Part shown: piece by piece, positions 1 through 50,062 of the stretch | How positions within the stretch are numbered: the first letter of the stretch is position 1 | Layout of the letters: every line of letters starts with the position of its first letter | NCBI GenBank assembly: GCA_963701185.1 | Contig: OY969569.1 | Location: 615,486-665,547, forward strand | DNA length: 50,062 nucleotides | Direction of reading: 5' to 3' | Source: Candidatus Gottesmanbacteria bacterium | Lineage (GTDB): Bacteria > Patescibacteriota > Microgenomatia > UBA10105 > UBA927 | The notes under the pieces: generated by a model | Database searches by the model: none | What the model was told of the DNA's origin: nothing | What the model saw: only the letters and a program-made list of their open reading frames with translations | Program-made: the position numbers and the translations under genes

Positions 1-3000
1 GCCGGAGAAACTTCGGGCGTTGGCAGGGGTGCCGCTGACGGAGTCGACGTTGTTGTCGTCATATCCGAAACCAGTATGGCCCGCCAATTATACAGATAAT
101 CCCGAATCGCCGTGCCCCTGATGCTTATGCGGAATCCGTTTTTCGTGATGTCCGTCACGTAGGCATTCTGCCCCTCTTCCACAAACAAAGCTTGGTCTGA
201 ACTTTCGGGGATGACCAACGAGAACGTCACGACCGGCGGGGTATCGTAGGACGCAGGAAAAACCACATCAACGGCGTTGGTATCCTTGGCGATAATCGCC
301 TGGCCTGCCGTACTGTTGTTGAAGATCGCGACTCCTTTCATGATGAGGTTTTTATGGAATATCACCGTATCAAAATATTCAACAAGAGATCGGAAGAGTG
401 CAGGACCCTGAAACCCGACGCCGGCCTTAAACGTCACCGCTCCCGTTGCCTCCAGTTGGTTGAGAGAGGTCAGCACGGGGATCGTGTTTCCTTTGTCGAT
501 GAGTGCCTGGACTCCGGCCAGGGCAATACCCGCCGTATCCAGGGCGGCCAGGTGGGTGGCATCCTCCCCGACCCCGAAGATTTCGTAGAATTTCTCTGCC
601 GTGGGGCCGATGTGGGTGACCGTATCCGGATTGGCTTTGTAGTTCCACCGGGTAAGGGGAAGGCTTGAAATCTTGGTCAAGAGATCCGCAGGATCCACGG
701 GGGTGAAGTTCTCTTTCAGGGCGATACTGGAGGTATTCTCCCAGACCCCGACATTGGAGAGGTAGGCGCCGGTGCCGGTATCGATGGGTTTGGTCGGAAG
801 AGACTGCCGTGCCGATCCCCACGTTGCCGGCAAAGTAGGCACTGCCCGTACTCGTGAGACTCCCCAGGACTGCTCCGGTGCTTCCCTGCCATTCCTGCAG
901 GTTGGCGGTTTGGGACAGGGATCCTTTGACAATGAGGCCCTGGAGGGTAGAAAGTCCTGTATTGAGGGTGGTGGTACTTTCCACCGTCAGCTGGCCTAAC
1001 CCGGTCAGGCTGTTTTGGACGGAGAATGTCGAGGCGAGATCAGAACTGCCCAGCAAGGCCAGATTGTCCAGATACACGGTTTTATTTGCTTTTACGAGGA
1101 CGCCGTATGGTTTAGAAGATGCAACACCAGTCACCGTTGCCGACATTCTGTACCAACCCGATCCGAGCGATGTGTAGGTGGTGGTTTGTGGAATTGCTCC
1201 CGCAATAAGTTGGGCGTCACTGGATGTAACTGCAGCGCCTGTGGTGTAGATGGCGGCGGTGAGTGTATACGTTGACGTGTCGCCAACATTGACGGATTGA
1301 GTGAATGCTGCATCATTTGCTCCGGCGACAAGTTTTGTGCTTCCTGCTGATCCGCCATATGTCGTTGCGGTTTCCGCCGTTGTCGTCAAATTCGTATCCA
1401 ACATTCCCGTGGTATACTCTCCCCCGGTCCCCCGGGCCCACAGGGTAAAGTTGTCAAACGTGTTGCTGGCATATGTTGAAAAAAGACCGTGTTTGGTATT
1501 GGTATTGGCCGTCATCGTTAACTCTGCTCCTACAAGAGCATTGTTGTAGTAAACCCGCAATTTGTTACCATCTTTGATAGCTCGCAGGGTAGCCCCGGCG
1601 ACATATGTAACTGTGGTTGTCTGTTTGTTGGTATATACTCCTGCCACTGCCTCATCTACTAATACTTGAGTGCCGTTGTGATAAATAAGAATAAAGTTAG
1701 CCGGACTACCAGTAGAATCCAAGTTTAATACCAATCCTGCTTGGGTGCCTGCAGTCATGGTCACATTCGCATCAGCAATGACATCACTGTCGCTTGTGGC
1801 GACCGTGGAGAAGAGGGAGGAAAGGGTGAGAGGTTTGACTGACAAATCATCGAGATATAAACTTTTGGAACCAAAATTGTTTCCCCGTTCGACTCTATAT
1901 GTTGTTGTGGCGGTTCTAAAGGTCGAAAGATAATTTGCATATGATGTTGTTGGATTGAATTGTGTCCTATCATTTGCTCCAGTTCCCCCAGCTTTAAAAT
2001 CTGGACTAGATGTTGTACTACTGACTTTTGCCCACATATTTTGGTAATACCAACCCCCTGAAACTAGTTTAGTGGTCTCGTCTATATACATATCGCTATT
2101 TCCAGCATCAACATCAAATCTAGCGGCGTGACCTCCCCCATGAATATCTACTGTTTCATCGGCGATAGTTCCACTTGCCTTGGTTTCTACCCAGTTTGCG
2201 AAGACATCATTACCTCCAGCACCAGCTGTTTCAAATCCTATATTATCCAAAATCTCACTCCCCAAACTTGGTGTAATCACATTTTTGTTTGAAGAAATGG
2301 CTCCTCCTGTCCAGGCTAAAGAGGGTGTGGTTTGAGAATCCGGGCCAGTAGTTTCACTATTGCCAATCGCCCCATCCCCACGGGTAAACGTATCATATGC
2401 CAATGGTGTCGGGAGCCAAAGGTTGGTGGGGATGCGGATGTTGTCAGCGGTGAGAGAATTTACATTTCCGGCAGTGCCAATACGAGGTACTAAAGCCCCT
2501 GAACCCGTGGAATTTATCCAAAGTAATGACCAATTTGTAAAGGCTCCACCTTTAATAAACCAATATGTTCCTGTAGTACGCATGACTGAAGCGATTTGGT
2601 AGGGTGAGGTACTTATTGTTTCTATGTTGAGGGGATAACTATTATAGTTAATTCCAGCATAGTTATATAAAAGATCACCATTCCACCCAAACTGCATTCC
2701 TCCTCCACCGCTTGGTTGGTAAACATTACCAATCAATAATTTACCCGCAACTCTAGCTTGAGAGGGATAGTTAAGAGTGGCAGCACCATACGCAAGATTC
2801 AGGCTACCTGATCCGATTGAGACGGTATTCGTATCCACCACAGTTCTTACCCCTCCCGTGGGTTCCGCCTGGGTGCCGTTGACGGCTCCTGCGGCGCGGT
2901 CGGTCGTAAACTGGTCTTCCAGTACGTTGCCGTAGTCCCAGGAGGAGATCCCGGCATCAAAAGTCGGATTGGTAAACTTGTTGCCCGAGGAACCCGAAGG

Positions 3001-6000
3001 GATATCAATGGAGGCCGCGGCATCAGCGGTATAGCGCAGGGCCAACTTCGAGATACCGCCGGAGATAATCTTCAGCGCTTCCGTTCCGGCGGCAGATTCG
3101 GCGGCAATGGTACCGGTGACCTGCAATTTCGATGTCGGTGCCGTGGTGCCGATCCCCACCAGGCCGGACGCGGTGATGCGCATCTGTTCCGTGGCCCCGT
3201 TGGTGGTGAAAAGAAGGGCATTATTGGTTTGCATCGTCAGGTTGGTGGTGCCGGAGAGAGAGTTCGTCGTCCCCAGGGTGAGGGTCCCGGCCGTGGAGGT
3301 GAGGGTGCCGGAGGCTTTGATATTCCCGGTGACATCCAACACTTCCGAAGGCGCGGTGGAACCGATCCCCACCCGCCCGTTGGTGGTATCAATATCCAGA
3401 ACTGCAGTTCCTGCTGCATTGTTGAACTGATAGGCTGTCGTGGTATTGGTAGACCGGGAGAAGGTTAATCCGCCGAGGGCATCCACGGCTCCCAGGACGG
3501 TTCCGGATGAGCTCTGCCACTCCTGAAGGTTGGCGGATTGTCCGGAGAAGCCTTTGACAACGAGGGCCGGGAGGGAAGCAAGACCGGAGTTGAGGGTGGA
3601 GGTGGATTCCACACTCAGGCCTCCCAGACCCGTGGTGGAGTTGGTAATGGCCAGGGTGGTACCGGCGCCGGAGGAACTGAAGAGGGCCAGATTATCCACG
3701 TAGACGGTCTTCCCTGCTTTGACCCGGACCCCGTAGTTTTTGGCACTTGTCACCCCGGTGAGAGTGGAGGAGAGTTTGTACCAGCCATTGCCCGCGGACG
3801 TATAGGTGGTGGTCAGGGCGGTGGCGGACACATCACTGAAGAGCTCGACATCCGCCGAGGTGACCGCCGCACCGGTCGTATATGCGTAGGCGGTGAGGTT
3901 GTAGGAAGACGTATCCGGCAGGGTGACACGTTGGGTGTAGGCATTGTCGTTGGTGCCGGCAACCAGTTTGAGCGAGGCGGTTCCGGCATATGGTATGGTT
4001 GTATCGCGTGTTGCCGTCAGATCCACATCCGGCAGCCCGGTGGTATATTCCCCTCCCGTCCCCCGGGCAAAGAGGGTAAAATTATCAAACGTATTGCCGG
4101 AATAAGTGGAAACAGTCCATGTTTGGTGTTAGTATTGGCCGTCATCGTTAACTCTGCTCCGACCAGGGCATTGTTGTAGTAAACCCGAAGTTTGGTACTC
4201 GTCCGGCACGAGACCCGGAGCGTCGCTCCGGCAACGTAGGTAGAGGCGGTGGATTGTTTAATTGGTGTAGACTCCGGCGACGGCTTCATCCACTTTCACA
4301 TTCGTGCCATCATGGTACACAATGATGAAGTTGGCAGGAGAGCTTGTTGAATCCAAATTCGTTACCAGTCCTGCCTGAGTCCCAGCAGTCATCGTCACAT
4401 TCGCATCAGCAATCACATCAGCATCACTGGTTGCGACAGTGGAGAAAAGGGAGGAGAGGGTGAGGGGTTTGAGGGTAACATTATCAACTGTGCCACCAAA
4501 TCCATCTAATGCTTGTAAAAGTAGGTTTGTATTTGATGTGCCAGATCGACCAGTTCTTACTACTGCCCCGGTTGATGTAGAAAATGGGAAACTACCAAGT
4601 CCTGCGAAAATATATAATTCTCCAGCAGTGCGTGTCATGTCGGTTGTAAACTGGTACCAAGTCCCACCAGTTACAATTGAAGATTGCGTCATATTATTGC
4701 CAGCACCTGCTCCTGCAGTTGCAATTCCTGCACCGATTGTCCAATTTGCATCGTGTGTCCACACCGTATCTGAATCAAAAGTACCGTTTACAACAACATC
4801 ATTTCCAATCGTCGGTGTAATAGAAAGAACTCCCCCCGCCACTGCTCCGCCGGTGATGGCGAGAGCGGAGGTCGTTTGGGAATCAGGCCCGCTGGTTTCC
4901 GTCGTCGTTGCCCCCGGAGTCCCGAAAGTCGAATATGCCAATGGTGTCGGGAGCCAAGTGGAGGTGGGGATATGGAGGTAGTCAACTAAAGTTTGGGTTG
5001 TATTTAGACCATATAAAAGAGAAGCAGGATAGAGAGTTGCCGTATTTCCCGTACTCCCAATCCAGTTCAATTTCCAACCAGTTCCGTCATTTAGAAATAC
5101 ATAGTTTCCCGTAGAACGTAATACATTAGCTATTTTATAGGTAGTGTTGTATGCGGTATTTGCCGTTAAGATTGTACTGCCATTTGCGACTGCATAGAAA
5201 CCAGACGTCGAGGATGGTGTATAGAGATAACCCGCAGAGGCAAAGTTTGCAAAGCTTGTTGGATTACTTATATTTGACCATCCATGCACTGAAAATATGT
5301 TTCCAGATGGTCCTGTTATTGCATCCGTAATCATCGTCTTTCCAGCAACACGAGTAACACCACTATAAAGCAACCTCGGATCACCAAGAACACCACTACC
5401 AGCAGAGAAATTAGCTAAGCCAGATGATATTGATAACTTTCCTGTCACATCCGTCACCGTTCTCACTCCTCCCGTGGGTTCGGCTTGGGTACCGTCAAGG
5501 TTGGTAGTGATGAGGAAGTTGGTAAAGCTATTACTTGCGTACGTACTAAATAATCCCTGCAACGTGTTGTTGACAATACCTGCATCAGAAATCGTTTGAT
5601 CAGCTCCGATTTGCGCGCCGTTGTAGATGAGTTTATAGACATTCCCTACTTTCGCTACTTTCAGCGTCGCTCCGGCAACATAGGCAGCGGCGGTGTTAAT
5701 GAGGGAGGTATATGTCCCCCCCACATTTTTATCCAGGTGAACACTGGTTCCGTCATGGTAGGCAATGACAAAGTTGGCGGGAGTACTGGCTGAATCCAGA
5801 TTAAGAACCAGTCCTGCCTGTGTTCCTGCCGTCAGCGTCACCCCGGCAGACATAATCTTATTCCCCGTCGCCTCGGCGACCGTGGAGAAAAGGGAGGAAA
5901 GGGTGAGGGGTTTGGCGGAAACATCGTCCATCCTGCTTTCCAATCCAATCGTATTTAATTGATTTGTAGTTTGAAAGCGTGAAGTAGTCGAAGTCGCCCT

Positions 6001-7797
6001 CCCTGTTATGATTTTCTGCGTCCAGCTTGTTGATGAGTTAATAAGGGTTTGACTCAACCCCTCAAATGAATTATTTGCCGTTATTTTCTTTAACCAAACC
6101 GATGCAGTATACCAGGTTCCCACCACGGTTGTCGTATTTTGAAGAGCTATTCCATAGTTTGCTGCCCCGTTAGTAACTGATAAACTTTGAGAACCGCTTC
6201 CGCCCGTTCTTTCATCGGCTACTCCAGCAAGTGTAGCCGAGGCGGCAGCCGTCCAGTTATTAGGCGGATTTCCCGTTTCCATATCCCCATTTGTTAACAA
6301 CTCACTCCCCAGCGCTGGTGTAATCACGCCACTATTTGTCAGTGTTGAAACGCCGGAGACCAGGGTCGTCGGGGCGGCGGTGGTAAACTGGTCCAACAGG
6401 GTATTGGTATTCCACCCGCCGGTCGTAATATCCGTGTCAAAGGTGCCGTTGGTAAATTTATTGACGGAAGAGGCGCCGGGGACATCCAGCGTTGCTCCCG
6501 ATCCCGTCCACTTCATCGCCAGTTTGGCCGCATCGGCCGTATCCGTGAGTTTTAATCCTTCGACTCCGCTTGCGACTTTTGCGGCCATGTCCCCCACGAC
6601 GGTGAGGGTATTGGCGGGAGCCGTGGTCCCGATACCCACACGGGAGTTTGTGGTATCAAACGAGAGAATATTGGATATATTTTTGGTCGTGAGGACCGCC
6701 GTATCAACCAGGGTGAGATTGCCGGTTGTATCAACCGAGGCCACGATGGTCCCGTTATGGCCGTAGATGGTTAAGGGGGTATCCGTGACCGGGGCATTCA
6801 CGGCACCGGAATACCCCAAGACGATATCCCCATCCTCGTCCATCAGCGCTTTCTGATACCCGGCAATGGCAAACGCAAGGAGCTGTCCGTTGGCAACCGA
6901 CGTCGTCGGATTAATGAGGACCGATGCCTGGGCAAGCGTACTGTCGGTAGGCGCATACGTAAACGTGGTCTGGCCGGAAAAAATCTGGGACAAATTTGAG
7001 TGGAGATTTGCCACAAGCAGATTATCAAACCGTTTGCCCGCGGACCCCAAATCACTGCCCAAATCCGTATCAGGCAAGATGTCGTGCCCGTTGGTAATCG
7101 TCGCATTTCCGAAGGTGAGGGTATCCATCACGACGGCGTCCGTGGTTGTCGTTAACCCGACCGTGGTGCCGCTGTCGGTCCAGCCCGAAAGCGCGTAGTT
7201 GGGCGCTTCCATATTAATGGTTACGGTTTTCCCTGTCGCGTCGGTGGTGATGGTGACTGCCCCGCTTGCGGCCAAGGTCAGCGTATCGGTATTACTTCCG
7301 GCCGCGATACTGGTTTGGCCGGACACGGCGATGGTTTTAAAAATATTCTGGGCCGCGCCGGTATCGCTGTTGGTGATTTTTAATCCATCGACGGTCATGC
7401 CGCCTCCCGCAGTTAAGGATAAAGCACCGGTACTGCCCCCTAACGATACCACGCCTGTATTTGTTATGACGGGAGTCTGACCGGTAGAGACACTCACGCC
7501 TGTCCCGGCAGTTAATCCGTGGAGAATGTTTCCTGCCGTAATGGATGCAAATGATCCGGTACTTGCAGGAGCCTCGATATCCCCGGAGACGACCAGCCCG
7601 GTATCAAACGTTGCCGTGTCTTTAAACTCTGCCGGCACATGGACGGTGAAGATGAAACTGCCGGACCCGCTGGCAATGTTTTCACCTAAAACATTTACAG
7701 ACGGCAATGACGATCGGGTAAAACCTGCGATACCGGCGACGGCCAAAATAGCCACAAATGTCCCTATTTGTCCAAGTTTTGTTTGTAATAATTTCAT
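1..7797 (-). CDS. Giant membrane-anchored fibre/adhesin-like protein C with S74 chaperone domain; 3' end runs off the window; frame broken at about 4260, 4110 and 790 in this sequence
   Basis: ORF pieces 4258-7797, 4017-4289 and 427-4026, then an S74/C-terminal part in a shifted frame to base 1. N-terminal hydrophobic anchor (IGTFVAILAVAGIAGF) then VLG motif; repeated (G/R)VGIGTTAP motifs; paralogous end-to-end with the two upstream genes. Confidence 0.75.
221..1072. repeat. Near-identical repeat of 7967-8817
   Basis: Shadow ORFs 354-668 and 8100-8414 are identical (offset 7746); sequence match seen by eye. Confidence 0.85.
495..731 (-). other. Peptidase S74 intramolecular chaperone domain (copy C)
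   Basis: DNA near-identical to copy B, which reads WENTSSIALKENFTPVDPADLL..LPLTRWNYK..HIGPTAE..; Ser and Lys spaced S+5 as in S74 autocleavage dyads. End boundary approximate. Confidence 0.8.
3120..4075. repeat. Near-identical repeat of about 18976-19931; part also repeated at about 10890-11430
   Basis: Shadow ORF pairs 3229/19085 and 3538/19394 share offset 15856; the encoded segment DLTATRDTTIPYAG..TSKLQVTG is essentially identical. Confidence 0.85.
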
Positions 7798-10700
7798 GGT
7801 GCTGTCTCCCCTGAACCCGTAGATTCCACTGTATCAGAATTATCCGGCGCAAGCGCGACCCAATTGAACCGGTACTCGTGCAGTGCCCCATCCGGAACCG
7901 TGATGCGGAAACCTTTTTCGGTGACATTGGTGATGAATGCGTTCTGCCCCTCGGAGCCGACGCGTGAGAACGTCACGACCGGCGGGGTATCGTAGGACGC
8001 AGGAAAAACCACATCAACGGCGTTGGTATCCTTGGCGATAATCGCCTGGCCTGCCGTACTGTTGTTGAAGATCGCGACTCCTTTCATGATGAGGTTTTTA
8101 TGGAATATCACCGTATCAAAATATTCAACAAGAGATCGGAAGAGTGCAGGACCCTGAAACCCGACGCCGGCCTTAAACGTCACCGCTCCCGTTGCCTCCA
8201 GTTGGTTGAGAGAGGTCAGCACGGGGATCGTGTTTCCTTTGTCGATGAGTGCCTGGACTCCGGCCAGGGCAATACCCGCCGTATCCAGGGCGGCCAGGTG
8301 GGTGGCATCCTCCCCGACCCCGAAGATTTCGTAGAATTTCTCTGCCGTGGGGCCGATGTGGGTGACCGTATCCGGATTGGCTTTGTAGTTCCACCGGGTA
8401 AGGGGAAGGCGTGAAATCTTGGTCAAGAGATCCGCAGGATCCACGGGGGTGAAGTTCTCTTTCAGGGCGATACTGGAGGTATTCTCCCAGACCCCGACAT
8501 TGGAGAGGTAGGCGCCGGTGCCGGTATCGATGGGTTTGACGGAAGAGACTGCCGTGCCGATCCCCACGTTGCCGGCAAAGTAGGCACTGCCCGTACTCGT
8601 GAGACTCCCCAGGACTGCTCCGGTGCTTCCCTGCCATTCCTGCAGGTTGGCGGTTTGGGACAGGGATCCTTTGACAATGAGGCCCTGGAGGGTAGAAAGT
8701 CCTGTATTGAGGGTGGTGGTACTTTCCACCGTCAGCTGGCCTAACCCGGTCAGGCTGTTTTGGACGGAGAATGTCGAGGCGAGATCAGAACTGCCCAGCA
8801 AGGCCAGATTGTCCAGGTACACGGTTTTCCCGGCATGGACGTACACGCCGTAGGGTTTGGCACTTGCTACCCCCGTGACCGTTGCCTTCATCCGATACCA
8901 CCCGCCCCCGACAGCCGTGTACGTGGTGGGAAGGATATTCGGGCCTGCAGAGAGTTCAGCGTCTGCCGCCGTGACCGCGCTCCCGGTCGTATAGATGGCG
9001 GCGGTGAGCGTATACGTATTGGTGTCCCCCACGTTGACGCTTTGGGAAAATGCCCCGCCGCTTACTGCCACGATTTTTGTACTTGCCGGGCTGCCGCCGT
9101 ACGTTGTCGCCGTATCACTCGTCACCGTCAGATTCGTATCCGGGATATCCGTATACTCTCCTCCCGTCCCCCGGGCCCACAGGGTAAAGTTGTCAAACGT
9201 ATTGCCGGAGTATGTCGAAAAAAGACCGTGTTTGGTATTGGTGTTGGCCGTCATCGTTAACTCTGCTCCTACAAGAGCATTGTTGTAGTAGACCCGCAGT
9301 TTAGTGCCGTCCCGGACGGCCCGAAGCGTCGCTCCGGCGACATAGGTCACGGCCGTAGATTGTTTGTTGGTATATACTCCGGCGACGGCTTCATCAACTT
9401 TGACACTTGTCCCATCGTGATACACAATGATGAAGTTGGCAGGGCGGCGGTACTATCCAAATTTAGCACTAGTCCCGCCTGTGTTCCGGCAGTCATAGTT
9501 ACATTAGCATCCGCCACCACATTACTGGTTCGCTGCGGGGACTGAAGGAGAAAAGGGTGGAGAGGGTGATGGGTTTAATTGAAACATCGTCAAATTGTGC
9601 TGTGCCATTTGTACCATCCCTGAGATATATAGGTTGAGGAATGGAAATAGAACGGGCGGAACGAATTTTTTGTGTCCAAGTAGAAGATGTGTTGTCTAAA
9701 TATGGATCTCCGTTAAACACAAGACAGGCATTAGTTCCGTCATAGACTTCTATTCCATGCATTTATTTGATACCATGCTCCAACAACTGTTGTTATATTC
9801 TGGAATTCCCGCTTGGGGAGTTACTGTTCCCCCATAAGCAATTTGAAGAGATTGTGTTCCTGCGCACCAGTATGTTCCGCTACGGTGGTTAAGACAGCAT
9901 TTCTATCAGCAGTCCAGCTGCTTGGTGGGTTACCTGTTTCCATGTTCCCATTTGTTAACATCTCACTCCCCAATGTCGGTGTGATAGTCATTACTCCACC
10001 GGCTTTGGTGCCACCTGTCCAGTTGACAGTTGGGGGTGGTTTGGCCATCCGGCCCGGTGCGCTCGGTAACTGTGGCCATCGGCAGATGAAAAAGTATCAT
10101 AGGCCAGAGGTGTCGGCAGCCAGGTGGTGGTGGGGATACGGATGTTATCAGCGGTACAATGCTGCAGTAGCACCACTCCAAGCGCTTACACCTGGGTACA
10201 TTGTTGAGGTTGCAGCAGTGGACTGAATGTATACGAGAGTCCAGTTAGTGTACGCACCGCCTTTTATATAGTAATAGGCGCCATTAGTTCGTAAAACTAC
10301 AGCTATTTTGTAGTTCGTAGCATAACTAAATGCTCCCAAAGAGGAACTATTATTGCCATTATCCGTGGCATATAATACTTCCAGTTTCACTAAAATAAAT
10401 ACCATTGGCTTGGACTCGTCCTGCACTGGCCATCATCAAAACCTAGACCAATTCTTCCCGACGAAGCAATATTAATGTCCAGATAAGACTGTCCTTCCGG
10501 CAGATCTTGTTATACTGGGCCACCAAATACCGGGATTACCATCACCTACAGTTGATCCTGAAACAGACAACTGGCCACCTGTTATAGACAGTAGGGAGGT
10601 TGTATCCACCACTGTCCTTGTTCCCCCCGTGGGTTCAGCTTGGGTGCCGTTGACACTGCCTGCGGCCCGGTCGGTCGTAAACTGGTCCTCCAGTACGTTC

Positions 10701-13700
10701 CCGTAGTCCCAGGAGGAGATCCCGGCATCAAAGGTCGGATTGGTAAACTTGTTGCCCGAGGAACCCGAAGGGATATCAATGGAGGCCGCGGCATCAGCGG
10801 TATAGCGCAGGGCCAACTTCGAGATACCGCCGGAGATAATCTTCAACGCTTCCGCTCCGGCGGCAGATTCTGCGGCAATCGTACCGGTGACCTGCAATTT
10901 TGACGTGGGTGCCGTAGTGCCGATGCCCACCAGGCCGGACGCGGTGATGCGCATCTGTTCCGTGGACCCGTTGGTGGTGAAAAGAAGGGCATTGTTCGTT
11001 TGCATCGTCAGATTGGTGGTACCGGAGAGAGAGTTCGTCGTACCCAGGGTGAGGGTCCCGGCCGTGGAGGTGAGGGTGCCGGAGGCTTTGATATTCCCGG
11101 TGACATCCAACACTTCCGAAGGCGCGGTGGAACCGATCCCCACCCGCCCGTTGGTGGTATCAATATCCAGAACTGCAGTTCCTGCTGCATTGTTGAACTG
11201 ATAGGCTGTCGTGGTATTGGTAGACCGGGAGAAGGTTAATCCGCCGAGGGCATCCACGGCTCCCAGGACGGTTCCGGATGAGCTCTGCCACTCCTGAAGG
11301 TTGGCGGATTGTCCGGAGAAGCCTTTGACAACGAGGGCCGGGAGGGAAGCAAGACCGGAGTTGAGGGTGGAGGTGGATTCCACACTCAGGCCTCCCAGAC
11401 CCGTGGTGGAGTTGGTAATGGCCAGGGTGGTATTAGGACCGCTTGTTGCATATAACGCGAAACTGTCAATATAGACGGTTTTGCCTGCATGAACTGACAC
11501 GCCGTAATTTTTGGCAGAGGCCACACCCGTCAGCGTTCCGGTTAACCGGTACCAGCCGCTGCCGACGGATGTAAATGTTGTGGCAATGGCCGACCCGTCG
11601 TAAAACAGATCCAGATCCGCAGTTGTCACGGCACTCCCGTCGGTGTAGGCGTAGGCGCTTACTGTATATACTGATGTGTCCGGCAATGTCACGGATTGGG
11701 CGTAGGCATTGTCGTTGGTGCCGGCAACCAGTTTGAGCGAGGCGGTTCCGGCATAGTGGACGGAGGTGTCCCGGGTGGCCGTAAGGCCCGTATCCGGAAT
11801 ATTTATATACTCATTCCCCGTCCCGCGGGCAAAGAGAGTGAAGTTGTCAAACGTGTTGCCAGAGTAGGTAGAGAATAATCCGTGTATGGTATTGGTGTTG
11901 GCCGTCATGGTTAATTCAGATCCGACCAGGGCATTGTTGTAATACACTCGTAGTTTGGTTCCTTCTCTAATGGCTCGGAGTGTGGCCCCAGCACTATATG
12001 TTACTGTCGTTGTTTGTTTGTTGGTATATACTCCGGCTACTGCCTCATCAACTAATACCTGCGTGCCATTATGGTATACCAGGATAAAGTTTGCCGGACT
12101 ACTTGTGGAATCTAAATTTAATACTAACCCAGCCTGAGTTCCTGCAGTTAAAGTTACATTTACATCAGCCACCACATTGGCAGTATTGGCTGGCACAGTG
12201 GAGAAGAGGGAGGAGAGGGTGAGGGGCGTAACTGATACATCGTCTGTTCTGGTCTCTTGGCCTAACGTTGACGACTGACTTTCTAGTTGTATATAATTGG
12301 TAGTTGAAAGTGAACGCCTTACTCCTAGTCCATAGGTCCATGATGTGCTGGCGATATTTGCAAATGTGAACCAATTTGTTCCGTCATAATAACGCAAAGC
12401 CATTGATGGAGCATTTATATTTTTAGCCCATCCAGATGCTTGATACCATGTTCCGTTTGATACAGATAACGTTTCTCTAGCGCTTGGATAATTACCGCCA
12501 TTATGGATAATTGACATTGATTTCGTCCCACTACCTCCAGTTCTTTCATCATTTACGCTAGATAGTGTGGCAAGATTGAGAACTGCCCAACCAGAAGGAG
12601 GATCACCAGTTTCCATATTCCCATTTGTCACCATCTCACTCCCCAATGTCGGTGTGATACTCAGAACTCCTCCCGCCACGGTTCCGCCGGTGAGGGCGAG
12701 GGCGGGGGTCGTTTGGGAATCAGGCCCGCTGGTTTCCGTCGTCGTTGCCCCCGGGGTGCCAAAAGTTGAGTATGCCAGGGGAGTAGGTAGCCAGGTGGTG
12801 GTGGGGATGCGGATGTTATCAGAGGTAAAGGCGCCATCATAATTTCCAATTGTGGGGTAAAGAGTACTTGTTGAATCTTCATTCCCTGTCCACAAGAGAG
12901 TCCAGTTAGTATATGCCCCACCTTTAATAAAGGTGAAACTACCAGTGCTTCGTAAAACAGTAGCAATGTTGTAAGTACTGTTTGAATAACTTCCAATACT
13001 TTCAGATGCATCGTGACCTGCAAATATTGTATTACTTGAGTGAAATGTCACGTAAGAATCTGAAGATAACTGAAAACCGTAATTTGGAGCTGAATTCGTT
13101 TTAAAACCGATTCTCTTGAACGTCCCTGTGTTAGGTGTTATTTGACTTACCATCATTTTGCCGGCAGATCTGGTTACTGAACCGTAGCGTATTCCCGGGT
13201 CGGCGTATCCACTTAATCCACCAGAAAAATTTAATACTCCACTTCCAATACTAACTTTGTTTGTGCTATCCACAACAGTTCTCACTCCTCCCGTCGGTTC
13301 GGCCGAAGTGCCGTCAAGGTTGGTGGTGATGAGGAAGTTGGTAAAGCTATTACTTGCGTACGTACTAAATAATCCCTGCAACGTGTTGTTGACAATACCT
13401 GCATCAGAAATCGTTTGATCAGCTCCGATTTGCGCGCCGTTGTAGATGAGTTTATAGACATTCCCTACTTTCGCTACTTTCAGCGTCGCTCCGGCAACAT
13501 AGGCAGCGGCGGTGTTAATGAGGGAGGTATATGTCCCCCCCACATTTTTATCCAGGTGAACACTGGTTCCGTCATGGTAGGCAATGACAAAGTTGGCGGG
13601 AGTACTGGCTGAATCCAGATTAAGAACCAGTCCTGCCTGTGTTCCTGCCGTCAGCGTCACCCCGGCAGAAATAATCTTATTCACCGTCGCCTCGGTGACT

Positions 13701-15875
13701 GTCGAGAAGAGGGAGGAGAGAGTGAGGGGTTTGACACTAAGATTATCAATCTCCATTAAATCACCCGCATTATTACCAACATAAATTCTAAGATTGGGAC
13801 CAGTTGCAGTTGTTCGGCCGGAAACGGTGAAATTAGCCCACAAACTACTTGTTGCGGGATATAGAGCAGGAACCATGTTCCCCCCATATATACCTGATGA
13901 AGAATGTCCCGTCCATTTTGCTGCGTAAGTTAGCATGAACCAAGTATTAGCTGTTGTTGTCCATGCCCAATATGCACTTCCACTCACACCTGACCCCGGA
14001 TAGGCAAGACGTATATTGTATGAACCGGTGTTTGGTGCACTTGCATCAGATGATAGTGTTGGAGCGGGAGACCCTTGAGAAAACCATCCGGTTGTTGCAT
14101 TTGCTTCATTTCCATTTGGATCGGAAGCTGCATTTGCGGTAGTATAAAATTCACTCCCCAGCGTTGGGGTAATCACGCCACTATTTGTCAGTGTTGAAAC
14201 GCCGGAGACCAGGGTCGTCGGGGCGGAGGTCGTGAATTGGTCATTGAGAGTGTAGCCGTTCCAGCCGGTCAGGTCGATTTCAAAACCGGTATTAGTCATG
14301 GTACTGGCAGACATATCAAGGGTTACCCCGGTACCCGTCCACTTCATCGCCAATTTGGCCGCATCGGCCGTATCCGTGAGTTTTAATCCTTCGACTCCGC
14401 TTGCGACTTTTGCGGCCATGTCCCCCACGACGGTGAGGGTATTGGCGGGAGCCGTGGTCCCGATACCCACACGGGAGTTTGTGGTATCAAACGAGAGAAT
14501 ATTGGATATATTTTTGGTCGTGAGGACCGCCGTATCAACCAGGGTGAGATTGCCGGTTGTATCAACCGAGGCCACGATGGTCCCGTTATGGCCGTAGATG
14601 GTTAAGGGGGTATCCGTGACCGGGGCATTCACGGCACCGGAATACCCCAAGACGATATCCCCATCCTCGTCCATCAGCGCTTTCTGATATCCGGCAATGG
14701 CAAAACCCAACAATTGGCCGTTGGCAACCGACGTCGTCGGATTAATGAGGACCGTTGCCTGGGTATTCGTTGTATCGGTGGGCGCATAGGAGAAGGTGGT
14801 CTGGCCGGAAAAAGCCTGGGAGGAATTGGAATTGATATTGGCAACCCACACGTTATCAAACCGCAGGGCATTGGACCCCAAATCACTGCCCAAATCCGTC
14901 CCGGGAAGAAGGGATTTTCCGTTGGTAATCGTCGCGTTTCCGAAGGTGAGGGTATCCATCACCACCGTGTCCGTGGTTGTCGTTAACCCGACCGTGGTTC
15001 CGGTTTTTGTCCAACCGGAGAGGGTGTAATCCGGGGTATCGGCATTGATGGTGAGCGTTTTCCCTGTTGCATCGGTGGTGAGGGTAATGCCCCCGCTTTG
15101 GACAACGGTGAGGGTGTCGGTATTACTTCCGGCGGCAACACTGGTTTGGCCGGATACCGCGATGGTTTTAAAGATATTCTGGGAGGTTCCCCGATCGCTG
15201 TTGGTCACTTTCAACCCGTCGACGGTCATGCCGCCTCCTGCAGTCAGGGAGAGGGCGCCGGTTGAGCCGCCCAGAGACAGGACACCGGTGTTGGTTACCG
15301 TCGGAGTCTGGCCGGTGGAGACACTCATCCCCGTTCCTGCCGTCAGTCCATAGAGGATATTGCCTGCCGTGACCCGGGAAAATGATCGCGGAGCTCTGGG
15401 CAGCCTGAACATCTCCGGAGATGATCAACCCGGTATCAAACGTTGCCGTGTCTTTAAACTCTGCCGGCACATGGACGGTGAAGATGAAACTGCCGGACCC
15501 GCTGGCAACGGTGTCGCCGAGGACCGTTGCGGGGGTTTCGACCGGGGGGATAGTATGTTTTATTCGTATCATCCCTCCACCAAGGAAGAGTAAAACAAGA
15601 CCAAGGGAAACAAGAATCACCTTTGTCATTCCCGGCTTGACCGGGAATCCGCCTTCTGTTTTCTTTACAACCAATACCGATCCCCGCCTTCGCGGGGATG
15701 ACAAACCGTGCGAGGCAGAATTTCTGAGTTCTTCGATCTGCTCCGGGGTATACCGGCGCTGGTTGCCGAAAGTCCGCTGCGGGATGACCCGCCCCGCCTC
15801 TTCCCACCTCCGAAGGGTTTTTGTGGAGATGCCGAGGATCCGCGCCGCATCGTAGATCGATAAAAGTTTTGTCAT
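7794..15875 (-). CDS. Giant protein B: MerR-HTH, TM, fibre/adhesin-like repeats, S74 chaperone; frame broken at about 15387 and repeatedly in 9425-10480
   Basis: ORF pieces 15168-15875, 10472-15412, 10148-10426, 9821-10048, 9499-9762 and 7794-9425 are collinear with the paralogues; total span 8082 nt is a multiple of 3; ATGA overlaps at both ends. Confidence 0.72.
8240..8477 (-). other. Peptidase S74 intramolecular chaperone domain (copy B)
   Basis: WENTSSIALKENFTPVDPADLLTKISRLPLTRWNYKANPDTVTHIGPTAEKFYEIFG. End boundary approximate. Confidence 0.82.
15009..15837. repeat. Near-identical repeat of 22149-22977 (MerR-HTH to start of fibre)
   Basis: Offset 7140 throughout, with only scattered substitutions. 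Confidence 0.9.
15390..15875 (-). other. MerR-type HTH plus TM N-terminal segment of giant protein B
   Basis: LLSIYDAARILGISTKTLRRWEEAGRVIPQRTFGNQRRYTPEQIEEL, then TM VILVSLGLVLLFLGGGMI and VLG motif. Confidence 0.85.
15624..15703 (-). repeat. TGTC-tagged REP doublet (80 bp) in frame inside giant gene B
   Basis: Minus strand TGTC-ATCCCCGC(GAAG)GCGGGGAT-spacer-ATTCCCGG(TCAAG)CCGGGAAT-GACA; translated as LSSPRRRGSVLVVKKTEGGFPVKPGMT. Confidence 0.9.
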
Positions 15876-18800
15876 GGAGTGCCTCCGAAGGGCGAAATAC
15901 TTTTTGTTGTCTTCATATCCGCAACCGCTACCGCGTTCCAGTTGTACAAATACTCCTGCATTGCGACGTCGGGGATAACGATGCGGAATCCTTTTTCCGA
16001 AACATTGGTCAAGTACGCCTTGTGTCCGTCCGAATCAATCGGTGAGAATGTCACGACGGGAGGCGTGTCATACGGCACGGCAAATGTCACATCAACCTGA
16101 CTTGTTGCCGTCGCCATTTTCGCCTGACCGACGGAATCTTTGTTAAATGACGGCGTCCCCTCAATGGTTACATTTTTGTCATAGGTCACCGCACTAAAGT
16201 ACTCAGTTAACGCCCGGAAAACCGCGGAACCGATAAATTCCGCATCCGCCCGGAACGTCACCGCTCCCGTTGCCTCCAGTTGGTTGAGAGAGGTCAGCAC
16301 GGGGATCGTGTTTCCTTTGTCGATGAGTGCCTGGACTCCGGCCAGGGCAATACCCGCCGTATCCAGGGCGGCCAGGTGGGTGGCATCCTCCCCGACCCCG
16401 AAGATTTCGTAGAATTTCTCTGCCGTGGGGCCGATGTGGGTGACCGTATCCGGATTGGCTTTGTAGTTCCACCGGGTAAGGGGAAGGCGTGCAATCTTGG
16501 TCAAGAGATCCGCAGGATCCACGGGGGTGAAGTTCTCTTTCAGGGCGATACTGGAGGTATTCTCCCAGACCCCGACATTGGAGAGGTAGGCTCCGGTGCC
16601 GGTATCGATGGGTTTGGTCGCAGAGACTGCCGTCCCGATCCCCACGTTGCCGGCAAAGTAGGCACTGCCCGTACTCGTGAGACTCCCCAGGACTGCTCCG
16701 GTGCTTCCCTGCCATTCCTGCAGGTTGGCGGTTTGGGACAGGGATCCTTTGACAATGAGGCCCTGGAGAGACGCAAGACCGGAGTTGAGGGTAGTTGTGG
16801 ATTCTACCGCCAACTGCCCCAGTCCCGTGAGGGTGTTTTGGATAGCAAGAGATGTGGTGGAAGAATCGGGAATGAGGGCAAAATCATCCAGGTACACGGT
16901 TTTCCCGGCATGGACGTACACGCCGTAGGCGCGGGCTGTCGCGACGCCAGTCACGGCGGCCTTTGCTCTATACCACCCGCCCCCGACAGCCGTGTACGTG
17001 GTGGGAAGCGGGCTTGCGCCGGCATACATCTGTGCGTCCGCCGACGTGACGGCACTCCCGTCCGTGTATATGACGGCGGTGAGACCATACGTATTGGTGT
17101 CCCCCACGTTGACGCTTTGGGAAAATGCCCCGCCGCTTACTGCCACGATTTTTGTTGACCCCGCCGAGTTTCCGTATGTCGTTGTCGTATCCCGCGTCAC
17201 CGTCAGATTCGTATCCGGGATATCCGTATACTCTCCTCCGGTCCCCCTTGCAAACAGCGTAAAGTTGTCAAAGGTGTTACCGGAGTAGGTAGAGAACAGA
17301 CCGTGTTTGGTGTTAGATATTATTCCTGCATCGGATACTGTCTGTTCCGTGCCAATCAAAACATTGTTGTAGTACACCCGCACTTTCAGGGCTCCTCCGG
17401 AAGTGGAGGTGATCACTCTCAAAGTAGCTCCTGCCGAATAAGTAGCTGCTGTATTTATTAAAGATGTATATGTTCCCCCAACATTTTTATCCAGTTTGAC
17501 ATTGGTTCCGTCATGGTAGGCAATCAGGAAGTTGGCAGGAGAGCTTGTTGAATCCAAATTCGTTACCAGTCCTGCCTGAGTCCCAGCCGTCAAAGTCACA
17601 TTAGCATCGGCAACGACATCAGTATCAGAGGTGGGGACAGTGGAGAAGAGAGAGGAGAGGGTAAGTTGTTTAAAAGAAGCATCGTCAACTATCACCGCAT
17701 CAAAATTTGAAGTGCCTCTTTCTTGAGCAGGATAAAAATTGGTTGAGTTTCCAGCTGTCCGGCCGGTTTTTAAATATTGGGTATATGAAGATGCTGTGAT
17801 GTACCCCAAAGTTGTTGTCCCCACTGTTAATTCTGTCACATCTGCGGATACTGTCCCGCCGGAACCGGAAGTCCTTTTAGCCCACACATATCCCTGCCAC
17901 CATCCCGCGGTTGGAGAAAAGGCGGGAAATCTAAGACCGTTCCATTGGGCAACTCCTGTAAAAGCTTGGGCTTTGCTTCCCCCATGGACATCCGCACTTT
18001 GAGAAACTGTTGGGCTTCCGATTTTGGTGAGGTTGTCATTTAAACCGCTGGTGTAGTTTCCCTCTAACCCCGGATCGGTTAAAATTTCAGCTCCTGTTGT
18101 GGGGGTAATCACCACTTTATTTCCACTTATTGCCCCTCCTGTCCAGGCTAAAGAGGGTGTAGTTTGGGAGTCCGGGCCGGTGGTTTCGGAAGATCCAATC
18201 GCCCCATCCCCACGGGTAAACGTATCATATGCCAGCGGTGTCGGGAGCCAGGTGGAGGTAGGGATTTTAATATAATCAAATGAACTAGCTAGATTATTAG
18301 TAAATATACTTGGGGTTAGTGAGGCATTTGTTCCAATGTCTGATTTCCAAATAAACGTCCAATTTCCGGAAGTGGGTTTAAAAAATAAATAAGCACCAGT
18401 CGAACGCAATATTATAACCACTGTGCCGCTCTGGCCATCATAAAAAGATATTTGTGGAAAGCCCCCACTCCAACCTTTTAATTTATTGTCGATAATATAA
18501 CTTTGATATCCATTTGTGGCGTTCCATCCGGCAACATAATAATTTGCAGGACTACCGTTACTAAAAGTGGGGAATATCAACATTTTTCCAGCAGCCCTGG
18601 TAACCGATGGGTATGTTATCGTTGGATTACCTGTTGTGCCTCCCGTTGCGAAACTCAACTGTCCGCCGGTAATACTTAACTTGCTATTGGTATCCACCAC
18701 CGTTCTTATTCCCCCCGTGGGTTCCGCTTGGGTACCGTTGACGGCTCCGGCGGCGCGGTCAGTGGTGAACTGGTCCTCCAAAGCATTGCCATAATCCCAC

Positions 18801-21800
18801 CCGGTTAAATTCGATTCAAACGTATAATTGGTGAATTTATTCGCGGAACTTACGGATTGCACATCAATAAATCCTGTGGAACCGGCTCCATACCCCAATG
18901 CCAGCGTATTGTTTCCGGAAAGAATTTTTAGCGCGGCGGCCCCGGCTCCCGCCTCTGCAGCTATCGTTCCCGTCACCTGCAATTTTGACGTGGGTGCCGT
19001 AGTGCCGATCCCCACCAGGCCGGACGCGGTGATGCGCATCTGTTCCGTGGACCCGTTGGTGGTGAAAAGAAGGGCATTGTTCGTTTGCATCGTCAGATTG
19101 GTGGTACCGGAGAGAGAGTTCGTCGTCCCCAGGGTGAGGGTCCCGGCCGTGGAGGTGAGGGTGCCGGAGGCTTTGATATTCCCGGTGACATCCAACACTT
19201 CCGAAGGCGCGGTGGAACCGATCCCCACCCGCCCGTTGGTGGTATCAATATCCAGAACTGCAGTTCCTGCTGCATTGTTGAACTGATAGGCTGTCGTGGT
19301 ATTGGTAGACCGGGAGAAGGTTAATCCGCCGAGGGCATCCACGGCTCCCAGGACGGTTCCGGATGAGCTCTGCCACTCCTGAAGGTTGGCGGATTGTCCG
19401 GAGAAGCCTTTGACAACGAGGGCCGGGAGGGAAGCAAGACCGGAGTTGAGGGTGGAGGTGGATTCCACACTCAGGCCTCCCAGACCCGTGGTGGAGTTGG
19501 TAATGGCCAGGGTGGTACCGGCGCCGGAGGAACTGAAGAGGGCCAGATTATCCACGTAGACGGTCTTCCCTGCTTTGACCCGGACCCCGTAGTTTTTGGC
19601 ACTTGTCACCCCGGTGAGAGTGGAGGAGAGTTTGTACCAGCCATTGCCCGCGGACGTATAGGTGGTGGTCAGGGCGGTGGCGGACACATCACTGAAGAGC
19701 TCGACATCCGCCGAGGTGACCGCCGCACCGGTCGTATATGCGTAGGCGGTGAGGTTGTAGGAAGACGTATCCGGCAGGGTGACACGTTGGGTGTAGGCAT
19801 TGTCGTTGGTGCCGGCAACCAGTTTGAGCGAGGCGGTTCCGGCATATGGTATGGTTGTATCGCGTGTTGCCGTCAGATCCACATCCGGCAGCCCGGTGGT
19901 ATATTCCCCTCCCGTCCCCCGGGCAAAGAGGGTAAAGTTGTCAAAGGTGTTACCGGAGTAAGTGGAGAAGAGTCCGTGGAGGGTGTTGTTGATTATCCCT
20001 GCATCCGTGACTGTTTGCTCAGTTCCAACCAATGCGTTGTTGTAATACACTCTGACTTTTAGAGTATTAGCATCGGAGTGGTAGGTGATGACTCTTAGGG
20101 TTGCTCCTGCCGAATAAGTAGCCGCCGTATTTATCAAACTGGTATATGTTCCCCCAACATTTTTATCCAGTTTGACATTGGTTCCGTCATGGTAGGCAAT
20201 CAGGAAGTTGGCAGGAGAGCTTGTTGAATCCAAATTCGTTACCAGTCCTGCCTGAGTCCCAGCAGTCATAGTTACATTCACATCCGCAATCACATCAGCA
20301 TCAGAAGTGGGTACTGTGGAGAAAAGGGAGGAGAGGGTAAGAGGTCTATATGAAATATTGTCGATTGTTCCGTTCCAAGAATTGGAATAAACGCCTATGC
20401 TAGTTTGACTAGCTCTTAATGTATTTGTATAAGAGCCAGGCGTGTTTCGAGCAATAGTGTTTGCACCCGCGTATGTCCATATGAATTGCCCTACTTCTAA
20501 TACTAAATCAAAACCAGCTTGGTACCAATTATTAATAGTCCCAACTGATTGCGTTAGAAGACCAGCATTCCCGTTGTTGGATGCAACTCCACCTGAAATC
20601 GTCCACCCAGTTCCTTTAGCCCAGCTCGTATCAGTGTCAAAAGTGCCATTGATAATAACATCACTTCCCAGTGTCGGGGTGATAGTCATTACTCCACCGG
20701 CTTTGGTGCCACCCGTCCAGGTTAATTGGGGAGTAGTTTGAGAATCCGGGCCAGTGGTTTCGGTAGCGGTTGCCCCGGCAGTAGTAAACGTATCATATGC
20801 CAGAGGGGTGGGGAGCCAGGTGGAGGTGGGGATACGGATGTTGTCAATATTGAGGTCGTAATTACCAGTTACCCCAGCATATAAATTGGAAGTGTTGCCT
20901 ATAAAATCAGTATATAATAATGTCCAATTAGGATATTCTGTTCCGCCCTTTATAACAAAATATGTACCTGAACTTTTTAGAATTACCGCTAATTTATAAG
21001 TAACATTAAAAGTATATGTTCCTAGAGGAGTAGCATTGGCTGTTTGAATCACGCTTGAGTTGCCACGTAAATAAAAACCGCTTTGCAAGGTATTGGATTG
21101 AGCCGTAGTAAATCCAATCTTTACATCTTTAAAAGCAGAAACAAGTTCTTTATAATCAAAAATTGCTATCTTTCCAGCTGCTCTTGTTGTGACTGGATAC
21201 CATAACCCGGGATCACCCAGCCCTACTCCACCAGTTGCAAAGACTGCTACACCACCAGAAATTGACAGCTTGGAGTTGGTATCCACCACCGTTCTCACCC
21301 CTCCCGTGGGTTCGGCGGGGGTGCCGTTGACACTGCCGGCTGCACGGGCGGTGGTAAACTGGTCCAACAGGGTATTGGTGTTCCACCCGCCGGTCGTAAT
21401 ATCCGTGTCAAAGGTGCCGTTGGTCAGCTTGTTGACGGATGCGGCTCCCGGGACATCCAGTGTTGCTCCCGATCCCGTCCACTTCATCGCCAGTTTGGTC
21501 GCATCAGACGTATCCGTAAGTTTAAGACCCTCGACTCCGCTTGCGACTTTTGCGGCCATGTCCCCCACGACGGTGAGGGTAGTGGCGGGAGCCGTAGTCC
21601 CGATACCCACACGGGAGTTTGTGGTATCCAGAGAGAGAATATTGGATATATTTTTGGTCGTGAGGACCGCCGTATCAACCAGGGTGAGATTGCCGGTTGT
21701 ATCAACCGAGGCCACGATGGTTCCGTTATGGCCGTAGATAGTTAAGGGGGTATCCGTGACCGGAGCATTCACGGCATCCGAATACCCCAAGACGATATCC

Positions 21801-23030
21801 CCATCCTCGTCCATCAGCGCTTTCTGATATCCGGCAATGGCAAACGCAAGGAGCTGTCCGTTAGCAGTCGAGGTGGTGGGATTGATAATCACCGACGCCT
21901 GCGAGAGTGTCGTATCGGTGGGCGCATAGGAGAAGGTGGTCTGGCCGGAAAAAGCCTGGGAGGAATTGGAATTGATATTGGCAACCCAGAGATTATTAAA
22001 CCGTTTGCCCGCGGACCCCAAATCACTGCCCAAATCCGTATCAGGCAGAAGATTATGGCCATTGGTAATGGTTGCACCCCCGAACGTGATTCCGTCTACC
22101 ACGACCGCATCCGTCAGTGTCGTGAGACCCACGCTGGTACCGCCGTCTGTCCAACCGGAGAGGGTGTAATCCGGGGTATCGGCATTGATGGTGAGCGTTT
22201 TCCCTGTTGCGTCGGTGGTGAGGGTAATGCCCCCGCTTTGGACAACGGTGAGGGTGTCGGTATTACTTCCGGCGGCAACACTGGTTTGGCCGGACACGGC
22301 GATGGTTTTAAAGATATTCTGGGAGGTTCCCCGATCGCTGTTGGTCACTTTCAACCCGTCGACGGTCATGCCGCCTCCTGCAGTCAGGGAGAGGGCGCCG
22401 GTTGAGCCGCCCAGAGACAGGACACCGGTGTTGGTTACCGTCGGAGTCTGGCCGGTGGAGACACTCATCCCCGTTCCTGCCGTCAGTCCATAGAGGATAT
22501 TGCCTGCCGTGACCCGGGAAAATGATTGCGGAGCTCTGGGCAGCCTGAACATCTCCGGAGATGATCAACCCGGTATCAAACGTTGCCGTGTCTTTAAACT
22601 CTGCCGGCACATGGACGGTGAAGATGAAACTGCCGGACCCGCTGGCAACGGTGTCGCCGAGGACCGTTGCGGGGGTTTCGACCGGGGGGATAGTATGTTT
22701 TATTCGTATCATCCCTCCACCAAGGAAGAGTAAAACAAGACCAAGGGAAACAAGAATCACCTTTGTCATTCCCGGCTTGACCGGGAATCCGCCTTCTGTT
22801 TTCTTTACAACCAATACCGATCCCCGCCTTCGCGGGGATGACAAACCGTGCGAGGCAGAATTTCTGAGTTCTTCGATCTGCTCCGGGGTATACCGGCGCT
22901 GGTTGCCGAAGGTCCGCTGCGGGATGACCCGCCCCGCCTCTTCCCACCTCCGAAGGGTTTTTGTGGAGATGCCGAGGGTTTCGGCGGCATCCTGAATGGA
23001 GAGAAGCGTATCGACAGTATATGAATTCAT
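15872..23030 (-). CDS. Giant protein A: MerR-HTH, TM, fibre/adhesin-like repeats, S74 chaperone (about 2385 aa if the single +1 break near 22527 is removed)
   Basis: ORF 22308-23030 (HTH, TM) overlaps ORF 15872-22552 (2226 aa, intact); the junction aligns to the unbroken N-terminus of paralogue C. Confidence 0.8.
16320..16555 (-). other. Peptidase S74 intramolecular chaperone domain (copy A)
   Basis: WENTSSIALKENFTPVDPADLLTKIARLPLTRWNYK..HIGPTAEKF. End boundary approximate. Confidence 0.82.
22530..23030 (-). other. MerR-type HTH plus TM N-terminal segment of giant protein A
   Basis: LLSIQDAAETLGISTKTLRRWEEAGRVIPQRTFGNQRRY, then the same TM helix as copy B. Confidence 0.85.
22764..22843 (-). 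repeat. TGTC-tagged REP doublet (80 bp) in frame inside giant gene A
   Basis: Same sequence as 15624-15703. Confidence 0.9.
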
Positions 23031-23068
23031 TTATTATAATAAGAAAAAATCCGTATATTTTCAGTTAA

Positions 23069-23920
<852 letters not shown>

Positions 23921-23926
23921 TCTTTG

Positions 23927-24002
23927 TGTCATTCCCGCGTAGGCGGGAATCGGTATTGGTTTTATTGAAGAAGGCGGATTCCCGGTCAAGCCGGAAATGA
24001 CA
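23927..24002 (+). repeat. TGTC-tagged REP doublet (76 bp)
   Basis: TGTC-ATTCCCGC(GTAG)GCGGGAAT-CGGTATTGGTTTTATTGAAGAAGGCGG-ATTCCCGG(TCAAG)CCGGAAAT-GACA. Confidence 0.9.
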
Positions 24003-24010
24003 AGAAAATC

Positions 24011-24352
24011 ATGCTCCGTCATTATTATGTATACATAATGGCAAATAATAGACCGACGTTATATGTCGGTGTAACAAATAGTATTGAAAGAAGATCAGTT
24101 CAACATAAATATAAATTTATCGATGGGTTTACAAAAAAATATAATCTTTCAAAACTTGTATATTTTGAACATTATACTGATGTAAAAGAAGCGATCAAAC
24201 GGGAAAAACAATTGAAACATTGGAATCGGAGTTGGAAATTAAATTTGATACAAAAGATGAATCCTGCATTTGAGGATTTATATGATAAGCTGATATTAGG
24301 CGGGATAAAACAGAAGGCGGATCCCCGCCTTCGCGGGGATGACAAGCAATAA
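24011..24352 (+). CDS. GIY-YIG nuclease family protein (small stand-alone UPF0213-like type)
   Basis: YYVYIMAN..TLYVGVTNSIERR..QHK..FTKKYNLSKLVYFE..AIKREKQLKHWNRSWKLNLIQKMNP; the last codons DPRLRGDDK are the REP hairpin. Confidence 0.9.
   Translation: MLRHYYVYIMANNRPTLYVGVTNSIERRSVQHKYKFIDGFTKKYNLSKLVYFEHYTDVKEAIKREKQLKHWNRSWKLNLIQKMNPAFEDLYDKLILGGIKQKADPRLRGDDKQ
24307..24344 (+). repeat. Single REP hairpin with linker at right end of the GIY-YIG cassette
   Basis: AAAACAGAAGGCGG-ATCCCCGC(CTTC)GCGGGGAT-GACA. Confidence 0.88.
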
Positions 24353-24354
24353 TT

Positions 24355-25790
24355 ATGATTCACAGTTTTGATTTTTGCGTTAAAGAAACACATGATGTCG
24401 GCGAGGTCGTGCAGGTACATAGCTTCCTTGTGAGCGTATCGGGTTTGACCGGCGGGACAATCGGCGAAGGGGTCACCTTTGAAACCGGAGCCCACGGCCG
24501 CATCATGGCCCTTGCCCGGTCAACCACCGAAATCCTCGTCCTGTCACGCTCCATCATGAAACCCGGTACGCGGTGTTCCCGAACAGGCAAACTTATCTCC
24601 GTTTCCTGCGGAACCGGGCTCTTGGGAGAAGTCATCAACAGCATGGGGCACCTTCTGTCCACCGATAAAGCTGCCAGCCGTGAAACCGAGAACCGCCCGA
24701 TCGAAGCGTCCCCCGTCGGCATGACGGGCAGAATGCCGGTCGACACGTTTTTGGAAACCGGCATTGCCGCGATTGACTGCATTGTCCCCATCGGCCGCGG
24801 CCAGCGGGAACTGGTGATCGGCGACCGGACCACCGGCAAAACGCATGCGCTGCTGCAAATTGTAGCCACACAGGCGAAGATGGGTACGGTGTGTATCTGG
24901 GCGGCAATCGGAAAACGGAAGTCGGATATCAAAGCAGTCGAAACATTTTTAACACAAAACGGGGCCATGAAAAACACGCTGATTGTCGCCGCTGATTCGT
25001 ATGCGGCGCCGGGCGAAATATTTTTAGCGCCGTACACCGCCATGACACTCGCTGAGTATTTCCGGGATACGGGAAAAGACGTGCTGTTGGTTTTGGACGA
25101 CCTGACCACCCATGCAAAATATTACCGTGAAATTTCCCTCCTGTCCGGCCAATTTCCCGGGCGCGAATCCTACCCGGGGGATATTTTTCACGTTCATTCG
25201 AAACTGCTGGAACGCGCCGGATCGTTTGACATCCATAAAAAGCCGGTCACCATCACATGTCTGCCTGTTGCCGAAAGCGCCGGCGGCGACATGGTCGGGT
25301 ATATCCAAACCAACCTCATGTCCATGACCGACGGGCATCTGTACTTTGACAGCGACATGTATTTTCGCGGGATCCGTCCGGCCCTTAACGTCTTTTTATC
25401 CGTGACGCGCGTGGGCCGGCAAACCCAAACGCCGCTCCTTCGGGATATCGGCAAAACCGCCCTGTCGACGCTCAAAAAATATGAAAATGCGCAGAGCTTC
25501 CTCCGGTTCGGGCCGGATATCTCCCCCCAACTCCAGGAAGTTATCAAACTGGGAGATCACATTACCGCATTTTTAGATCAAACCGGATCATGGAGCATGG
25601 CGGATTCTTTAGCATCGGTGTTATTTGCCCTTATCACCGTGCACGCGTGGGACGGGACAAACGGCCGGGGTATCGCGGAGCGTTTTGACAAAGACGCAGC
25701 ATTTCAAACAACAATCCGGAGCCTGGCTGCCCGCGCCACATCGCTTGAAACACTCACGGCCGCAGTACAAAAGGCCAAACTAACAGTCAT

Positions 25791-25794
<4 letters not shown>
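24355..25794 (+). CDS. atpA: F1 ATPase alpha subunit, divergent, shortened at N- and C-termini
   Basis: GRGQRELVIGDRTTGKT, YREISLL..PGRESYPGDIF..HSKLLERA, TNLMSMTDGH, RPALNVFLSVTRVG. Confidence 0.92.
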
Positions 25795-28015
<2,221 letters not shown>

Positions 28016-28018
28016 CAA

Positions 28019-28094
28019 CAATTTTCAATTTTCAATGATTCATTGACCAATTGTTCATTTATTGAAAATTGATAATTGAAAATTGATAATTGAT
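28019..28094. repeat. AT-rich imperfect 7-bp repeat array with inverted halves, between atpD and atpC
   Basis: CAATTTT CAATTTT CAAT... then ATTGAAA ATTGATA ATTGAAA ATTGATA ATTGATA. Confidence 0.75.
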
Positions 28095-28108
28095 AGTAAC
28101 TATAACGT

Positions 28109-28363
28109 ATGATATCAAATACCTCCATCAGTGTGATCGTCCGGAAGAAAGACGGCGTCATTTTTAACGGGAATGCCGAGAGCGTCTCGTCGACAAATGA
28201 CAAAGGAAATTTTGATATTTTACCCATGCACACCAACTTTGTGGCGATCATCAAAAATACCCTCATTATCCGGCCGCCGCAAAAAACTCCGGTCACATTG
28301 TCGGTCCCGCGCGGGATTATCCACGTCAAACAAAATGCCGTGGAAGTCTTCGTAGGAATTTAG
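28109..28363 (+). CDS. atpC: F1 ATPase epsilon subunit, N-terminal beta-sandwich only (84 aa)
   Basis: IFNGNAESVSSTNDKGNFDILPMHTNFVA..RGIIHVKQNAVEVF; follows beta. Confidence 0.85.
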   Translation: MISNTSISVIVRKKDGVIFNGNAESVSSTNDKGNFDILPMHTNFVAIIKNTLIIRPPQKTPVTLSVPRGIIHVKQNAVEVFVGI

Positions 28364-29808
28364 CTTCGCAAGGCGTCTCCTTGCGAAGCTAATTTTTTGT
28401 AGAGGGATTTGTATCGTTTCGCGCTCACGAGCCAGGAAAAATCCTGCCGCATGCAATTTTCCGCCATTTTTTTCCACCGTTTGGGATTGTTGTTCCAGAG
28501 GGCAAACGCCTCTTTGAGTTTGGCAAGTAATGCCGTTTCGTTGTAGTCCTCAAAAACAAATCCGGTTTTCCCATCAACAACGGTATCCGCGAGGCCGCCG
28601 GTCTTGCGCACGATCGGTATCGTGCCATACCGCATCGCGATCATCTGGGTGAGGCCGCAGGGTTCAAACTTTGACGGCACCACCAGATAATCCGCACCGG
28701 CGTAAATCCGGCGGGCCAAGCGTTCATCAAACGTGGGCACGAATACGAAATGGTCCGGATATTTTTTGGCAACTGCCGCCAGCGTCTGTTTAATCTTTTT
28801 CGGACCGGTGCCTAAAATGATCACTTGCGCCCCATCGGGTAACAGATGCCCCAATGCCTCGATAAGAATATCTATACCCTTTTGCCGGACCTCCAGGCGC
28901 CCCACAAACCCGATAAGCGGCATCTTGGCAACCGGTAGTTTCAGGGTTCTCTGGAGATATTCTTTGTTTGCCTGTTTGCCGTCTATCATATCATGTTTCC
29001 CGTAATGCACCGAGAGCGACACGTCGTCCCGCGGATCCCAGGTGGCATCGTCGATGCCGTTGACTATGCCTACGACATCGCCGCGGCGGCGGGCAAGGAC
29101 CTCGTTGACGTGCTGGCCGTAATCGCCGGTCAAAATCTCCCTGGCATACGTCGGCGACACCGTGGAAATCACGTCCGCGTGCTCCAACCCCTCCCGAAAG
29201 AGTTTGATCGTCGGACCTTTTTTCGTCGTCAGGATGTGAAAAATACGTTTCGGCAGGTTCAGTGTTTTTATAAGCGAAACCGGTGCGGTCCCCTGGTACA
29301 GGAGGTTGTGGATGGTGAGAATGGTTTTGGTGCGGATGGACTCAAGCGTCTCTTCTTCACGGCGGAGCTTGTTACTTTCCCCCAAAATGAGCGGCACAAG
29401 GGCCGTATGCCAATCATGGCAATGGACGATATCCAGTTTTCCCCCGATGACATCGGGGGAAAACTCATACAGGCGGCCGACACAGCAGGAAAAGAAGGCA
29501 AATTTTTCAATAATATCTCCCTCATGGTAGTCGTTGAGCTTCGGATGGCGGAAAAGGTAGAGGGGTACCTGACTATCAGGGATCTTTGATTCGAAAATAA
29601 ACACAAGCTCCCGGGAACCGCCAAAATCAACCGCGATCTGGCCCACACAACGGACGGGCTTGATGGCGATGGCCTTGTAGTATGGCATTGCGACCCGTAT
29701 ATCCACCCGCAGCTTCTTTAAAGCAATCGGGAGGCTGCGTGAGACATCCCCCAGCCCGCCGATTTTATAGAGGCCCGCCAACTCACTGGTAACAAACAAA
29801 ACTCTCAT
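28360..29808 (-). CDS. glgA: Glycogen/starch synthase (GT5)
   Basis: KIGGLGDV, HCHDWHTA, TIHNLLYQG, VPSKFEPCGLTQMIAMRYGT, GGLADTV. Confidence 0.93.
   Translation of the reverse strand: MRVLFVTSELAGLYKIGGLGDVSRSLPIALKKLRVDIRVAMPYYKAIAIKPVRCVGQIAVDFGGSRELVFIFESKIPDSQVPLYLFRHPKLNDYHEGDIIEKFAFFSCCVGRLYEFSPDVIGGKLDIVHCHDWHTALVPLILGESNKLRREEETLESIRTKTILTIHNLLYQGTAPVSLIKTLNLPKRIFHILTTKKGPTIKLFREGLEHADVISTVSPTYAREILTGDYGQHVNEVLARRRGDVVGIVNGIDDATWDPRDDVSLSVHYGKHDMIDGKQANKEYLQRTLKLPVAKMPLIGFVGRLEVRQKGIDILIEALGHLLPDGAQVIILGTGPKKIKQTLAAVAKKYPDHFVFVPTFDERLARRIYAGADYLVVPSKFEPCGLTQMIAMRYGTIPIVRKTGGLADTVVDGKTGFVFEDYNETALLAKLKEAFALWNNNPKRWKKMAENCMRQDFSWLVSAKRYKSLYKKLASQGDALRS
28361..28391. terminator. 13-bp perfect-stem hairpin over the convergent atpC/glgA stop codons
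   Basis: TAGCTTCGCAAGG-CGTCT-CCTTGCGAAGCTA. Confidence 0.55.
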
Positions 29809-29970
29809 GAATTAGTACCCCCGAAATGATTTTCTTGCCTGATACAGCTCCTCTGTCAAGCCTCCGTGAACCCGATGCCGTTCTTTGAGAGAAAGAATAA
29901 GTTTATCCAGGAGAAAATTTGCCTGGTGAACGAGGGTAATCATAAGATTCACCGCTTTTACCTGAGAATC

Positions 29971-30060
29971 GGGGAGATAAGGGAAATTGGGGTGATCGGG
30001 TAAAACAGGAGATTTTTTTATCGTCTCCCATATCTCCCCTATCTCCCTGATCTCCCCTAC
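29971..30060. repeat. Two oppositely oriented imperfect 9-bp arrays inside the four-helix-bundle gene
   Basis: TCTCCCATA TCTCCCCTA TCTCCCTGA TCTCCCCTA and GGAGATAAG GGAAATTGG GGTGATCGG. Confidence 0.7.
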
Positions 30061-30131
30061 TTTTTCTTTTCCCCAAAGCGGCAACTTTTGCTGCCGGGCG
30101 AAAGAAAGATAGTCTTGGTAGCCTTCCGCAA

Positions 30132-30176
30132 CCCGCCCGCCACGCAAGCCGAGCGTTGCGAGGCGTTGCGGGCAGG
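30132..30176 (-). repeat. 45-bp GC-rich palindromic insertion (second family)
   Basis: CCTGCCCGCAACGCCTCGCAACGCTCGGCTTGCGTGGCGGGCGGG splits the ATT codon of QN-I-AEG. Confidence 0.8.
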
Positions 30177-30416
30177 TATTCTGCGTCCCGCTTCTTGCTG
30201 CTTGTACCATCTGGTCCGTTGTTCTACTCTTTGGACTAATCCATCGCTTGCAAAACTCTACTGTGTAATCATAAATTGGAACAGTAAGTTTATAACAAAG
30301 AAGATATTCGTAACCGGCATTAGGCATTACTCTCACGGTAACACAGAAGTGTGAACGCGTTCAAGGAGAAAGAATTAGCACTCTATTTAGATAAGTGCTA
30401 TACCTCTATACGCGGG

Positions 30417-31532
30417 TTATTGGGACAATATTTTTTCGTAAACCCTCTCGTACCCTTCCACCATTTTTTCTACCGTAAAATGTTCCTCCACGTGTTTGCG
30501 GCATGCGGCACGGTCGATTTGATCAATCTTTTTAATCGCCTCCACCAATCCGGGAACGCCCGCCTCCGGCGGGACGACAAATCCTGTCACACCGTCTTTC
30601 ACTATTTCGGCCACCGAGCCGCGGTTGAAAGCAACAACCGGCGTGCCGCAGCTCATGGATTCTATCATCACCAGCCCGAACGGTTCCTCCCACTGGATCG
30701 GAAATATCAGCGCCTTCGCTTTTTGATAGGCTGATGCAAGACTTGCTCCCTGCATCAAACTATTAAGTACTATATTCTTCCCATCCACAAACGGGGCGAT
30801 TTTCTCTTTATAATAGGAAGATTCTTTAATGGCGTCATTCATCCATGTGGCAAACGTGAGAGGTAAACCCGCCTGTTTGGCCGCCGCAATGGAAATATCA
30901 TGACCTTTGACCGCAACCATGCGTCCGACCGCAACAAGACCGCTTCCGCCTTTTGCGTCAAACGGGAACGCGGCAGGATCTATCCCGTTGTAGACCGTAT
31001 CAATAAAATGCTCCCCCAAGGAGCCCCGCTGGCTGTTGCTGATGGATATATATTTGTGCGTGGGAAACCGGTCAAACAGCCAATGCTCCAGCATATCCGG
31101 GGTCGGCACCGGATCATGAAGCGTGTAAAGCGTTGGAACGCCGGTAAACTCCTCCCAAAAATGGGCAAAATAGCCGAATGAGTGGAAATTATGAATAAGA
31201 TCTATCTTGCCGTCGCGGGCCTCCCCGTATGCGCGCTCGACTAAATCCAGTTCATAATACATTTTTGTCCCATACAGGGACATTTTATCCTGAATTTCCG
31301 GTGATATGTCCTGAAAAACGCGGACTTTCAAGTCCTTTTCAAGTAATATTGTATCACCCGTGGTCAGTGTTGACCCTGCGGGATCTTCCGGCGCCGTAAA
31401 CCAGCGGACGTCATGACCGCGTGCGGTGAGCCCTGCGGCAAGATGGCGGACCAAATCACCGGGGGCAAAAATGCGGTCCTTATAGCGGGTGGTATACATG
31501 TAGATAGAAGGCGTGAGAATACCGATCTTCAT
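30417..31532 (-). CDS. Glycosyltransferase family 4
   Basis: VYNGID, VGRMVAVKG, WEEPFGLVMIESMSCGTPVVAFNRGSVAEIV. Confidence 0.9.
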   Translation of the reverse strand: MKIGILTPSIYMYTTRYKDRIFAPGDLVRHLAAGLTARGHDVRWFTAPEDPAGSTLTTGDTILLEKDLKVRVFQDISPEIQDKMSLYGTKMYYELDLVERAYGEARDGKIDLIHNFHSFGYFAHFWEEFTGVPTLYTLHDPVPTPDMLEHWLFDRFPTHKYISISNSQRGSLGEHFIDTVYNGIDPAAFPFDAKGGSGLVAVGRMVAVKGHDISIAAAKQAGLPLTFATWMNDAIKESSYYKEKIAPFVDGKNIVLNSLMQGASLASAYQKAKALIFPIQWEEPFGLVMIESMSCGTPVVAFNRGSVAEIVKDGVTGFVVPPEAGVPGLVEAIKKIDQIDRAACRKHVEEHFTVEKMVEGYERVYEKILSQ

Positions 31533-31577
31533 ATCATCTCCATAGGCTCTTGTAAAAACTTGTAAAATTAGCCTCGT

Positions 31578-32768
31578 CTATCGTTGGTGGACATCCCGGT
31601 AGAGTTTATCAAACCGCTCGGCGATTTTGGTCCAGGTGAATTTTTCGGCAACCAGTGCGTGTCCCCGTTCGCCCATTTTCCGCCGAAGTTCGTCATTGGC
31701 AAAAAGCTTGTTGACCGCCTCAGCAATCTGGGTGCTGTTGCGGCTGCGGACAAACAGACCCGTCACCCCGTCTTTGACCGCCATCACGACCCCGCCGCGC
31801 CGGGTCACAACCACGGGGGTTTTGGCGCCCATCGCTTCTATAATAGTAAGTCCCAACGGCTCATCCCACACCGCCGGCGAAACGAAGACGTCGGCAAGAT
31901 AAAACAAGTCCAGATATTCTTCATATTTACGGACAAACGGGAGCATCAGCACATTTGTTAAATTGAGGTGTTTGACCATATCTTCCAGATGCTGCCGCTG
32001 GGGGCCATCTCCTGCGATAATAATGTTGCCGTTAATATTTTTTGCCGCCTTTACAAAATACTCCACACCCTTTTCCGTTATCAGTCGGCCCGTGAAGAGT
32101 GCTACCTTTTTACCTTCCAGTCCTAATTTTTTCCGAAGATCCCCCACTCCGGGCCGCTTTGACGGGAAAAGTGAGAGCCGGATGCCGCCGGGGATTGTCC
32201 GGGTTTTTGCCGACAACTCTCCTCCGAACATCCGCAAAAGCTTGGCGCGCGTGTCTCCGGAGACGACGGTAATCGCCTGCGCGGCCCGAAGCGCATCGCG
32301 CGTCATACGCACATATCTACGGTCTTTGGCAATGGCGGCAAGACAGCTGCCGTGGGAGGTGAGGATAATCCGTTTTCCGTAGATGGAGCGGGCATACCGG
32401 GCGGCCCAGGAATTGATCATGACATGATGGACGTGGATGATATTCGGCTGAAATGCTTCGATGGCGCGGGAGAGTCCGTCAATATTGGCCGCATAGAGCG
32501 CCGCAATCTCCCGGTCCGTGAGCTCACTGTATTTTTTTGCACTTTCCAGCCCCGGACGGCCCACATACACCGGAATCTGCGGCAATTTCAGTTCAAAATG
32601 TTTGATAGCGGGATGGATAATTTCCGTATCGGGCCGGACAATACCCAGATCATAGTGGTATGCCTCGACCAACCGGAGCATGAGATACTTCACATATGCG
32701 CCCGAGCCGCCGCCGTGCAGGGGAAAATCATAAAAAAATAGCACGCGCGGACGCCCTCCGTTTGTCAT
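31578..32768 (-). CDS. Glycosyltransferase family 4
   Basis: FTGRLITEKG, IAGDGP, PAVWDEPLGLTIIEAMGAKTPVV. Confidence 0.9.
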   Translation of the reverse strand: MTNGGRPRVLFFYDFPLHGGGSGAYVKYLMLRLVEAYHYDLGIVRPDTEIIHPAIKHFELKLPQIPVYVGRPGLESAKKYSELTDREIAALYAANIDGLSRAIEAFQPNIIHVHHVMINSWAARYARSIYGKRIILTSHGSCLAAIAKDRRYVRMTRDALRAAQAITVVSGDTRAKLLRMFGGELSAKTRTIPGGIRLSLFPSKRPGVGDLRKKLGLEGKKVALFTGRLITEKGVEYFVKAAKNINGNIIIAGDGPQRQHLEDMVKHLNLTNVLMLPFVRKYEEYLDLFYLADVFVSPAVWDEPLGLTIIEAMGAKTPVVVTRRGGVVMAVKDGVTGLFVRSRNSTQIAEAVNKLFANDELRRKMGERGHALVAEKFTWTKIAERFDKLYRDVHQR

Positions 32769-32793
32769 ACGATAAGTATACTAAATATGGGAG

Positions 32794-33588
32794 TTAAAAC
32801 ACAAGCGTTTCGCGCAGGACGAGCCAGACAAATTCGGGGATGGCCAGCTGACGGCGGATGCGCCGGGGCTCAAGAAGTAACCGCCAGAACCATTCGAGAC
32901 CCAGGGAACGCATCCAAACCGGCGCCCGCGGCAGACGGCCGGAGATAATATCAAATGATCCGCCGACTGCCATAAAGATAACTCCATGCACATCCCGCGA
33001 AAGCCGCTGGATAAAATATTCCTGTTTCGGCGGCCCCAGGGCGACGAAGACTATTCGGGTACCTTCACGTATAATTTTACGGGCCAACCGTTCAAAATAT
33101 ATTTTCTCATTTGAATTATGAATGATGAATAATGAATTATGAATTTCAATTTCTGGTCCATCTTCTGCCCAGGAATCCTGTAGTAAATTATACTTTTGAC
33201 GTAAGCACTCGAGTGTCTCCACTGCCAAATTATCCCGACCTCCTATAAGTCCTATCGGGACGTGACATTTTTCGGCACGTTGAACGAGGTTCTCCATAAA
33301 CTCTACACCCGGAATTGGTTGTACCATACGGTTTTTTGTCAATATAGTACTTGCCCACACGACGCCGACCGTATCGGGGAGCGCTATATCGGCCCGATTT
33401 AAAATATCTGCAAAAGAGGGGTCATGCCTCGCGCGGACCAGCTGTTCGGTGTTCGGCGTGAAGATTTTGAGTGATTTTTGACTGGTTTTTCGTTCTTGAG
33501 ATAAATACTTCTGAATTTCCTCTAGGATTTCATTTTTAGAAGCATTTGTAATCGATATTCCCAGTATTTTTACCGCATTTAATCTCAT
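32794..33588 (-). CDS. WecB/TagA/CpsF family glycosyltransferase
   Basis: IFTPNTE, LPDTVGVVWAS, VFVALGPPKQE, VGGSFD..G..RAPVWMRSLGLEWFWRL..EPRR. Confidence 0.9.
   Translation of the reverse strand: MRLNAVKILGISITNASKNEILEEIQKYLSQERKTSQKSLKIFTPNTEQLVRARHDPSFADILNRADIALPDTVGVVWASTILTKNRMVQPIPGVEFMENLVQRAEKCHVPIGLIGGRDNLAVETLECLRQKYNLLQDSWAEDGPEIEIHNSLFIIHNSNEKIYFERLARKIIREGTRIVFVALGPPKQEYFIQRLSRDVHGVIFMAVGGSFDIISGRLPRAPVWMRSLGLEWFWRLLLEPRRIRRQLAIPEFVWLVLRETLVF
33112..33153. repeat. 7-bp TGAATTA-type array in frame inside the WecB/TagA gene
   Basis: TGAATTA TGAATGA TGAATAA TGAATTA TGAATTT; encodes EIHNSLFIIHNSN. Confidence 0.7.
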
Positions 33589-33606
33589 AGTTTACTAATA
33601 GTGATT

Positions 33607-33703
33607 AGCACTTAGTACTGAGAACTTAGAGCTTGGCGCAAATGAACACTTTTTTCCGTACCTAATTCTGAATAATGAATCATGAATTATGAATTATGAA
33701 TAA
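33607..33703. repeat. Two intergenic 7-bp arrays
   Basis: AGCACTT AGTACTG AGAACTT AGAGCTT (33607-33634) and TGAATAA TGAATCA TGAATTA TGAATTA TGAATAA (33669-33703). Confidence 0.75.
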
Positions 33704-33749
33704 TTAATATGAGCTTAAATCAAACTATATCAATTTTACCCTATTTTTG

Positions 33750-34805
33750 CTATTTTCTTGCGACTGTCCTTTTATATAGGTCTATATTTTCCAGCGCAAC
33801 TCCGGTCCCCCGCACAACGCAGAGCAAAGGGTCTTCCGACACATGACAGACAACGCCGGTCATGTGGGTCATGAGTTTGTCAAAATTCCGAAGGAGACTT
33901 GTGCCGCCCGCCATGACAATCCCCTTGTCAATAATATCTGCGGCCAATTCCGGCGGCGTTTCTTCAAGGACTCCTTTCACCGCAACGATGATTTGGTGCA
34001 GGGTCGGGGTAATGGCTTCTGAAATTTCACCGCTCGTAAGTTCCACCATGCGCGGCAACCCCGACACCGTATCCCTGCCGCGGACCTCCATAGATGTCAT
34101 CCCCGACTTGATCGGGGATCCGCCGATTCCCGCCTTCGCGGGAATGACAACCGGGAGAGCATCTCCTATGGTCATTTTTATCGTCTCTGCCATCCGTTCC
34201 CCGATAATCAGGTTATATTTTTTCTTGATGTAATTGAATATCGCCTCATCCAGTTTGTTGCCCGCCACCCGTGCGCTCTTGTGAACGACGACCCCGCCCA
34301 GGGATATCACCGCGGCCTCCGTTGACCCGCCGCCGACATCAACAATCATGTGTCCCGAGGCCTGGGCGATGGGAATTTTGGCGCCGATGGCTGCCGCAAG
34401 CGGCTCTTCGATAAGATACGCAACATTGGCGCCGGCAGAGAGCGTGGCATCCAGAACTGCCCGGCGCTCGACCTGGGTGACGCCGGACGGCACGCAGATC
34501 ATGACTTCGGGTTTAAAAATACGGTTGCGGCCGACTACTTTATCGATAAAGAAGGAAAGCATTGCCTCGGTAATCCGGTAATCGGCAATCACGCCGTCGC
34601 GCATCGGACGCGTCGCCATGATATTGCCGGGGGTCCGCCCCAGCATTTCCTTGGCCTCGTTGCCCACGGCCACCACGCGGCCGTCATCCAGGGTTATGGC
34701 CACCACCGTCGGCTCGTTGACGACAACACCCGAGCCCGCCAGCCACACGAGGGAATTTGCCGTCCCTAAATCTATGCCGATTCTTTTACGCCACTTGTTA
34801 AACAT
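33750..34805 (-). CDS. mreB: Rod shape-determining protein MreB/Mbl with in-frame REP insertion
   Basis: IGIDLGTAN, RPMRDGVIAD, EEPLAAAIGA, VDVGGGSTE, AGGTSLL. Confidence 0.96.
   Translation of the reverse strand: MFNKWRKRIGIDLGTANSLVWLAGSGVVVNEPTVVAITLDDGRVVAVGNEAKEMLGRTPGNIMATRPMRDGVIADYRITEAMLSFFIDKVVGRNRIFKPEVMICVPSGVTQVERRAVLDATLSAGANVAYLIEEPLAAAIGAKIPIAQASGHMIVDVGGGSTEAAVISLGGVVVHKSARVAGNKLDEAIFNYIKKKYNLIIGERMAETIKMTIGDALPVVIPAKAGIGGSPIKSGMTSMEVRGRDTVSGLPRMVELTSGEISEAITPTLHQIIVAVKGVLEETPPELAADIIDKGIVMAGGTSLLRNFDKLMTHMTGVVCHVSEDPLLCVVRGTGVALENIDLYKRTVARK
34095..34149 (-). repeat. TGTC-tagged REP doublet (55 bp, minimal spacer) inside mreB
   Basis: TGTC-ATTCCCGC(GAAG)GCGGGAAT-CGGCGG-ATCCCCGA(TCAAG)TCGGGGAT-GACA; reads VIPAKAGIGGSPIKSGMT. 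Confidence 0.9.
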
Positions 34806-34807
34806 AC

Positions 34808-34894
34808 TTTTAAATTTTCAATTTGAAATTTTTAATTTTTAATCAATTTTTAATTCTTAATTTCAAATTTTAAATTTTAAATTTCGAATTTTTT
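34808..34894. repeat. AT-rich imperfect 7-bp array upstream of mreB
   Basis: AATTTTC AATTTGA AATTTTT AATTTTT.. AATTTTA AATTTTA AATTTCG. Confidence 0.7.
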
Positions 34895-34942
34895 CGTGTA
34901 TTGGTATTCTACCATACATGGGTATATAATATATCCGTCCCT

Positions 34943-36115
34943 ATGCCCAAATTCAGACCCATTCTTATATCTATTGTTACGGTATGTTCTATTATCGGCA
35001 TCGCTATCGCAGTCATTGCCTACGGCCGCGGATACCGGTTGGACCTCAACAAAACCTCCATTAAACCTACCGGGCTTATCAGCGCCACCAGCGATCCGAT
35101 CGGGGCGCAGGTTCTGGTGGACGGCGTTCTCAAAACTGCGACAAATAATTCCTTCAATATCGATCCCGGCTTCTATACCATCCGTATCACAAAAGAAAGC
35201 TATATCCCCTGGGAGAAGAAAATACGCGTGCAGGGAGAGGTTGTGTCTGCCGTGAGCGCTTTCCTGTTTCCTACCAATCCGAGCCTGTCGCCTCTCACGA
35301 CGCTGGGCATCGTCAACCCGGTGCTTTCTCCTGACGGCACGAAGGTGGCCTACCTTATTCCGTCCCCCGCGTCCCGGGCCGGACTGTGGTATTACGGACT
35401 CTCCGAAGGCCCTCTCGGAAGAAACCGCGATCCGGTACACATAGATCAGAATACGACGCTGAATTTCACAAAGAGCACGATTACCTGGTCGCCGGATGCA
35501 ACACAGCTTTTAGTGGAAAATGATGCGAGTAGCCGCCTCTACACGCTCGAGAAACCCAATACATTCACGGATGTGACCGCCACACGCCTTCTGCTTCTTG
35601 CTGACTGGGCGGCGGCGCAGGCCGATACGGACAAGCAAAAACTTGCCGCGTTTAAGCCGGCAATTGTCAATCTGGCCACCTCGAGTGCTAAAATTATTTC
35701 TTTCTCACCGGATGAAACGAAAATTTTGTATGAAGCGACCGCGTCCGCGACTATCCCGCTCGTTTTGGTACCGCCTCTTATCGGTACAAACTCTACACCT
35801 GAAGACCGGAATATCAAACCGGGGAAATTCTATGTGTACGACAGCCGCGAAGATAAAAACTATTTTCTTCTCAATAAAAAAGAAATTTCCGGAGCCATTC
35901 AGTGGTTCCCGACAAGCCGCCATCTCCTCCTTACCCTGAAGAGTAAAATTGACGTCATCGAATATGACCGGACCAACTGGATCACGATCTATTCCGGACC
36001 GTTTGTCGACGACTTCGTGGCGCCGTGGAGTAACGGAAGCCGGATTATTATTTTGACGAATCTCAACGGAGACGCCCTGAGTCTTCCTAATTTATATACC
36101 GTCAACCTGCGGTAA
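34943..36115 (+). CDS. PEGA-domain membrane protein with TolB-like beta-propeller repeats
   Basis: N-terminal TM, GRGYRL, SDPIGAQVLVDG..PGFYTIRITKESYIPW, then SPDGTKVAY, WSPDA, FSPDE. Start placed at MPKF. Confidence 0.8.
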   Translation: MPKFRPILISIVTVCSIIGIAIAVIAYGRGYRLDLNKTSIKPTGLISATSDPIGAQVLVDGVLKTATNNSFNIDPGFYTIRITKESYIPWEKKIRVQGEVVSAVSAFLFPTNPSLSPLTTLGIVNPVLSPDGTKVAYLIPSPASRAGLWYYGLSEGPLGRNRDPVHIDQNTTLNFTKSTITWSPDATQLLVENDASSRLYTLEKPNTFTDVTATRLLLLADWAAAQADTDKQKLAAFKPAIVNLATSSAKIISFSPDETKILYEATASATIPLVLVPPLIGTNSTPEDRNIKPGKFYVYDSREDKNYFLLNKKEISGAIQWFPTSRHLLLTLKSKIDVIEYDRTNWITIYSGPFVDDFVAPWSNGSRIIILTNLNGDALSLPNLYTVNLR

Positions 36116-36124
36116 CCACAATAA

Positions 36125-36157
36125 GCGCCTCTAGAAGGAATTGAACCCTCATCTGAG
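36125..36157 (-). pseudogene. Isolated 3' half of a tRNA (T arm plus acceptor strand)
   Basis: AGAT-GAGGG-TTCAATT-CCTTC-TAGAGGC-G directly after tRNA-Arg; no matching 5' half nearby. Confidence 0.6.
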
Positions 36158-36229
36158 CGCTCCCGAGAGGAATCGGACCCCTATTAGACCCTTAGGACGG
36201 GCCAGTTCTATCCATTGAACTACGGGAGC
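36158..36229 (-). tRNA. tRNA-Arg(CCT), atypical
   Basis: GCTCCCG/CGGGAGC acceptor, GTTC-AATGGATA-GAAC D arm, GGCCC-GTCCTAA-GGGTC anticodon arm, AGGGG-TCCGATT-CCTCT T arm; no encoded CCA. Confidence 0.75.
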
Positions 36230-36816
36230 CTACTTTGCATTTTACTGTGAATCCGCTTTTTAAACAAATTTTCCGTAAATCCCCCATGCGCGACAAAATC
36301 CGATTCCGCTTTTGCGATTTGTTTTGAAAGGAGAAACGTTGCCATGTGGCACAAGGTGAGCATGAGGTTTGCCGCAGTTTCCGGGTCTTTGGGTAAAACC
36401 GGTTTTACCTTTAGGTCACCTAGGGAGCTTAGGTTACCTAGGTGAGTTAAAAATGCCGCGCGCTTCCGAAAGGTTTGAATTTTCGGGTGGGTTTTCGGCC
36501 AAATCCGGAGACTTCTTTGTCGTAAAAAATCCTCATAATCCGTAATCAGCTCCTCAATAGAGGCTTCTGCAACTCCCAAAAGCTTAATCTCACCCTTTTT
36601 GCTCGTCCAGCTTTGGCCCACTCCCTCAACGATATTCTGTTTGCCCGAACGGGCTGCCTGAACCATTTGATCGATTGTTCTTTTTTGAGGAATTTCCCGT
36701 AGGTGACCTAGGTTTCCTAGGTAACTTAGGTATTTCTGACAAAACTCTACCGTCAGATCATGGATTATCTGGGCATACCGGTAGGTAAGAAGATACTTAT
36801 GTTTGGGCAGGCTCAT
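36220..36816 (-). CDS. Four-helix-bundle (suffix-domain) protein
   Basis: DQMVQAARSGKQNIVEG..KGEIKLLGVAEASIEELITDYEDFLRQR; C-terminal GGFTENLFKKR. Start placed at MSLPK. Confidence 0.85.
   Translation of the reverse strand: MSLPKHKYLLTYRYAQIIHDLTVEFCQKYLSYLGNLGHLREIPQKRTIDQMVQAARSGKQNIVEGVGQSWTSKKGEIKLLGVAEASIEELITDYEDFLRQRSLRIWPKTHPKIQTFRKRAAFLTHLGNLSSLGDLKVKPVLPKDPETAANLMLTLCHMATFLLSKQIAKAESDFVAHGGFTENLFKKRIHSKMQSRLP
36412..36735. repeat. Two TAGGT-based 9-bp arrays (36412-36447, 36700-36735) inside the four-helix-bundle gene
   Basis: TAGGTCACC TAGGGAGCT TAGGTTACC TAGGTGAGT; TAGGTGACC TAGGTTTCC TAGGTAACT TAGGTATTT. Confidence 0.75.
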
Positions 36817-36838
36817 ATATGCTACAATACTAACATAT

Positions 36839-36911
<73 letters not shown>

Positions 36912-36969
36912 CAAAATATTTAAATCCTTCCCCTGGTAAATAACCCAAAAATGCGGTATAATAGCCCCC

Positions 36970-37620
36970 ATGAAGCTTCAGTTCAGCCGTAAAGACGCAG
37001 ATCTCCCCCCGCCCCTGCCGGATGTCATTTTAGCCTCCCAAAGTATCGGCCGCCGCGTTCTGTTGGAAAAATTGGGCTTAAGGTTCCGCGTCGTCGTTTC
37101 CCGTGTGGATGAAGATGCCATTGTCGACCGCGACCCGTTCAAAACCCTGAAAATGCGGGCCGCCGCCAAGGCCAGGGAAATCGTTTCGCACTCCCGCGTG
37201 TATTCACTGCCGGAAACACGGGAAGCCCTCATCATTGCCGCCGATTCCATGGCGGTTATCGGGAAAAAAACCTATGGAAAATCCATCGACCGCGAACAGA
37301 CGCGGGAGATGCTCAAAAGCCTTATGGGCCGCACGCATATCTTCGCAACCGCCATCGTGATCGTCCTCTTTGACGGGACGACCGTGAAAAAAACCTGGGA
37401 AAAAACCGTCAAAACCCGCGTGACGATGCGCCGCCTCACGCCGGTTGAAATAGACAGCTACGTGTCGCGCTTTGACTTTACCCGCTTTGCCGCCGCCTAC
37501 GCGATTAACGAAGCGCCGTGGGACGTGGTCACCAAAATCGACGGCAGTTATACCAATGTCATCGGACTTCCGTTTGAAGTAGTACTCCCGATCCTCCGCC
37601 AGCAAAAAATCATTGTGTAA
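36970..37620 (+). CDS. maf: Maf-family nucleoside triphosphate pyrophosphatase, divergent
   Basis: ILASQSIGRR, VDE, IAADS, YGKS, GSYTNVIGLP. Confidence 0.85.
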   Translation: MKLQFSRKDADLPPPLPDVILASQSIGRRVLLEKLGLRFRVVVSRVDEDAIVDRDPFKTLKMRAAAKAREIVSHSRVYSLPETREALIIAADSMAVIGKKTYGKSIDREQTREMLKSLMGRTHIFATAIVIVLFDGTTVKKTWEKTVKTRVTMRRLTPVEIDSYVSRFDFTRFAAAYAINEAPWDVVTKIDGSYTNVIGLPFEVVLPILRQQKIIV

Positions 37621-37647
37621 CTTCCCTGGCCGCGACAAGGACGTTTC

Positions 37648-37683
37648 TTGACATCCTCCCAATTGTATCATATAGTATATACA
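37648..37683 (+). promoter_or_regulatory. Near-consensus sigma70 promoter, leaderless start of brnT
   Basis: TTGACA-N17-TATAGT-N6-ATG. Confidence 0.75.
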
Positions 37684-37979
37684 TGAAGACCCTGCAGGAA
37701 CCGCTCGCATTCCTTTGGGATCGCGGAAACAGCAAGAAAAACGAGCGTAAACACAGAGTTTCAGATCAGGAAGCCGAAGAGCCATTTTTTGATAAGAAAA
37801 GAAAAATATTTTCAGACCGACTGCATTCAGGAAAGGAAGAACGATTTCGTATTGTAGGAAAGACAAAAAATCACCGATTATTGTTTGTCGCTTTCACGAT
37901 ACGAAAGGGAAGCGTTCGCATCATATCGGCACGTGATATTAATAAAAAGGAGGTATCTCTCTATGAAAAAACCACTTAA
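37683..37979 (+). CDS. brnT: BrnT family toxin
   Basis: FLWDRGNSKKNERKHRVSDQEAEEPFFD..HSGKEERFRIVG..LLFVAFTIR..VRIISAR. Confidence 0.88.
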   Translation: MKTLQEPLAFLWDRGNSKKNERKHRVSDQEAEEPFFDKKRKIFSDRLHSGKEERFRIVGKTKNHRLLFVAFTIRKGSVRIISARDINKKEVSLYEKTT

Positions 37980-38226
37980 ATTACCTACATTTAAAAACGA
38001 AGACGCGGAGCGTGATTTTTGGGCAAAGCTGGATCTGTCGGAGTACTACGAGCCTTCCGATCTTGAACCGGTGAGTTTCCCGAATCTCAAGCCTACCAGC
38101 CGGTCTATTTCTATCCGCATGCCGGAATATCTTATTAATCGGGTGAAAGAAAAAGCCAACGAATTGGATATTCCCTATCAGTCGCTCATGAAACAATACA
38201 TCAGCCGCGGAGTATTTTCTCAATAA
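37963..38226 (+). CDS. brnA: BrnA/CopG-like antitoxin
   Basis: LPTFKNEDAERDFW..ISIRMPEYLINRVKEKANELDIPYQSLMKQYI; overlaps brnT by 17 nt. Confidence 0.82.
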   Translation: MKKPLKLPTFKNEDAERDFWAKLDLSEYYEPSDLEPVSFPNLKPTSRSISIRMPEYLINRVKEKANELDIPYQSLMKQYISRGVFSQ

Positions 38227-38636
38227 AGCTCTTCCTTTGTAAACAACAGGCCTATTTCTTTTTGGGCGGCTTCGGCGGAATCGGAGCGGTGGACGACGTT
38301 GTGGGGTTTGTCCACGCCGAAATCTTTGCGGATTGTCCCCGGCGGAGCCTGCGCCGGATCGGTAGGGCCGCAGATATCAAAGACTTTTTGTATCGAACCC
38401 TCCCCTTCCAGGATAAACGCAACCACGGGCGTGGACATCATCTGGGCGGAGAGTGACGGGAAAAACGGTTTATCTTTGTGATGGGCATACCAGATGTCAA
38501 GGATGCCCTGAGTCAGCCGCACCATTTTGAGTGCGGCCACGGTGAGCCCCGCCGTTTCAAACCGATCGATAATTTTTCCGATGATATGCTTCTTGATTCC
38601 GTCCGGTTTAATTAATACCACTGTCCGTTCTGTCAT
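38220..38636 (-). CDS. ndk: Nucleoside-diphosphate kinase
   Basis: TVVLIKPDG, GPTDPAQAPPGTIRKDFG, NVVHRSDS. Confidence 0.93.
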   Translation of the reverse strand: MTERTVVLIKPDGIKKHIIGKIIDRFETAGLTVAALKMVRLTQGILDIWYAHHKDKPFFPSLSAQMMSTPVVAFILEGEGSIQKVFDICGPTDPAQAPPGTIRKDFGVDKPHNVVHRSDSAEAAQKEIGLLFTKEELY

Positions 38637-38648
38637 AGAGAGAGTGTA

Positions 38649-39929
38649 TTATATTGTGAGCAGCGCCGCAAGCTTGTCATCCTTGGGTTTATTCCACACA
38701 ACCGCCAGATTCAGGGTCTCCTGCCGGATATATTTCGGTAGAAGTATATCAATATCTTTTTTCGTAACCGCTTCGATTTTGGCAAGGTAGCCGTCCAGGG
38801 TAATAATTTTCTGGCCAAAGAGTTCCTGCCGGCCGTAAAATTCGCCCAAAAATTCCGGGTCTTCGCTTTTAAAGGCCAGCATGGTTGCCAGGCGCTTTTT
38901 GGCAACCCGCACTTCCGCATCCGTGACGCCGCCGGCGGCAACCTTGAATAACTCATGCATGACTGCTTTCACCGTTTCTTCAACTTTCGCGGTCGCCACT
39001 CCGGCATAAATGGACCAGTACCCCACATCCTTCCAACTGTCCGCAGTCGAGCGGATGGCATAACAGAGCCCCCGCTTTTCACGGATTTCTTTAAATAACC
39101 GGGAGGTAAACGAGACGCCCATAATGAGGTTAAAGAGGTTCCAGGCAAACCGGTCATGAGAATCGCGGTTGAAGGCGCGCAGTCCGAGGGTAATATGCGC
39201 CTGCCGGGCATCGGGTTTGGTGACGACTTCGACCTTCGGCTCGGATTGCCTATCGACAACAAGCTCAATATCCTTCAAGGACTCTCCTTGAAGTCGCCCG
39301 AACCATTCTTTCGTTTTATTCATGATTCCTGATTCATGATTCCTGATTCTTCCTGCCAGCACCACAACAAGCCGATCCGGCGTGTACCAGCTATCGTGAT
39401 ATGATTTCAGTTCTTTTGAACCCACTGCCCGCAGGGATTTTTCTTTCCCGATAATCGGCATCCCCAATTTCGTCCCGGGGTAGAGCATGTGGTGAAACGT
39501 CTCGCCGACTTTCACTGCCGGTTCATCTTCATACCGTTTCATTTCTTCCCTAATGACATCCCGTTCGCGGTCAACGTGTTTTTGTTCCAGTCGCGGTTTT
39601 GTCGCAAGCTCTGTATTCATCTCGAGCGCCAACGGCCAGTCGGAGCTGAGTACTTTATTGTGGTAACTGGTGATATCAATGTCCGTATACGCGTTCTGGA
39701 GGCCTCCGGCCCGTTCGATCGTATTGACATCCTCCGTCGTCGGATACTTTTTTGTCCCTTTAAAAACCATGTGTTCGAGAAAATGCGATATGCCGTTGAC
39801 TTCCGGCGTTTCGTAGCGGGAGCCAGCCGCGACCATCACGGATGTGGCGACAGAATTGACGCCCTCCATGGGGATCATCAACAGGCGCACACCATTTGAC
39901 AGGGTTACTTTTTGAAAAGGAAGGGTCAT
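38649..39929 (-). CDS. M16 (pitrilysin-like) zinc peptidase
   Basis: AGSRYE..GISHFLEHMVFKGT (HxxEH); SRLFKEIREKRGLCY. Confidence 0.92.
   Translation of the reverse strand: MTLPFQKVTLSNGVRLLMIPMEGVNSVATSVMVAAGSRYETPEVNGISHFLEHMVFKGTKKYPTTEDVNTIERAGGLQNAYTDIDITSYHNKVLSSDWPLALEMNTELATKPRLEQKHVDRERDVIREEMKRYEDEPAVKVGETFHHMLYPGTKLGMPIIGKEKSLRAVGSKELKSYHDSWYTPDRLVVVLAGRIRNHESGIMNKTKEWFGRLQGESLKDIELVVDRQSEPKVEVVTKPDARQAHITLGLRAFNRDSHDRFAWNLFNLIMGVSFTSRLFKEIREKRGLCYAIRSTADSWKDVGYWSIYAGVATAKVEETVKAVMHELFKVAAGGVTDAEVRVAKKRLATMLAFKSEDPEFLGEFYGRQELFGQKIITLDGYLAKIEAVTKKDIDILLPKYIRQETLNLAVVWNKPKDDKLAALLTI
39318..39350. repeat. 7-bp array in frame inside the M16 peptidase gene
   Basis: CATGATT CCTGATT CATGATT CCTGATT; encodes RIRNHESGIMN. 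Confidence 0.7.
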
Positions 39930-40450
39930 AAGCGCCTCGGAGCCGCAGGAGACATAAGAAGTGATCCGGGAATCGGTACAATGCGCACATTCTCTCCTAA
40001 ATCTCCTTCGATATCCTTCGCGATCCCCATAGCAGATAACGCATGCAATGCACTCATTTTTTTCGACCGGTTTCCGTCGGCATGTATCGGATATTCCTCC
40101 CCACCATTATGAATATTCAGGAAGCCATGGAACCCATTTCCGGTTGCATCGCCAGAATTACCCGTTGCCTGCCTATTGGCATCGACCATCCACCGGAGTC
40201 CCGGAAAATCTCCGTGTGCCTCATCGAATGAGAAAGGAAGTTTTAATGTTCGTGTCTCTTCACAATCGCCGCTCACGAGTAAACCATATAATATGGCATC
40301 CCGCATATGTATTTCTGTCAAAAACAGCGTATGACTGCCCCATACCCTGGCATCCAACCAACTGCGAAGCTCGGGATCTGTTTCCCCGCGAATACCCCGT
40401 CTTCCTATGTTTTCCTCATGACATCGATAAAAATCCGGAGATGGTGACAT
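39926..40450 (-). CDS. Hypothetical protein
   Basis: Open frame whose TGA overlaps the peptidase ATG (ATGA); TTGACG-N17-TATATT upstream of ATG 40450; no recognised motif. Confidence 0.55.
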   Translation of the reverse strand: MSPSPDFYRCHEENIGRRGIRGETDPELRSWLDARVWGSHTLFLTEIHMRDAILYGLLVSGDCEETRTLKLPFSFDEAHGDFPGLRWMVDANRQATGNSGDATGNGFHGFLNIHNGGEEYPIHADGNRSKKMSALHALSAMGIAKDIEGDLGENVRIVPIPGSLLMSPAAPRRL

Positions 40451-40517
40451 ACTATGGAGAAATATATACCAAAAAGACCGTATCGTCAATCTTAACTTTA
40501 TTATTTCCCTTTACCCC

Positions 40518-40553
40518 TTGATACGGAGACCATTTTCCTTGATACTCATCGTA
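40518..40553 (+). promoter_or_regulatory. Putative promoter, leaderless start
   Basis: TTGATA-N17-GATACT-N6-ATG. Confidence 0.55.
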
Positions 40554-40951
40554 TGACCCCTGATGACATTCGCCAGCACATAGAACTGCAGATCGTGGAT
40601 CTTATCAAAAAGAAACTCGCCGATGGCTCGATGACCGAAGAGCGTGCCCAACAGGCATCACAGATCGTCTTGGATACGCTGACGCCCGGCATGGGCTATG
40701 AGGAGTTGTATCAGGCCGTGGGCAAACTTGATGACGTGGTACAGGAACTGGCGCCGGTCGTCCTCCCCTTGATGCAGCAATATGAACGGGAGATCGTCAA
40801 GCCGATCCAAAAAAATGTGACGGAACTTATTATGCAGGGACAATATGACGCGGCAACCAATCTCGCCAAACAAGCCATCGGGCAGGATGTGAAGCTTGAA
40901 TACGTCGGAGCAGGAAAACCGAGTATGTCAATTTCCGTGAGATCTTTTTGA
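40553..40951 (+). CDS. Hypothetical helical protein
   Basis: 132-aa ORF with plausible composition and a matching promoter. Confidence 0.7.
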   Translation: MTPDDIRQHIELQIVDLIKKKLADGSMTEERAQQASQIVLDTLTPGMGYEELYQAVGKLDDVVQELAPVVLPLMQQYEREIVKPIQKNVTELIMQGQYDAATNLAKQAIGQDVKLEYVGAGKPSMSISVRSF

Positions 40952-41470
40952 GGGACGACCGATTATCGCCCGATGGATATCATCGGTCCATTCAAGGATA
41001 TTACCAACTGCGGGAACAATAAACTCTGTCAATTCATCAACTTTCTTCCCTACCTTGTCGACTTTCTTCTCTATCCCATCAACTTTTGTTTCGACGGCAG
41101 AAATCCGTTTATCGACGTTATCAACTTTTGTTTCGACGGCAGAAATCCGTTTATCGACGTTATCAACTTTTGTTTCGACGGTAGAAATCCGTTTATCGAC
41201 GTTATCAACTTTTGTTTCGACGGTAGAAATCCGTTTATCGACGTTATCAACTTTTGTTTCGACGGTAGAAATCCGTTTATCGACGTTATCAACTTTTGTT
41301 TCGACGGCAGAAATCCGTTTATCGACGTTATCAACTTTTGTTTCGACGGTAGAAATCCGTTTATCGACGTTATCAACTTTTGTTTCGACGCGCGCAACAT
41401 CTTTTTTAACCGGTTCAAGTTTCTCTTCCACGAGAGAACCAATATTTTGAAGATCTTTTTTCGTTAACAT
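40928..41470 (-). CDS. Coiled-coil protein with seven 14-aa repeats
   Basis: (VETKVDNVDKRIS[T/A]) x7; MLTKKDLQNIG N-terminus; promoter-supported start. Confidence 0.8.
   Translation of the reverse strand: MLTKKDLQNIGSLVEEKLEPVKKDVARVETKVDNVDKRISTVETKVDNVDKRISAVETKVDNVDKRISTVETKVDNVDKRISTVETKVDNVDKRISTVETKVDNVDKRISAVETKVDNVDKRISAVETKVDGIEKKVDKVGKKVDELTEFIVPAVGNILEWTDDIHRAIIGRPSKRSHGN
41078..41390. repeat. 42-bp tandem repeat, 7 full units plus a partial unit
   Basis: ATCAACTTTTGTTTCGACGG(C/T)AGAAATCCGTTTATCGACGTT. Confidence 0.95.
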
Positions 41471-41505
41471 GATTTCACTGTACGTCGTGAAAACTTGCGA
41501 GTCAA
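41470..41505 (-). promoter_or_regulatory. Putative promoter, leaderless start
   Basis: TTGACT-N17-TACAGT-N6-ATG. Confidence 0.65.
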
Positions 41506-41550
41506 CAATGGATTTCGGGATATTTCGGTCGAAGTGGTATAATAGTGATC

Positions 41551-42249
41551 ATGAAGTATTTCCGTAAACACCCGGACCTACTTATCATCGCCAACTACCC
41601 GGATGGGACGCATCGCGTCCGCCACGGGCGGCTGACGACCCCGGCGCAGTTGTCCAAAATACTCGTTCACACCATCCTCTCCATGCTTGCCAAAACCAAA
41701 AAAATTCTTCTTCTGACCGACGCAACCGAAGAAAAAAAGCATGCCGGTTTTATCACACGCACCTCGTGGGTCAACGGCAAACCCCTTTCGATGTTTCAGC
41801 TCATCAGCCGCCTTATTTATAATCATGAAACCCATACCATCTGCATCCTTTTTCACCCCGACCTCTTCGGCCGGTTCTGGACCGATTTTATTACCCTGTT
41901 TCTTATCGCGACACTCCGGATTACCGGCAAGCATGCAATGATTGTGTTTTTAACAACCCCCAAACTTTCTCTTCAACCGACGATGGTGCAAACATTCAGG
42001 TATTTTATACGGGTCGGACTGCTCGGCGTCCTTACGACGATTGCCACACAGGCAGTCGTGGGAGAAAAACCGTTTGCGGGCAAACTCATACACATGACCG
42101 GGAAAAAGACTGTCCTTGCCATCCCCATGAAGTTCCGGTCCATGAAGGAACGGAGAATCGTAGGGAAGCTCATGGGCGAAGTACTCTTCCCCTCGCCGAC
42201 CCACAACCTCGGGCTGGCGAATATGCTCAAAAAAGAATCGTTAACGTAA
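41551..42249 (+). CDS. Hypothetical protein with hydrophobic segments
   Basis: Long ORF; extended -10 TGGTATAAT 7 nt before ATG 41551. Confidence 0.6.
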   Translation: MKYFRKHPDLLIIANYPDGTHRVRHGRLTTPAQLSKILVHTILSMLAKTKKILLLTDATEEKKHAGFITRTSWVNGKPLSMFQLISRLIYNHETHTICILFHPDLFGRFWTDFITLFLIATLRITGKHAMIVFLTTPKLSLQPTMVQTFRYFIRVGLLGVLTTIATQAVVGEKPFAGKLIHMTGKKTVLAIPMKFRSMKERRIVGKLMGEVLFPSPTHNLGLANMLKKESLT

Positions 42250-42250
42250 T

Positions 42251-42904
42251 TTAGCGACAGCCTGTTGCTTTTGAAAATCCGGCCGCGGCTGCCTCCCCCT
42301 CCGTACAAAACCACGAATCTCCGAACGCTTCATCCACAATGACCTGCGTGTAATTGTCGCAGCCCTGCACATGATACGTTTTCTTTCCGTCACGCACATT
42401 GCCTTTGATAAGACAATCTGTTGAAGACGTTCTACATGTGGATGAAAATATTCCTATCTTTTTTGTTTTCGCCTCATCATATGCCTGTTTCAGCGTTGCT
42501 TTATAGTCGTTCGGCGCGGAAAACGTATTTCGTGCCAGTCCAGCCGAGAGCATGGCGCGGTTTACCAGAGGATCACCATGGTGTTGGAGGTAGGCAATCC
42601 ATGTACGAAAATCTTCCACAATTACAATAGCTAAAACTCTCCCATAATCATCTGTTACTATATCTTTAAGCCTCACATGTTTACCCAGTACTAAGCCGCT
42701 AAGCTCTTTCCTTGCTTCCTCTGCCAGACATCGTCCCCGCTCCGGCGCATCGATTCCTAAAAGCCGCACGCGCCTTCCGTCCGCAAGCCGGATACTGTCC
42801 CCGTCCGGGACCGAGACGACGCGGGTGCGTTCATAGTTTTGCCGGAGGAAAAAAAGGTTGAGTACTATGGAGAGTATCACCAGTACCCATAGACCCTTTT
42901 GCAT
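42251..42904 (-). CDS. Thermonuclease (SNase-like) with N-terminal anchor and C-terminal Cys-containing domain
   Basis: PDGDSIRL, VRLLGIDAPE, DDYGRVLA; CLIKGNV..KTYHVQGC..WFCTEGEAAAAGF. Confidence 0.88.
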   Translation of the reverse strand: MQKGLWVLVILSIVLNLFFLRQNYERTRVVSVPDGDSIRLADGRRVRLLGIDAPERGRCLAEEARKELSGLVLGKHVRLKDIVTDDYGRVLAIVIVEDFRTWIAYLQHHGDPLVNRAMLSAGLARNTFSAPNDYKATLKQAYDEAKTKKIGIFSSTCRTSSTDCLIKGNVRDGKKTYHVQGCDNYTQVIVDEAFGDSWFCTEGEAAAAGFSKATGCR

Positions 42905-42931
42905 ATGATAAGCATAGCATATACTACAGAC

Positions 42932-43633
42932 ATGGGATTTCTTCTTCTGTTATTTGCTGAACTTTTCTTTCTCTTTTTCCTTTCCCAACGGCTCACGCAA
43001 TCGGTCTTTGACCTGTGCCTCCTTCTTTTCCGCGCCCGGTCGGTGGCAATCACAATTATTACGATCATTAATTTCCCCGGTACCGTTATCCATGAGCTCT
43101 CGCATCTGTTTACCGCTGAAGTGTTGGGGGTGCGGACCGGAAAACTGACCCTTGTTCCCGAATCCATACAATCGGATGAAATAAAAGCGGGCAGTGTGAT
43201 GATCGCCCAAACTGATCCATTCCGGCGCTATCTCATCGGCCTTGCGCCGATGGTCACCGGGTTGATTACTATCTCTGCCCTTTCCTATGCATTATTCATG
43301 ATTCATTATTCATTATTCACCTACGGTATTTTGTATCTCCTGCTTGCCGTATCCAACGCCATGTTTTCTTCGCCCGAGGATCTTAAAGGGTTCCTTCCGT
43401 TTATCGTGACATTGGGTATTATGGCTGCGGCCGCGTATATAGCCGGCTTCCGGATCGGTATCACAGGCCCGGCGCTTTCCGTCGCCACACAGATTTTGGA
43501 TGCGCTGACCAAAAGTTTGGGGATCGTCCTGGCCATCAATATCATCGGGATTATTCTGACGAAGCTATTGATTGCTCTCACGGAAAAACTCACGCGGAGA
43601 AAAATATATCATAATTTCAAAGCTAAGCTTTGA
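42932..43633 (+). CDS. M50-like membrane metalloprotease family protein
   Basis: PGTVIHELSH (HExxH), IGLAP, PEDL, several TM segments. Confidence 0.7.
   Translation: MGFLLLLFAELFFLFFLSQRLTQSVFDLCLLLFRARSVAITIITIINFPGTVIHELSHLFTAEVLGVRTGKLTLVPESIQSDEIKAGSVMIAQTDPFRRYLIGLAPMVTGLITISALSYALFMIHYSLFTYGILYLLLAVSNAMFSSPEDLKGFLPFIVTLGIMAAAAYIAGFRIGITGPALSVATQILDALTKSLGIVLAINIIGIILTKLLIALTEKLTRRKIYHNFKAKL
43294..43321. repeat. 7-bp ATTCATT array in frame inside the M50-like gene
   Basis: ATTCATG ATTCATT ATTCATT ATTCACC; encodes FMIHYSLFT. Confidence 0.6.
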
Positions 43634-43639
43634 TTTTTT

Positions 43640-45496
43640 CTAGTCCCGTTTTAACACTTCAAAGAATGCCTCCTGGGGAATCTCGACCCGGCCGATGAGT
43701 TTCATTCTCGCCTTGCCTTTTTTCTGTTTTTTCAGGAGTTTATCTTTGCGCGTGCGGTCGCCGCCGTAGAGCTTCTGGATGACGTCTTTGCGGAACGCCT
43801 TGACATCCGAGCGTGCCACGACTTTGCCGCCGATTGCCGCCTGTATGGGCACCTCAAACTGATGGCGCGGAATGACGGCGGCCAGCCGCTCGGTAATTTC
43901 GATACTGCGCGTATGCGCCTGATCGCGGACCACGAGAAATGACAGCGCGTCGACTTTTTCGCGGTTGACGAGAATATCGATCTTCGCGACATCTACCGTC
44001 TGATAGTCGAAAAATTCGTAATCGAGGCTGGCGTAGCCCTCGGTAATGCTTTTCAATCTGTCAAAAAAATCAATAATCATCTCGGAAAGCGGAATACGAT
44101 AGGTAAACTCTACTTGGTCTGCCGTATATTTTTGGTCCACATACGTCCCCCGCTTTTCCTGCGCCAATTGCATAATGGGCCCAACGTACCGCTTCGGCGT
44201 GTAAATCGTGACTTCCATAATCGGCTCTTTCACCTCTTCAATAACCGTGGGGTCCGGAAATTCCGACGCCGATTGGATAAAAACCTCTACCCCCGATGTT
44301 TTTTTCAGATGATATTCGACCGAAGGCGCCGTCGCGATCATGTTGAGGTCAAATTCGCGGGACAACCGCTCCTGCACGATTTCCGCGTGGAGTAACCCCA
44401 AAAATCCGCAGTGGAAGCCGTTGCCCAGAGCCAGTGACGAAATCGGCCGGAAGGTGAACGCGCTGTCGGAGAGCCGCAATTTTTCCATCGTCTCCCGGGC
44501 GTAACTAAACTCTTCGCTGTTTATGGGAAACAAACTTAAAAACACCATGGGCTTGGGTTCTTTGTAGCCCGGAAGCGATGATACATTTTCTGTAGAAATT
44601 GTATCCCCGACCTTGGCAAATCGTACATCCTTAAGACCCGTTGCAATATACCCCACTTCTCCCGCAGACAATTTTTCCCCGTTGCCGATTGTGTGCATAT
44701 GAGGAAGAAAATACCCCATCTCGATAGGCGTTACGGAGGCGCCGGATGCCATAAACTGGAGCCGGGTGGACGAAGTAAACGGAATCTCCCCGTCGACAAC
44801 CCGCACAAACACGACGACGCCTTTATGTGCGTCATATTGCGAGGAAAAAATTAACGCGCGGGGTGGTTTTTCCGGATCTCCTTTTGGTGGAGAAATTTTT
44901 TCAACAATCGCCTCTAAAACTGCTGCGACGTTTTCTCCTGTTTTGGCGGAAATCTTTATTATGTCTTCTTTTCTAAATCCCAGACTCTCAAGCTCTTGTA
45001 TTGTTTCTTCTATCCGTGCTGTCGGCATGTCTATTTTATTGATAATCGGAATAATGGTGAGACCGTGAGAGCGCGCCTGATGGAGATTTGCCAGCGTCTG
45101 GGCCTGCACACCCTGGGTTGCGTCCACCACCAAGAGCGCGCCCTCACAGGCCGCAAGCGACCGGGATACCTCGTAGCCGAAATCGACATGACCGGGGGTA
45201 TCGATGAGATTTAATACAAAAGTGTCATTCTCGCGAAGGCGAGAATCGGTTTTGGTATTCGGAGAAAAGGCGGATCCCCGATCAGGTCGGGGATGACAAC
45301 GGTAAATCATCCGGACAGGTGCGAGTTTAATGGTAATCCCCCGTTCCCGTTCAATGGGATTGCTGTCGAGGATTTGCGGCCGGCAGTCGCGGTGCGCGAT
45401 TGTCCCCGTCACCTCGAGAAGCCGATCTGCCAGCGTCGATTTTCCATGGTCAATGTGCGCCACGATTGCAAAATTACGGATATGTGATTGATCCAT
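43640..45496 (-). CDS. lepA: Elongation factor 4 (LepA) with in-frame REP insertion
   Basis: IVAHIDHGKSTLADR, ERERGITIK, LIDTPGHVDF, NKID, GFLGLLH, C-terminal KQKKGKARMK. Confidence 0.97.
   Translation of the reverse strand: MDQSHIRNFAIVAHIDHGKSTLADRLLEVTGTIAHRDCRPQILDSNPIERERGITIKLAPVRMIYRCHPRPDRGSAFSPNTKTDSRLRENDTFVLNLIDTPGHVDFGYEVSRSLAACEGALLVVDATQGVQAQTLANLHQARSHGLTIIPIINKIDMPTARIEETIQELESLGFRKEDIIKISAKTGENVAAVLEAIVEKISPPKGDPEKPPRALIFSSQYDAHKGVVVFVRVVDGEIPFTSSTRLQFMASGASVTPIEMGYFLPHMHTIGNGEKLSAGEVGYIATGLKDVRFAKVGDTISTENVSSLPGYKEPKPMVFLSLFPINSEEFSYARETMEKLRLSDSAFTFRPISSLALGNGFHCGFLGLLHAEIVQERLSREFDLNMIATAPSVEYHLKKTSGVEVFIQSASEFPDPTVIEEVKEPIMEVTIYTPKRYVGPIMQLAQEKRGTYVDQKYTADQVEFTYRIPLSEMIIDFFDRLKSITEGYASLDYEFFDYQTVDVAKIDILVNREKVDALSFLVVRDQAHTRSIEITERLAAVIPRHQFEVPIQAAIGGKVVARSDVKAFRKDVIQKLYGGDRTRKDKLLKKQKKGKARMKLIGRVEIPQEAFFEVLKRD
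45223..45298 (+). repeat. TGTC-tagged REP doublet (76 bp) antisense inside lepA
   Basis: TGTC-ATTCTCGC(GAAG)GCGAGAAT-CGGTTTTGGTATTCGGAGAAAAGGCGG-ATCCCCGA(TCAGG)TCGGGGAT-GACA. Confidence 0.9.
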
Positions 45497-45499
45497 ACG

Positions 45500-47011
45500 T
45501 TATGGGCTAAGTATAGCACGCAGGGCCTGAGCATTCTGCTTTAAGGAGGCATCGGCGGGATTAATGGCCAATGCCTGTTCGATGTACCCCAGCGCCTTCT
45601 GATACTCTTTTTTCTCTACTGCAATACCCGCTAAATCCTGATATGACTGCCATAGGTTCGGATTTATCGACAGCGCTTTTTCAAAATACGGCACGGCTTC
45701 GTCATATTTTTTCATCTGTATATACGTATTGCCGATATTGTGATATGCGTCGGCATACTGAGGGTTGATTGTAACGGCTTGAGTAAACGCCTCAATGCTT
45801 TTGTCAAACTCCCCGTGCCGCGCATAGACATCCCCCATATTATTCCAACTGCGCGGCTCTTCCGGCGACTCCCGGAGTGTCGCCGCGTACAGGCTGTCGG
45901 TCGTCCTCCACTCGCTGCCGCGCACTATCGTCCGGATACTCAGTGCAATGAGAATAATGACACCGGCAACCACCCCCGAAACTTCCCATTTTTTGACAGA
46001 CACAATCCGCTCAAAAACGATCGCGGCAACAACGCACAAGCCGATGAGGCCAAGATACACATACCGCTCTGCAACAACCCACGCAATTTTTATCGGCAAA
46101 AGGGTAACCCCGAGGGTGACAAGCATCCACATCAGCCAAAATCCATACGGTTTTTTCCGTACCAGACCGACGAGTGTCGCCCCCAGATACACGACTGTTA
46201 CCGCTATACGGACCGCAGCCTCTTTCCCTGAATGAAAGAGGCTGACGTGATAGAGCGTGAGATGTTTTGGCCACACAAAAAGCTGAGCATACCAGCTGAC
46301 GGCAAACGGCAGCTGAAGGAGCGGATTGTACAACCCCGAACTTTGTCCGTGCGTTGTTCCATTTACTCCTGCGATGCGGGAATCTATTCGGGTAGCATAA
46401 AAAAGAACAAACGGGATCGTGACCGCGATATACGGAATCCAGTGTCCCCAGTGTTTCTTCACATCACCAAACACCCATTCATAGAGGCCGAAGATGATAA
46501 CAAGTGATATTGCTTTTTCTGAAACAAGAAGCGATACGACAAACGAAAGAAGTGATCCGATCCGTTTTATACGGGAAATATCCCGATACCAATACAGCGA
46601 CAGAAGGAAAAAGAATGCCGAGTACGCATACACCACGCCGCCGGCTATCCAGGTCACCGACTCAACGGCAAGCGGGTGGATGGCGAATAGCAGTGCGGCA
46701 ACGGACGCCACGAGCGGCTTCGTATGTTTACGCAGAATCAGCCAAACCAAGATCACATTTCCCATATGGAACAGGATATTGACCAACCGGTAGGGCCACG
46801 GGACAGGGCCGAATATATGATAGATCCAGTAGTGAACAAGGCCGCCCACATGGATAGCCGACGGCAAACCGATCGCGCTCATCCATGTGCTCCGGAGATC
46901 GCCCATCGCAATGACGCTGGAATCATCGGAAACAAATCCGTTTCCCAGAAACGGGAGGTATAACAGGGCAACGATCCAAAAAAAAATACCCACCACGCGG
47001 CGCGATTTCAT
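45500..47011 (-). CDS. TMTC-like GT-C membrane glycosyltransferase with C-terminal TPRs
   Basis: GFVSDD, HPLAVESVTWIAG, AERYVYL, many TMs; TPRs (WNNMGDVY, AYHNIGNTY). Start placed at MKSRR. Confidence 0.8.
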   Translation of the reverse strand: MKSRRVVGIFFWIVALLYLPFLGNGFVSDDSSVIAMGDLRSTWMSAIGLPSAIHVGGLVHYWIYHIFGPVPWPYRLVNILFHMGNVILVWLILRKHTKPLVASVAALLFAIHPLAVESVTWIAGGVVYAYSAFFFLLSLYWYRDISRIKRIGSLLSFVVSLLVSEKAISLVIIFGLYEWVFGDVKKHWGHWIPYIAVTIPFVLFYATRIDSRIAGVNGTTHGQSSGLYNPLLQLPFAVSWYAQLFVWPKHLTLYHVSLFHSGKEAAVRIAVTVVYLGATLVGLVRKKPYGFWLMWMLVTLGVTLLPIKIAWVVAERYVYLGLIGLCVVAAIVFERIVSVKKWEVSGVVAGVIILIALSIRTIVRGSEWRTTDSLYAATLRESPEEPRSWNNMGDVYARHGEFDKSIEAFTQAVTINPQYADAYHNIGNTYIQMKKYDEAVPYFEKALSINPNLWQSYQDLAGIAVEKKEYQKALGYIEQALAINPADASLKQNAQALRAILSP

Positions 47012-47041
47012 ATGAGTAGTATACCACGGGTTTTTCCCCTC

Positions 47042-47069
47042 TTGACACTCAAAAAACGAAAGGTATAGC
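47042..47069 (+). promoter_or_regulatory. Putative promoter of the MgtE-N/Nramp operon
   Basis: TTGACA-N16-TATAGC. Confidence 0.5.
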
Positions 47070-47086
47070 ATAAAATCGTGAGGCAG

Positions 47087-47118
47087 ATCAAGTTCCGCCC
47101 CCGGAGCTTGATTTTTTT
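47087..47118 (+). terminator. Intrinsic-terminator-like hairpin 3 nt upstream of the MgtE-N start codon
   Basis: ATCAAGTTCCG-CCCC-CGGAGCTTGAT followed by a T-run. Confidence 0.65.
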
Positions 47119-47121
47119 GTT

Positions 47122-48330
47122 ATGCTGTACTTTTCCGAGTTAAAAGGGAAACGCGTCTGCACAGAAAGCGGAGTCATGCTCGGGAAGCTCATTGACCTCG
47201 TTTTTTTAGCACAAACGCAGCCGTTTGTTACGAAGCTCGTCACCGGTACCCCCAAAAAACCCCTCATCATCCCCCTGACGTATCTGATAAAACTGAATAC
47301 GAAAATCTACCTTTCCGATAGCTTCACCCCGACAGCACTGGCTGAAAATGAACTCTATGTCAATAAAAACCTTCTCGACCAGCAAATCATCGATATAAAG
47401 GGGAACAAGGTGGTGCGCGTCAACGACGTGGCCCTGCAGGAAAAGCCCCAACTTATGATCGCGGGTGTGGATATCGGTGTCGTCGGGCTCCTGCGATGGT
47501 TTGGCTTGGATGAAACATTCGGCAGGCTTTTTCGACTCCTGGGATTAACCATCACGTCGCGCTTTTTATCCTGGGCGGATATCCAGCCGCTGGCTCTTTC
47601 CCGGGGAAAAGTCGTCCTGCGTAAAGAAGAAGGAAAACTTTCCCAGCTGCGCCCTGAGGATCTTGCCGACCACCTGGAAACAATGGGGCTGCGAAACGTC
47701 ACACGCATTATCGCGCTTCTTGACGACTTCCGCGCCGCACGGGTTATTGAAAGTCTGAATGTTTCCTACCAACAAAATCTTTTTAAACAATTTACTCCGC
47801 AACGGTCAGCAAAAATTATAGAAAGCATGGATCCTGATGACGCTGTCGATATTCTTCTGACACTCACACCCAAACGAAAGGAACATATCATCGAATGTCT
47901 GTCGCAGGGAAAACAGCAGGAACTCACCAAACTGCTGCATCTTTCCGTTACGCCGATCGGCGGACTGATCACCAGTGAATATTTCACCGCTGCACCGGAA
48001 GAAACCGCACTCACGATCCGGCACCGGATACGCAACCAAACGGGTGAATACTCCTGCCTCGATTACGTCTATGCAGTCAACAAAGACCGTCAGCTTGTCG
48101 GAGTTGCGAATCTCCACGAGTTGTTATTACAGAAAAGTGATACGCCGCTTTTTAAATATATGAACCCGTCCGTTATTGTCCTTCACCTCACAACACCCAT
48201 GGAAATTGCCATCAAACGGATGCTGAAGTATCATCTGGAGGCATTACCCGTCATCGATGATAAAAAGGTGCTGTTGGGTATCGTTACGGTAGACGATCTG
48301 ACCGAGATCATTCTCAAAAAATACACATGA
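47122..48330 (+). CDS. PRC-barrel / MgtE N-terminal domain / CBS-pair protein without an MgtE membrane domain
   Basis: LGKLIDL, LLDQQIIDIKGNKVVRVNDV, LSQLRPEDLAD, MDPDDAVD, C-terminal CBS pair (LPVID..LLGIVTVDD). Confidence 0.82.
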   Translation: MLYFSELKGKRVCTESGVMLGKLIDLVFLAQTQPFVTKLVTGTPKKPLIIPLTYLIKLNTKIYLSDSFTPTALAENELYVNKNLLDQQIIDIKGNKVVRVNDVALQEKPQLMIAGVDIGVVGLLRWFGLDETFGRLFRLLGLTITSRFLSWADIQPLALSRGKVVLRKEEGKLSQLRPEDLADHLETMGLRNVTRIIALLDDFRAARVIESLNVSYQQNLFKQFTPQRSAKIIESMDPDDAVDILLTLTPKRKEHIIECLSQGKQQELTKLLHLSVTPIGGLITSEYFTAAPEETALTIRHRIRNQTGEYSCLDYVYAVNKDRQLVGVANLHELLLQKSDTPLFKYMNPSVIVLHLTTPMEIAIKRMLKYHLEALPVIDDKKVLLGIVTVDDLTEIILKKYT

Positions 48331-49583
48331 AGAAACAGCTTGCCGCCTGGCTGTCACGTACGCGCAGCCGCATACTCATTGCCCTCGTCATTATGGGACC
48401 GGGGCTTGTCACGGCATTTGCCGACAACGATGCGGCAGGAGTCGCGACATATTCCGTTTCGGCGGCCCTCTATGGCTATCCCATGCTCTTCGTGTTAATC
48501 CCCGTCACAATCGTTTTGGCGGTCACCCAGGAAATAGGAGCCAGGATCGCCATCGTCACCGGGCAGGGACTGGCGGATCTTATACGCGAACGATACGGTA
48601 TCCGTCTCACGGTCGTCCTGTTCGCTTTGCTTTTTACCGTCAACATGGCGGTTGTCGTTCAGGATATCAGCGGCATGAAGGCGGCACTCGAATTATTTCA
48701 TCTCTCATCGGCTATCTTTCTGCCGATGATCGTCGGTCTCATTTTCTTATTTGTGGTGGCAGCCAATTACAACGTTATTCAGCGGTTTTTCCTTCTTCTT
48801 ATTGTCTTTTACATCACGTACATCGCATCGGCAATTCTTGCCAAACCCGATTGGGGTCTGGCCATGCGGTCCCTGGTCATCCCTTCCTCAGACGTGAACC
48901 CCGCATATATCTTCACGGCTGTGGCGGTCCTGGGGACCACCGTCACCGCCTGGGGCCAATTTTTCGTCCATAGTTATATAAAAGACAAGCATATTACCGT
49001 CGAACACCTGCGGTATTCCCGTTGGGAAGTATATATCGGCGCAATTTTAACGGACGTCTTCTCATTTTTTATGATGGTCGCGGTGGCCGCCACCCTGTTT
49101 GTCAATCATATCCGTATCGCCGACGCTGCCGGCGCAGCTCTGGCGATTAAACCGTTTGCCGGTCAATTTGCAGGAGTCCTCTTTGGCGTGGGACTTCTGG
49201 TCGCCGGGATGTTGGGTGCCATCATCGTGCCGCTGTCCACCGCCTATGTATTTTCGGAATTCTTCGGCGTATCGGGAAGCCTGGATGAACATTTTAAAAA
49301 AAGTAAAAACTTTTATATCCTCTTTTTTATTCAAATCATCATCGCGACACTCATCGTTCTTCTGCCGAGCATTAACCTCTTTACCATCACGCTGGCTGCC
49401 AACTTTATCAACGGATTAATCTTACCCATTATCTTTTTCTTTCTCTATCAGGTGTCCAATAATAGATATATCATGGGACGCTACAAAAACTCTCCCCTCC
49501 AAAACATATTACTCGTAGGCGCAGGAGGGATCATCTCTCTGGCATCTCTCTTCGGAATTATCAGTCAGCTGTTCCATTGGTAA
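48327..49583 (+). CDS. Nramp-family divalent metal transporter (Nramp-related, non-DPGN type)
   Basis: MGPGLVTAFADNDAAG..YGY, QEIGARIAIVTGQGLADLIRERYG, LGTTVTAWGQF; about 11 TMs. Confidence 0.88.
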   Translation: MKKQLAAWLSRTRSRILIALVIMGPGLVTAFADNDAAGVATYSVSAALYGYPMLFVLIPVTIVLAVTQEIGARIAIVTGQGLADLIRERYGIRLTVVLFALLFTVNMAVVVQDISGMKAALELFHLSSAIFLPMIVGLIFLFVVAANYNVIQRFFLLLIVFYITYIASAILAKPDWGLAMRSLVIPSSDVNPAYIFTAVAVLGTTVTAWGQFFVHSYIKDKHITVEHLRYSRWEVYIGAILTDVFSFFMMVAVAATLFVNHIRIADAAGAALAIKPFAGQFAGVLFGVGLLVAGMLGAIIVPLSTAYVFSEFFGVSGSLDEHFKKSKNFYILFFIQIIIATLIVLLPSINLFTITLAANFINGLILPIIFFFLYQVSNNRYIMGRYKNSPLQNILLVGAGGIISLASLFGIISQLFHW

Positions 49584-49590
49584 ATACACC

Positions 49591-50062
49591 ATGAATCACG
49601 ACCAGGAATATTTTCTTATCCATGAAGCACGGTATAAGAGAATCCTCAGGGAAATACGGGAAATCGGGGAAGAAAAACTGAAAATACTGGATGTCGGGTG
49701 CTTTCCCTACCATCTTGGTGCGGCACTGGAAAAGGCGGGGCATGACGTGTGGGGTATCTCCAGCACCCACGAACCCATAAAAAACAAACACGTCGCGATC
49801 CTCAACATCGAGACCGATCCGTTCCCGTACAAGGACAATTTTTTTGACCTGGTCCTCTGCAGTGAGGTTCTGGAGCACCTGCCGCATTCCCCCATGCCCG
49901 CCCTGAAAGAAATGTATCGCGTCGCCAAACCGGGCGGCCATGTCCTTATCACGACGCCGAATATCAACGGATCCATCCACCTCATCCTCCGGCTTTTCGG
50001 CCGCGCACCGTTGACCGGAGACAACGCGGAGAACGTATACCACCGCCATAACCACGAATACA
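49591..50062 (+). CDS. Class I SAM-dependent methyltransferase (3' partial; missing from the ORF track)
   Basis: Translated by hand: KILDVGCFP..FPYKDNFFDLVLCSEVLEHLP..LKEMYRVAKPGGHVLITTPN. Confidence 0.88.
   Translation, partial: MNHDQEYFLIHEARYKRILREIREIGEEKLKILDVGCFPYHLGAALEKAGHDVWGISSTHEPIKNKHVAILNIETDPFPYKDNFFDLVLCSEVLEHLPHSPMPALKEMYRVAKPGGHVLITTPNINGSIHLILRLFGRAPLTGDNAENVYHRHNHEY

Follow-up and report, generated by a model that had tools for sequence, protein, structure and literature searches.

Divergent AT-rich cores of lectin-like domains in three tandem giant genes of a Microgenomates bacterium, and their relation to a stand-alone protein of uncultivated phages

Results

Three tandem giant genes bearing fourteen cassettes

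The window, by which we mean the entire analysed stretch of 50,062 nucleotides, contains at positions 1-23,030 three tandem paralogous giant genes, recognized from the ORF layout on the minus strand of a Microgenomates (Patescibacteria, CPR) bacterium (Table 1). Every giant protein comprises two or three units of about 510 residues, each with the order A-linker-B-C, and ends in a C-terminal phage-type Peptidase_S74 chaperone domain. The body of gene 1 contains two such units, and gene 2 encodes B3-C, A3-B4-C and A4-B5-C. The N-terminal region of gene 1 matches the Pfam MerR family (E=2.9e-11), and residues 2004-2055 match PF13884 (Peptidase_S74) with 35.8 bits against a Pfam gathering cut-off of 22, which places them in that family; paralogous copies lie near 8,450-8,480 and 705-737, the motif NTSSIALKENF is present in all three genes, and the Ser...Lys motif of S74 is visible in their sequences. 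Searches of PHROGs returned no family for gene 1. Homologues of the giant genes are themselves giant proteins of Microgenomates, several with the HTH and S74 domains within one ORF. On these sequence features, the products are most likely giant membrane-anchored, tail-fibre-like surface proteins.

Alignment shows that a 1-nt insertion near 22,540 splits the N-terminal ORF of gene 1 from its body ORF. Gene 2 has at least eight frame changes between about 10,600 and 9,400, and gene 3 has others at about 4,130-4,295 and 800-990; at least 13 occur across the three genes. Parts of these genes may thus be pseudogenes, or the consensus sequence may be unreliable here.

Neighbours of the giant genes include those for ATP synthase, glycogen synthase, MreB, LepA and similar proteins, and the ATP synthase operon adjoins the giant-gene locus both here and in two other genomes (L002 and L004). 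A prophage or phage island was considered and rejected, given that these neighbours are not phage hallmark genes and that the synteny is conserved.

An earlier note on this DNA had described six A and eight B cassette slots between conserved anchors. A regular-expression search of the three minus-strand frames recovered all 14 within 15 nt of where they had been placed, all co-oriented. The anchors AEPTGG.RTV and IPT..WLPTPLAY each occur six times, ITP..G.[ED] eight times and LTLSSLFSTV seven times; the right-hand B anchor of B5, which would be an eighth, is degenerate and frameshifted, and frameshifts disrupt cassettes A4 and B5. The description of the cassettes as highly divergent holds: protein identity is 29-41% among A and 18-44% among B cassettes, and DNA similarity is limited to motifs of 30-78 nt. 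The portrayal of A/T-richer, divergent cassettes between anchors near-identical in DNA is only partly sustained, because the four anchors average 58-73% DNA identity between pairs and the longest exact run common to anchor pairs has a median of 8-15 nt. Each cassette is unique among 5.8 billion proteins, the best outside match being about 47% identical (that of B1, at 47%). No sequencing run containing the window was found, and genome and metagenome collections yielded no close relative.

Table 1. Positions of the giant genes, cassettes and related features in the window (GC3, G+C content at third codon positions)
Feature	Position	Strand	Remarks
Gene 1	15872..23030	-	N-terminal MerR-type HTH and transmembrane helix, then 2,226-residue body; Peptidase_S74 end
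Gene 1 ORFs	22308-23030; 15872-22552	-	HTH and transmembrane; body
Peptidase_S74 intramolecular-chaperone domain, gene 1	16400..16555	-	Pfam
Gene 2	7794..15875	-	Paralogue; HTH and transmembrane start and 1-nt insertion as in gene 1
Gene 2 pieces	15168-15875; 10472-15412; 7794-9425	-	
Gene 3	1..7797	-	Paralogue; own signal or transmembrane start, without HTH; C-terminal end beyond window start
Gene 3 pieces	4258-7797; 427-4026	-	
Cassette A1	20834..21286	-	Core of beta-sandwich A; anchors; GC3 0.26; residues 61-211 of model mf75be61d3327
Cassette A2	18266..18697	-	Anchors; GC3 0.31
Cassette A3	12809..13273	-	Anchors; GC3 0.31
Cassette A4	10138..10609	-	Anchors; at least 3 frame changes
Cassette A5	4972..5454	-	Anchors; GC3 0.29
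Cassette A6	2434..2838	-	Anchors; GC3 0.33
Cassette B1	20342..20659	-	Core of beta-sandwich B; GC3 0.31; subtype 'NGTFDTDTSW..WTISGG'
Cassette B2	17666..18085	-	Subtype 'GLEGNY..HGGS'; GC3 0.39
Cassette B3	13727..14149	-	Anchors; relatives all at most 28% identical
Cassette B4	12224..12634	-	Subtype 'NGNMETGDPPSGW..DERTGGSG'
Cassette B5	9570..9961	-	Subtype as B4 and B6; at least 5 frame changes
Cassette B6	5908..6300	-	Anchors; subtype as B4 and B5
Cassette B7	4465..4797	-	Anchors; GC3 0.25
Cassette B8	1831..2253	-	Anchors; GC3 0.26
Identical tract in module C, gene 3	5507..5850	-	344 nt, 100% identical to 13326-13669
Partner of identical tract, gene 2	13326..13669	-	344 nt, module C

Predicted fold and variability of the unit

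An AlphaFold model of the unit, built on 91 sequences (pLDDT 91.9, pTM 0.88), predicts three beta-sandwiches. Modelled strands 205-213, 364-376 and 382-386 coincide with the anchors, which in this model are the fold-closing strands: the first of C and the last of both A and B. Throughout the family, including thousands of single-copy phage proteins, the anchors are conserved in protein and not in DNA sequence, and they do not fit the role of DNA-identical recombination sites once proposed for them. Alignment columns have an entropy of 2.9 bits in the A core and 2.6 bits in B, compared with 1.3-1.8 for anchors, linker and C; across the whole family, both cores are hypervariable. The cassettes found in a given slot are homologues with a common fold. 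Rather than being unrelated inserts, cassettes form the cores of two lectin-like beta-sandwiches, A and B.

Foldseek matched the unit to concanavalin-like lectins, CBM66 (target-normalised TM-score 0.55-0.57, rmsd 3.8 A), galectins, and phage minor tail proteins or adhesins. The proposed resemblance of B cassettes to CBM4/9 receives weak support: Pfam CBM_4_9 (PF02018) weakly matches two of seven (best E=2.6e-4) and the other five have no match. From these lectin-like or carbohydrate-binding-module-like folds, the suggestion that the variable parts are binding modules is plausible. The unit has no family in Pfam, NCBIfam or PHROGs, and no match in 50,697 GenBank phage records.

A stand-alone form of the unit in phages

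Searches with a profile of the unit retrieved 3,772 relatives, 1,474 of them at E<=1e-30. The unit thus has no fewer than 1,474 cluster representatives. Those with the best scores are mostly stand-alone proteins some 540 residues long, in which the match spans unit positions 30-534; the majority of the top 150 are 520-570 residues long. Relatives are encoded in fifty IMG/VR viral-contig loci. Phage context was judged by hallmark genes in five loci (L028, L066, L071, L077 and L078), in each of which the stand-alone gene sits among phage structural genes: a portal gene lies upstream in L028, L066, L077 and L078, some of which also have a terminase, scaffold protein or major head protein, and a tail-fibre gene lies downstream in L071. 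Hallmark genes were not found in a further IMG/VR locus, L019. By homology and by gene context in these five loci, the stand-alone A-linker-B-C unit belongs to a phage structural protein family. Otherwise known as a stand-alone protein of uncultivated phages, it is found here, as judged from sequence, in chromosomal giant genes of an ultra-small (CPR) bacterium.

Base composition of cassettes and scaffold

That cassettes are A/T-richer than the scaffold is borne out by total G+C (0.33-0.47 versus 0.55-0.65) and by GC3, which in 30-codon windows is 0.30±0.08 in cassettes (n=44) and 0.62±0.12 in scaffold (n=152; Mann-Whitney p=6e-22). At four-fold degenerate sites, cassettes have a G+C of 0.30, compared with 0.71 for scaffold and 0.73 for housekeeping genes. 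The contrast is present at synonymous sites and is therefore not explained by amino-acid composition. Third positions of cassettes are about equally enriched in A and T. Low GC3 (about 0.40) continues for about 80 codons past B into the next conserved module, and the intergenic spacers of the window have a G+C of 0.39. GC3 climbs with DNA identity to the best paralogue, from 0.37 where there is no paralogous match to 0.68 above 95% identity (Spearman 0.74); this correlation could equally come from codon selection slowing synonymous divergence.

Cassette GC3 remains flat, at about 0.2-0.38, across 12 Patescibacteria loci whose background GC3 spans 0.23-0.60; its regression slope on genome GC3 is 0.12 for A and -0.04 for B. 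On phage contigs, cassette GC3 tracks the background; single-copy phage genes also show a cassette deficit of about 0.1. Those phage contigs that encode the nearest stand-alone units are AT-rich, with background GC3 of 0.35 and 0.32; cassettes A and B of locus L077 have GC3 of 0.25 and 0.24. In L001, a low-GC genome, the scaffold reaches a GC3 of 0.46, above the 0.23 of housekeeping genes.

Mosaic histories and gene conversion

Genes 2 and 3 have a collinear layout in which five blocks of scaffold are 83-97% identical as DNA, while none of the five cassette pairs can be aligned. L001, L002 and L004 show this alternation of conserved and unalignable blocks as well. B6 is 23% identical to its positional counterpart B3, yet the adjacent C modules are 97% identical, and some cassettes are nearer to those of other genomes (44-47%) than to positional paralogues (23%). 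B subtypes recur across genomes, paired with differing C subtypes. Mantel correlations between similarity matrices of adjacent modules are near zero, in tests weakened by cassette identities (20-45%) near saturation. These mosaic module histories indicate, therefore, that recombination has separated cassettes from scaffold, and on this point the earlier note was right.

It had further located the exchange at the anchors. The sole clear recent conversion tract lies elsewhere: 344 nt inside module C are identical between genes 2 and 3 and end before both anchors, over which identity drops to 80-83%, falling to 33-43% (chance level) in the flanking cassettes. The dS between the two C modules is 0.05, and we read the tract as the product of recent gene conversion. 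Module C keeps a protein identity of 82-91% across genomes that share 25-51% identity in their ATP synthase subunits, and its proportion of synonymous differences is 0.56-0.83; by this sequence comparison, the scaffold is under purifying selection, module C being conserved as protein despite synonymous divergence.

Discussion

Origin of the diversity

We consider it most likely that the three genes encode multi-specific adhesion fibres evolving by diversification coupled with gene conversion of the scaffold. Judging from fold alone, A and B would present ligand-binding faces, probably for glycans, and fourteen different faces per genome could provide an episymbiont with a multi-specific attachment apparatus. 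The diversity would be old, the A and B cores having diversified over the long term and then been re-sorted by homologous recombination, while within a genome gene conversion would keep scaffold copies alike and leave cassettes as unalignable lineages. AT-richness at synonymous sites may be a by-product, if cassette cores escape whatever keeps GC3 high elsewhere in the genome; candidate forces are recombination-linked GC-biased conversion and codon selection. Alternatively, the cores may derive from an AT-rich phage and CPR gene pool. Decay without GC-biased conversion would, by itself, leave unexplained why cassette GC3 is flat in Patescibacteria and tracks the background in phages.

A possible though less probable explanation is that cassette cores were imported, through horizontal exchange among Microgenomates and phages via scaffold recombination, and have kept the composition of an AT-rich pool. 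The constancy of cassette GC3 whatever the genome GC3, the AT-rich phage contigs bearing the closest stand-alone units, the recurrence of B subtypes across genomes in varying pairings with C subtypes, and the scaffold of L001, whose excess over housekeeping GC3 looks as if parts were out of equilibrium with the genome, all argue for it. No recent donor is visible, however, since no cassette of the window has a relative above about 47% identity, and anchor DNA within the genome is too divergent for efficient homologous recombination; an explanation in place would suffice, given that intergenic DNA of the window is likewise AT-rich, and the deficit extends to single-copy phage genes.

Active switching, in which gene conversion at anchors moves binding modules among the three genes and frameshifted genes 2 and 3 serve as archives, appears improbable. 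The identical tract does demonstrate conversion between paralogues, the genes are tandem, and the many frameshifts of genes 2 and 3 are what donor pseudogenes would show; but the tract falls within scaffold and spans no cassette, each cassette occurs just once in the window, and the anchors have the limited identity and short exact runs given above. Promoterless silent cassettes serving one expression site, as in antigenic variation, were not found: the cassettes lie inside three full-length genes with their own starts. The earlier supposition of an antigenic-variation system thus receives no support, and we find no evidence in the sequence for programmed, high-frequency switching. That no dedicated recombinase is in view was correctly noted, since neither recombinase, invertase nor reverse transcriptase was found among the ORFs scanned; with all cassettes in one orientation, this also speaks against a shufflon or invertase system.

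Hypermutation directed at the cassette cores, whether by a diversity-generating retroelement (DGR) or by some other mutator with an AT bias, would yield both divergence and AT-richness, and we regard it as very unlikely. Sharp cassette/scaffold boundaries, the AT shift at synonymous sites, the concentration of frame changes in A4 and B5, and the occurrence of DGRs in CPR genomes (PMC8144416) count in its favour. Against it, the 50-kb window of this 995-kb genome contains no template repeat or other second copy of a cassette, the scanned ORFs include no reverse transcriptase, the roughly equal enrichment of A and T is not the signature of a single-strand deaminase, and cassettes closer to those of other genomes than to positional paralogues point to old lineages and not to divergence in place. 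Least probable of all is an assembly artefact, with repeats mis-joined or a consensus drawn from mixed strains: the region is repetitive and its many frame changes have no equivalent in neighbouring housekeeping genes, but independent assemblies from other projects reproduce the architecture, the anchors and the GC3 contrast, a 1-nt insertion is common to two paralogues whose neighbouring base differs, and the cassettes are unique sequence, not prone to collapse.

Relation to known systems

The multi-specific fibres that we favour have partial counterparts in several systems. In bacterial GC-biased gene conversion (Lassalle et al. 2015, PMC4450053), GC3 likewise rises with evidence of recent recombination and non-recombining segments are AT-rich; here the contrast would be a within-gene one, and unusually large (0.30 versus 0.71 at four-fold sites). 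Borrelia vlsE/vls, Neisseria pilE/pilS and Anaplasma msp2 resemble this locus in having hypervariable segments with conserved flanks, nearby paralogues (some non-functional) and demonstrable gene conversion, but here there is no single expression site with a promoterless cassette array, the flanks are not DNA-identical, and no cassette is common to copies. DGR targets, which are C-type-lectin-fold variable regions common in CPR genomes, similarly pair a binding fold of hypervariable surface with a conserved scaffold, in surface proteins or in tail proteins of phages; unlike theirs, the variation here extends over entire domains (110-160 residues), with insertions and deletions and without adenine specificity, and neither template repeat nor reverse transcriptase was found in this survey.

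Modular phage receptor-binding proteins (tail fibres, tailspikes, and minor tail proteins with lectin-like or LamG-like domains) offer a further comparison. They differ in that the present unit lacks a sequence family in PHROGs, Pfam and NCBIfam, that its variable parts are internal domain cores and not a swapped C-terminal tip, and that it is concatenated two or three times in chromosomal, membrane-anchored cellular proteins of 2,200-2,600 residues whose locus is syntenic across genomes. As here, they join conserved structure to hypervariable lectin-fold binding domains, with mosaic recombinant histories and a C-terminal S74 chaperone, and phage structural modules themselves encode the unit.

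Three giant paralogous genes in an ordinary chromosomal setting

An ORF scan showed that positions 1-23,030 are occupied by large minus-strand ORFs comprising three tandem paralogous genes, whose features are collected in the table below. The first two genes open with a MerR-type helix-turn-helix (HTH; Pfam E=2.9e-11) together with a transmembrane helix; gene 3 has a signal or transmembrane segment of its own at this end. At the other end all three carry a Peptidase_S74 intramolecular-chaperone domain (35.8 bits; cut-off 22). An exact look-up of the gene 1 protein returned no identical record. Homologous giant proteins come from Microgenomates (Patescibacteria, CPR), and in several of them a single ORF holds HTH, fibre and S74 domain; in two further genomes, too, the ATP synthase operon adjoins the giant-gene locus. 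Outside the giant genes the window is ordinary chromosome, encoding ATP synthase, glycogen synthase, glycosyltransferases, MreB, Maf, LepA and two tRNAs, and the presence of a prophage was rejected on these grounds.

Positions of features in the giant-gene region (window coordinates)
Feature	Position	Strand	Basis or remark
Gene 1	23,030 to 15,872	minus	ORF layout
Gene 2	15,875 to 7,794	minus	ORF layout
Gene 3	7,797 to window start, continues beyond window	minus	ORF layout
MerR-type domains	22,860-23,000 (gene 1); 15,700-15,850 (gene 2)
72-nt segment	22,569-22,640; 15,429-15,500; 7,597-7,668		genes 1, 2, 3
1-nt insertion	22,440-22,640; 15,300-15,500		genes 1 and 2, compared with 7,470-7,668 in gene 3
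Clustered frame changes	9,400-10,640		at least eight
Further frame changes	4,130-4,295; about 800-990		two; one
Identical tract, module C	5507-5850; 13326-13669		344 nt
RGD-bearing A-B linker	18,150-18,230; 2,320-2,395
C-terminus beyond S74	16,000-16,400		gene 1
Overlapping ORFs (examples)	354-668; 8,100-8,414	plus	within 1-23,000

In genes 1 and 2 a single transmembrane helix connects a cytoplasmic MerR-type DNA-binding domain with an extracellular fibre that exceeds 2,000 residues, an architecture found again in many Microgenomates homologues; its arrangement suggests a membrane-tethered regulator that could link the state of the fibre to transcription. A stretch of 72 nt encoding "..GSGSFIFTVHVPAEFKDTATFDTG" is the same in all three paralogues, within a head region that is far less conserved (83-93% identical). 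About 170 residues follow the S74 domain of gene 1, with a weak H-type lectin match that falls below threshold (E=0.007). The released chaperone forms the C-terminal end of canonical S74 proteins, which makes an additional domain at this place unusual. On the plus strand, long ORFs run across the giant genes, some of them duplicated because the minus-strand sequence beneath is repeated; these look like side effects of skewed codon composition rather than genes.

Two variable slots in a recurring unit

The giant genes are built on a recurring unit of ~510 residues, A-linker-B-C, in which two slots (A and B) hold variable cassettes and module C is conserved. Four anchor motifs bounding the cassettes were found 6, 6, 8 and 7 times. 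They define six A slots and eight B slots, none of them more than 15 nt away from where the earlier note had placed it. Cassettes of one slot are homologous, with common motifs at both ends, and are as divergent as had been described (within-slot identity 29-41% for A, 18-44% for B). The anchors, said to be near-identical in DNA, are not: their mean pairwise identity is just 0.58-0.73, and the longest exact run has a median of 8-15 nt. For the CBM4/9-type start attributed to slot B, Pfam CBM_4_9 matched two of seven B cassettes, weakly. In agreement with the earlier note, no dedicated recombinase was found among the ORFs scanned in the window, nor was a reverse transcriptase. Exact scanning of metagenome contigs at 41 nt gave zero matches, no public sequencing runs matching either the cassette region or a housekeeping region were found, and a metagenome search with a neighbouring gene retrieved only relatives at most 48% identical; the closest relative in the genome collection is 53% identical.

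Two of the cassettes originally listed, A4 and B5, are not intact, together containing at least eight frame changes within ~1.2 kb. Others occur elsewhere in the giant genes (see table), for a total of at least 13, and none is evident among the housekeeping genes in the other 27 kb of the window. Sequencing error, decay, or a consensus drawn from a mixed population could each account for such changes. Separately, a 1-nt insertion common to genes 1 and 2, relative to gene 3, splits off the giant body from a leading portion of 240 and 235 residues that comprises HTH, transmembrane helix and head part, where homologues elsewhere have a single uninterrupted ORF; because the two copies differ at a nearby base, this insertion is inherited, not a random error.

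Predicted structure of the unit

The structure was modelled with AlphaFold from 91 aligned sequences (pLDDT 91.9, pTM 0.88), which improved greatly on a shallow alignment of 16 (pLDDT 60). This deeper model predicts three beta-sandwiches in a defined mutual arrangement, in which the right-hand anchor of A would form the final strand of that domain (residues 205-213) and the right-hand anchor of B the final strand of B (364-376), a short helix and the first strand of C (382-386). Among the 91 family members, column entropy peaks in the A core (2.9 bits) and B (2.6) and is minimal in anchors, linker and C (1.3-1.8 bits); the anchors are apparently conserved because they close folds and connect domains. 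Foldseek matched the unit to concanavalin-like lectin folds, namely CBM66 (target-normalised TM-score 0.55-0.57), galectins, SPRY domains and a Bacteroides ConA-like protein, and, among viral models, to phage minor tail proteins, adhesins and "LamG-like jellyroll" proteins. These predicted lectin-like folds support the proposal that the cassettes are binding modules. No structural match extends over the entire unit (query-normalised TM-score at most 0.27), and a profile of the unit found no match among PDB sequences.

The A-B linker, of low confidence in the shallow model and ordered in the deep one, often holds "TFTRGDGAIG" with an RGD tripeptide, in the window as in most homologues; the tripeptide may be a coincidence.

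Scaffold and cassettes have different histories

Genes 2 and 3 are collinear, and share five scaffold blocks with DNA identities of 83-97%, whereas none of their five cassette pairs can be aligned as DNA. Conserved scaffold beside unalignable cassettes excludes neutral divergence after duplication, which cannot yield this pattern; the ages of scaffold and cassettes therefore differ. Within module C, a 344-nt tract is 100% identical between two copies. Outside it, identity drops to 80-83% across the anchors and is no better than chance in the cassettes, and the adjoining cassettes B3 and B6 share only 23% protein identity. This tract, in the scaffold, appears to be the only recent conversion tract. 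No second copy of any cassette or template repeat was found in the 50-kb window, and no silent cassettes; together with the position of the tract, this leaves the antigenic-variation system that had been suggested unsupported.

Evidence of uncoupling extends beyond the window. B and C similarity matrices are uncorrelated in 28 B-C units (Mantel rho 0.01, p=0.41), adjacent module pairs in 20 full units give rho values of 0.06-0.25 throughout, B subtypes reappear in other genomes paired with different C subtypes, and three other genomes show a like patchwork of conserved blocks alternating with unalignable ones. The window's cassettes are all unique, their best match in another genome being ~47% among 5.8 billion proteins. 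By these comparisons, scaffold and cassettes have been uncoupled by recombination. Of the proposal in the earlier note that modules are swapped by recombination at conserved anchors, a role for recombination in shaping the modules is thus upheld, and DNA-conserved anchors as the sites of exchange are not.

The scaffold is subject to strong purifying selection: genomes in which the ATP synthase subunits share only 25-51% identity have kept a module C that is 82-91% identical. Its synonymous sites are near saturation in these comparisons, which excludes recent horizontal transfer as the explanation of scaffold conservation.

Synonymous composition of the cassettes

The reported A/T-richness of the cassettes proved real, and is located at synonymous sites: third-codon-position G+C (GC3) is 0.30+-0.08 in cassettes (n=44 windows of 30 codons) and 0.62+-0.12 in scaffold (n=152; p=6e-22), against 0.60 in housekeeping genes, and four-fold degenerate sites give 0.30, 0.71 and 0.73, respectively. 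Amino-acid composition is therefore excluded as the source. Third positions hold A and T in roughly equal amounts, so that a single-strand deaminase signature was rejected and a strand-specific deaminase is unlikely.

Within the window GC3 climbs with DNA identity to the best paralogue (Spearman 0.74), from 0.37 with no match through 0.54-0.55 (<85%) and 0.63 (85-95%) to 0.68 (>95%), and intergenic spacers have a G+C of 0.39. In 12 Patescibacteria loci cassette GC3 is constant at 0.20-0.38 while that of the genome ranges from 0.23 to 0.60 (slopes 0.12 and -0.04). In viral contigs, cassette GC3 follows the background, the A core lying 0.11 below it (p=4.5e-8) and the B core 0.08 below (p=6.5e-4), with linker and C not below; background GC3 is as low as 0.35 and 0.32 in those phage contigs that carry the closest stand-alone units. 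Two explanations are retained. The cassette cores may escape a recombination-linked GC-raising process, of a kind proposed for bacteria (PMC4450053), and drift to an AT-rich equilibrium. Alternatively, the cores may derive from an AT-rich pool of phages and CPR.

Stand-alone relatives in phages

When 1.84 billion representative proteins were screened with a profile of the unit, 3,772 relatives were retrieved, 1,474 of them at E<=1e-30; the majority of the best 150 of the 3,772 are stand-alone proteins of 520-570 residues with exactly one unit. Relatives are encoded at 50 IMG/VR loci. Phage context was judged in six loci, comprising five phage contigs (L028, L066, L071, L077 and L078) and the IMG/VR locus L019. 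A portal gene lies upstream of the unit in L028, L066, L077 and L078, some of which also carry a terminase, scaffold protein or major head protein; a tape-measure gene lies downstream in L066, and a tail-fibre gene follows the unit in L071. No phage hallmark genes were found in L019. There is no match to the unit among 50,697 GenBank phage records, no family model for it in Pfam, NCBIfam or PHROGs, and no paper on the family was found in the literature searched.

In the phage contigs the stand-alone protein (~540 residues) is encoded a few kb downstream of a portal gene, and HNH or homing endonucleases, glycosyltransferases and radical-SAM genes are frequent neighbours. Contigs assigned to Chloroflexi (L014, L017 and L018, from Anaerolineae and Chloroflexia bins) likewise carry the unit, in L014 as a 555-residue ORF with GC3 of 0.69 (A), 0.51 (B) and 0.84 (C) against a background of 0.69; these copies may be prophages or true cellular copies outside CPR.

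Discussion

We consider it probable that genes 1-3 encode multi-specific, lectin-bearing attachment fibres constructed from a phage-type unit, subject to both core diversification and scaffold-homogenising gene conversion. Fibres would be assembled from the A-linker-B-C unit with multi-specific lectin-like domains; the two domain cores would diversify over the long term, and gene conversion would make the scaffold copies alike. CPR fibres join two phage-type parts, several copies of the unit and the S74 domain. A bolder reading, which we regard as rather unlikely, is that episymbiotic Microgenomates make their host-attachment fibres out of a phage virion adhesin (unit and S74), and that an AT-rich pool common to them and phages continues to supply the hypervariable lectin cores. 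If so, episymbiont and phage host ranges would evolve from one pool of modules, and this traffic would have left its trace in the foreign composition of the cassettes.

With no fewer than 1,474 clusters at 50% identity, the unit represents a large family without curated description, and a confident predicted structure now indicates where in it variation is located. The jump within single genes from 0.30 to 0.71-0.73 at four-fold sites is a natural test case for the causes of bacterial G+C, and may help to tell GC-biased gene conversion, codon selection and horizontal import apart. Host recognition and binding are still poorly understood in CPR/Patescibacteria, as in ultra-small episymbionts at large (PMC12206443); this locus is a concrete candidate for these functions, having putative membrane-anchored fibres, 14 different lectin-like domains per genome and a unit shared with phage structural proteins. 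The "hypervariable gene" of Gracilibacteria was rejected as a counterpart of the cassettes, being a 9-mer repeat and thus a different phenomenon (PMC6851277).

Follow-up and report, generated by a model that had tools for sequence, protein, structure and literature searches.

Gene-less hairpin pairs in this genome of Candidatus Gottesmanbacteria look like GIY-YIG nuclease cassettes minus the gene, and the data show that they can sit in frame inside essential genes. The pair considered here is an 80-bp unit that occurs twice in the window (the whole stretch of 50,062 nucleotides that was analysed), each time within a regulator-like gene encoding an HTH domain followed by a membrane helix (HTH-TM gene). 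The unit is probably a gene-less SRM pair, that is, a form of the cassette that lost its coding body by internal deletion.

The 80-nt doublet in the HTH-TM genes

Read on the coding (minus) strand, the unit has the structure TGTCATCCCCGCGAAGGCGGGGAT-CGGTATTGGTT-GTAAAG-AAAACAGAAGGCGG-ATTCCCGGTCAAGCCGGGAATGACA. In other words, it is a heads-outward pair of GTCAT hairpins, left (L) and right (R), enclosing an L word and an R word. It folds into two hairpins (DNA z-score -5.1), and the GTCAT hairpin pattern has 5 matches in the window compared to 0.1 in shuffled sequence. The two copies of the unit were identical at 80 of 80 positions in a scripted sequence check. The features of the two loci are as follows.

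14315-15837, strand not assigned: segmental duplication, partner of 21455-22977, that includes the doublet with its HTH-TM host gene, plus the 5' end of the giant gene
15168-15875, minus strand: host ORF copy 1, 235 aa, architecture as in copy 2
15624-15703, minus strand: SRM doublet copy 1, the same sequence as copy 2, duplicated along with its host gene
22308-23030, minus strand: host ORF copy 2, 240 aa, with a MerR/HTH_17 domain, then 27 doublet-encoded residues, then a TM helix
22764-22843, minus strand: SRM doublet copy 2, in frame in the HTH-TM ORF (genome 638249-638328)
22843-22820, minus strand: L hairpin of copy 2
22819-22809, minus strand: L word CGGTATTGGTT of copy 2, followed by GTAAAG
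22802-22789, minus strand: R word AAAACAGAAGGCGG of copy 2
22788-22764, minus strand: R hairpin of copy 2

The MerR/HTH_17 domain of the host ORF covers residues 11-57. The unit is translated in frame as LSSPRRRGSVLVVKKTEGGFPVKPGMT between this domain and the hydrophobic stretch VILVSLGLVLLFLGGGMI, just as a preliminary description of this DNA had read it. From roughly residue 165 onwards, host ORF copy 2 no longer shares the reading frame of the giant ORF 15872-22552, the frameshift being at 22500-22552.

The two halves of the segmental duplication are 93% identical overall, and their last ~830 nt (15009-15837) are 99-100% identical. As both lie in this recent 1.5-kb duplication, the two HTH doublets are not independent and represent one insertion that was copied. 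A special conservation of the doublet between the two copies was considered and rejected, as the flanking ~830 nt are equally identical. No orthologue of the HTH-TM gene that could show an empty site was found among 60 relatives, in which the HTH matches are ~27% identical (paralogue-level) and form the N-termini of giant ORFs with unrelated Pro-rich linkers. Likewise, a search of 5.8 billion proteins for an HTH-TM orthologue returned one HTH-only match. The insertion into the HTH gene is therefore argued by analogy with the sister copies described below.

The neighbouring nuclease gene and its cassette

Ssn is a small GIY-YIG single-strand DNA nuclease whose targets are NTS/SRM hairpins, SRM standing for Ssn-related motif (Chenal et al., Nat Commun 2025, PMC11893778). 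The reference member is SsnA of Neisseria meningitidis, and the family corresponds to CDD cd10448 (PMC11893778). The window contains an ssn-type gene flanked on both sides by heads-outward hairpins, at 23928-23951 and 24321-24344.

23927-24003, plus strand: left end of the cassette, itself a doublet
23928-23951, plus strand: L hairpin, identical to the L hairpin of the cassette in genome G005
23951-23961, plus strand: L word
~23962-24003, plus strand: extra R-type word and hairpin in the left end, absent from the G005 cassette
24011-24352, plus strand: ssn-type gene, single-domain GIY-YIG nuclease, 113 aa
24307-24344, plus strand: right end, with R word AAAACAGAAGGCGG at 24307-24320 and R hairpin ATCCCCGCCTTCGCGGGGATGACA at 24321-24344

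In the 113-aa protein a profile match to PF01541 spans residues 5-78. Its homologues are 86-130 aa long, mostly 94-97 aa, and its C-terminal tail ADPRLRGDDKQ consists of extra read-through residues encoded by the right hairpin. All 21 of the 21 columns that are invariant in a 15-sequence cross-phylum alignment of ~95-aa homologues are kept, including Y8, Y18, G20, R28, H32, E65 and N84. No NCBIfam match was found for the protein, and the nearest solved structure is UPF0213 BH0048 (1zg2), a weak match. Judged by its sequence, the gene is an intact Ssn-type gene that is predicted to supply the resident Ssn.

The canonical cassette of the genus is seen in G005, where the order is L-hairpin, CGGTATTGGTATTAATTGT, ATG...gene..., AAAAGTCAG, R-hairpin, and where the nuclease is 81% identical to that of the window. 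The cassette of the window is a composite (doublet, then gene, then R end) and not a clean L-gene-R arrangement. Across the class, a TGTCAT-hairpin and a hairpin-ATGACA bracket the gene in 27 of 28 related loci; the bracketing stems are matched within a locus and different between genomes. The cassette locus itself is not conserved, since the downstream atpA-like gene has only 34-39% matches in same-genus genomes, all of them canonical atpA, and these yielded no empty site for the cassette.

How is the doublet related to this cassette? Its L word CGGTATTGGTT is exactly 23951-23961 at the left end of the cassette and its R word AAAACAGAAGGCGG is exactly 24307-24320 at the right end. Furthermore, the right hairpin (24321-24344), when reverse-complemented, is exactly the first 24 nt of the doublet. 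These three identities, already pointed out in the preliminary description, were reproduced by script. The 11-mer CGGTATTGGTT occurs 10 times in the 995-kb genome compared to 0.47 expected, and 8 of the 10 occurrences directly adjoin a GTCAT hairpin. The 14-mer AAAACAGAAGGCGG occurs 3 times genome-wide compared to 0.007 expected and is private to the two HTH doublets and the right end of the neighbouring cassette. The word matches are not due to chance. The left word is found in most copies, a pattern that the preliminary description had taken as speaking against a derivative of the cassette; it does not refute the idea, because a MITE-like relation predicts exactly that.

The hairpin family across the genome and the genus

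A genome-wide comparison of copies, which the preliminary description had proposed, found ~12 hairpin pairs and 9 single hairpins, with 31 hairpins counted in the 995-kb genome. An L-word end is joined to an R-word end in 11 of 11 informative doublets (chance 0.0005), and this L-R polarity is the polarity of the full hairpin-gene-hairpin cassette in G005. Seven of the 12 pairs lie within genes and are translated, as is at least one single hairpin. A unit of 53-78 nt is in frame in five unrelated housekeeping genes (tgt, mreB, lepA, argS and leuS) and also occurs at five intergenic sites. Two of these sister pairs lie in the window.

34096-34148, minus strand: sister doublet in mreB (ORF 33750-34805), minimal form with spacer CGGCGG, in frame and read as VIPAKAGIGGSPIKSGMT
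45224-45297, plus strand: sister doublet in lepA (ORF 43640-45496), in frame, antisense

Presence/absence polymorphism was observed at orthologous sites in lepA, leuS, tgt and mreB. Only this genome has the doublets in lepA and leuS, and same-genus genomes have clean empty sites there. For example, the lepA site is empty in five aligned same-genus genomes and, by match coordinates, in a sixth, and its junction is a clean 75-nt addition, TGTCAT...ATGAC. The tgt doublet is also present in G002, decayed in G004 and absent in G003, G006 and, by match coordinates, G001. No direct repeats indicating a target-site duplication flank the 12 doublets, and none were found at the lepA junction. At this lepA codon, genome G040 has an SRM of a type of its own. 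Target specificity was not accepted as the reason for this recurrent insertion; loop tolerance suffices, because in G009 and G039 that loop contains simple-repeat insertions of unrelated sequence. An SRM hairpin was also seen in the FolD gene of a relative.

Hairpins are more numerous in genomes that carry a close ssn gene. Among genomes of the genus and family, the counts were 31, 9 and 10 in the three with a close ssn and 5, 2, 1, 0, 0, 0 and 0 in the seven without one. G002 keeps intact doublets, and no close ssn was found in that genome, which is 87% complete. The nine single hairpins displayed no replication-strand bias: all lie in one replichore, with strands split 5 to 4 (origin near 815 kb and terminus near 335 kb, from GC skew).

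Probable origin of the doublets by gene loss

Deletion intermediates are present in the genus. A 130-bp relic at genome 577566-577695 contains an L hairpin and one half of an R hairpin, with three pieces of the nuclease ORF in between, and a copy of ssn in G005 (C21) is 5'-truncated. An origin of the doublets by internal deletion is well supported because L is paired with R in 11 of 11 doublets, because this is the polarity of the cassette, and because a relic with gene fragments exists. The G005 layout, the relic and C21 support the earlier proposal of an internally deleted cassette. Probably it was the cassette that lost a gene, and not the doublet that gained one.

In such a course of events, the L hairpin and the L word CGGTATTGGTT, which stands just before the ATG in full cassettes, would have been retained along with the A-rich R word and the R hairpin, which covers the 3' end of the ORF in full cassettes. 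The coding body between the words would have been lost through internal deletion. One unit would have been inserted into the linker that joins the HTH domain to the membrane helix, both being part of the N-terminal module encoded by a giant gene for a surface protein. The insert may owe its survival to a length divisible by three, the absence of an in-frame stop and its position in a disordered linker, and the added 27 residues are presumably neutral. Insert and host would later have been copied by the 1.5-kb duplication.

Did the HTH doublet descend directly from the neighbouring copy? This is at most suggested, as the doublet is a mosaic: its left hairpin is the neighbour's right hairpin, and its right hairpin equals the additional one found at the left end of the neighbour. 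The hairpins are thus swapped relative to the neighbour, and there is an extra GTAAAG, so the doublet did not arise from that cassette by simple deletion. Hairpin types interchange freely between L and R ends, indicating frequent recombination between copies that blurs descent. The earlier claim of a derivative of the neighbouring cassette therefore holds insofar as the doublet has both ends of a GIY-YIG cassette with their subterminal segments but lacks the gene, whereas descent from this particular neighbour is at most suggested.

An alternative model is that an SRM pair was never a cassette. Single hairpins with extended flanks would spread or recombine, pairs would form by juxtaposition in the manner of NIMEs, the words would belong to an extended nuclease recognition sequence and would not be relics of descent, and ssn would sit, or have landed, between repeats. 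The swapping of hairpin types between ends fits this model, as do the nine partnerless single hairpins with an L-type or R-type flank. The solo R-type hairpin in the 5' leader of the neighbouring cassette, absent in G005, indicates that single units can be added. Furthermore, in G007, a genome of a second genus, the doublet spacer is unlike the subterminal sequences of that genome's own cassette, which limits the word evidence to the present genus. NIME-type units are documented (PMC1797815). Nevertheless, the model is unlikely: L is paired with R in 11 of 11 doublets with the gene-relative polarity of full cassettes, and there are relics with ORF fragments between the ends. The subterminal words are also 11-20 nt long, as against the 3-4 flanking bases relevant to the Neisseria enzyme (PMC11893778).

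It is highly improbable that the doublets are REPINs moved by the RAYT-like HUH (Y1) transposase of this genome, with the GIY-YIG association being incidental. A RAYT-like protein with an HFHLL motif is encoded at genome 337799-338540, and the doublet geometry is similar. However, the palindrome found in the RAYT-like gene and on either side of it is a different one, CCTGCAAGGACTCTCCTTGCAGG, with a small family to itself. The 50 kb around the RAYT-like gene are free of GTCAT hairpins, and it is the GIY-YIG gene that GTCAT hairpins bracket at nearly all loci across the class. RAYT was therefore rejected as the driver, and the label 'REP' given to the doublet in the preliminary description is a misnomer.

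Hardly any weight can be given to the idea that the linker is normal coding sequence, a hairpin with a regulatory or terminator role, or a product of misassembly at a repeat. Such hairpins can confuse assemblers and the HTH copy has no orthologue for comparison, but five unrelated housekeeping genes have the unit in frame and five intergenic sites have it too, the tgt copy occurs in two separately assembled genomes, a 191-nt public-run contig, possibly from the source sample, matches 22726-22916 without difference, no Rfam match was found, and a terminator is implausible within an intact ORF. The run in question, the only public one found, otherwise holds only hairpins of other organisms and is uninformative on absence alleles.

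A possible mobile element without a transposase

The presence/absence of sister copies together with the co-occurrence of hairpins and gene points to mobilisation by Ssn. Cutting of extruded hairpins on single-stranded DNA by Ssn may drive the spread or maintenance of doublets in trans. A bolder and tentative proposal, somewhat doubtful as a whole, is that cassettes and gene-less doublets are the autonomous and non-autonomous members of a transposase-free class of mobile elements. In this scheme, a 95-aa single-strand-specific nuclease would nick beside extruded GTCAT hairpins, and host replication or repair would then copy or paste the unit precisely (TGTCAT...ATGACA) with no target duplication. 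In candidate-phyla-radiation genomes, which are small and mostly coding, the units that survive would be those inserted in frame where housekeeping proteins have loops or linkers. To our knowledge, no enzymology explains reinsertion by a hydrolytic GIY-YIG nuclease, and we know of no strand-transfer activity in this nuclease family.

Relation to known systems

The closest known system is Ssn/SRM. As in that system, a single-domain GIY-YIG protein of ~95 aa is accompanied by a GTCAT-anchored hairpin with a 24-nt core in agreement with the NTS consensus, the layout is hairpin-gene-hairpin with many gene-less copies in the genome, and hairpins and gene co-occur across genomes. The hairpin core GTCATTCCCGCGAAGGCGGGAATC matches the 24 core positions of the Neisseria NTS/SRM consensus CGTCATTCCCGCGMAVGCGGGAATCYRG; outside the core, the preceding base is T and not C, and the 3' flank is GG, CG or TG and not YR. 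The enzyme activity here is putative; only the Neisseria and Wolbachia homologues are known to cut single-stranded DNA site-specifically just 5' of the motif while leaving double-stranded DNA and RNA intact. The Neisseria enzyme cuts 3 nt outside the 28-nt motif (PMC11893778), a position that does not coincide with the element boundaries in the present genome.

Unlike Neisseria, the host belongs to the candidate phyla radiation and has only about 31 hairpins, not hundreds. More than half of the pairs are within genes, whereas only 2% of NTS are so located in N. meningitidis. The fixed left/right polarity, the 11-20-nt subterminal words common to pairs and cassette, and the deletion relics of the gene also set this family apart from the published Ssn/SRM system. 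Chenal et al. raise the resemblance to insertion sequences only and do not describe doublets as cassette derivatives (PMC11893778).

The doublets appear to belong to the same hairpin family as NIMEs (dRS3-RS-dRS3; PMC1797815) and resemble them in arrangement, in which two inverted 20-bp hairpins of the ATTCCC-N8-GGGAAT type flank a short AT-richer spacer. Many hairpins here are exactly ATTCCC-N8-GGGAAT, and the HTH copy has ATCCCC-N8-GGGGAT and ATTCCC-N9-GGGAAT. NIMEs are intergenic and form long arrays with more than 100 spacer families (PMC1797815), whereas the units here are isolated, have one spacer family with a defined polarity and often lie within coding sequence.

Dispersed inverted hairpin doublets, a single-copy enzyme gene flanked by the same hairpins, and presumed recognition of single-stranded DNA are common to the present family and REPIN/RAYT. 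The enzymes differ, one being a hydrolytic GIY-YIG nuclease and the other a Y1 HUH transposase with a covalent intermediate. The doublets resemble IS-derived MITEs in being short non-coding units that have their terminal inverted repeats and subterminal sequence in common with a coding partner, in having partial-ORF intermediates and in their presence/absence at orthologous sites. Unlike MITEs, they have no target-site duplication, the partner encodes no known transposase, and mobility is putative. Rickettsia palindromic elements (RPE), reportedly described by Ogata et al. in 2000, are said to be selfish palindromes in frame in protein genes. RPE are also mentioned in PMC10969869. In both cases, surface loops of housekeeping proteins accommodate palindromic repeats in frame, and the repeats are retained or decay as coding sequence; RPE are of another sequence family and size and have no defined nuclease partner.

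Significance

The pairing of hairpin and nuclease is already published as Ssn/SRM, and the present data leave that classification unchanged. The 2025 description of Ssn left two questions, one on the role of the nuclease and its hairpins in organisms other than Neisseria, the other on a possible mobile nature of the hairpin-gene-hairpin unit. A small closed genome and its genus bear on the question of mobility through polar ends, deletion intermediates and hairpin numbers that follow the gene. Exact filled and empty sites in conserved genes delimit the inserted unit to within one base. If the mobile-element proposal is true, this genome would hold a near-complete natural series: the full cassette (in G005), the composite cassette of the window, the 5'-deleted gene (G005:C21), the triple-deleted relic (genome 577 kb), doublets of 74-78 nt and finally the 53-nt minimal doublet in mreB. 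Ssn-type hairpins can also become part of essential proteins, namely Tgt, MreB, LepA, ArgRS and LeuRS, and FolD in a relative. This is relevant to the annotation of candidate-phyla-radiation proteomes and to the interpretation of 'insertions' in their conserved proteins.

The HTH doublet and its family in the genome

The linker of two HTH-TM ORFs carries an 80-nt hairpin pair, referred to as the HTH doublet, that is the gene-less counterpart of a nuclease cassette with a fixed polarity. The genome is closed (995 kb, 47.7% GC), and the two copies of the doublet are identical to each other:

15624-15703, coding strand -, HTH doublet, 80 nt
22764-22843, coding strand -, HTH doublet, 80 nt

On the coding strand the doublet reads TGTCATCCCCGCGAAGGCGGGGAT-CGGTATTGGTT-GTAAAG-AAAACAGAAGGCGG-ATTCCCGGTCAAGCCGGGAATGACA. 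It folds as two hairpins closed by TTTGTCAT/ATGACAAA ends (DNA z-score -5.1). The preliminary description had matched the doublet to the neighbouring cassette, an ssn-type gene for a small GIY-YIG protein, the putative single-strand nuclease Ssn, with its hairpin ends. A script check found these matches exact: an 11-mer of the doublet equals 23951-23961, a 14-mer equals 24307-24320, and the initial 24 nt are the reverse complement of 24321-24344. Chance would give 0.47 copies of the 11-mer in the genome and 0.007 of the 14-mer; the genome has 10 of the former, 8 of them adjoining a hairpin, and 3 of the latter. The in-frame reading was also confirmed, as the doublet encodes 27 residues with a MerR/HTH_17 domain before them and a hydrophobic helix after them. 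The two copies are not independent because both lie inside a duplication (14315-15837 and 21455-22977) whose final ~830 nt are 99-100% identical.

A whole-genome census by pattern search and inspection of contexts yielded ~31 GTCAT hairpins, organized as 12 heads-outward doublets (53-78 nt) and 9 singles. The loops are of two types, CGCG-AAG-GCG and GAYCWGRTC, and both types are found at both ends. Each hairpin has one of two words as its inner flank: a left word, ATC-GGTATTGGT(T/A)TT, or a right word, which when read toward the hairpin is an A-rich stretch terminating in G(G/T)C(G/A)G-AT. A left end was paired with a right end in 11 of 11 informative doublets (probability under random pairing, 0.0005); in the twelfth doublet, that of mreB, CGGCGG is all that separates the hairpins. 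The junction TTT(T)-(C/T)GGAGAAA-(A/C)G(G/C)CGG is common to several doublets and is present also in two relatives, G002 and G004. Because of this common junction, most doublets of the genus probably go back to a single gene-less ancestor that later multiplied; many independent deletions are the less likely origin. The stretch from 335 to 815 kb, one replichore by GC skew, contains 18 of the 21 elements, so their distribution is uneven. Eight hairpin elements lie less than 40 kb from ssn; counting independent ones, the figure is 5 of 18 (p about 0.01).

The nuclease cassette and its intermediates

The loci with a GIY-YIG gene or its remains are these:

24011-24352, ssn-type ORF, single-domain GIY-YIG protein
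genome 577566-577695, - strand, 130-bp cassette relic with left hairpin, left word, ATG, ORF fragments and half of the right hairpin
G005:C21:5400-5800 (L115), - strand, second ssn of the same-genus genome G005, first 24 codons (GIY motif) missing, right hairpin kept
genome 385955-386194, distant second GIY-YIG ORF, 99 aa, 37% identical

Homologues of the ssn-type ORF are present in 54 of 61 related genomes, often in multiple copies, some with stop codons. The gene was bracketed by TGTCAT-hairpin and hairpin-ATGACA in 27 of the 28 loci examined, and the bracketing stems match inside one locus and differ among genomes. These loci were aligned without re-orientation, so that upstream and downstream are mixed, which does not affect the bracket conclusion. 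In G005, an 81% identical gene forms a clean cassette, GTCATTCCCGCGTAGGCGGGAATC-GGTATTGGTATTAATTGT-ATG ... GGTGGAGGTAAAATAAAAGTCAG-ATCCTCGCCTGCGCGAGGATGAC. This layout places the left word directly before the start codon and makes the right word the 3' end of the ORF, reading into the right hairpin. Doublets consist of exactly these two subterminal segments, with the coding body wholly missing.

The three ORF fragments of the 130-bp relic read RLRHYYVY, FIKGFTH, and WKLNLIQKVNPK, and the truncated G005 gene is preceded by one lone GTCAT...ATGAC hairpin. These two loci are natural intermediates.

Hairpin numbers track the presence of a close ssn gene. There are 31 intact hairpins in this genome, 9 in G005, and 10 in G007 (a second genus), each with a close ssn gene, and 5, 2, 1, 0, 0, 0 and 0 in the genomes without one. 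A pattern search found no GTCAT hairpin near the distant second GIY-YIG ORF.

Just after the cassette, at 24355-26636, lie an atpA-like (479 aa) and an atpG-like (281 aa) gene. No orthologue of either was found in same-genus genomes, and the best matches are canonical atpA (34-39%). The region may be an accessory island; giant surface-protein genes also lie in it.

Relation to the neighbouring cassette

Compared with the G005 cassette, the neighbouring one has ~50 nt more between the left word and the ATG (23962-24010), consisting of a right-type word, one hairpin, and AAGAAAATC. It is a composite with a doublet-like left end, and the extra segment, absent from G005, shows that a hairpin unit can be added singly. 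All parts of the HTH doublet are present somewhere in the complex of this cassette and its ends. The left hairpin of the doublet equals the right hairpin of the complex (24/24), the left word matches 11/11, and the right word, which is private to these three loci, matches 14/14. The right hairpin has a loop variant, GGCTTGACC, found within this genome only at the same three places. These matches point to close kinship or local exchange.

The preliminary description had derived the doublet from the neighbouring cassette by deletion. At the family level, a deletion derivative is well supported by polarity, shared segments, and the intermediates. A single deletion of the present neighbour does not account for the HTH doublet, because the hairpins stand at opposite ends and six bases (GTAAAG) are additional. 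Direct descent from this particular copy of the cassette is possible but less likely than not, and mobilisation in trans is a conjecture.

Gain, loss and decay inside genes

Long ORFs contain seven of the 12 doublets in frame (both HTH copies and those in tgt, mreB, lepA, argS, and leuS), and a 234-aa ORF contains one of the single hairpins. Doublet units appear and disappear at precise sites. In this genome lepA reads TAC-CGT-[TGTCAT...AATGAC]-ACT-TTT-GTA. The empty site, ...TAC-AAA-GAT-TAT-GTT..., is found in five aligned same-genus genomes, and a sixth, G006, gives an identical adjacent split match. The insert is a clean 75-nt addition, and the target is not duplicated. At the identical lepA codon, G040 from another family carries a doublet of its own hairpin type, and G009 and G039 carry unrelated simple-repeat inserts at that site.

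The leuS doublet is present in this genome only, among the genomes compared. The site is empty in G001 and G003 (by alignment) and in G002, G005, and G007 (by match coordinates), and different inserts occur in G004 and G009. The G009 loop (L053) contains an unrelated in-frame palindrome, CCCCCGAGGTG ... CACCTCGGGGG, so this permissive loop has taken up hairpin inserts of two kinds. At tgt, the codon occupied here is also occupied in G002, by the same doublet with differences at 2 of 75 nt; a decayed remnant is left in G004, and the site is empty in G001 (by match coordinates), G003, and G006. The mreB doublet of G004 is longer, contains the usual words, and has an additional palindrome nested in a hairpin loop; at this site decayed doublets occur in G002, G005, and G006, and none in G001, G003, and G009. 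The nested palindrome is a ~66-nt GC-rich insertion within the left hairpin's loop (G004:C39, L087, about 1408-1500). The folD gene of G002 (L099, G002:C5:30643-30717) has its own in-frame doublet, read as LSSPRRRGSAFIGEYQNRFPVKPGMT; a doublet like it was not found in this genome. Presence and absence at lepA, leuS, tgt, mreB, and folD indicate that doublets come and go over the time in which species of one genus diverge. Doublets can also persist in genes and decay there as coding sequence.

No orthologue close enough to show the HTH linker without the 80 nt was found in the relatives' genomes or the protein collection, so we infer insertion at the HTH site from the behavior of the sister copies. 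The homologous HTH of relatives forms the N-terminal part of giant ORFs (1,700-4,000 aa), in which a variable linker, a membrane helix, and a very large extracellular part follow in that order. Here, giant ORFs follow the HTH-TM ORFs, separated from them by a one-base frame change:

10472-15412, - strand, giant ORF
15872-22552, - strand, giant ORF

The frame change lies near CATTTTCCCGGG for both HTH-TM ORFs (22500-22552 and 15360-15412, - strand). A 4,086-aa paralogue at genome 677.7 kb has the HTH, TM, and giant parts in a single ORF, as in relatives, and a third paralogue (window ~7530-7760, near 7,700) is continuous and without HTH. The one-base shift may mean that the genes are pseudogenes or contain a slippery or phase-variable site, or it may be a homopolymer error.

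Comparison with known systems

The hairpin-nuclease pairing appears to be the already published Ssn/SRM system (Chenal et al. 2025, PMC11893778), as the hairpin core here fits the NTS consensus exactly. The N. meningitidis enzyme SsnA, 94 aa long, consists of one GIY-YIG domain (CDD cd10448). Its target is the oriented hairpin NTS (CGTCATTCCCGCGMAVGCGGGAATCYRG), which it binds only when the DNA is single-stranded, cutting 3 nt upstream of the hairpin. Related motifs are present on both sides of the gene in 42% of Ssn homologues, and the authors likened NTS-ssnA-NTS to an insertion sequence and compared it with REP/RAYT. In that work mobility was not shown, doublets were not described as cassette derivatives, and 2% of NTS lay within genes in N. 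meningitidis (PMC11893778). Pairs of the same hairpin round short spacers, called NIMEs, have long been known in Neisseria (PMC1797815).

The proposed likeness to MITEs holds in part. The doublets share ends and subterminal sequence with a coding partner, and insertion polymorphism is present; unlike MITEs, they have no target duplication, and their partner has no known transposase. The REPIN/RAYT reading fails because the RAYT-like gene has a palindrome family different from the GTCAT hairpins:

genome 337799-338540, - strand, RAYT-like HUH (HFHLL) gene with its own 23-nt palindrome, CCTGCAAGGACTCTCCTTGCAGG

This palindrome is translated within the ORF as LQGESLQV and has roughly 8-16 related copies genome-wide.

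Proposed mechanism and significance

How could doublets arise and spread? Three steps are proposed, in order of falling confidence: internal deletion, Ssn nicking, and in-frame survival. A cassette would, fairly probably, have lost its gene by internal deletion and founded the doublet lineage. More tentatively, the resident Ssn would recognise both outward-facing hairpins extruded on single-stranded DNA and nick just outside each 5' end, one nick per strand, stimulating copying, loss, or exchange by host replication and repair. In a mostly coding genome, an insertion would survive only if it kept the frame, had no stop and fell in a loop or linker; this would account for the sites in the HTH linker, in a turn of lepA, and in loops of leuS, tgt, and mreB. 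A hydrolytic GIY-YIG enzyme alone cannot rejoin DNA, and we know of no enzymology for the reinsertion step. What this family adds to the published system is polarity, natural intermediates, precisely defined empty sites, and copies that reside in frame in essential genes.

Follow-up and report, generated by a model that had tools for sequence, protein, structure and literature searches.

Why should genes for giant surface fibres and genes for a relative of the ATP synthase start back to back in an ultra-small bacterium? We addressed this question in a 50,062-nucleotide stretch of a Candidatus Gottesmanbacteria genome (contig OY969569.1), referred to here as the window. The original prediction was that the two operons encode one surface apparatus, in which an F1-derived rotary motor assembles, moves, or retracts the fibres. 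Comparison with related genomes shows that giant tail-fibre-like surface proteins and a remodelled F-type ATPase form a gene module that is conserved across Microgenomatia, a large group of ultra-small bacteria within the CPR, and that this locus is one copy of it. In Microgenomatia the reduced ATP synthase relative almost always adjoins giant fibre genes.

Linkage of Fibre and ATPase Genes

This prediction would have been refuted had related genomes shown neither linkage nor co-occurrence of the two loci. Instead, the linkage extends well beyond one window. We collected 66 GTDB loci in which the flank upstream of the c-like gene, the first of the ATPase operon, spans 2 kb or more. A homologue of the MerR-type giant occupies this upstream position in 48 loci (46 divergent, 2 co-directional), and in another 7 a divergent ORF of 700 or more residues is found there. 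Fibre adjacency is found in 73–83% of the c-like-anchored genomes, and no large surface-protein gene lies within reach of the operon in about 9 of the 66 loci. Searching in the reverse direction, from the N-terminus of the giant, we found an F1-like operon no more than 6 kb away in 42 of 54 metagenome loci (at least 78%). The pairing occurs in three layouts (divergent; giant followed by c-like; epsilon followed by giant) and persists over class-level divergence. One MAG contains two c-like operons with a giant beside only one of them.

Such proximity could also arise between independent neighbours. The ATPase would then be a divergent housekeeping enzyme, for example one that hydrolyzes ATP and is completed by an Fo sector encoded elsewhere, and the fibres would be adjacent by inherited synteny in small, stable genomes. 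Envelope genes around the cluster (glgA/GalT-like, glycosyltransferases, WecG, MreB) are indeed partly conserved, so that part of the adjacency could be inherited synteny. Some operons have no nearby giant, and CPR F-type ATPases are regarded as ordinary complex V in the literature. However, the adjacency survives at least three layouts while other neighbours switch sides or vanish, and a reverse association of at least 78% is unexpected for a mere passenger. Together with the subunit features described below, these observations make independence of the two operons improbable. Functional coupling between the fibres and the F1-like ATPase is well supported by the genomic evidence.

A Remodelled F-Type ATPase

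According to the ORF listing and Pfam, the plus-strand operon encodes c-like, GIY-YIG, alpha, gamma, beta, and epsilon proteins, in this order. The c-like protein (23162–23920, 252 residues) combines a signal peptide, an exported beta domain (residues 22–152), a linker, and a c-type transmembrane hairpin (residues 179–251). In Foldseek searches with an AF2 model, the hairpin matches c subunits with TM-scores of 0.6–0.85, and the exported domain matches phage cement and pre-neck-appendage proteins with E-values down to 3e-12. Some family members also give weak Pfam matches to ATP-synt_C, Phage_cement, or XM1_gp53. The GRNP loop, at which F1 docks, is invariant. The proposal that this protein is a rotor subunit with an exported domain is supported by the predicted signal peptide, the structural model, the c subunit matches, the loop, and the operon position. 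What the hairpin lacks is the membrane carboxylate: in the match to a PDB c-subunit profile, the carboxylate Glu aligns to Val. At the c position of the operon, a hairpin that lacks this carboxylate and carries an exported domain argues against an independent housekeeping ATPase.

The following gene (24011–24352, plus strand) had been considered a further ATPase subunit. Pfam identifies it instead as a small GIY-YIG nuclease. It is inserted into the operon only in the lineage of the window and loci L001 and L002, and probably stands outside the machine. The alpha-like subunit (24355–25794) contains the Walker A motif GDRTTGKT and keeps the arginine finger in SVTRVG. Because it begins only at about position 26 of the model, it lacks the N-terminal helix that binds delta. 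The gamma-like subunit (25791–26636) was recognized by Pfam and NCBIfam. The beta-like catalytic subunit (26633–28015) retains the Walker A motif GGAGVGKT, the catalytic Glu in GVGER, and DNVFRF, and the 84-residue epsilon-like subunit (28109–28363; all on the plus strand) consists of the beta-sandwich domain only. Catalytic motifs are intact, yet all four F1 subunits score below the NCBIfam equivalog cut-offs (alpha, 392 vs 554; beta, 414 vs 463; gamma, 54 vs 194; epsilon, 36 vs 67), which again argues against an ordinary housekeeping enzyme.

Neither an a subunit gene nor a canonical c gene was found in the operon or within 10 kb of it, and in the window the c-type hairpin is the only membrane subunit of the complex. 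The absence of an a gene from every examined cluster also counts against independent neighbours. The complex had been described as F1-only. This description fits the window, where b and delta are absent, but not most relatives, which retain b-like and delta-like stator genes.

By analogy with FliI-FliH-FliJ at the type III export gate, the ATPase might export or assemble the giant fibres on a membrane platform formed by the c-like ring. F/V-type and type III export ATPases are homologous, and the window alpha and beta match SctN/FliI models at 1e-50 to 1e-56; the b-like protein of locus L016 gives a weak FliH match (E = 0.006), and the substrates would be proteins of 1,000–3,000 residues. Even so, the enzyme is of the alpha/beta heterohexamer type and much nearer to F1 than to FliI. 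The N-terminal signal-anchor topology of the giants is typical of Sec/YidC insertion, and c-rings are not known to conduct proteins. We consider a role in export very unlikely.

The Giant Fibre Genes

The minus-strand operon begins with the N-terminal segment of giant fibre 1 (22308–23030). By Pfam (MerR/MerR_1/HTH_17) and translation, it encodes a cytoplasmic MerR-type HTH (residues 9–57), a variable linker, one transmembrane helix at about residues 90–110, and the start of an ectodomain. Translation goes out of frame after about residue 172. Homologues carry this segment as an in-frame part of the giant, and alignment to the single-ORF homologue of locus L010 places the junction at an apparent +1 frameshift site, a ttttcccggg run (22513–22522, minus strand). 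The body (15872–22552, minus strand, 2226 residues) comprises a conserved membrane-proximal N-terminal module, internal repeats rich in T, G, and S, a Peptidase_S74 intramolecular-chaperone domain (residues 2000–2051), and a weakly H-lectin-like C-terminus. Among giants, only the HTH, the transmembrane helix, and the N-terminal module are conserved; the distal part is variable and contains S74 or G2 chaperone domains.

Further fibre genes follow on the minus strand. Copy 2 has an HTH/transmembrane segment (15168–15875; MerR_1, 5.9e-11) that is near-identical to that of copy 1, with the same apparent frameshift site at 15373–15382. The remainder (7794–15412) is made up of a 1646-residue ORF (15412 to 10472), a frame-decayed stretch (10471 to 9426), and a 543-residue S74 ORF (9425 to 7794) with 75% identity to the C-terminus of giant 1. 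This copy is probably a pseudogene or a silent cassette. Two more paralogues of 1179 and 1199 residues (427–7797) share segments with giant 1 that are 83% and up to 100% identical, and the second terminates in a frameshifted S74 region. Given these frameshifts, the fibre copy in the window may be switched off or decaying.

The Shared Control Region

The fibre start codon (23030, minus strand) and the c-like start codon (23162, plus strand) enclose a divergent intergenic region of 131 bp (23031–23161), close to the predicted spacing of about 130 bp. The opposing TTGACA boxes lie exactly where they had been reported, at 23086–23091 (minus strand; TGTCAA on the plus strand) and 23127–23132 (plus strand). 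A promoter scan assigns the plus-strand box a usable -10 element (AATGAT), giving the predicted c-like/F1 promoter TTGACA-17-AATGAT (10/12 match) at 23127–23155. Its -35 box and GATGATGG block are kept in L001 and L002, and the predicted transcription start falls approximately at the ATG (23162). Downstream of the minus-strand box the -10 element is poor (TTAACT), and the scan favours CTGAAA-17-TATTAT (23064 to 23036). From both predicted promoters we would expect leaderless or nearly leaderless mRNAs.

The window contains 52 copies of TTGACA where 25 would be expected, so a single hexamer carries little weight alone. However, in the aligned intergenic regions of eight genomes TGTCAA is invariant and TTGACA nearly so, while the c-like proteins are only 39–73% identical. 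Between the two -35 boxes lies a conserved operator-like motif, (A/T)TGTCCAAGTTTGG(G/A)nAAGtTT, with the palindromic core CCAA-NN-TTGG (23094–23122, plus strand). The conservation of the boxes and of the motif between them suggests more than chance. In c-like-anchored loci, 22 of 24 matches to the motif (sequence model R1) lie 10–200 nt upstream of giant start codons; in giant-anchored loci, the same is true for most of the 33 matches.

This motif raises the possibility that the link is regulatory only. The giant would be a ToxR-like, membrane-tethered one-component regulator whose HTH binds the motif and controls its own promoter and that of the divergent ATPase (or Fic-HTH) gene according to what the external fibre senses. 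The ATPase would have another role in the envelope. The best PDB matches of the HTH (BrlR, BldC, CarH, CueR, RacA) are consistent with a DNA-binding MerR domain, and the partly palindromic motif lies upstream of giant genes and, in the window, between the two -35 boxes. The motif remains with the giant where a Fic-HTH gene intervenes, and it also precedes other fibre ORFs in the window. On the other hand, it accompanies giants even without an adjacent ATPase and may thus control the fibre only. Furthermore, regulation leaves unexplained why the ATPase lost ion-coupling features and gained an exported crown. As a full account it appears unlikely, although it is compatible with a mechanical role of the ATPase and does not exclude one.

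A Possible Surface Machine

We lean toward the view that the module is an ATP-driven surface machine coupled to the fibres rather than an energy-conserving enzyme. The complex would be unable to couple to an ion gradient and would work as an ATP-burning rotor, in which F1 rotates gamma/epsilon and a ring of c-like hairpins. Through its exported crown, this ring may transmit work across the membrane and act on the conserved base of the adjacent fibre, so as to turn, tension, extend, or release that fibre. We found no sequence similarity of the crown domain to the giant. A b/delta stator would hold alpha3beta3 in most lineages; in the window lineage, which lacks both subunits, the transmembrane helix and cytoplasmic domain of the fibre may act as stator. 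The probable target of the fibre HTH is the conserved motif between the two -35 boxes, and binding there would tie the expression of the fibre and ATPase sides. That the motor rotates, actuates, or assembles the fibres is inferred from the gene neighbourhood and the lost ion-coupling features.

Relation to Known Systems

Canonical F1Fo operons (atpBEFHAGDC) share with this cluster the order c-(b-delta)-alpha-gamma-beta-epsilon, the catalytic motifs, the c hairpin fold, and the R(N/Q)P loop. The cluster differs by the missing a gene, the lost ion-binding carboxylate, and about 150 exported residues on c; in the window, epsilon is also without its C-terminal helices, the b and delta genes are missing, and scores fall below equivalog cut-offs.

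In Mycoplasma mobile gliding, the G1-ATPase "twin motor" acts with the giant surface proteins Gli123, Gli349, and Gli521 (PMC11864180, PMC8406192). There, in a tiny, host-dependent bacterium with a reduced wall, an F1-derived alpha/beta/gamma ATPase has been diverted from energy conversion to driving giant surface proteins, which is a precedent for the similar change proposed here. However, the lineages are unrelated, and the window beta matches canonical F1 beta (1e-108) more closely than G1 beta (2e-78). The G1-ATPase forms a chain of dimers in the cytoplasm and has no c-ring, in contrast to the c-derived hairpin with exported domain and the HTH-anchored fibres of the window.

For the mycoplasma Type 2 and Type 3 "F1-like X0" clusters (Beven et al. 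2012, PMC3369863), the proposal is that an F1-like head sits on a membrane sector of unknown nature. These clusters also comprise alpha-, beta-, gamma-, and epsilon-like subunits alongside membrane proteins that are not of Fo type, and the window alpha and beta score 260 and 344 bits against the MSC_0619 and MSC_0618 NCBIfam models, not far below their atpA/atpD scores. The X0 clusters occur in addition to a genuine F1Fo operon, and their partners with 3 and 12 TM segments bear no relation to the c subunit (PMC3369863). In contrast, the membrane partner in the window is recognizably c-derived, most lineages retain b and delta, and a giant fibre gene is the conserved neighbour.

The original prediction called the apparatus undescribed. 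This holds only in part, since a preprint on the CPR Pam pilus notes the co-localization of ATP synthase and tail-fibre genes (Troman et al. 2026, bioRxiv 10.64898/2026.03.03.709456). In the sections consulted, that account deals mainly with donor-strand-exchange pilins, takes the ATPase as a metabolic coupling to ATP production, and mentions neither the c fusion nor the absence of an a subunit and a carboxylate, nor the HTH anchor or the operator motif.

Membrane-anchored regulators of the ToxR/CadC type and the RacA chromosome anchor share with the giants a cytoplasmic N-terminal DNA-binding domain, one transmembrane helix, and an extracytoplasmic part, and the giant HTH is related to RacA, BldC, and the MerR class. 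Unlike in ToxR/CadC, the predicted DNA-binding domain is MerR-type rather than OmpR-type, and the ectodomain is a fibre of 1,000–3,000 residues.

Phage tail fibres and spikes resemble the giants in carrying Peptidase_S74 or Peptidase_G2 intramolecular-chaperone domains, and phage cement or decoration proteins share the cement/pre-neck-appendage fold of the c-like exported domain. The window contains no phage context and gave no PHROG matches. Unlike their phage counterparts, these proteins are encoded by chromosomal genes of a cellular organism and are anchored to the membrane by an HTH-transmembrane segment or a c hairpin.

Linkage of the Giant Fiber Genes to the F1-like Operon

An array of paralogous giant fiber genes occupies positions 427–23030 of the window on the minus strand. 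The first of them (giant 1) consists of a 240-aa open reading frame (23030→22308) that encodes a MerR-type helix–turn–helix (HTH), a linker, and one transmembrane (TM) helix, and of a 2226-aa frame (22552→15872) that overlaps it in the +1 frame and contains a Peptidase_S74 domain at residues 2000–2051. A second copy follows in tandem on the same strand, with its own HTH/TM frame and a 1646-aa frame, 3′ of which lie a frame-decayed stretch and a 543-aa S74 frame with 75% identity to the C-terminus of giant 1. Two more fiber paralogs contain segments that are 83–100% identical to giant 1. The divergent plus-strand operon begins with a secreted 252-aa protein with a C-terminal two-helix hairpin (c-like protein, 23162–23920). 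This gene is followed by a small GIY-YIG nuclease (24011–24352) and by F1 alpha (24355–25794), gamma (25791–26636), beta (26633–28015), and an epsilon subunit reduced to its N-terminal domain (28109–28363). The window is chromosomal DNA of a Patescibacteria (CPR) bacterium of Microgenomates/Shapirobacteria type, and the contig that carries this c-like gene is 995 kb long. The housekeeping genes of the window include MreB, LepA, Ndk, Maf, and glycosyltransferases, together with two tRNAs.

A scan for the c-like protein over one genome per GTDB species returned 222 candidate stretches. The 80 loci retrieved represent Levy-, Shapiro-, Collier-, Woese-, Roizman-, and Amesbacteria as well as WWE3. 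In essentially all loci whose downstream sequence is long enough, the order c-like followed by alpha–gamma–beta–epsilon recurs. Sixty-six loci have at least 2 kb upstream of the c-like gene. A tblastn search of these with the window proteins detected a homologue of the HTH/giant N-terminus upstream of the c-like gene in 48 (46 divergent, 2 co-directional). Seven more carry a divergent frame of at least 700 aa in which the HTH is undetectable, two (L011 and L083) contain a related large gene elsewhere in the locus, and in nine of the 66 no large gene was found.

For the reverse search, metagenomes were scanned with aligned N-termini of giants (A3), which yielded 80 loci. Fifty-four of these, including several that are near-identical, extend at least 3 kb upstream of the giant. 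The GRNP motif of the c-like protein occurs on the opposite strand, 0.8–2.1 kb from the giant, in 34 of the 54. The degenerate A[LIM]GRNP DNA pattern misses an EAVGRNP variant and co-directional layouts. With a beta Walker A pattern and inspection, F1 genes were found at eight further loci, among them this variant and an arrangement in which alpha–gamma–beta–epsilon is followed by a giant on the same strand. In total, an F1-like operon lies within 6 kb of the giant at 42 of 54 metagenome loci (78%, near-identical loci included) and was not found within this distance at the other 12. Giants and F1 genes are therefore associated in either search direction and across three layouts. The module is conserved, and the linkage in related genomes on which the original prediction of a common machine depended is borne out. 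By our own estimate, a pair of unrelated single loci in a genome of about 1 Mb would be separated by no more than 2 kb in well under 1% of cases.

We consider it probable that the fibers and the ATPase are functionally coupled in some way. One of the main alternatives is that they are independent neighbors within a wider synteny of envelope genes. MreB, WecG, glycosyltransferases, and glgA are indeed also nearby, and this explanation would have to account for a linkage that recurs from both starting points. The wider neighborhood around the ATPase operon (window 28360–36115; relative loci L004, L030, and L043) is partly conserved, with differing order and orientation, and contains glgA- or GalT-like glycosyltransferases, GT4 enzymes, WecG/TagA, MreB, and a PEGA-domain protein. 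The ATPase operon therefore sits in an envelope-biogenesis region.

Catalytic and Ion-Coupling Features of the F1-like Complex

Judged by sequence, the operon encodes an F-type ATPase with intact catalytic residues and without the features of ion coupling. The beta subunit retains Walker A, the catalytic glutamate, and Walker B, and alpha retains the P-loop GDRTTGKT and the arginine finger SVTRVG. Scored against NCBI equivalog cut-offs, all four subunits stay below threshold: alpha with 392 against 554 (TIGR00962: 357 against 484), beta with 414 against 463, gamma with 54 against 194, and epsilon with 36 against 67. Their similarity to the mycoplasma F1-like and N-ATPase models is almost as high as that to genuine atpA and atpD. 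Alpha starts at about model position 26 and is therefore without the delta-binding helix.

No candidate for an a subunit was found in the 50-kb window or within 10 kb on either side in relative loci L043 and L030, and neither an a subunit nor a canonical c gene was found in any of the loci examined. A gene of about 315 aa upstream of c-like in Levybacteria-type loci was considered as the missing a subunit and rejected, as it encodes a Fic/DOC domain with a DeoR-type HTH. Genes for b and delta are absent from the window and its lineage; in the window only the GIY-YIG gene separates c-like from alpha; two window frames of 174 and 187 aa without Pfam matches were rejected because they are not b- or delta-like. 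Most relatives carry between c-like and alpha a gene for a b-like protein (223–240 aa, one TM helix, and a long coiled coil) and one for an OSCP/delta-like protein (150–170 aa). Compared with genuine F0F1, the complex shares the catalytic motifs of alpha3beta3 and a hairpin fold whose polar loop has the form R(Q/N)P, but lacks a helix-2 carboxylate, an operon-encoded a subunit, the b/delta stalk (in the window), and equivalog-level scores.

A small stand-alone GIY-YIG gene between c-like and alpha (window 24011–24352; L001, 3967–4317; L002, 1222–1572) is confined to this lineage; in L069 a GIY-YIG gene is located after epsilon. This gene is likely a mobile or selfish insertion. The Fic/DOC gene with a C-terminal DeoR-type HTH lies between giant and c-like in L043 (8965–9906) and L016 (4607–5560), where it is the first gene on the ATPase strand, and about 25 other Levybacteria-type loci have a gap of about 1.3 kb. 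Its product may be a regulator or modifier that belongs to the module. One Levyibacteriota MAG contains two complete c-like/b/delta/F1 operons (L032, DAIDHK010000018; L036, DAIDHK010000005), one with a 2020-aa giant upstream and one without; the two are either true paralogs or the result of a mixed bin.

Functionally, the closest analogue of this arrangement is the gliding motor of Mycoplasma mobile, in which giant Gli surface proteins work together with an F1-like G1-ATPase (PMC11864180, PMC8406192). In genomic terms, the mycoplasma Type 2/3 "F1-like X0" clusters come closest (PMC3369863). These comprise seven genes with 3-TM and 12-TM partners and coexist with a genuine F1Fo operon. Unlike this seven-gene cluster, the module described here has the order c-like–(b–delta)–alpha–gamma–beta–epsilon. 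Against the models for MMOB1660/1670 and MSC_0619/0618, the window alpha and beta score 341/600, 322/850, 260/520, and 344/570 (score/cut-off), reaching none of the cut-offs, and G1 beta is a weaker match to the window beta than canonical F1 beta. As far as sequence can place it, the module belongs neither to the mycoplasma F1-like families nor to the genuine F0F1 family.

A second main alternative is that the F1-like complex serves as an export or assembly ATPase. Export ATPases of the FliI/SctN type are homohexamers of a single ATPase, whereas distinct alpha-type and beta-type genes are present here. The FliI/SctN models give 170–190 bits, well below their cut-offs of 380–620.

The original prediction also called the apparatus undescribed. 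This description stands for the remodeled ATPase: in the literature we found no prior account of the remodeled c subunit, the missing a subunit and carboxylate, the HTH-anchored giants, or the operator motif. It does not stand for the co-localization of ATP synthase and tail-fiber genes, on which the accessible part of a preprint on the Pam pilus already remarks (Troman et al. 2026, bioRxiv 10.64898/2026.03.03.709456).

A c-like Hairpin with an Exported Domain

The rotor-type subunit of this operon carries an exported domain. In an alignment of 32 family members, a signal peptide precedes a well-conserved exported domain, which is followed by a hairpin with an invariant G-R-N-P loop. The AF2 model of the window protein (pLDDT 85.5) has a beta-rich exported domain (residues 22–152) and two long helices (residues 179–216 and 218–251). 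Foldseek aligns this hairpin with F-type c subunits (TM 0.6–0.85, rmsd 1.5–3 Å, 20–30% identity). The exported domain matches phage cement and decoration proteins and phi29 gp12, and in BFVD it matches pre-neck-appendage and tail proteins with E values down to 3e-12. Some members give weak Pfam matches (Phage_cement, XM1_gp53, and ATP-synt_C, the last in two members with a best E of 1.7e-4). PHROG gave no matches, and no sequence similarity was found between the exported domain and giant 1.

Alignment of the family profile with E. coli c by hhalign gave no significant match, and the sole PDB match by sequence profile, a c subunit, is marginal (E 0.08). The proposed homology to c subunits therefore rests mainly on the fold, the loop motif, a few Pfam matches, and the position in the operon. 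In this marginal PDB alignment (E 0.08), the ion-binding glutamate of the Chloroflexus c subunit corresponds to Val236, and no Asp or Glu was found in helix 2 (TM2) in any of the 32 aligned members. The predicted topology, with the N-terminal domain outside, the loop inside, and the C-terminus outside, is that of canonical c. The R(Q/N)P loop of c subunits docks gamma and epsilon. Given this topology, the GRNP loop would face F1.

The family is large, with 972 clusters at 90% identity. In a 50%-identity library the profile matches 511 representatives at E ≤ 1e-30 and 17,143 at E ≤ 0.001. Almost all of the 150 best matches are about 250–290 aa long, and the named sources of homologues are Shapirobacteria or Patescibacteria. 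Six longer members of 446–524 aa (P0321, P0324, P0325, P0326, P0336, and P0337) have an extra 230–300 aa N-terminal to the usual exported domain and hairpin.

Conserved Base and Variable Tip of the Giant Fibers

The fibers carry a cytoplasmic HTH anchor. Only the N-terminus of the giants is conserved. It consists of the HTH (LGVSTKTLRRWE...GNQRRYT), a variable linker, a TM helix, and a membrane-proximal module with the motifs VLGA, FxVNVPxxF, LTASNVLYG, GQTPTITNTGVLSLGG, SSQNIFKTIAVSG, SNTDTLTF, and GWTDDGT. The distal parts of the ectodomain differ between giants, with S74, G2-IMC, FG-GAP, LamG, and H-lectin domains among them. Such a combination of conserved base and variable tip would be expected if the base docks to a conserved partner. 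Like tail-fiber and tailspike-like proteins with an intramolecular chaperone, the giants have S74 or G2 IMC near the C-terminus: the S74 domain of giant 1 scores 35.8 bits (cut-off 22), and such domains also occur in the 543-aa window frame (S74) and in the giants of L043 (G2 IMC) and L127 (S74).

The HTH of giant 1 matches the MerR Pfam model with 43.4 bits (cut-off 28.2). Its nearest relatives are the DNA-binding MerR-type domains of BrlR, BldC, CarH, CueR, TnrA, and RacA (E about 1e-6). The winged N-terminal HTH is common to giants and MerR-family regulators. In contrast to these regulators, the giant is not a soluble protein and lacks the C-terminal coiled-coil dimerization helix and the effector-binding domain. 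Since its HTH is most similar to DNA-binding domains, it is plausible that the fiber regulates its own gene as a membrane-tethered factor. In L059, L069, and L079 the giants have two tandem MerR-type HTH domains before the TM helix (N-terminal alignment A2).

In every relative examined, HTH, TM helix, and fiber form one open reading frame, and the split of the window giant is therefore a +1 frameshift. The same frameshift occurs in a ttttcccggg run in both tandem copies (22513–22522 and 15373–15382, minus strand), where it separates the HTH/TM segment from the fiber body; a few bases from the run, a SNP distinguishes the two copies. Phase variation, programmed frameshifting, pseudogenization, or a systematic sequencing error could each produce this pattern. 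A homologue search with the read-through N-terminus returned mostly short fragments. The region 427–15412 contains paralogous, partly decayed copies, part of a 22-kb array, with segments up to 100% identical to giant 1 and several frameshifts, one of them in an S74 region. Its appearance is that of a cassette system for fiber variation or of a repeat-rich region that was difficult to assemble. Since its genes are frameshifted or decaying, the fiber copy of the window may be phase-off.

Divergent Control Region

The start codons of the fiber and c-like genes are 131 bp apart, in agreement with the roughly 130 bp first proposed, and the opposing TTGACA boxes lie exactly where they had been placed, at 23086–23091 (minus) and 23127–23132 (plus). 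By itself the TTGACA hexamer is weak evidence, as the window contains 52 copies where about 25 are expected. A promoter scan found a plausible −10 element for the plus-strand box. The minus-strand box has a poor −10, and CTGAAA-17-TATTAT at 23064→23036 is a better promoter fit. The closest relative, with a c-like protein of 73% identity, retains both boxes and a central block. Eight genomes with c-like identities as low as 39% all have TGTCAA, and TTGACA is almost invariant among them. Because of its invariance, the minus-strand box may belong to an operator.

Between the two −35 boxes lies the motif (A/T)TGTCCAAGTTTGG(G/A)nAAGtTT (23094–23122). Its exact 12-mer occurs at nine loci against about one expected, each time adjoining the start of a giant gene. 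With a sequence model of the motif, 22 of 24 matches in c-like-anchored loci, and most of 33 in giant-anchored loci, fall 10–200 nt upstream of the giant start codon. These include loci with a Fic-HTH gene between giant and c-like and loci without a nearby ATPase. In the window, copies with one mismatch are also present at, or close to, the starts of two other fiber frames. A purely regulatory link through the HTH and this motif is the third main alternative. The DNA-binding type of the HTH and the position of the motif at giant starts are consistent with it.

Proposed Mechanism and Implications

In the mechanism originally proposed, an F1-derived motor with an exported rotor domain acts on the neighboring fibers. 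ATP hydrolysis would turn gamma/epsilon and the c-like ring, and the exported crown of this ring would act on the fiber base. Functional coupling of some kind is the reading that we favor; this specific rotary actuator is a tentative and rather unlikely version of it. About as unlikely is the full picture, in which Microgenomatia would own an unrecognized ATP-driven rotary surface organelle, with an F1 head, an ion-blind c-like ring, and a phage-cement-like crown that rotates, tensions, or fires HTH-anchored fibers for host contact or movement.

If true, this organelle would join the flagellum and the archaellum as a third kind of prokaryotic rotary appendage motor. It would further represent a second, independent recruitment of the F1 rotary engine to giant surface proteins, after Mycoplasma mobile, and the first case in which the c-ring itself has become a transmembrane output shaft. 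The module offers a concrete molecular candidate for the operation of giant surface fibers by episymbionts, with defined parts in the c-like crown, the fiber base module, the HTH anchor, and the operator motif.

The "ATP synthase" in metabolic reconstructions of Microgenomatia would then not be a bioenergetic enzyme, and F-type ATPase genes would have to be interpreted differently throughout a very large class of uncultured bacteria. A complex without a cluster-encoded a subunit, a carboxylate, and above-threshold F1 subunits should not be counted as an ATP synthase or generator of proton motive force in models of Microgenomatia. Reviews treat CPR complex V as ordinary, and these considerations bear on the old question why fermentative CPR bacteria without an electron transport chain keep it.

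Two further features of the window were recorded. The cumulative GC skew peaks near the divergent region (about 22000–26000), with positive values on its left and negative values on its right, although genes on both far sides of the peak are mostly on the minus strand. Either the Thr/Gly-rich codon bias of the fiber genes or a replication-related switch could explain this peak. A palindromic, GC-rich element about 28 nt long (GATCCCCGCCTTCGCGGGGATGACAA) is present five times against 0.25 expected (15683–15696, 22823–22836, 23934–23947, 24324–24337, and 34129–34142). Copies lie inside coding sequence in the fiber linker region, at the 3′ end of the GIY-YIG gene, and in the MreB frame, a pattern that recalls in-frame palindromic elements like the Rickettsia RPEs.

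What the first reader, a model, noticed from the sequence alone, without database searches (positions are those of the whole stretch)
22490..23030. MerR-type HTH tethered by one TM helix to a giant extracellular fibre
Seen: two of the three genes start HTH, linker, TM, VLG motif and continue into sequence homologous to the N-terminus of HTH-less gene C (ASGSGSFIFTVHVPAEFKDTATFDTGL). Known: MerR HTHs bind DNA, and ToxR-like one-component regulators couple a cytoplasmic HTH to an outside sensor. Inference: a contact-sensing or nucleoid-tethering adhesin whose attachment state could regulate the divergent promoters at 23031-23160. A TGTCA-CT-TGACA palindrome at 23121-23132 overlaps the -35 box.
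Basis: partly seen in the sequence, partly recalled or inferred. Interest (0 to 1): 0.7.

Follow-up and report, generated by a model that had tools for sequence, protein, structure and literature searches.

The report
Giant surface fibre carrying its own DNA-binding head
A giant cell-surface fibre of an uncultured groundwater bacterium (Patescibacteria) starts with a small DNA-binding domain held inside the cell by one membrane helix; dozens of related species share this design together with a matching DNA motif at the gene's own promoter, so the fibre probably regulates itself, though in this sequence one extra base breaks the reading frame.

Summary
In this window, however, the HTH ORFs (23030..22308 and 15875..15168) are not in frame with the fibre ORFs. 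One extra base near 22528, and at the same place in copy B, shifts the frame by +1.

The fusion itself is real. In 53 of 54 related loci the HTH and the fibre N-terminus share one frame with no stop. ORFs run from 500 to more than 3600 aa, and one intact 2063-aa relative has MerR + TM + Peptidase_S74.

The HTH is a minimal BldC/RacA/Xis-like winged helix with no MerR dimerisation helix. An 11-nt motif, AAACTTGGACA, is about 50-fold enriched just upstream of these genes. It occurs as direct repeats 10, 21 or 32 nt apart or as convergent pairs. It also lies upstream of the conserved divergent ATP-synthase cluster. The window carries it at 23099-23119.

Best reading: a membrane-tethered autoregulator fused to a trimeric surface fibre. 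Contact sensing is untested. The linker is an in-frame 84-bp MITE. I found no published description. This is a new variant of transmembrane transcription regulators.

The parts
22308..23030 (-). Gene A, first ORF as it stands (240 aa): HTH, linker, TM helix, conserved ecto-N-terminus, then about 70 out-of-frame codons and a stop
22860..23006 (-). MerR/BldC-like winged HTH of gene A (aa 9-57)
   Evidence: Pfam MerR 43.4 bits, MerR_1 42.6, HTH_17 34.4. AF2 pLDDT is above 90 for residues 10-60. Foldseek best matches are RacA, BldC and Xis.
22762..22845 (.). 84-bp MITE-like palindromic element (two hairpins, terminal inverted repeat TTTGTCATTCCCG/CGGGGATGACAAA), read through in frame as 28 codons. 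It makes up most of the HTH-TM linker.
   Evidence: Other copies lie at 15622-15705, 23924-24004, 24320-24343 and about 34090-34150. Contigs of run X1 carry it in other contexts.
22707..22763 (-). Single transmembrane helix (aa 90-108), signal-anchor type, N-terminus inside
   Evidence: KD 19-mer mean 2.25. One TM helix sits at aa 80-220 in nearly all relatives.
22533..22661 (-). Conserved extracellular N-terminal module (VLG...FxVNVP...F), shared with gene C
22524..22532 (-). Frame break: one extra nucleotide (about 22528) relative to paralog C. A +1 shift is needed to continue into the fibre ORF.
   Evidence: The same break lies at about 15384-15392 in copy B.
15872..22552 (-). Gene A fibre ORF (2226 aa, uninterrupted), +1 frame relative to the HTH ORF. 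Peptidase_S74 is at aa 2000-2051 (16400-16555).
15168..15875 (-). Gene B first ORF (235 aa): the same HTH, MITE linker, TM helix and N-terminus, with the same frame break. Its start overlaps the end of gene A.
   Evidence: No promoter-like site precedes it.
7794..15412 (-). Gene B fibre body, broken into pieces: 15412..10472, several frame changes in 10472-9425, then 9425..7794 with Peptidase_S74
4258..7797 (-). Gene C: HTH-less paralog with its own N-terminal TM anchor and the same ecto-N-terminus in frame. It has further frame breaks downstream (4258-4026 and about 427).
23099..23119 (-). Candidate operator: direct repeat AAACTTACCC + AAACTTGGACA (10-nt period), lying between the two divergent -35 boxes
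23120..23133 (.). Palindrome ATGTCA-CT-TGACAT overlapping the -35 TTGACA (23127-23132) of the + strand promoter-like site (-10 AATGAT, 23150-23155)
   Evidence: The nearest relative, L003, has a similar TTGTCA-ATGA-TGACAA next to its TTGGACA palindrome.
23162..23920 (+). Divergent first gene of the ATP-synthase cluster: signal peptide, ectodomain and a C-terminal two-helix hairpin. It is followed by alpha, gamma and beta subunits.
   Evidence: A homolog lies divergent to the HTH gene in 62 of 75 loci.
7769..7779 (-). Second exact copy of AAACTTGGACA, inside codons 7-10 of gene C
   Evidence: About 0.02 exact 11-mers are expected in the window.

Best explanation
Genes A and B belong to a widespread family in Patescibacteria, mostly Microgenomates. 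Its members are giant single-pass (type II) membrane proteins.

Anatomy. The N-terminus is a cytoplasmic, minimal MerR-like winged HTH of the BldC/RacA/Xis kind. It has no coiled-coil dimerisation helix and no effector domain. A variable linker follows; here it consists of an 84-bp MITE read in frame. Then come one TM helix and a 2-3.6-kaa extracellular fibre. In this lineage the fibre ends in a Peptidase_S74 intramolecular-chaperone domain, which in known proteins marks trimeric fibres.

Proposed mechanism. The HTH most likely binds the 11-nt AAACTTGGACA sites found at the gene's own promoter. These occur as direct repeats on one face of the helix or as convergent pairs. The same sites occur at the promoter of the conserved divergent ATP-synthase cluster. 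The fibre protein would therefore be a membrane-tethered transcription regulator of itself. It is most probably a repressor giving copy-number feedback for a very costly protein, because in most relatives the sites cover about +2 to +40 after the -10 box. It may also couple ATP-synthase expression to the fibre.

What is shown and what is inferred. Shown: the architecture, its conservation, the motif and where it sits. Inferred: that this HTH binds that motif, the sign of regulation, and trimer-phased binding.

This window. One extra base separates the HTH-TM stub from the fibre in both copies. This is most likely an assembly or sequence error in a repeat, or a very recent mutation spread by gene conversion. 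It is not an evolved split.
For: Architecture:
- Fourteen divergent homologs (31-42% identity) cover 93-97% of an HTH+TM+fibre-N-terminus query as single proteins.
- In species-representative genomes, 53 of 54 loci with both parts have them in one frame without a stop. ORFs from the HTH run 500 to more than 3600 aa, with one TM helix at aa 80-220.
- Intact examples: L018 at 2063 aa with MerR + TM + Peptidase_S74, and L039, L058 and L077 at 1876-3516 aa.
- There are 169 representatives at E<=1e-10, many of 1400-3400 aa with the HTH at the N-terminus.

DNA-binding competence:
- The HTH is far more conserved than the rest of the protein (STKTLRRWE..G..P.RT.GNQRRY).
- The AF2 model is confident for residues 10-60 and shows no long helix afterwards.
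- Fold and sequence matches include BldC 6AMA/6AMK (34% identity, rmsd 1.6 A), RacA 5I44 and Xis 4J2N.
- BldC contact residues Lys26, Arg30 and His46 (PMC5859096) align with K24, R28 and Q/H44.

Operator:
- TT[GA]GACA occurs 117 times in -100..0 and 37 times in -200..-100 across 75 loci. That is 15.6 per kb in the -100..0 bin against about 0.3 per kb background. 68 of 75 loci have at least one site.
- Flanks extend the motif to AAAcTTGGACA.
- Direct-repeat spacings peak at 10 nt (15 cases), 20-22 nt (7) and 32 nt (8). Convergent pairs are 17-20 nt apart.
- Where a clean TTGACA promoter is seen, the sites start +2 to +27 after the -10 box.
- A motif-first scan of metagenomes returned 53 loci. 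Twelve carry this HTH gene, and in 11 of them it lies 49-88 nt downstream on the same strand.
- L018 has both a divergent recognition helix and divergent repeats.

Link to the ATP-synthase cluster:
- The cluster is divergent to the HTH gene in 62 of 75 loci.
- Sites lie upstream of it in 17 of 39 loci with a long intergenic region, against 4.75% background, and in 23 of 23 loci with a short shared intergenic region.

This window:
- The exact 11-mer lies at 23099-23109, 69-79 nt upstream of the ATG.
- The fibre ORF stays open for 2226 codons after the break.
Against: - No experiment or read data exist. Binding of this HTH to the motif rests on co-occurrence, and another factor could bind it.
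- The motif resembles a -35 box (TTGACA plus one G), which confounded my promoter finder.
- In the window and in its nearest relative, L003, the sites lie upstream of the candidate -35 box rather than downstream. The sign of regulation may therefore differ here.
- In this window the protein as encoded is a 240-aa stub, and all three fibre genes carry frame breaks. The locus could be decaying.
- The break is not at a homopolymer, so a simple homopolymer error does not explain it.
- Trimerisation is inferred only from what is known of S74 domains.
Confidence: 0.6

Rival explanations
1. In this genome the split is real. A and B each encode a 240-aa HTH-TM stub that may still act as a small membrane-bound regulator. 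Downstream lies a fibre ORF with no start codon or signal sequence, so it is silent or a pseudogene. The three tandem fibre genes would then be a decaying or recombining cassette array.
For: - The same extra base occurs in both copies, with a neighbouring SNP, and not in a homopolymer.
- Further frame breaks occur in B and C, while the other genes examined, the ATP-synthase subunits and ten housekeeping genes downstream, gave full-length family matches.
- Short HTH-TM proteins followed by a separate giant gene with its own TM helix exist in relatives, for example L004 at 720 aa and L081 at 348 aa.
Against: - The 70-codon tail after the break is Arg/Pro-rich junk, not an evolved end.
- The fibre frame stays open for 2226 codons, which is unlikely for an old pseudogene.
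- There is no slippery or hungry-codon context for programmed +1 frameshifting.
- Breaks confined to highly repeated DNA are what unpolished repeats in an assembly look like.
- No reads were available to decide.
Confidence: 0.3
2. Attachment of the fibre to a host cell changes the state of the cytoplasmic HTH, through oligomerisation or regulated proteolysis that releases it. That in turn switches the divergent promoters.
For: - The topology matches ToxR/CadC-type one-component regulators.
- Operator-like sites lie between the divergent promoters.
- The ATP-synthase promoter is also marked by sites in relatives.
- These bacteria are thought to live attached to hosts (general knowledge).
Against: - Nothing in the sequence shows a signal-transmitting element or a site for intramembrane cleavage.
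- A single TM helix and a poorly conserved, disordered linker of 25-150 aa (here a MITE) are poor transmitters of conformational change.
- Ectodomains differ widely among relatives (S74 fibre, GDSL lipase, Peptidase_G2, intein) while the HTH and the motif stay constant. This argues for a ligand-independent role of the HTH.
Confidence: 0.15
3. The role is architectural tethering rather than transcription control. The membrane-anchored HTH pins its own locus and the adjacent ATP-synthase operon to the membrane. This would resemble RacA, or 'transertion', and would help co-translational insertion of a giant membrane protein and of the ATP synthase.
For: - RacA, a chromosome anchor, is the top fold match.
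- BldC and Xis relatives form architectural filaments on direct repeats (PMC5859096).
- Site arrays of up to 6 copies occur.
- Synteny with an operon for membrane proteins is conserved.
Against: - The sites sit exactly on the transcription start region, where binding would be expected to affect transcription.
- There is no independent evidence for transertion in these organisms.
- Tethering and repression are not mutually exclusive.
Confidence: 0.12
4. The fusion is an artefact. On this view a small Xis/MerR-type gene and a fibre gene, possibly of prophage origin, were joined only because a stop-free MITE or a misassembly bridges them.
For: - The linker is a mobile palindromic repeat that also occurs in intergenic DNA.
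- S74 domains and Xis-like HTHs are common in phages.
Against: - Relatives without the MITE keep the HTH, linker, TM helix and fibre in one ORF in 53 of 54 loci from many independent assemblies.
- The locus is chromosomal with conserved synteny to the ATP-synthase cluster and housekeeping neighbours.
Confidence: 0.02

Closest known systems
BldC of Streptomyces (BldC family of minimal MerR-like wHTH proteins; PDB 6AMA, 6AMK; PMC5859096)
   Same: - Same fold, 34% identity over 47 residues, rmsd about 1.6 A.
- No coiled-coil dimerisation helix and no effector domain.
- The contact residues Lys26, Arg30 and His46 are conserved as K24, R28 and Q/H44.
- Candidate sites are A-rich plus a specific core, arranged as variable numbers of direct repeats with helical phasing, as for BldC.
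   Different: - BldC is a free 68-aa cytoplasmic protein. Here the domain is the N-terminus of a 2-3.6-kaa membrane protein.
- The NCBIfam HTH_BldC score is 30.7 bits against a cut-off of 77.
- The motif differs: AAACTTGGACA against AATTnnnnC.
ToxR/CadC/TcpP-type transmembrane transcription regulators (TTRs; census in PMC10269533)
   Same: - N-terminal cytoplasmic DNA-binding domain, one TM helix, and an extracytoplasmic C-terminal part.
- It meets the census definition of a DNA-binding domain plus at least one TM helix.
- TTRs with a MerR, MerR_1 or HTH_17 domain are listed there as a minor class: 386, 350 and 151 of about 50,000.
   Different: - The DNA-binding domain is MerR/BldC-like, not OmpR-type.
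- The outside part is a giant structural fibre with an autoproteolytic S74 chaperone, not a small sensor domain.
- Neither Peptidase_S74 nor Patescibacteria appears in that census.
RacA of Bacillus subtilis (chromosome-anchoring MerR-like wHTH; PDB 5I44)
   Same: It is the best Foldseek match. It is a MerR-like wHTH whose job is to hold DNA at the cell envelope.
   Different: RacA is soluble, is anchored through DivIVA, and binds GC-rich inverted repeats as a symmetric dimer (PMC5859096 discussion). Sequence similarity is weak (E 0.26).
Phage tail fibres/tailspikes and endosialidases with a C-terminal Peptidase_S74 intramolecular chaperone
   Same: - Pfam Peptidase_S74 scores above its cut-off in A (35.8 bits) and in the B tail (37.5 bits).
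- The fibre has repetitive, Gly/Thr-rich sequence.
- The SSIALKEN motif resembles the Ser-Lys cleavage motif as I recall it from these proteins.
   Different: - This is a chromosomal cellular gene with an N-terminal membrane anchor and a cytoplasmic HTH.
- About 175 residues (weak H_lectin match) follow the S74 domain.
- It is not in a prophage context.
Classical MerR-family regulators (MerR, CueR, SoxR, BmrR)
   Same: The HTH plus wing is recognised by Pfam MerR and MerR_1.
   Different: There is no antiparallel coiled coil and no effector domain. The sites are not a palindrome inside a 19-20-bp promoter spacer.

Membership tests
MerR superfamily HTH (Pfam PF00376/PF13411/PF12728) | Score above the curated cut-off for the N-terminal HTH plus wing | tested here: met
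   MerR scores 43.4 bits (cut-off 28.2), MerR_1 42.6 (21.6) and HTH_17 34.4 (27). The same holds in relatives.
Classical MerR-family regulator | Long antiparallel coiled-coil dimerisation helix after the wHTH | tested here: not met
   The AF2 model has a confident wHTH at residues 10-60, then a low-confidence linker and the TM helix. The alignment shows a variable linker.
Classical MerR-family regulator | C-terminal effector-binding domain | tested here: not met
   The HTH is followed by a linker, a TM helix and the fibre. No such domain is found in Pfam.
Classical MerR-family regulator | Palindromic operator inside an over-long (19-20 bp) -35/-10 spacer | tested here: not met
   In most relatives the sites are direct repeats or convergent pairs downstream of the -10 box. 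In the window they lie between the divergent -35 boxes. Spacers are 16-18 nt.
BldC family (NCBIfam NF033787) | Score above the family cut-off; a small stand-alone protein | tested here: not met
   The score is 30.7 bits against a cut-off of 77. The protein is giant and membrane-bound.
BldC family (mode of action) | Head-to-tail binding of monomers to direct repeats | not testable with these tools
   The data are only consistent with this: repeat spacings of 10, 21 and 32 nt and conserved contact residues.
Transmembrane transcription regulators (definition of PMC10269533) | A DNA-binding domain and at least one TM region in one protein | tested here: met
   This is met in relatives as full proteins. 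In the window it is met by the 240-aa ORF as it stands.
Transmembrane transcription regulators | Regulates transcription while in the membrane | not testable with these tools
   Inferred from the conserved sites at the promoter.
Peptidase_S74 (intramolecular chaperone of fibres) | Pfam score above the cut-off near the C-terminus | tested here: met
   Gene A scores 35.8 bits at aa 2000-2051, ORF 9425..7794 scores 37.5 bits (cut-off 22), and L018 scores 25.4 bits.
Peptidase_S74 | Autocleavage and trimer formation | not testable with these tools
   Only the SSIALKEN motif is seen. Its match to the catalytic Ser-Lys motif rests on my memory of the family.
Programmed +1 ribosomal frameshift site | Slippery P-site codon followed by a stop or rare codon in the 0 frame, at a conserved site | tested here: not met
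   The break lies in TCC GCA/GCG ATC. The 0 frame runs on for 70 sense codons. Relatives are in frame at this position.

The most novel reading that the evidence does not exclude
A giant structural adhesin acts as its own transcription factor, possibly in cis and co-translationally. The HTH emerges first from the ribosome. While the remaining 2-3.6 kaa are still being made, it sits on the operator about 100 bp upstream of its own codons. Later, three HTHs of a trimeric fibre read phased repeats from the membrane. Through the shared motif, fibre number or engagement would also set expression of the ATP-synthase operon. Host attachment would then be linked directly to energy metabolism in ultra-small episymbiotic bacteria.
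Probability: 0.15. Interest if true: 0.9.

Novelty: new variant of a known kind. Interest (0 to 1): 0.72.

Why it matters
Patescibacteria (CPR) make up a large share of bacterial diversity. They are mostly uncultured, have tiny genomes and few recognisable regulators, and depend on surface contact with hosts.

This work points to a conserved design in which the largest surface protein of the cell carries a DNA-binding head. That head matches a sharply defined motif at the protein's own promoter and at the ATP-synthase promoter. The result is a concrete regulatory circuit that can be tested in vitro in organisms where almost none is known.

It also extends two known groups. Transmembrane transcription regulators gain a member whose outside part is a giant structural protein. 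The BldC type of minimal MerR domain gains a membrane-bound form. There is a practical point as well: these genes break most short-read assemblies and are annotated only as 'MerR family regulator, partial' or left unnamed.

Tried and rejected
**Read-level check of the frame break.** It was not possible. The exact protein is not on record. Two runs hold only crumbs of the region, mostly the MITE. No run was found for a unique 8-kb part of the window.

**Programmed frameshifting or transcriptional slippage.** Rejected. There is no slippery site, no nearby 0-frame stop and no long homopolymer, and relatives are in frame.

**A methylation-motif (GATC) basecalling error.** It could explain the break in copy B and the A/G SNP. 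The other breaks in gene C are not at GATC, so I left this as a mere possibility.

**Fusion created by the MITE.** Rejected.

**Prophage tail fibre plus excisionase.** Rejected, because of the conserved chromosomal synteny and housekeeping neighbours.

**The 5' region as a known RNA element.** No Rfam family was found in six relatives. The motif's sequence is conserved rather than covarying, and it occurs as direct repeats.

**A simple sigma-70 scan to place sites relative to promoters.** It is only partly usable, because TTGGACA and TTAGACA mimic TTGACA.

**The non-HTH hits of the motif-first scan.** They look like chance in a very large collection. L089, for example, is an (ACTTGGACAA)n microsatellite.

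**Literature searches.** Searches on MerR, TM, giant proteins, Patescibacteria and S74 found no description of this family.

**Source names.** None exist for five giant relatives.
Full report
**1. What is in the window**

On the minus strand, an ORF runs from 23030 to 22308 (240 aa). Its parts are:
- Residues 9-57 match Pfam MerR, MerR_1 and HTH_17, all above their cut-offs.
- Residues 58-89 form a linker.
- Residues 90-108 (KVILVSLGLVLLFLGGGMI) are the only strongly hydrophobic stretch (Kyte-Doolittle mean 2.25).
- Then come ATVLGDT and ASGSGSFIFTVHVPAEFKDTATFDTGL. The latter is identical in the HTH-less gene C, 7797..4258.

A second copy, B, starts at 15875, overlapping the stop of gene A. 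Between 22299 and 22977 it differs from A at 2 of 679 positions. The palindrome TGTCA-CT-TGACA is at 23121-23132 and overlaps a TTGACA-17-AATGAT promoter-like site that faces the + strand gene starting at 23162.

**2.

The HTH ORFs do not continue into the fibres. The giant ORFs (22552..15872, 2226 aa; 15412..10472, 1646 aa) are in the +1 frame. After the conserved N-terminal module the HTH frame runs through about 70 Arg/Pro-rich nonsense codons to a stop.

Aligning A, B and the in-frame paralog C localises a single extra nucleotide. The sequences read CCGCAATC in A, CCGCGATC in B and CCG-GATC in C, at about 22528. Removing it gives ...SSGSFSRVTAGN..., collinear with ...STGSFASITAGN... in C.

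- The site is not a homopolymer and has no slippery or hungry-codon context. Relatives are in frame here. Programmed frameshifting is therefore unlikely.
- The fibre frame remains open for 2226 codons, which argues against an old pseudogene.
- Genes B and C carry further frame changes (9425-10472, 4026-4258, about 427). In contrast, the ATP-synthase subunits and ten housekeeping genes downstream that I scanned gave full-length family matches.
- The whole 23-kb region is made of long repeats at 90-100% identity.

I could not obtain reads. Whether the break is an assembly or polishing error in repeats, or a recent mutation copied between A and B, stays open. I give about 0.3 to a real split.

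**3. The linker is a mobile element**

Positions 22762-22845 are an 84-bp element. It has a terminal inverted repeat (TTTGTCATTCCCG/CGGGGATGACAAA) and two internal hairpins. Other copies are:
- in gene B;
- in intergenic DNA at 23924-24004;
- partly at 24320-24343, next to a small ORF that looks like a GIY-YIG nuclease by eye (no Pfam or NCBIfam match);
- at about 34090-34150;
- in other contexts in an unrelated groundwater run.

In A and B it is read through as 28 codons (LSSPRRRGSVLVVKKTEGGFPVKPGMTK). This supplies almost the whole linker and its positive charges. It did not create the fusion, as section 4 shows.

**4. The fusion is real and widespread**

A search with the repaired N-terminus found 14 proteins at 31-42% identity that cover 93-97% of the query. 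Each has a MerR HTH, a variable linker, a TM helix and the fibre N-terminus in one chain.

In one-genome-per-species contigs I obtained 79 loci. Most are Levy-, Ames-, Shapiro-, Davies-, Woese- and Chisholmbacteria or are labelled 'Patescibacteria group'.
- 54 loci have both an HTH hit and a fibre-N-terminus hit. In 53 of these the two are in the same frame with no stop between them. The exception has a run of N.
- ORFs starting at the HTH run 500 to more than 3600 aa. Most reach the contig end, because the repetitive gene breaks assemblies.
- Nearly all have one TM helix at aa 80-220.
- L018 is complete: 2063 aa with MerR (37-73), TM (121-139) and Peptidase_S74 (1759-1809). L039, L058 and L077 are complete at 1876, 3516 and 3340 aa.

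An exhaustive HMMER search gave 169 cluster representatives at E<=1e-10, many of 1400-3400 aa with the HTH at the N-terminus. Some have two tandem HTHs. Some have other outside domains: GDSL lipase, Peptidase_G2 chaperone, or an intein. The 'HTH + TM' head is therefore a module placed on various giant surface proteins.

**5. What kind of HTH**

AlphaFold gives a confident winged HTH for residues 10-60 (pLDDT 88-95). Only low-confidence linker follows, and there is no MerR-type coiled coil.
- Foldseek's best PDB matches are RacA-DNA (5I44), BldC-DNA (6AMA/6AMK; 34% identity, rmsd 1.5-1.6 A, TM-score on the target 0.70-0.75), GlnR/TnrA and mycobacteriophage Xis (4J2N). Classical MerR proteins come after these.
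- Sequence search of the PDB gives BrlR, BldC and CueR.
- NCBIfam's BldC model scores 30.7 bits, below its cut-off.
- The residues that contact DNA in BldC are Lys26 and Arg30 on the recognition helix and His46 in the wing (PMC5859096). They align with K24 (at least 90% conserved), R28 (invariant) and Q/H44.
- Across all loci the HTH is far better conserved than anything else in the protein.

**6. A matching cis element**

Reading the upstream regions of the 75 loci with an identifiable start showed an obvious repeated word.
- TT[GA]GACA occurs 117 times in -100..0 and 37 times in -200..-100 relative to the ATG. The density is 15.6 per kb in the -100..0 bin, against about 0.3 per kb elsewhere in 1 Mb of flanks.
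- 68 of 75 loci have 1-6 copies.
- Flanks extend the motif to AAAcTTGGACA.
- Same-strand neighbours are 10 nt apart (15 cases), 20-22 nt (7) or 32 nt (8), that is, on one face of the helix. Convergent pairs are 17-20 nt apart.
- Where an unambiguous TTGACA promoter is present, the first site begins +2 to +27 after the -10 box.
- No Rfam family matches. Conservation of the word itself, including as direct repeats, fits a protein site better than an RNA stem.

Two further tests bear on this.
- A search that started from the motif (ACTTGGACAAACTTRGACA) in the metagenome collection returned 53 loci. Twelve contain this HTH gene, and in 11 of them it lies 49-88 nt downstream on the same strand. The rest look like chance in a huge collection.
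- L018 has an unusual recognition helix (SADTLRNWE) and also unusual repeats (ACTTAGGAA twice, and TCCCAAGTT). This is one case of co-variation.

In the window the exact 11-mer occurs twice, where about 0.02 is expected.
- One copy is at 23099-23109, preceded by a degenerate repeat AAACTTACCC exactly 10 nt upstream (23110-23119). Both sit between the two divergent -35 boxes.
- The other is at 7769-7779, inside the first codons of gene C.

It has a counterpart in the nearest relative, L003. On its own, however, it is not statistically remarkable.

**7. The neighbour**

The divergent gene (23162-23920) encodes a signal peptide, an ectodomain and a C-terminal two-helix hairpin. It heads the ATP-synthase alpha/gamma/beta cluster.
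- A homolog lies divergent to the HTH gene in 62 of 75 loci, 120-1900 nt away.
- Where the two starts are more than 450 nt apart, 17 of 39 loci have the motif within 250 nt upstream of that gene, against a 4.75% background. It often appears there as a TTGGACA-N12-17-TGTCCAA pair.
- Where the intergenic region is short and shared, 23 of 23 loci have the motif.

The idea that the HTH acts on both divergent promoters therefore has comparative support.

**8. Mechanism**

- Shown: the domain order, its conservation, the HTH fold class, the motif, its phasing and its position, and the synteny.
- Inferred: the N-terminus is cytoplasmic. There is no signal peptide before a folded 60-aa domain, and the helix acts as a signal anchor. 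The HTH binds the AAACTTGGACA sites as monomers side by side, in the manner of BldC or Xis.
- Inferred: binding over the start region represses the gene. The amount of fibre in the membrane would then feed back on the synthesis of a very expensive protein.
- From established knowledge: S74 domains are known from trimeric fibres. A fibre would thus present three HTHs, which would suit the 2-3 phased sites seen in most loci.
- In the window and in L003 the sites lie upstream of the -35 boxes, so the sign of regulation there is uncertain.

Contact sensing, release by proteolysis, and locus tethering or transertion remain possible but have no direct support. The variety of ectodomains on a constant head argues that the HTH's role does not depend on a particular ligand.

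**9. Comparison and novelty**

Functionally this is a single-pass transmembrane transcription regulator. The census of such proteins lists MerR, MerR_1 and HTH_17 among minor DNA-binding domains (386, 350 and 151 of about 50,000). It contains no Peptidase_S74 and no Patescibacteria.
- The DNA-binding head works like BldC but fails that family's score cut-off and is not a free protein.
- It is not a classical MerR regulator. The dimerisation helix, effector domain and spacer operator were all tested and none is met.

I found no paper describing a giant fibre with such a head, the TTGGACA motif, or the link to the ATP-synthase cluster. Public records leave these proteins unnamed or call them 'MerR family ... 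partial'. I rate it a new variant of a known kind.

**10. Verdict**

The architecture and likely promoter binding are supported. Contact sensing is untested.
- Interest: 0.72.

Noticed in passing
window 22762-22845, 15622-15705, 23924-24004, 24320-24343, about 34090-34150: A family of about 84-bp MITE-like palindromic elements (two GC hairpins, terminal inverted repeats). Copies occur in coding DNA, where they are read in frame, and in intergenic DNA. One full and one partial copy flank a small ORF at 24011-24352 that looks like a GIY-YIG nuclease by eye (no Pfam or NCBIfam hit). That ORF is inserted between the first gene of the ATP-synthase cluster and the alpha subunit.
   Followed up: partly
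window 23162-23920; homologs in 64 of 75 related loci (e.g. L002 8280-9089): The first gene of the ATP-synthase cluster encodes a signal peptide, an ectodomain of about 170 aa, and a C-terminal two-helix hairpin (…GRNPLAAK…) that reminds me of an F0 c subunit. It has no Pfam or NCBIfam match. In this window I did not find recognisable a, b or delta subunits between it and alpha.
   Followed up: partly
related loci L001-L081, 1-15 nt upstream of the HTH gene start codon: CTGCC(C) lies immediately before the ATG in 40 of 75 loci, against 0.4% background. It stands where a Shine-Dalgarno sequence would be but does not resemble one. It is absent in the window and in L003. Its function is unknown.
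   Followed up: partly
window 7769-7779 (start of gene C): An exact AAACTTGGACA lies inside codons 7-10 of the HTH-less paralog C. The start of gene C overlaps the stop of the gene B tail (ATGA). This may be a remnant of a former 5' UTR operator, or an internal regulatory site.
   Followed up: no
window 427-15412: Fibre genes B and C are broken by several frame changes (10472-9425, 4258-4026, about 427), all within a mosaic of repeats 90-100% identical among A, B and C. Only A keeps a 2226-codon open frame. This could reflect assembly error in repeats, decay, or cassette-like recombination among the three tandem genes.
   Followed up: partly
proteins P0078, P0080, P0084, P0087, P0072, P0074: Some giant relatives carry two tandem MerR HTHs at the N-terminus. 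Their other outside domains include GDSL lipase, Peptidase_G2 chaperone and an intein. A few proteins (P0072, 623 aa; P0074, 1015 aa) show up to 8 HTH-like stretches.
   Followed up: partly
related loci generally: In most short-read assemblies the contig ends inside this gene: 60 of the 75 HTH ORFs run off the end of the DNA held, most often at a contig end. The family is therefore systematically truncated and under-annotated in public genomes.
   Followed up: no
L089 290-340: An unrelated contig carries an (ACTTGGACAA)n microsatellite next to other short tandem repeats. This is a chance match to the motif search.
   Followed up: yes

Follow-up and report, generated by a model that had tools for sequence, protein, structure and literature searches.

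The ATP-synthase locus and its hairpins

The window, by which is meant the whole 50,062-nt stretch of DNA analysed, carries a small gene for a GIY-YIG protein (ssn hereafter) that is set between inverted, GC-rich hairpins within an ATP-synthase operon (Table 1). Spacing is tight on both sides, with the stop codon of the upstream gene lying 6 nt ahead of the left hairpin tag and the atpA start 10 nt past the right one. Pfam GIY-YIG (PF01541) matched residues 5-78 of the protein at E 2.7e-13, with no second domain above the Pfam cut-off; neither the nuclease nor the upstream protein had a match in NCBIfam. The GC content of the ssn core is 28% versus 51% for the whole window, and the initial annotation of an apparently intact, AT-rich GIY-YIG gene inside the ATPase operon is borne out, the gene lying between the c-subunit-like gene and atpA.

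Table 1. Features of the ATP-synthase locus and of the nuclease-free doublets in the window
Feature	Position	Strand	Remarks
SRM doublet, 81 nt	15624-15704		B hairpin, spacer, A hairpin; inside MerR-like ORF 15168-15875 (-)
SRM doublet, 81 nt, identical	22764-22844		inside duplicated MerR-like ORF 22308-23030 (-)
Left neighbour	23108-23920	+	270-aa membrane protein, ATP-synthase c-subunit-like C-terminus (JGI names of homologues)
Left terminal hairpin, A-type, NTS-like	23927-23951	+	TGTCATTCCCGCGTAGGCGGGAATC; to 23954 TGTCATTCCCGCGTAGGCGGGAATCGGT; tag outward
B-type SRM hairpin	23969-24003	-	AGAAGGCGGATTCCCGGTCAAGCCGGAAATGACA; tag on - strand, adjoining gene; 5' leader
ssn-like gene	24011-24352	+	single-domain GIY-YIG protein, 113 aa, ORF intact
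ssn core	24011-24298	+	codons 1-96; codons 97-113 encoded by right hairpin
Right terminal SRM hairpin	24312-24344	-	AGAAGGCGGATCCCCGCCTTCGCGGGGATGACA; tag outward
ssn stop codon, TAA	24350-24352	+	6 nt past right tag
Right neighbour, atpA (ATP synthase alpha)	24355-25794	+	Pfam ATP-synt_ab, E 8.6e-65
Back-to-back doublet, 55 nt	34095-34149		in frame inside mreB 33750-34805 (-)
SRM doublet, 77 nt	45223-45299		A hairpin, spacer, B hairpin; inside lepA/EF4 43640-45496 (-)

Residues Y8, Y18 and E65 of the protein are invariant in homologue alignments A1 and A2, R28 and H32 vary little or not at all, and comparison with the orthologue in the related locus L161 gives a dN/dS of 0.098, indicating purifying selection. 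An AF2 model shows one compact domain (residues 1-95, core pLDDT >88) followed by a disordered end (residues 102-113, pLDDT <50), and the fold neighbours found by Foldseek are UPF0213, Slx1 and UvrC N-terminal domains, UPF0213 and Slx1 being nearest. About 17-18 residues of the tail (..GGIKQKADPRLRGDDKQ) come from the sequence of the right hairpin, and are read as hairpin-encoded because members of the family are typically 94-96 aa long. The ORF does cross the right hairpin and stop beyond it, as was first noticed; a further idea, that such read-through is a trait of the family, is ruled out, since 44 of 50 homologues terminate ahead of the hairpin, and this unusual arrangement is peculiar to the clade of the window.

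The two ends of the cassette form an inverted repeat (I1) with arms at 23927-23951 and 24320-24344 that are 88% complementary. Terminal inverted repeats had been claimed from the sequence, and they are present, at 25 nt rather than the 24 nt first given. The left A hairpin is identical to the Neisseria NTS consensus in 24 of 28 nucleotides, a level of agreement found in none of the shuffled sequences, folds as ssDNA at -8.9 kcal/mol (z -4.8) and recurs at the equivalent point of the orthologous L161 cassette. The right hairpin likewise agrees with the NTS at 24 of 28 positions, contains a match to the published SRM pattern (24317-24344, minus strand) and folds at -9.7 kcal/mol. Between the left A hairpin and the gene lies the B hairpin, which matches the SRM pattern at 23974-24002 on the minus strand and has a weak fold (-5.0 kcal/mol, z -1.45). 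Together the A and B hairpins make up the doublet initially described to the left of ssn, which spans 77 nt; the B hairpin, however, is missing from the otherwise collinear leader of L161, and is a secondary insertion of approximately 33 nt into the ssn 5' leader, gained since the split from L161. Neither the window nor L161 has a direct repeat at the junctions that could represent a target-site duplication, and no transposase is visible in the sequence, confirming what had been noted of the window.

Matches to the published motifs far exceed chance in the window. The SRM pattern used, HGTCWYN(0-2)YYVSBRHN(0-5)WNVSBRGN(0-2)RNCYNB, has six sites versus 0.32 +/- 0.61 expected from 100 dinucleotide shuffles, and the NTS consensus used, CGTCATTCCCGCGMAVGCGGGAATCYRG, has six matches with at most six mismatches versus none in 30 shuffles. 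These six NTS-like hairpins have 23-25 of 28 nucleotides in common with the Neisseria NTS. Five of them, all A-type, fail the SRM pattern by a single position of the 3' tail (ATCGG, where the pattern has ATCYN), and the sixth, at 24317-24344, fits the SRM pattern as well.

Probable affiliation with the Ssn nucleases and their repeats

A nuclease family with such repeats was described recently by Chenal et al. 2025 (Nat Commun 16:2388; PMC11893778), who named the enzymes Ssn (cd10448) and the repeats NTS/SRM; a literature search for later Ssn work gave only this paper. The Ssn proteins consist of a single GIY-YIG nuclease domain; they bind NTS/SRM hairpins (CGTCATTCCCGCGMAVGCGGGAATCYRG) solely as ssDNA and cut just upstream of them, and this ssDNA-specific, site- and strand-specific cleavage has been established for four members, from N. 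meningitidis, N. elongata, N. wadsworthii and Wolbachia, none of which cut dsDNA (PMC11893778). At least one flanking repeat accompanies 71% of Ssn homologues and repeats on both sides accompany 42%, and ssnA is present in 81% of genomes with >200 SRM (PMC11893778). The sole function demonstrated in vivo, in Neisseria only, is to restrict transforming DNA that enters as a single strand and contains the repeat, knock-out of ssnA raising transformation by NTS-bearing DNA 5-fold (PMC11893778). The same authors list Rickettsia among the SRM-rich genera and do not mention Patescibacteria (PMC11893778). The initial annotation named no established mobiliser for (C/T)GTC-tagged palindromes; its premise that they lack a known protein partner has been put out of date by this work.

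The gene and hairpins of the window resemble this system in several respects. The protein is also GIY-YIG-only, with a core of approximately 95 aa and catalytic Tyr, Tyr and Glu; the spacing from Y18 to E65 (47 residues) equals that from the YIG Tyr to the Glu of Nm SsnA (Y17-E64), and by this spacing Y8, Y18 and E65 would be equivalent to Y6, Y17 and E64 of Nm SsnA. In the hairpins a YGTCAY tag precedes the stem on its 5' side and a C follows it, and inverted repeats lie on either side of the gene, with many further copies in the genome. The window differs in its patescibacterial, Shapirobacteria-like host, in an ORF that crosses the right hairpin to yield a 17-residue tail of predicted disorder, and in the arrangement of its repeats as doublets of two types. 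Because of the architecture, the motifs and the chains of homology, the gene and hairpins most probably constitute an Ssn nuclease with its cognate SRM/NTS repeats (probability roughly 0.88).

Association of nuclease and hairpin was surveyed among relatives of the protein, of which 904 were found, with a length mode of 94-96 aa. Flanks were surveyed at 160 homologue loci from more than 15 phyla, comprising 80 genome loci and 80 metagenome loci. The genome sample is possibly biased because its 113-aa query includes the hairpin-encoded tail; the metagenome set was therefore drawn with a core-only query, and the enrichment persisted in it. Of the 80 loci in each set, 55 in the genome set and 46 in the metagenome set have flanking hairpins with outward tags. 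At distances up to 100 nt from ssn, the density of tagged hairpins exceeds that in the flanks of the same loci by a factor of 8-14 (2.7 per kb in the genome set and 1.7 in the metagenome set, versus 0.19 and 0.23 in the flanks). Six of seven control tags gave 0.03-0.2 per kb; the remaining one, ACTG, with 0.74 per kb in the genome set, owes this higher value solely to its overlap with the real tag. The hairpins are positioned 7-25 nt upstream and 4-25 nt downstream of ssn with tags outward on both sides, the tag logo is YGTCAY, and no conservation is seen in the flanks beyond the tag. Left and right stems agree within one locus and differ between genomes, a pattern seen across phyla. Homologues with 46-66% identity come from taxa that PMC11893778 gives as SRM-rich, among them Sphingomonas, Sphingopyxis and Rickettsiaceae. 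The claim that nuclease and hairpins belong together is upheld by this survey; the pairing is real, yet already known from the 2025 work.

Among 118 viral and proviral loci selected by their hairpins, only 4 carry ssn, and the inner spacing of doublets peaks at approximately 56 nt. Among five viral-locus intervals with cassette-like spacing, three contain ssn and two (L215 and L227) contain unrelated small ORFs, which are probably ordinary genes between two solo hairpins; the idea that GIY-YIG genes are the only cargo between inverted viral hairpins is not borne out. A fourth viral ssn locus (L169) has its hairpins arranged differently.

Other families with similar folds or enzymes were considered. 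The closest solved folds to the window protein are Slx1 and the UPF0213 proteins (BH0048, 1ZG2; EF2693, 1YWL). Slx1 is a structure-specific nuclease on branched DNA that, unlike Ssn, needs Slx4 and has a RING domain, whereas the UPF0213 proteins are uncharacterised and share approximately 25% identity with the window protein; no hairpin repeats are known for either. An I-TevI-type homing endonuclease was rejected on the grounds that Pfam and AF2 show no second domain and that the family spares dsDNA (PMC11893778).

The mode of action of the window protein may be envisaged from what biochemistry has established for four homologues of the family. A single strand with the order 5'-YGTCAY-stem-loop-stem-C would fold into a hairpin when ssDNA is exposed, as in incoming transforming or conjugative DNA, replication or repair. 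Ssn would then bind both the stem sequence and the C just past it, and cut a few nucleotides 5' of the tag, sparing dsDNA, RNA and the opposite strand. At this locus the enzyme is predicted to cut the top strand immediately outside 23927 and the bottom strand immediately outside 24344 and 24003. Such cleavage would most probably serve to control recombination and the uptake of DNA strands that bear the repeat. Reliance on DNA uptake is commonly assumed for the Patescibacteria. The cassette itself is an insertion in the ATP-synthase operon that was acquired horizontally and is kept by purifying selection, and read-through into atpA would presumably preserve expression of the operon.

Nuclease-free doublets in conserved genes

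Four nuclease-free doublets lie in the window, and the host reading frame stays open through all of them (Table 1). They combine two types of hairpin, A with a GNAG loop and B with a CTTGA loop, and an Rfam search of the doublets returned FtrB only, below threshold. The first 81-nt doublet is in frame, with the translation LSSPRRRGSVLVVKKTEGGFPVKPGMT, and the MerR-like genes gain 27 aa. Because the two MerR-like copies belong to segmental duplicates that are 99.7% identical, their doublets represent one insertion copied with its host segment. Thus, the four relatives first reported inside genes are indeed four copies, but the MerR pair does not reflect separate insertions. A third MerR-like copy (7329-7716), sought as an insertion-free internal empty site, was found without the entire N-terminal part.

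The doublet in mreB encodes VVIPAKAGIGGSPIKSGMT, 18 extra amino acids in a surface loop, and folds at -18.2 kcal/mol (z -4.3). This loop insert is intact, decayed or missing among homologues at 80-92% identity, and intact hairpins are also kept across lineages with saturated synonymous sites. The doublet in lepA keeps the frame open, corresponds to a gap of approximately 20 aa relative to T. thermophilus EF4 (5IMQ) and folds at -18.6 kcal/mol (z -4.5).

The location of these repeats sets the window apart from Neisseria. All of its nuclease-free copies are intragenic, versus only 2% of the NTS of N. meningitidis (PMC11893778). The core of the Neisseria dRS3 repeat (dRS3/NIME), ATTCCC-N8-GGGAAT, is the stem of the window A hairpin (ATTCCCGCGTAGGCGGGAAT); dRS3, however, is intergenic, flanks RS units and serves as a phage integration site, whereas the repeats of the window are compact intragenic doublets. 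In their mode of insertion the doublets resemble the Rickettsia palindromic elements (RPE) reportedly described by Ogata et al. in 2000: both are short palindromes placed in frame in conserved genes (here mreB, lepA and the MerR-like genes), both add a tolerated peptide loop, and no transposase has been identified. The RPE differ in being longer, about 100-150 bp, and in forming several families.

Possible mobility of the cassette and its implications

The orthologous ATP-synthase site varies among relatives. It is occupied by the ssn cassette in the window and in four relatives (L161-L164), it is held by another gene in L165, and it is empty in L166 and L167, where the c-like gene is followed by atpA after an AT-rich spacer of 36 nt; this comparison of occupied and empty sites, a check proposed at the outset, spans genomes that are only 60-73% identical in the neighbouring protein. 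One reading, put forward in the initial annotation, tentative and with the odds somewhat against it, is that the hairpin-ssn-hairpin unit is an autonomous mobile element whose non-autonomous derivatives are the doublets and solo hairpins. By analogy with RAYT and REPINs, Ssn might conceivably nick at the tags, host replication or repair might copy or re-insert the unit, and the repeats might expand in this way, a scheme that is likewise possible at best.

Several observations point in the direction of an autonomous element. The architecture of terminal inverted repeats is conserved across phyla with stems that match within a locus, the doublet spacers have sequence in common with the cassette at its 5' leader (CGGTATTGG..) and at its 3' end (AGAAGGCGGAT), and relatives show the empty site and the different occupant described above. 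The window ssn is a compositional outlier at 23 GC points below its host, the family norm being 10 +/- 4 points below. Its dS of 0.73 is lower than that of the flanking atpA (approximately 2.4), although the low value may partly reflect extreme AT codon bias. The solo hairpin gained in the leader since the L161 split, the presence, absence or decay of the mreB loop insert in close relatives, and the frequency with which metagenome contigs end beside ssn are also consistent with this reading. Chenal et al. raise the same possibility of repeat mobilisation by Ssn, and liken the NTS-ssnA-NTS layout to an insertion sequence and to RAYT/REP (PMC11893778).

Against autonomous mobility, there is no observed case of transposition, nor has an excision product or a target-site duplication been seen. 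The chemistry is also unfavourable, in that GIY-YIG nucleases hydrolyse DNA and, to our knowledge, have no strand-transfer or ligation activity. Because the flanking sites lie on opposite strands, no strand offers more than one cleavable site in a given cassette. The GC content of ssn follows that of the host (r = 0.91, 131 loci), which fits long residence over frequent transfer, and the scarcity of ssn in hairpin-bearing viral and proviral loci is unexpected for an autonomous element, although action in trans could explain it.

Comparison with known mobile systems shows the same mixture of likeness and difference. As in RAYT/REP, a small gene lies between inverted hairpin repeats that also populate the genome as doublets, and the enzyme reads a short tag 5' of an ssDNA hairpin. 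However, RAYT is an HUH Y1 enzyme with a covalent intermediate and a GTAG tag, for which both cleavage and rejoining are seen in vitro, whereas Ssn is a GIY-YIG hydrolase for which cleavage alone is seen, its genes being often multi-copy. Membership of the REP/REPIN-RAYT group was rejected, the associated protein being GIY-YIG and the tag logo YGTCAY. The IS200/IS605 elements (TnpA Y1) similarly have subterminal hairpins that are recognised in ssDNA and cut at a short sequence 5' of the hairpin, but their ends lie on the same strand and are rejoined by the transposase, while those of the window lie on opposite strands and no joining activity is known for Ssn. With insertion sequences and MITEs the cassette shares terminal inverted repeats and the occupied and empty alleles of one site, and it differs from them in having no visible target-site duplication and an enzyme without known strand-transfer chemistry.

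It is rather improbable, alternatively, that ssn is a homing-type passenger that enters pre-existing SRM doublets with the hairpins as homology arms or target; the hairpins would then owe their own spread to a different process, such as gene conversion, replication slippage or the action of another enzyme, which is just as doubtful. Free-standing GIY-YIG homing endonucleases are well known, which lends this proposal some plausibility. It would account for the canonical form of the cassette (L161, P0006), in which ssn sits at the position of the doublet spacer, between the A and B/A hairpins, for doublets that vastly outnumber the genes, as in the viral loci with their inner spacing of approximately 56 nt, and for the occupation of the same intergenic site in two species by an ssn less diverged than its neighbours. 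Classical homing, however, needs cleavage of dsDNA, which the tested members of the family spare, and Ssn is without the separate DNA-binding domain of GIY-YIG homing enzymes. Moreover, no doublet-only allele was found at any ssn-occupied site, and no other candidate mobiliser recurs by the hairpins, the cargo between viral hairpins consisting of ordinary genes.

The remaining alternative, that co-location is incidental and the hairpins are generic terminators or mRNA stabilisers beside a small horizontally acquired gene, may draw on the unrelated small genes that hairpins also flank in phage contigs and on a terminator-like alternative stem with a T-run (24332-24313, minus strand), but it is extremely improbable and is effectively refuted by the 8-14 fold enrichment over same-locus flanks, by the specific tag logo with strictly constrained orientation and distance in two independent samples, and by direct protein-hairpin binding in the family (PMC11893778), the terminator reading being rejected as well because no T-run accompanies the hairpins on the coding strand, where they are translated or otherwise read through.

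Returning to the role of the nuclease, Ssn may perhaps be the long-sought enzyme that mobilises, or at any rate maintains, YGTCAY-tagged palindromes including the in-frame insertions of RPE type. Nicks at the tags in ssDNA could, equally tentatively, trigger the copying or gene conversion of doublets together with re-homing of the cassette. If true, a mobilising Ssn would explain the persistence of hairpins in the mreB loop, the gain of a solo hairpin in the leader and the younger, AT-richer copy of ssn in the window.

The placement of a patescibacterial gene and its repeats in the Ssn/SRM system of 2025 is in itself routine. What is new is this patescibacterial member, together with the empty orthologous site, the compositional outlier, the secondary insertion of a solo hairpin, the RPE-like in-frame doublets and an mreB loop whose doublet is variable across Microgenomates. 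The system is extended to a lineage of ultra-small genomes, for which a nuclease acting on incoming ssDNA would be relevant if these organisms depend on uptake. Occupied, empty and alternatively occupied alleles, an outlier copy and the gain of a solo hairpin all bear on mobility and are lacking in the published work. SRM doublets stand in frame inside the essential genes mreB and lepA, with the MreB loop as a long-lived site of landing or retention across Microgenomates, and they link the Ssn/SRM system to the unsolved phenomenon of the Rickettsia RPE. If Ssn drives the spread of these repeats, it would represent a second enzymatic route for the propagation of REP-like repeats, unrelated to the HUH transposases.

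The nuclease gene and its probable cognate hairpins

The small GIY-YIG gene upstream of atpA (ssn) is surrounded by three GC-rich hairpins with a TGTCAT tag, of which the outer pair forms an inverted repeat of 25 nt that is 88% complementary. The initial annotation described this layout, together with four nuclease-free doublets elsewhere in the window, and the sequence bears it out.

Features of the ssn locus and nuclease-free doublets in the window
Feature	Position	Strand	Description
c-subunit-like gene (ATP synthase)	23108-23920	+	left neighbour, upstream of ssn; 270 aa
A-type hairpin	23927-23951		left of ssn; tag outward
B-type hairpin	23969-24003		left of ssn; tag adjoins start codon
ssn-like ORF	24011-24352	+	113 aa; Pfam GIY-YIG, E 2.7e-13
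Right hairpin	24312-24344		right of ssn; tag outward
atpA	24355-25794	+	right neighbour, downstream of ssn
Doublet	15624-15704		inside MerR-like gene
Doublet	22764-22844		inside second MerR-like gene
Doublet	34095-34149		inside mreB
Doublet	45223-45299		inside lepA

Literature searches worded in terms of REP elements gave no hit on a pairing of GIY-YIG nucleases with hairpins. The stem in the window, ATTCCC-N8-GGGAAT, is that of the Neisseria dRS3 repeat, and this match pointed to the work of Chenal et al. (2025, Nat Commun 16:2388; PMC11893778), who define the repeat NTS, with sequence CGTCATTCCCGCGMAVGCGGGAATCYRG, as well as a degenerate motif, SRM. SsnA of N. meningitidis (NMV_0044; 94 aa, GIY-YIG, cd10448) and three homologues bind the hairpin as ssDNA only and on one strand only, place the cut a few nucleotides 5' of the tag, and cleave neither dsDNA nor RNA; mutants Y6A, Y17A and E64A of SsnA are inactive, and the enzyme reduces transformation of N. 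meningitidis by NTS-bearing DNA (PMC11893778). SRM are found in 71% of regions around NMV_0044 homologues (on both sides in 42%), the gene is present in 81% of genomes with >200 SRM, and SRM-rich genera include Rickettsia, Wolbachia and Sphingomonas; the authors' discussion likens NTS-ssnA-NTS to an insertion sequence and compares it with RAYT/REP/BIME (PMC11893778). The nuclease/hairpin system is already known, and the window locus is very probably a further member of it.

Architecture and motifs place the window protein, with a probability of about 0.88, as an Ssn-family site-specific ssDNA endonuclease with cognate SRM hairpins. Tyr8, Tyr18, Arg28, His32 and Glu65 are invariant in the alignment with homologues, and the Tyr-Glu spacing is that of the mutated SsnA residues. 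The protein's closest relatives of solved structure are 1ZG2 and 1YWL, both uncharacterised members of UPF0213; by fold it is nearest to UPF0213, Slx1 and the N-terminal domain of UvrC. Homologues are usually 94-96 aa long, so the last ~18 residues (..ADPRLRGDDKQ) stem from translation of the right hairpin; AlphaFold models residues 1-95 with confidence and shows disorder from residue 102 onwards. This read-through is clade-specific among homologues and puts the ssn stop codon <=2 nt from the atpA start, plausibly preserving operon translation. Extrapolating from the characterised members, the enzyme would bind the hairpin folded by the strand that reads 5'-YGTCAY-stem and cut just 5' of the tag; the predicted cuts fall immediately beyond the two ends of the cassette (hairpin-ssn-hairpin), on opposite strands. 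The activity of this protein and its role in the Patescibacteria cell are inferred.

The SRM pattern matches six window sites (15624, 22764, 23974-, 24317-, 34095 and 45270-), compared with 0.32 +/- 0.61 in dinucleotide shuffles. Six hairpins, five of A-type and the right hairpin (24317-24344), share 23-25 of 28 positions with the Neisseria NTS, a level reached by none in shuffles, and their differences from it include compensatory stem changes. Every doublet combines one NTS-like hairpin with a GNAG loop (A-type) and one CTTGA-loop SRM (B-type). Folded as ssDNA, single hairpins reach -5 to -9.7 kcal/mol and doublets about -18 kcal/mol. The conserved SRM 3' tail CCGCCTTC is able to pair with GAAGGCGG of its own hairpin; at 24313-24332 (- strand) this creates an alternative, terminator-like stem followed by TGTTTTAT, in which the repeat may adopt another conformation, and the AGAAGGCGGAT tails of the doublets behave likewise. 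Rfam matches to FtrB (RF02748, Francisella sRNA B) stay below the gathering score of 66; they cover the full model length and span the left doublet (23905-24026, +; 28.8 bits) and the right hairpin (24234-24369, -; 22.4 bits), and FtrB itself may be transcribed from an SRM-type doublet.

The c-subunit likeness of the upstream protein is confined to its C-terminal ~60 residues, and its N-terminal ~200 residues have no match in Pfam or NCBIfam; the fusion is kept in 248 Patescibacteria homologues.

Pairing of nuclease and hairpins among homologues

GTCA-tagged GC-rich hairpins <=100 nt from the gene were counted in 80 homologue loci taken from species-representative genomes that cover >15 phyla. 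As the query for this set had included the hairpin-encoded tail, 80 metagenome loci were added with a core-only query, which frees the second set from this bias. Of the 80 loci in each set, 55 (genomes) and 46 (metagenomes) have hairpins near the gene. Their density there is 2.66 and 1.73 per kb, respectively, versus 0.19 and 0.23 per kb in the surrounding several kb of these loci. The flanking of homologues by hairpins, which the initial annotation proposed as a check, is evident in both sets. Six of seven control tags lie at 0.03-0.2 per kb, the seventh (ACTG) being elevated solely through overlap with the real tag.

Both hairpins have the tag outward: the upstream one stops 7-25 nt short of the start codon, and the downstream one starts 4-25 nt past the core. 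Left and right stems agree within a locus and differ from genome to genome, and conservation ends at the tag, whose logo reads YGTCAY. In the reverse direction, 4 of 118 viral or proviral loci chosen for carrying a hairpin contain ssn, in all four directly adjoining hairpins; the commonest hairpin layout among the 118 loci is a tag-outward doublet with an inner gap of ~56 nt.

Alleles of the insertion site and the question of mobility

In one relative (L161-L164; neighbour protein 73% identical to that of the window) the cassette occupies the same site in canonical form, namely A hairpin, 29 nt, gene and right hairpin. The B hairpin is absent there, so the leader of the window ssn has gained it (~33 nt). 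The site is empty in L166 and L167 (60% identity), which have a 36-nt AT-rich spacer, and in L165 (65% identity) a 23S-rRNA-IVP-family gene replaces ssn. This gene (PF05635, 123 aa; L165 1273-1644) is bordered by AT-rich repeats 'AATTTTCAATTTTCAAT / TTGAAAATTGATAATTGA', and small accessory genes seem to gather between the c-like gene and atpA. In L162, a metagenome version of the locus of the cassette-bearing relative, gene calls split atpA, directly 3' of the cassette, into two ORFs (1569-3004; 222 + 250 aa); the split may reflect a frameshift variant or an assembly error, and atpA is intact in L161 (479 aa).

Between the window and L161, ssn is under purifying selection (dN/dS 0.098) at 86% DNA identity and dS 0.73, while the adjacent atpA is 70% identical with saturated dS (~2.4). 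The GC content of ssn follows that of its host (r = 0.91, 131 loci) and runs ~10 +/- 4 points lower; the window ssn lies 23 points below its host (core GC 28% versus 51% for the window). The low dS and GC gap suggest that ssn is younger than its neighbourhood or was exchanged between lineages, though extreme AT codon bias may deflate its dS.

The initial annotation further proposed that the enzyme mobilises the hairpins, nuclease-bearing elements being autonomous and nuclease-free doublets non-autonomous. The TIR-like cassette, its leader and tail sequence shared by doublet spacers, the occupied, empty and alternatively occupied alleles, the compositional outlier status of ssn and the hairpin gained in the leader all agree with such spread; however, transposition has not been observed, plausible joining chemistry is lacking and no target-site duplication is visible in the window or in L161, and this part of the proposal appears rather unlikely. 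That ssn is a homing passenger is more doubtful still, as the family does not cleave dsDNA. Co-location of gene and hairpins by coincidence or as terminators is excluded by the enrichment statistics and is exceedingly improbable.

Intragenic doublets and other repeats

All four nuclease-free doublets are intragenic, and the host ORFs remain open across them. The two in MerR-like genes go back to a single insertion that was duplicated along with its surrounding segment (99.7% identity). The lepA insert corresponds to a ~20-residue gap relative to T. thermophilus EF4. In mreB the insert lies in the loop that joins IGDALP to MEVRGRD and is translated as VVIPAKAGIGGSPIKSGMT; in 120 homologues (77-92% identity) this loop holds an intact hairpin translation, a decayed one (MVTPTKGGV..DPSTSLGMT), unrelated sequence or nothing (IGDALVDATKDVAKMEVRGRD). 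The loop (aa 212-245; window mreB 33750-34805) is hypervariable across Microgenomates, with protein lengths of 320-407 aa (P0241-P0360). Some homologues carry a second repeated peptide (..PAPARNASARLPLTGTVGQASVAGG..) nested within the doublet, suggesting that a further repeat family inserts there as well. This intragenic behaviour resembles that of Rickettsia palindromic elements (RPE) and contrasts with N. meningitidis NTS, of which only 2% are intragenic (PMC11893778).

Other repeats are also present. Window 1-22600 comprises three tandem diverged block copies ~7.1-8.1 kb apart, encoding giant repetitive proteins (1199, 1179, 1646 and 2226 aa) that are probably surface proteins; after the last two blocks comes, in each case, a MerR-like gene with an SRM doublet. 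A tandem array at 40994-41497 (42-nt unit, ~12 copies, identity up to 99%) lies within overlapping ORFs (40928-41470, -; 40973-41467, +). AT-rich 'TGAATAATGAATCATGAATTATGAAT'-like motifs (28019-28092, 33119-33144, 33664-33702 and 43286-43319), similar to the AT-rich repeats of L165, make up a second repeat family and occur in both orientations near gene ends.

The value of the locus lies in its comparative hints on mobility and in linking SRM doublets to in-frame, RPE-like insertions in essential genes.

Follow-up and report, generated by a model that had tools for sequence, protein, structure and literature searches.

Palindromic repeats that are translated within genes are already known from Rickettsia (RPEs, PMC10969869) and from Coxiella burnetii (QMITEs), and the NTS/SRM family of hairpin repeats is itself described. 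RPEs are selfish elements of about 100-150 bp that lie in frame in many housekeeping genes of reduced alphaproteobacterial genomes (PMC10969869), where the peptides they add are found at fold-compatible positions (Ogata et al. 2000, reviewed in PMC10969869). The QMITEs are small non-autonomous repeats that occasionally become an in-frame part of an ORF, for the most part at the end of a gene or in a hypothetical ORF rather than in the core of an essential enzyme (PMC5896051). In REP/REPIN-RAYT systems short inverted palindromes build a larger hairpin, and the gene of a Y1 enzyme is bordered by its own repeats. The Neisseria NTS, CGTCATTCCCGCGMAVGCGGGAATCYRG, contains the dRS3 sequence ATTCCC-N8-GGGAAT (Chenal et al. 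2025, PMC11893778). According to the same study, NTS/SRM repeats border the ssnA genes, which code for single-domain GIY-YIG nucleases, the Ssn enzymes cleave the hairpin as single-stranded DNA, the NTS-ssnA-NTS arrangement is IS-like, and SRM repeats flank genes or cluster around them in bacteria that include Neisseria, Wolbachia and Rickettsia (PMC11893778); its text mentions neither intragenic copies nor Patescibacteria. Finally, the IIB loop of MreB from E. coli and Salmonella has been engineered at G228-D229 to take foreign sequence, and filaments were seen (PMC11247099, PMC12991368).

The window analysed here is a stretch of 50,062 nucleotides from a Candidatus Gottesmanbacteria genome, and it carries a double hairpin within the mreB reading frame. 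As with RPEs, one palindromic family lies in frame in many housekeeping genes of a reduced genome, but its units measure 53-80 bp, its host belongs to the CPR and a nuclease partner can be identified. The repeat family is also different from that of the QMITEs. The larger hairpin made of inverted short palindromes and the enzyme gene set between its own repeats recall the REPINs, except that the enclosed gene codes for a GIY-YIG nuclease and not for a Y1 enzyme. The resemblance to the NTS/SRM-Ssn systems extends to the repeat sequences, to their multicopy nature and to a GIY-YIG gene of about 100 aa placed between hairpins, which is the NTS-ssnA-NTS layout with a candidate SsnA homologue. However, the published repeats are located around genes, whereas the units of the present genome are inverted doublets measuring 53-80 nt, and over one third of the loci fall inside coding frames. 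The engineered MreB fusions carry a whole fluorescent protein and were made in the laboratory, whereas the present case is a natural insert of 18 aa that derives from a mobile element. Taken together, our analysis points to a genuine case of the RPE type that comes from a new lineage and involves a known repeat family. We consider it very probable that an NTS/dRS3/SRM doublet, likely the miniature of a GIY-YIG unit, sits in frame in the IIB loop of MreB, where it is tolerated and close to neutral.

The double hairpin of mreB and its copies in the genome

The host is an ultra-small groundwater bacterium, and its genome (G000; the genomes G001-G006 include its congeners) is a single contig of 995,214 bp with a G+C content of 47.7%. 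Among solved structures the closest to the mreB product is Geobacillus MreB (PDB 7zpt, E=4.7e-114). An earlier note, made from the letters of the window, had described a 22-aa loop in an otherwise intact MreB, and both observations hold: the ORF is complete with its motifs (Table 1), and the loop from IGDA to MEVRGRD reads LPVVIPAKAGIGGSPIKSGMTS in the ORF translation, identical to the one noted. The residues V220-T237 (VIPAKAGIGGSPIKSGMT) are encoded by the 55-nt double hairpin. This 18-aa stretch is rich in Gly, Pro, Ser and Lys and would be flexible. A search of public contigs gave no match to the exact protein, and among public sequencing runs none was found to contain the locus. On the plus strand the element reads TGTCAT-CCCCGA-CTTGA-TCGGGG-ATCCGCCGAT-TCCCGC-CTTC-GCGGGA-ATGACA. 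It is composed of two hairpins with perfect 8-bp stems, ATCCCCGA-CTTGA-TCGGGGAT (hairpin 1) and ATTCCCGC-CTTC-GCGGGAAT (hairpin 2), which are closed by the inverted ends TGTCAT/ATGACA.

Table 1 Features of the mreB element, the GIY-YIG unit and in-frame doublets, in positions of the window
Feature	Position	Strand	Remarks
Doublet in frame in a MerR-HTH/TM gene (15168-15875)	15624..15703	-	
Doublet in frame in the duplicated MerR-HTH/TM gene (22308-23030)	22764..22843	-	
Full-length doublet	23927..24002	.	Directly upstream of the GIY-YIG gene
Single-domain GIY-YIG nuclease gene, 113 aa, candidate Ssn homologue	24011..24352	+	PF01541, E=2.7e-13
SRM-matching hairpin arm closing the GIY-YIG unit	24317..24344	-	
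mreB, 351 aa	33750..34805	-	Intact ORF with all actin-fold motifs; Pfam PF06723 MreB_Mbl, E=9e-130
SRM-type double-hairpin element, TGTCAT...ATGACA, 55 nt	34095..34149	-	Encodes MreB V220-T237
Arm B, TGTCATCCCCGACTTGATCGGGGATCCGC	34095..34123	+	Fits the published degenerate SRM motif; hairpin proper (hairpin 1) 34099-34119
Arm A, TGTCATTCCCGCGAAGGCGGGAATCGG	34120..34149	-	dRS3 core ATTCCC-N8-GGGAAT (hairpin 2) at 34126-34145
Doublet in frame in lepA (ORF 43640-45496, -), RGITI-DTPGH interval	45223..45298	-	

Approximate matches to the pattern of hairpin 2 occur seven times in the window for 0.01 expected, and those to hairpin 1 twice for 0 expected. At the scale of the genome, the pattern GTCATYCCCGN{5,8}CGGGRAT has 28 matches and the reversed control pattern has none. 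Because these numbers far exceed both the expectation and the reversed control, a chance origin of the hairpins is excluded. The 28 matches resolve into about 12 inverted doublets of 53-80 nt, of which the mreB copy is the shortest, and about nine single arms. All the doublets are flanked by T...A, mostly as TT...AA, and their termini, (T)TGTCAT and ATGACA(A), are inverted repeats. Doublets of 51-59 nt are common in two relatives, G026 and G028. A pattern match at C1:129733, which falls in the VIPVYNEE motif of a glycosyltransferase, was discarded as fortuitous.

Besides mreB, copies of the family lie in an open frame in the genes for LepA, Tgt, ArgS, LeuS and a RluD-like pseudouridine synthase and in two MerR-HTH/TM genes. 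This amounts to at least 8 of about 21 loci inside coding frames, mreB included. LepA, Tgt, ArgS and the MerR-HTH gene were confirmed by Pfam, and LeuS and the RluD-like protein, whose gene carries a single arm, are named by sequence motifs only. Frames and orientations vary from gene to gene, giving peptides such as VIPAKAGI, SFPRRRES, CHPRPDRGS and DSRLRGND, and five of the six reading frames of an arm are open by inspection. The idea of a dispersed palindromic repeat inserted in frame is thus borne out by at least seven other genes of the same genome, and the analogy with Rickettsia drawn in the earlier note fits, with one repeat family in frame across unrelated housekeeping genes.

In lepA the insert (+75 nt) directly precedes LNLIDTPGH and is absent from five congeners, which have a clean 13-aa site, and among these congeners it appears to be specific to the source species. 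Classical MITEs combine terminal inverted repeats with a duplication of the target site; at the clean junction in LepA we see no such duplication. In G013, which belongs to another genus, a related element occupies the corresponding position of LepA, and its frame is the same. The Tgt insert directly follows DSGGFQVFSLG and is common to G000 and G002; the site is empty in G003, G006 and G001, and the Tgt proteins of G004 and G013 carry unrelated inserts of 50 aa and 85 aa, respectively. Since insert-free orthologues exist for MreB (G001, G003 and the families searched outside f1), LepA (the five congeners) and Tgt (G003, G006 and G001), these segments are insertions and not ancestral sequence.

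The NTS/dRS3/SRM class and the GIY-YIG unit

The element had been labelled a REP in the earlier note, which turned out to be the wrong family. Two RAYT-like genes (PF01797, Y1_Tnp) are present in the genome, at C1:338025 and C1:383166-383822, and the palindromes beside or within them, CCTGCAAGGACTCTCCTTGCAGG and TGAAGACTGTCTTTGTACAAAGACAGTCTTCA, are different ones. A REP/RAYT origin was consequently rejected: because the palindromes of the Y1 genes differ and the arms of the element match NTS/dRS3/SRM, the element is of the SRM/NTS type. Arm A, compared with the NTS consensus as TGTCATTCCCGCGAAGGCGGGAATC, is identical to it except for the first base and the 3' tail, and includes the dRS3 core ATTCCCGCCTTCGCGGGAAT. 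The degenerate SRM motif, HGTCWYN(0-2)YYVSBRHN(0-5)WNVSBRGN(0-2)RNCYNB, is matched on the plus strand by arm B over its whole length, and the second arm misses it only at the Y position of the 3' tail. Genome-wide this motif has 15 matches, 13 of them genuine family members, against a background of 0-8 matches in five genomes simulated with a first-order Markov model. An Rfam search of positions 33000-35500 returned no family.

About 10 kb from the mreB element, a GIY-YIG gene lies between a doublet and a single arm that are inverted relative to each other. Together they form an SRM-GIY-YIG-SRM unit (23927-24344), in which the C-terminal tail and the stop codon of the gene lie within the downstream hairpin. 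The Pfam assignment of the encoded protein is to the generic GIY-YIG family only, its best PDB match, the UPF0213 protein 1zg2, is weak (E=0.0016), and a comparison with NCBIfam gave no match. Six family loci with two hairpins were fetched from relatives. Four of these are inverted pairs 170-420 nt apart, and all four enclose a GIY-YIG gene, which is full-length in G034, G013 and G029 and reduced to a C-terminal remnant in G024; a similar GIY-YIG remnant is found at C1:577674 in the source genome. These loci appear to form a deletion series that leads from the ORF-bearing unit to the miniature. In the 41 genomes, the number of hairpins is associated with the number of genes of this GIY-YIG subfamily (Fisher p=0.0036, Spearman 0.60). 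Judging by these sequence comparisons, the mreB element belongs to the NTS/dRS3/SRM class that is linked to an Ssn-like GIY-YIG gene.

The doublet is in all likelihood a miniature of the SRM-GIY-YIG-SRM unit that lacks the ORF, and its copies may be spread or homogenised by the GIY-YIG nuclease. We know of no demonstrated mechanism of transposition for SRM hairpins. A broader proposal is that Ssn-type GIY-YIG nucleases and SRM hairpins are the general driving force behind protein-coding palindromes where genomes are reduced, those of the CPR and possibly also those with the RPEs of Rickettsia. Hairpin-nuclease-hairpin units would then be the autonomous form and doublets their miniatures, and repair triggered by the nuclease, with other copies as templates, would preserve the translated hairpins in essential genes over long times. 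We regard this generalisation as doubtful.

The MreB loop across relatives and the history of the insert

We aligned the MreB orthologues of 40 relatives and then read the loop at 111 loci. In samples of the same order and class that lie outside the family, the loop is 7-8 aa long except in three cases (10, 12 and 31 aa). Geobacillus MreB (PDB 7zpt) has 8 residues here and the E. coli protein has 9, and the 6-8 aa given as typical in the earlier note hold. Inside the family nearly each genus has its own expanded loop, of 10 to 60 aa. Every mreB locus that can be read through the loop (about 115) is in frame and free of stop codons, at loop lengths from 7 to 60 aa; an apparent frameshift in the mreB of G018 is due to a run of N. 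This loop is a hot spot across Gottesmanbacteria. We also considered that all the expanded loops of the family might derive from hairpins, a view that the data do not support. In the 56 loops of at least 14 aa the best perfect stem averages 5.6 vs 5.3 in controls from the same gene (Wilcoxon p=0.19), and stems of at least 7 bp are found in only 14 of the 56.

The congeners G001 and G003, which have no hairpin of the family anywhere in their genomes, have MreB loops of 10 aa and not of 22 aa. These two relatives, free of the repeat, therefore do not share the long loop, and the reading of an in-frame repeat stands. With respect to these nearest empty sites the net gain at mreB is 12 aa (36 nt), and it is 14 aa with respect to the canonical loop; the element is indeed 55 nt long, as first noted, but the gene has not gained 55 nt. 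G004 carries a long version of the element (about 82 nt) at this very site, and the loop of its hairpin A encloses a second, nested palindrome. In the DNA alignment the 55-nt copy corresponds to the version of G004 from which 27 nt (9 codons) between GG repeats are missing, so that the mreB copy of the source genome looks like a long form shortened in frame. Homologous but decayed copies are recognised by DNA alignment in the mreB of G006, G002 and G005. In addition, a search of 5.8 billion proteins with words from the loop region retrieved 12 further MreB clusters, all of them Gottesmanbacteria-like, with loops of the V(I/T)PAKAG(I/V)...GSP(I)(K)SGMT type that range from intact to degenerate. 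The insertion in mreB is not private to the source genome, the same type of element being found in the same frame in many species and in varied states of decay.

Two histories can be proposed for this distribution. According to the first one, a single ancient insertion took place in the ancestor of several genera of Gottesmanbacteria and in some lineages the palindromes were then maintained, either by gene conversion with other copies as donors or by selection for the hairpin as DNA or RNA; perhaps cuts by the nuclease trigger conversion, and the hairpins decay where the system has been lost. The SRM-type MreB loops, of the form V-I/T-P-A-K-A-G-I/V ... G-S-P-I-K-S-G-M-T, share one orientation and one frame across about 20 species of at least two sampled genera (g1 and g8), whereas the copies in other genes differ in frame. 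Common descent of the MreB copies is favoured because they all share this frame and orientation, and the gradation of the loops from intact to decayed points in the same direction. The arms of G000 and G004 are identical at 54 of 55 positions (98%), as compared with 81% for the whole gene, where dS is about 1.3 (binomial p=1.3e-4). Simple neutral decay after one old insertion does not account for this identity, which re-insertion, conversion with other copies as donors or selection for the hairpin would explain. On the other side, a tree of mreB built without the loop groups G000, G004, G006 and G003 (support 84/95), with G002 and G005 apart and G001 basal. A single gain on this tree therefore implies a loss in G003, which nests among carriers and has no insert, although the tree is that of a single gene. 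Moreover, the arms of G004 are intact and yet this genome has just two hairpins and no close homologue of the GIY-YIG gene.

In the second history insertion is recurrent and specific for site and orientation, and the copies of different species are independent and recent. In LepA, the related elements of G000 and G013 coincide in position, frame and orientation while five congeners of G000 have the clean canonical site, and this shows that one site does receive independent insertions with an identical frame. Tgt is also informative in this respect: its insert is present in G000 and G002 and missing from G003 and G006, which are nearer to G000 in the mreB tree. The near-perfect arms of G000 and G004 would likewise fit recent arrivals. 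However, the decayed copies of G006, G002, G005 and the proteins P0002-P0012 imply a long residence, the Tgt alleles of G000 and G002 share flanking residues, which fits common descent or transfer of the allele, and neither a target motif nor a target-site duplication was found at the LepA site. We place the ancient insertion with maintenance slightly ahead of recurrent targeted insertion: the former is credible but falls somewhat short of an even chance, and the latter is a possibility to which we give less credit. In our reading in-frame indels and substitutions followed the insertion, namely the 27-nt deletion in G000, the nested palindrome in G004 and the decay in G006, G002 and G005, and such changes contribute to the 7-60-aa range of the loop in the family.

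Tolerance of the insert, its translation and its significance

Survival of the element in an essential gene would need three things, a length that is a multiple of three bases, the absence of stop codons and a permissive loop. In an alignment with E. coli K-12 MreB (NC_000913.3) the extra residues fall at P227/G228|D229. The E. coli sandwich fusions were made 'between residues G228-D229' (PMC11247099), and the fusion site is described as 'an internal non-conserved loop' (PMC12991368). Tolerance is therefore to be expected, since the insertion point aligns with a site that takes a whole fluorescent protein in E. coli; the mreB element would thus be read as an 18-aa flexible stretch in a permissive loop, close to neutral. 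The mapping onto a structure suggested in the earlier note gave a concordant picture: in an AF2 model the insert at the G228/D229 site is a coil with pLDDT<50, and residues 180-300 (the IIB region) are otherwise confident. This model was built from a shallow alignment of close relatives, has a mean pLDDT of 58 and a poor N-terminal half, and was used for IIB only.

A second MreB-like gene with a canonical loop of 9 aa is present at C1:542786-543787, so the tolerance could partly reflect redundancy. One may even suppose that the mreB copy with the insert is decaying or non-functional, its paralogue doing the work, or that the insert is an assembly artefact. This gene is however under strong purifying selection, since its dN/dS outside the loop is 0.03-0.05 in comparisons with seven relatives; its motifs are intact, its product is 86-92% identical to those of congeners, and both paralogues are kept in 38 of the 40 relatives searched (the second one is absent from G017 and G038). 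Homologous inserts in independent assemblies from other studies speak against an artefact. We take these suppositions to be already largely refuted and their probability to be very low. Furthermore, if the segment were removed before translation the constraint on the frame of the loop would vanish, which indicates that the loop is read; we infer translation of the insert from this conservation of frame.

The insert might also have been co-opted, its peptide or the hairpin of the mRNA having a function, as a surface for an MreB partner or in translational pausing or regulation. The expanded loop persists in most genera of the family, the coding-strand RNA of the element has a strong predicted fold (-37.3 kcal/mol, z=-3.06) and the arms of G000 and G004 are unusually conserved. 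Nevertheless, the loop is hypervariable in sequence as well as in length (7-60 aa) and its peptide is not conserved across the family, close relatives function with 10 aa, the E. coli site takes arbitrary cargo and AF2 predicts disorder. Co-option thus seems improbable to us, and a tolerated, nearly neutral doublet is the reading that we retain.

We found in the literature no description of the combination of in-frame palindromes with this repeat family, of their occurrence in essential genes of the CPR or of a natural hot spot in the MreB loop. Searches for in-frame palindromes in the CPR, for peptides that the element encodes, such as IPAKAGI and FPRRRES, and for any connection of RPEs with GIY-YIG proteins returned nothing relevant. 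The present case ties in-frame palindromes to the NTS/SRM family, whose partner Ssn was characterised biochemically only in 2025, and this link is a testable candidate for the spread or the maintenance of such elements. If Ssn-type nucleases and SRM hairpins were indeed a general engine of coding palindromes, the G228/D229 loop of MreB, the beta-turn of LepA and the Tgt loop after DSGGFQ would be recurrent acceptor sites. For annotation, odd low-complexity loops in core proteins of the CPR are not necessarily errors. As for MreB, evolution has repeatedly used the loop that was picked empirically for sandwich fusions, with a natural range of 7-60 aa.

Repeat insertions in and near mreB and tgt

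The Tgt loop that follows the DSGGFQVFSL motif is a further insertion hot spot. When the tgt gene of the source genome was compared with the loci of its relatives, this loop was found to measure 5, 10, 10, 37, 38, 50 and 85 aa across seven species. A near-identical SRM doublet (two inverted hairpins with TGTCAT...ATGACA ends) is common to tgt of the source genome and of its relative G002, down to the flanking residues, even though the mreB tree does not pair these two genomes as sisters. Such sharing between non-sisters points tentatively to transfer of the allele or to lineage sorting.

Two relatives carry additional insertions at mreB. In G004 (L031, contig C39), a second palindromic sequence of about 69 nt lies exactly inside the tetraloop of hairpin A, one arm of the SRM-type doublet in MreB; the frame is kept and the loop reaches 59 aa. 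In G007, which belongs to another genus, a doublet of the SRM family is found about 10 nt 5' of the mreB start, and the MreB loop also holds an unrelated 60-aa insert. The source genome encodes a second MreB-like paralogue, and both paralogues are kept in all of the 40 relatives searched except G017 and G038.

Coordinates of the features described
Feature	Position	Remark
tgt	C1:457666-458883	compared with loci L136-L141
Second MreB-like paralogue	C1:542786-543787	about 49% identity, canonical 9-aa loop
Doublet near mreB of G007	G007:C5:72612-72678	
SRM-GIY-YIG-SRM unit	window 23927-24344	SRM doublet, 113-aa GIY-YIG gene and inverted SRM arm
F1-like ATPase gene	at window 24355	
Remnant of the unit	C1:577674	
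Doublet 5' of membrane-protein gene	C1:712644-712711	
WecG/TagA-family gene	window 32794-33588	
Spacers flanking mreB	window 33660-33710 and 34808-34894	intergenic
Regions with the RAYT-like Y1 transposase genes	C1:383134-383855 and C1:337900-338500	two genes

SRM hairpins at gene ends

The last ~10 residues and the stop codon of the GIY-YIG ORF come from the hairpin that it enters, and the F1-like ATPase gene follows the unit immediately downstream. The same arrangement occurs in G034, G013 and G029, and remnants with internal deletions were found in G024 and in the source genome. Another doublet lies directly 5' of the gene for a 760-aa membrane protein. Because the ATG of its ATGACA terminus is the first ATG of this ORF, the repeat may be the source of the start codon.

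Repeats of other classes

The spacers flanking mreB are full of AT-rich heptad-type repeats (ATTCATA-like), which are also found in frame ('EIEIHNSLFIIHNS') in the WecG/TagA-family glycosyltransferase downstream of mreB. Alignment places this coding repeat in the source genome, G006, G002 and G001 and shows none in G005, G003, G013 and G009. These repeats are a second class of translated repeat, with no relation to SRM hairpins. One of the RAYT-like genes has 32-nt perfect palindromes (TGAAGACTGTCTTTGTACAAAGACAGTCTTCA / CAAAGACTGTCTTTACGTAAAGACAGTCTTTG) on both sides, and the other holds CCTGCAAGGACTCTCCTTGCAGG in frame; within one 1-Mb genome, these palindromes are repeat systems distinct from the SRM hairpins.
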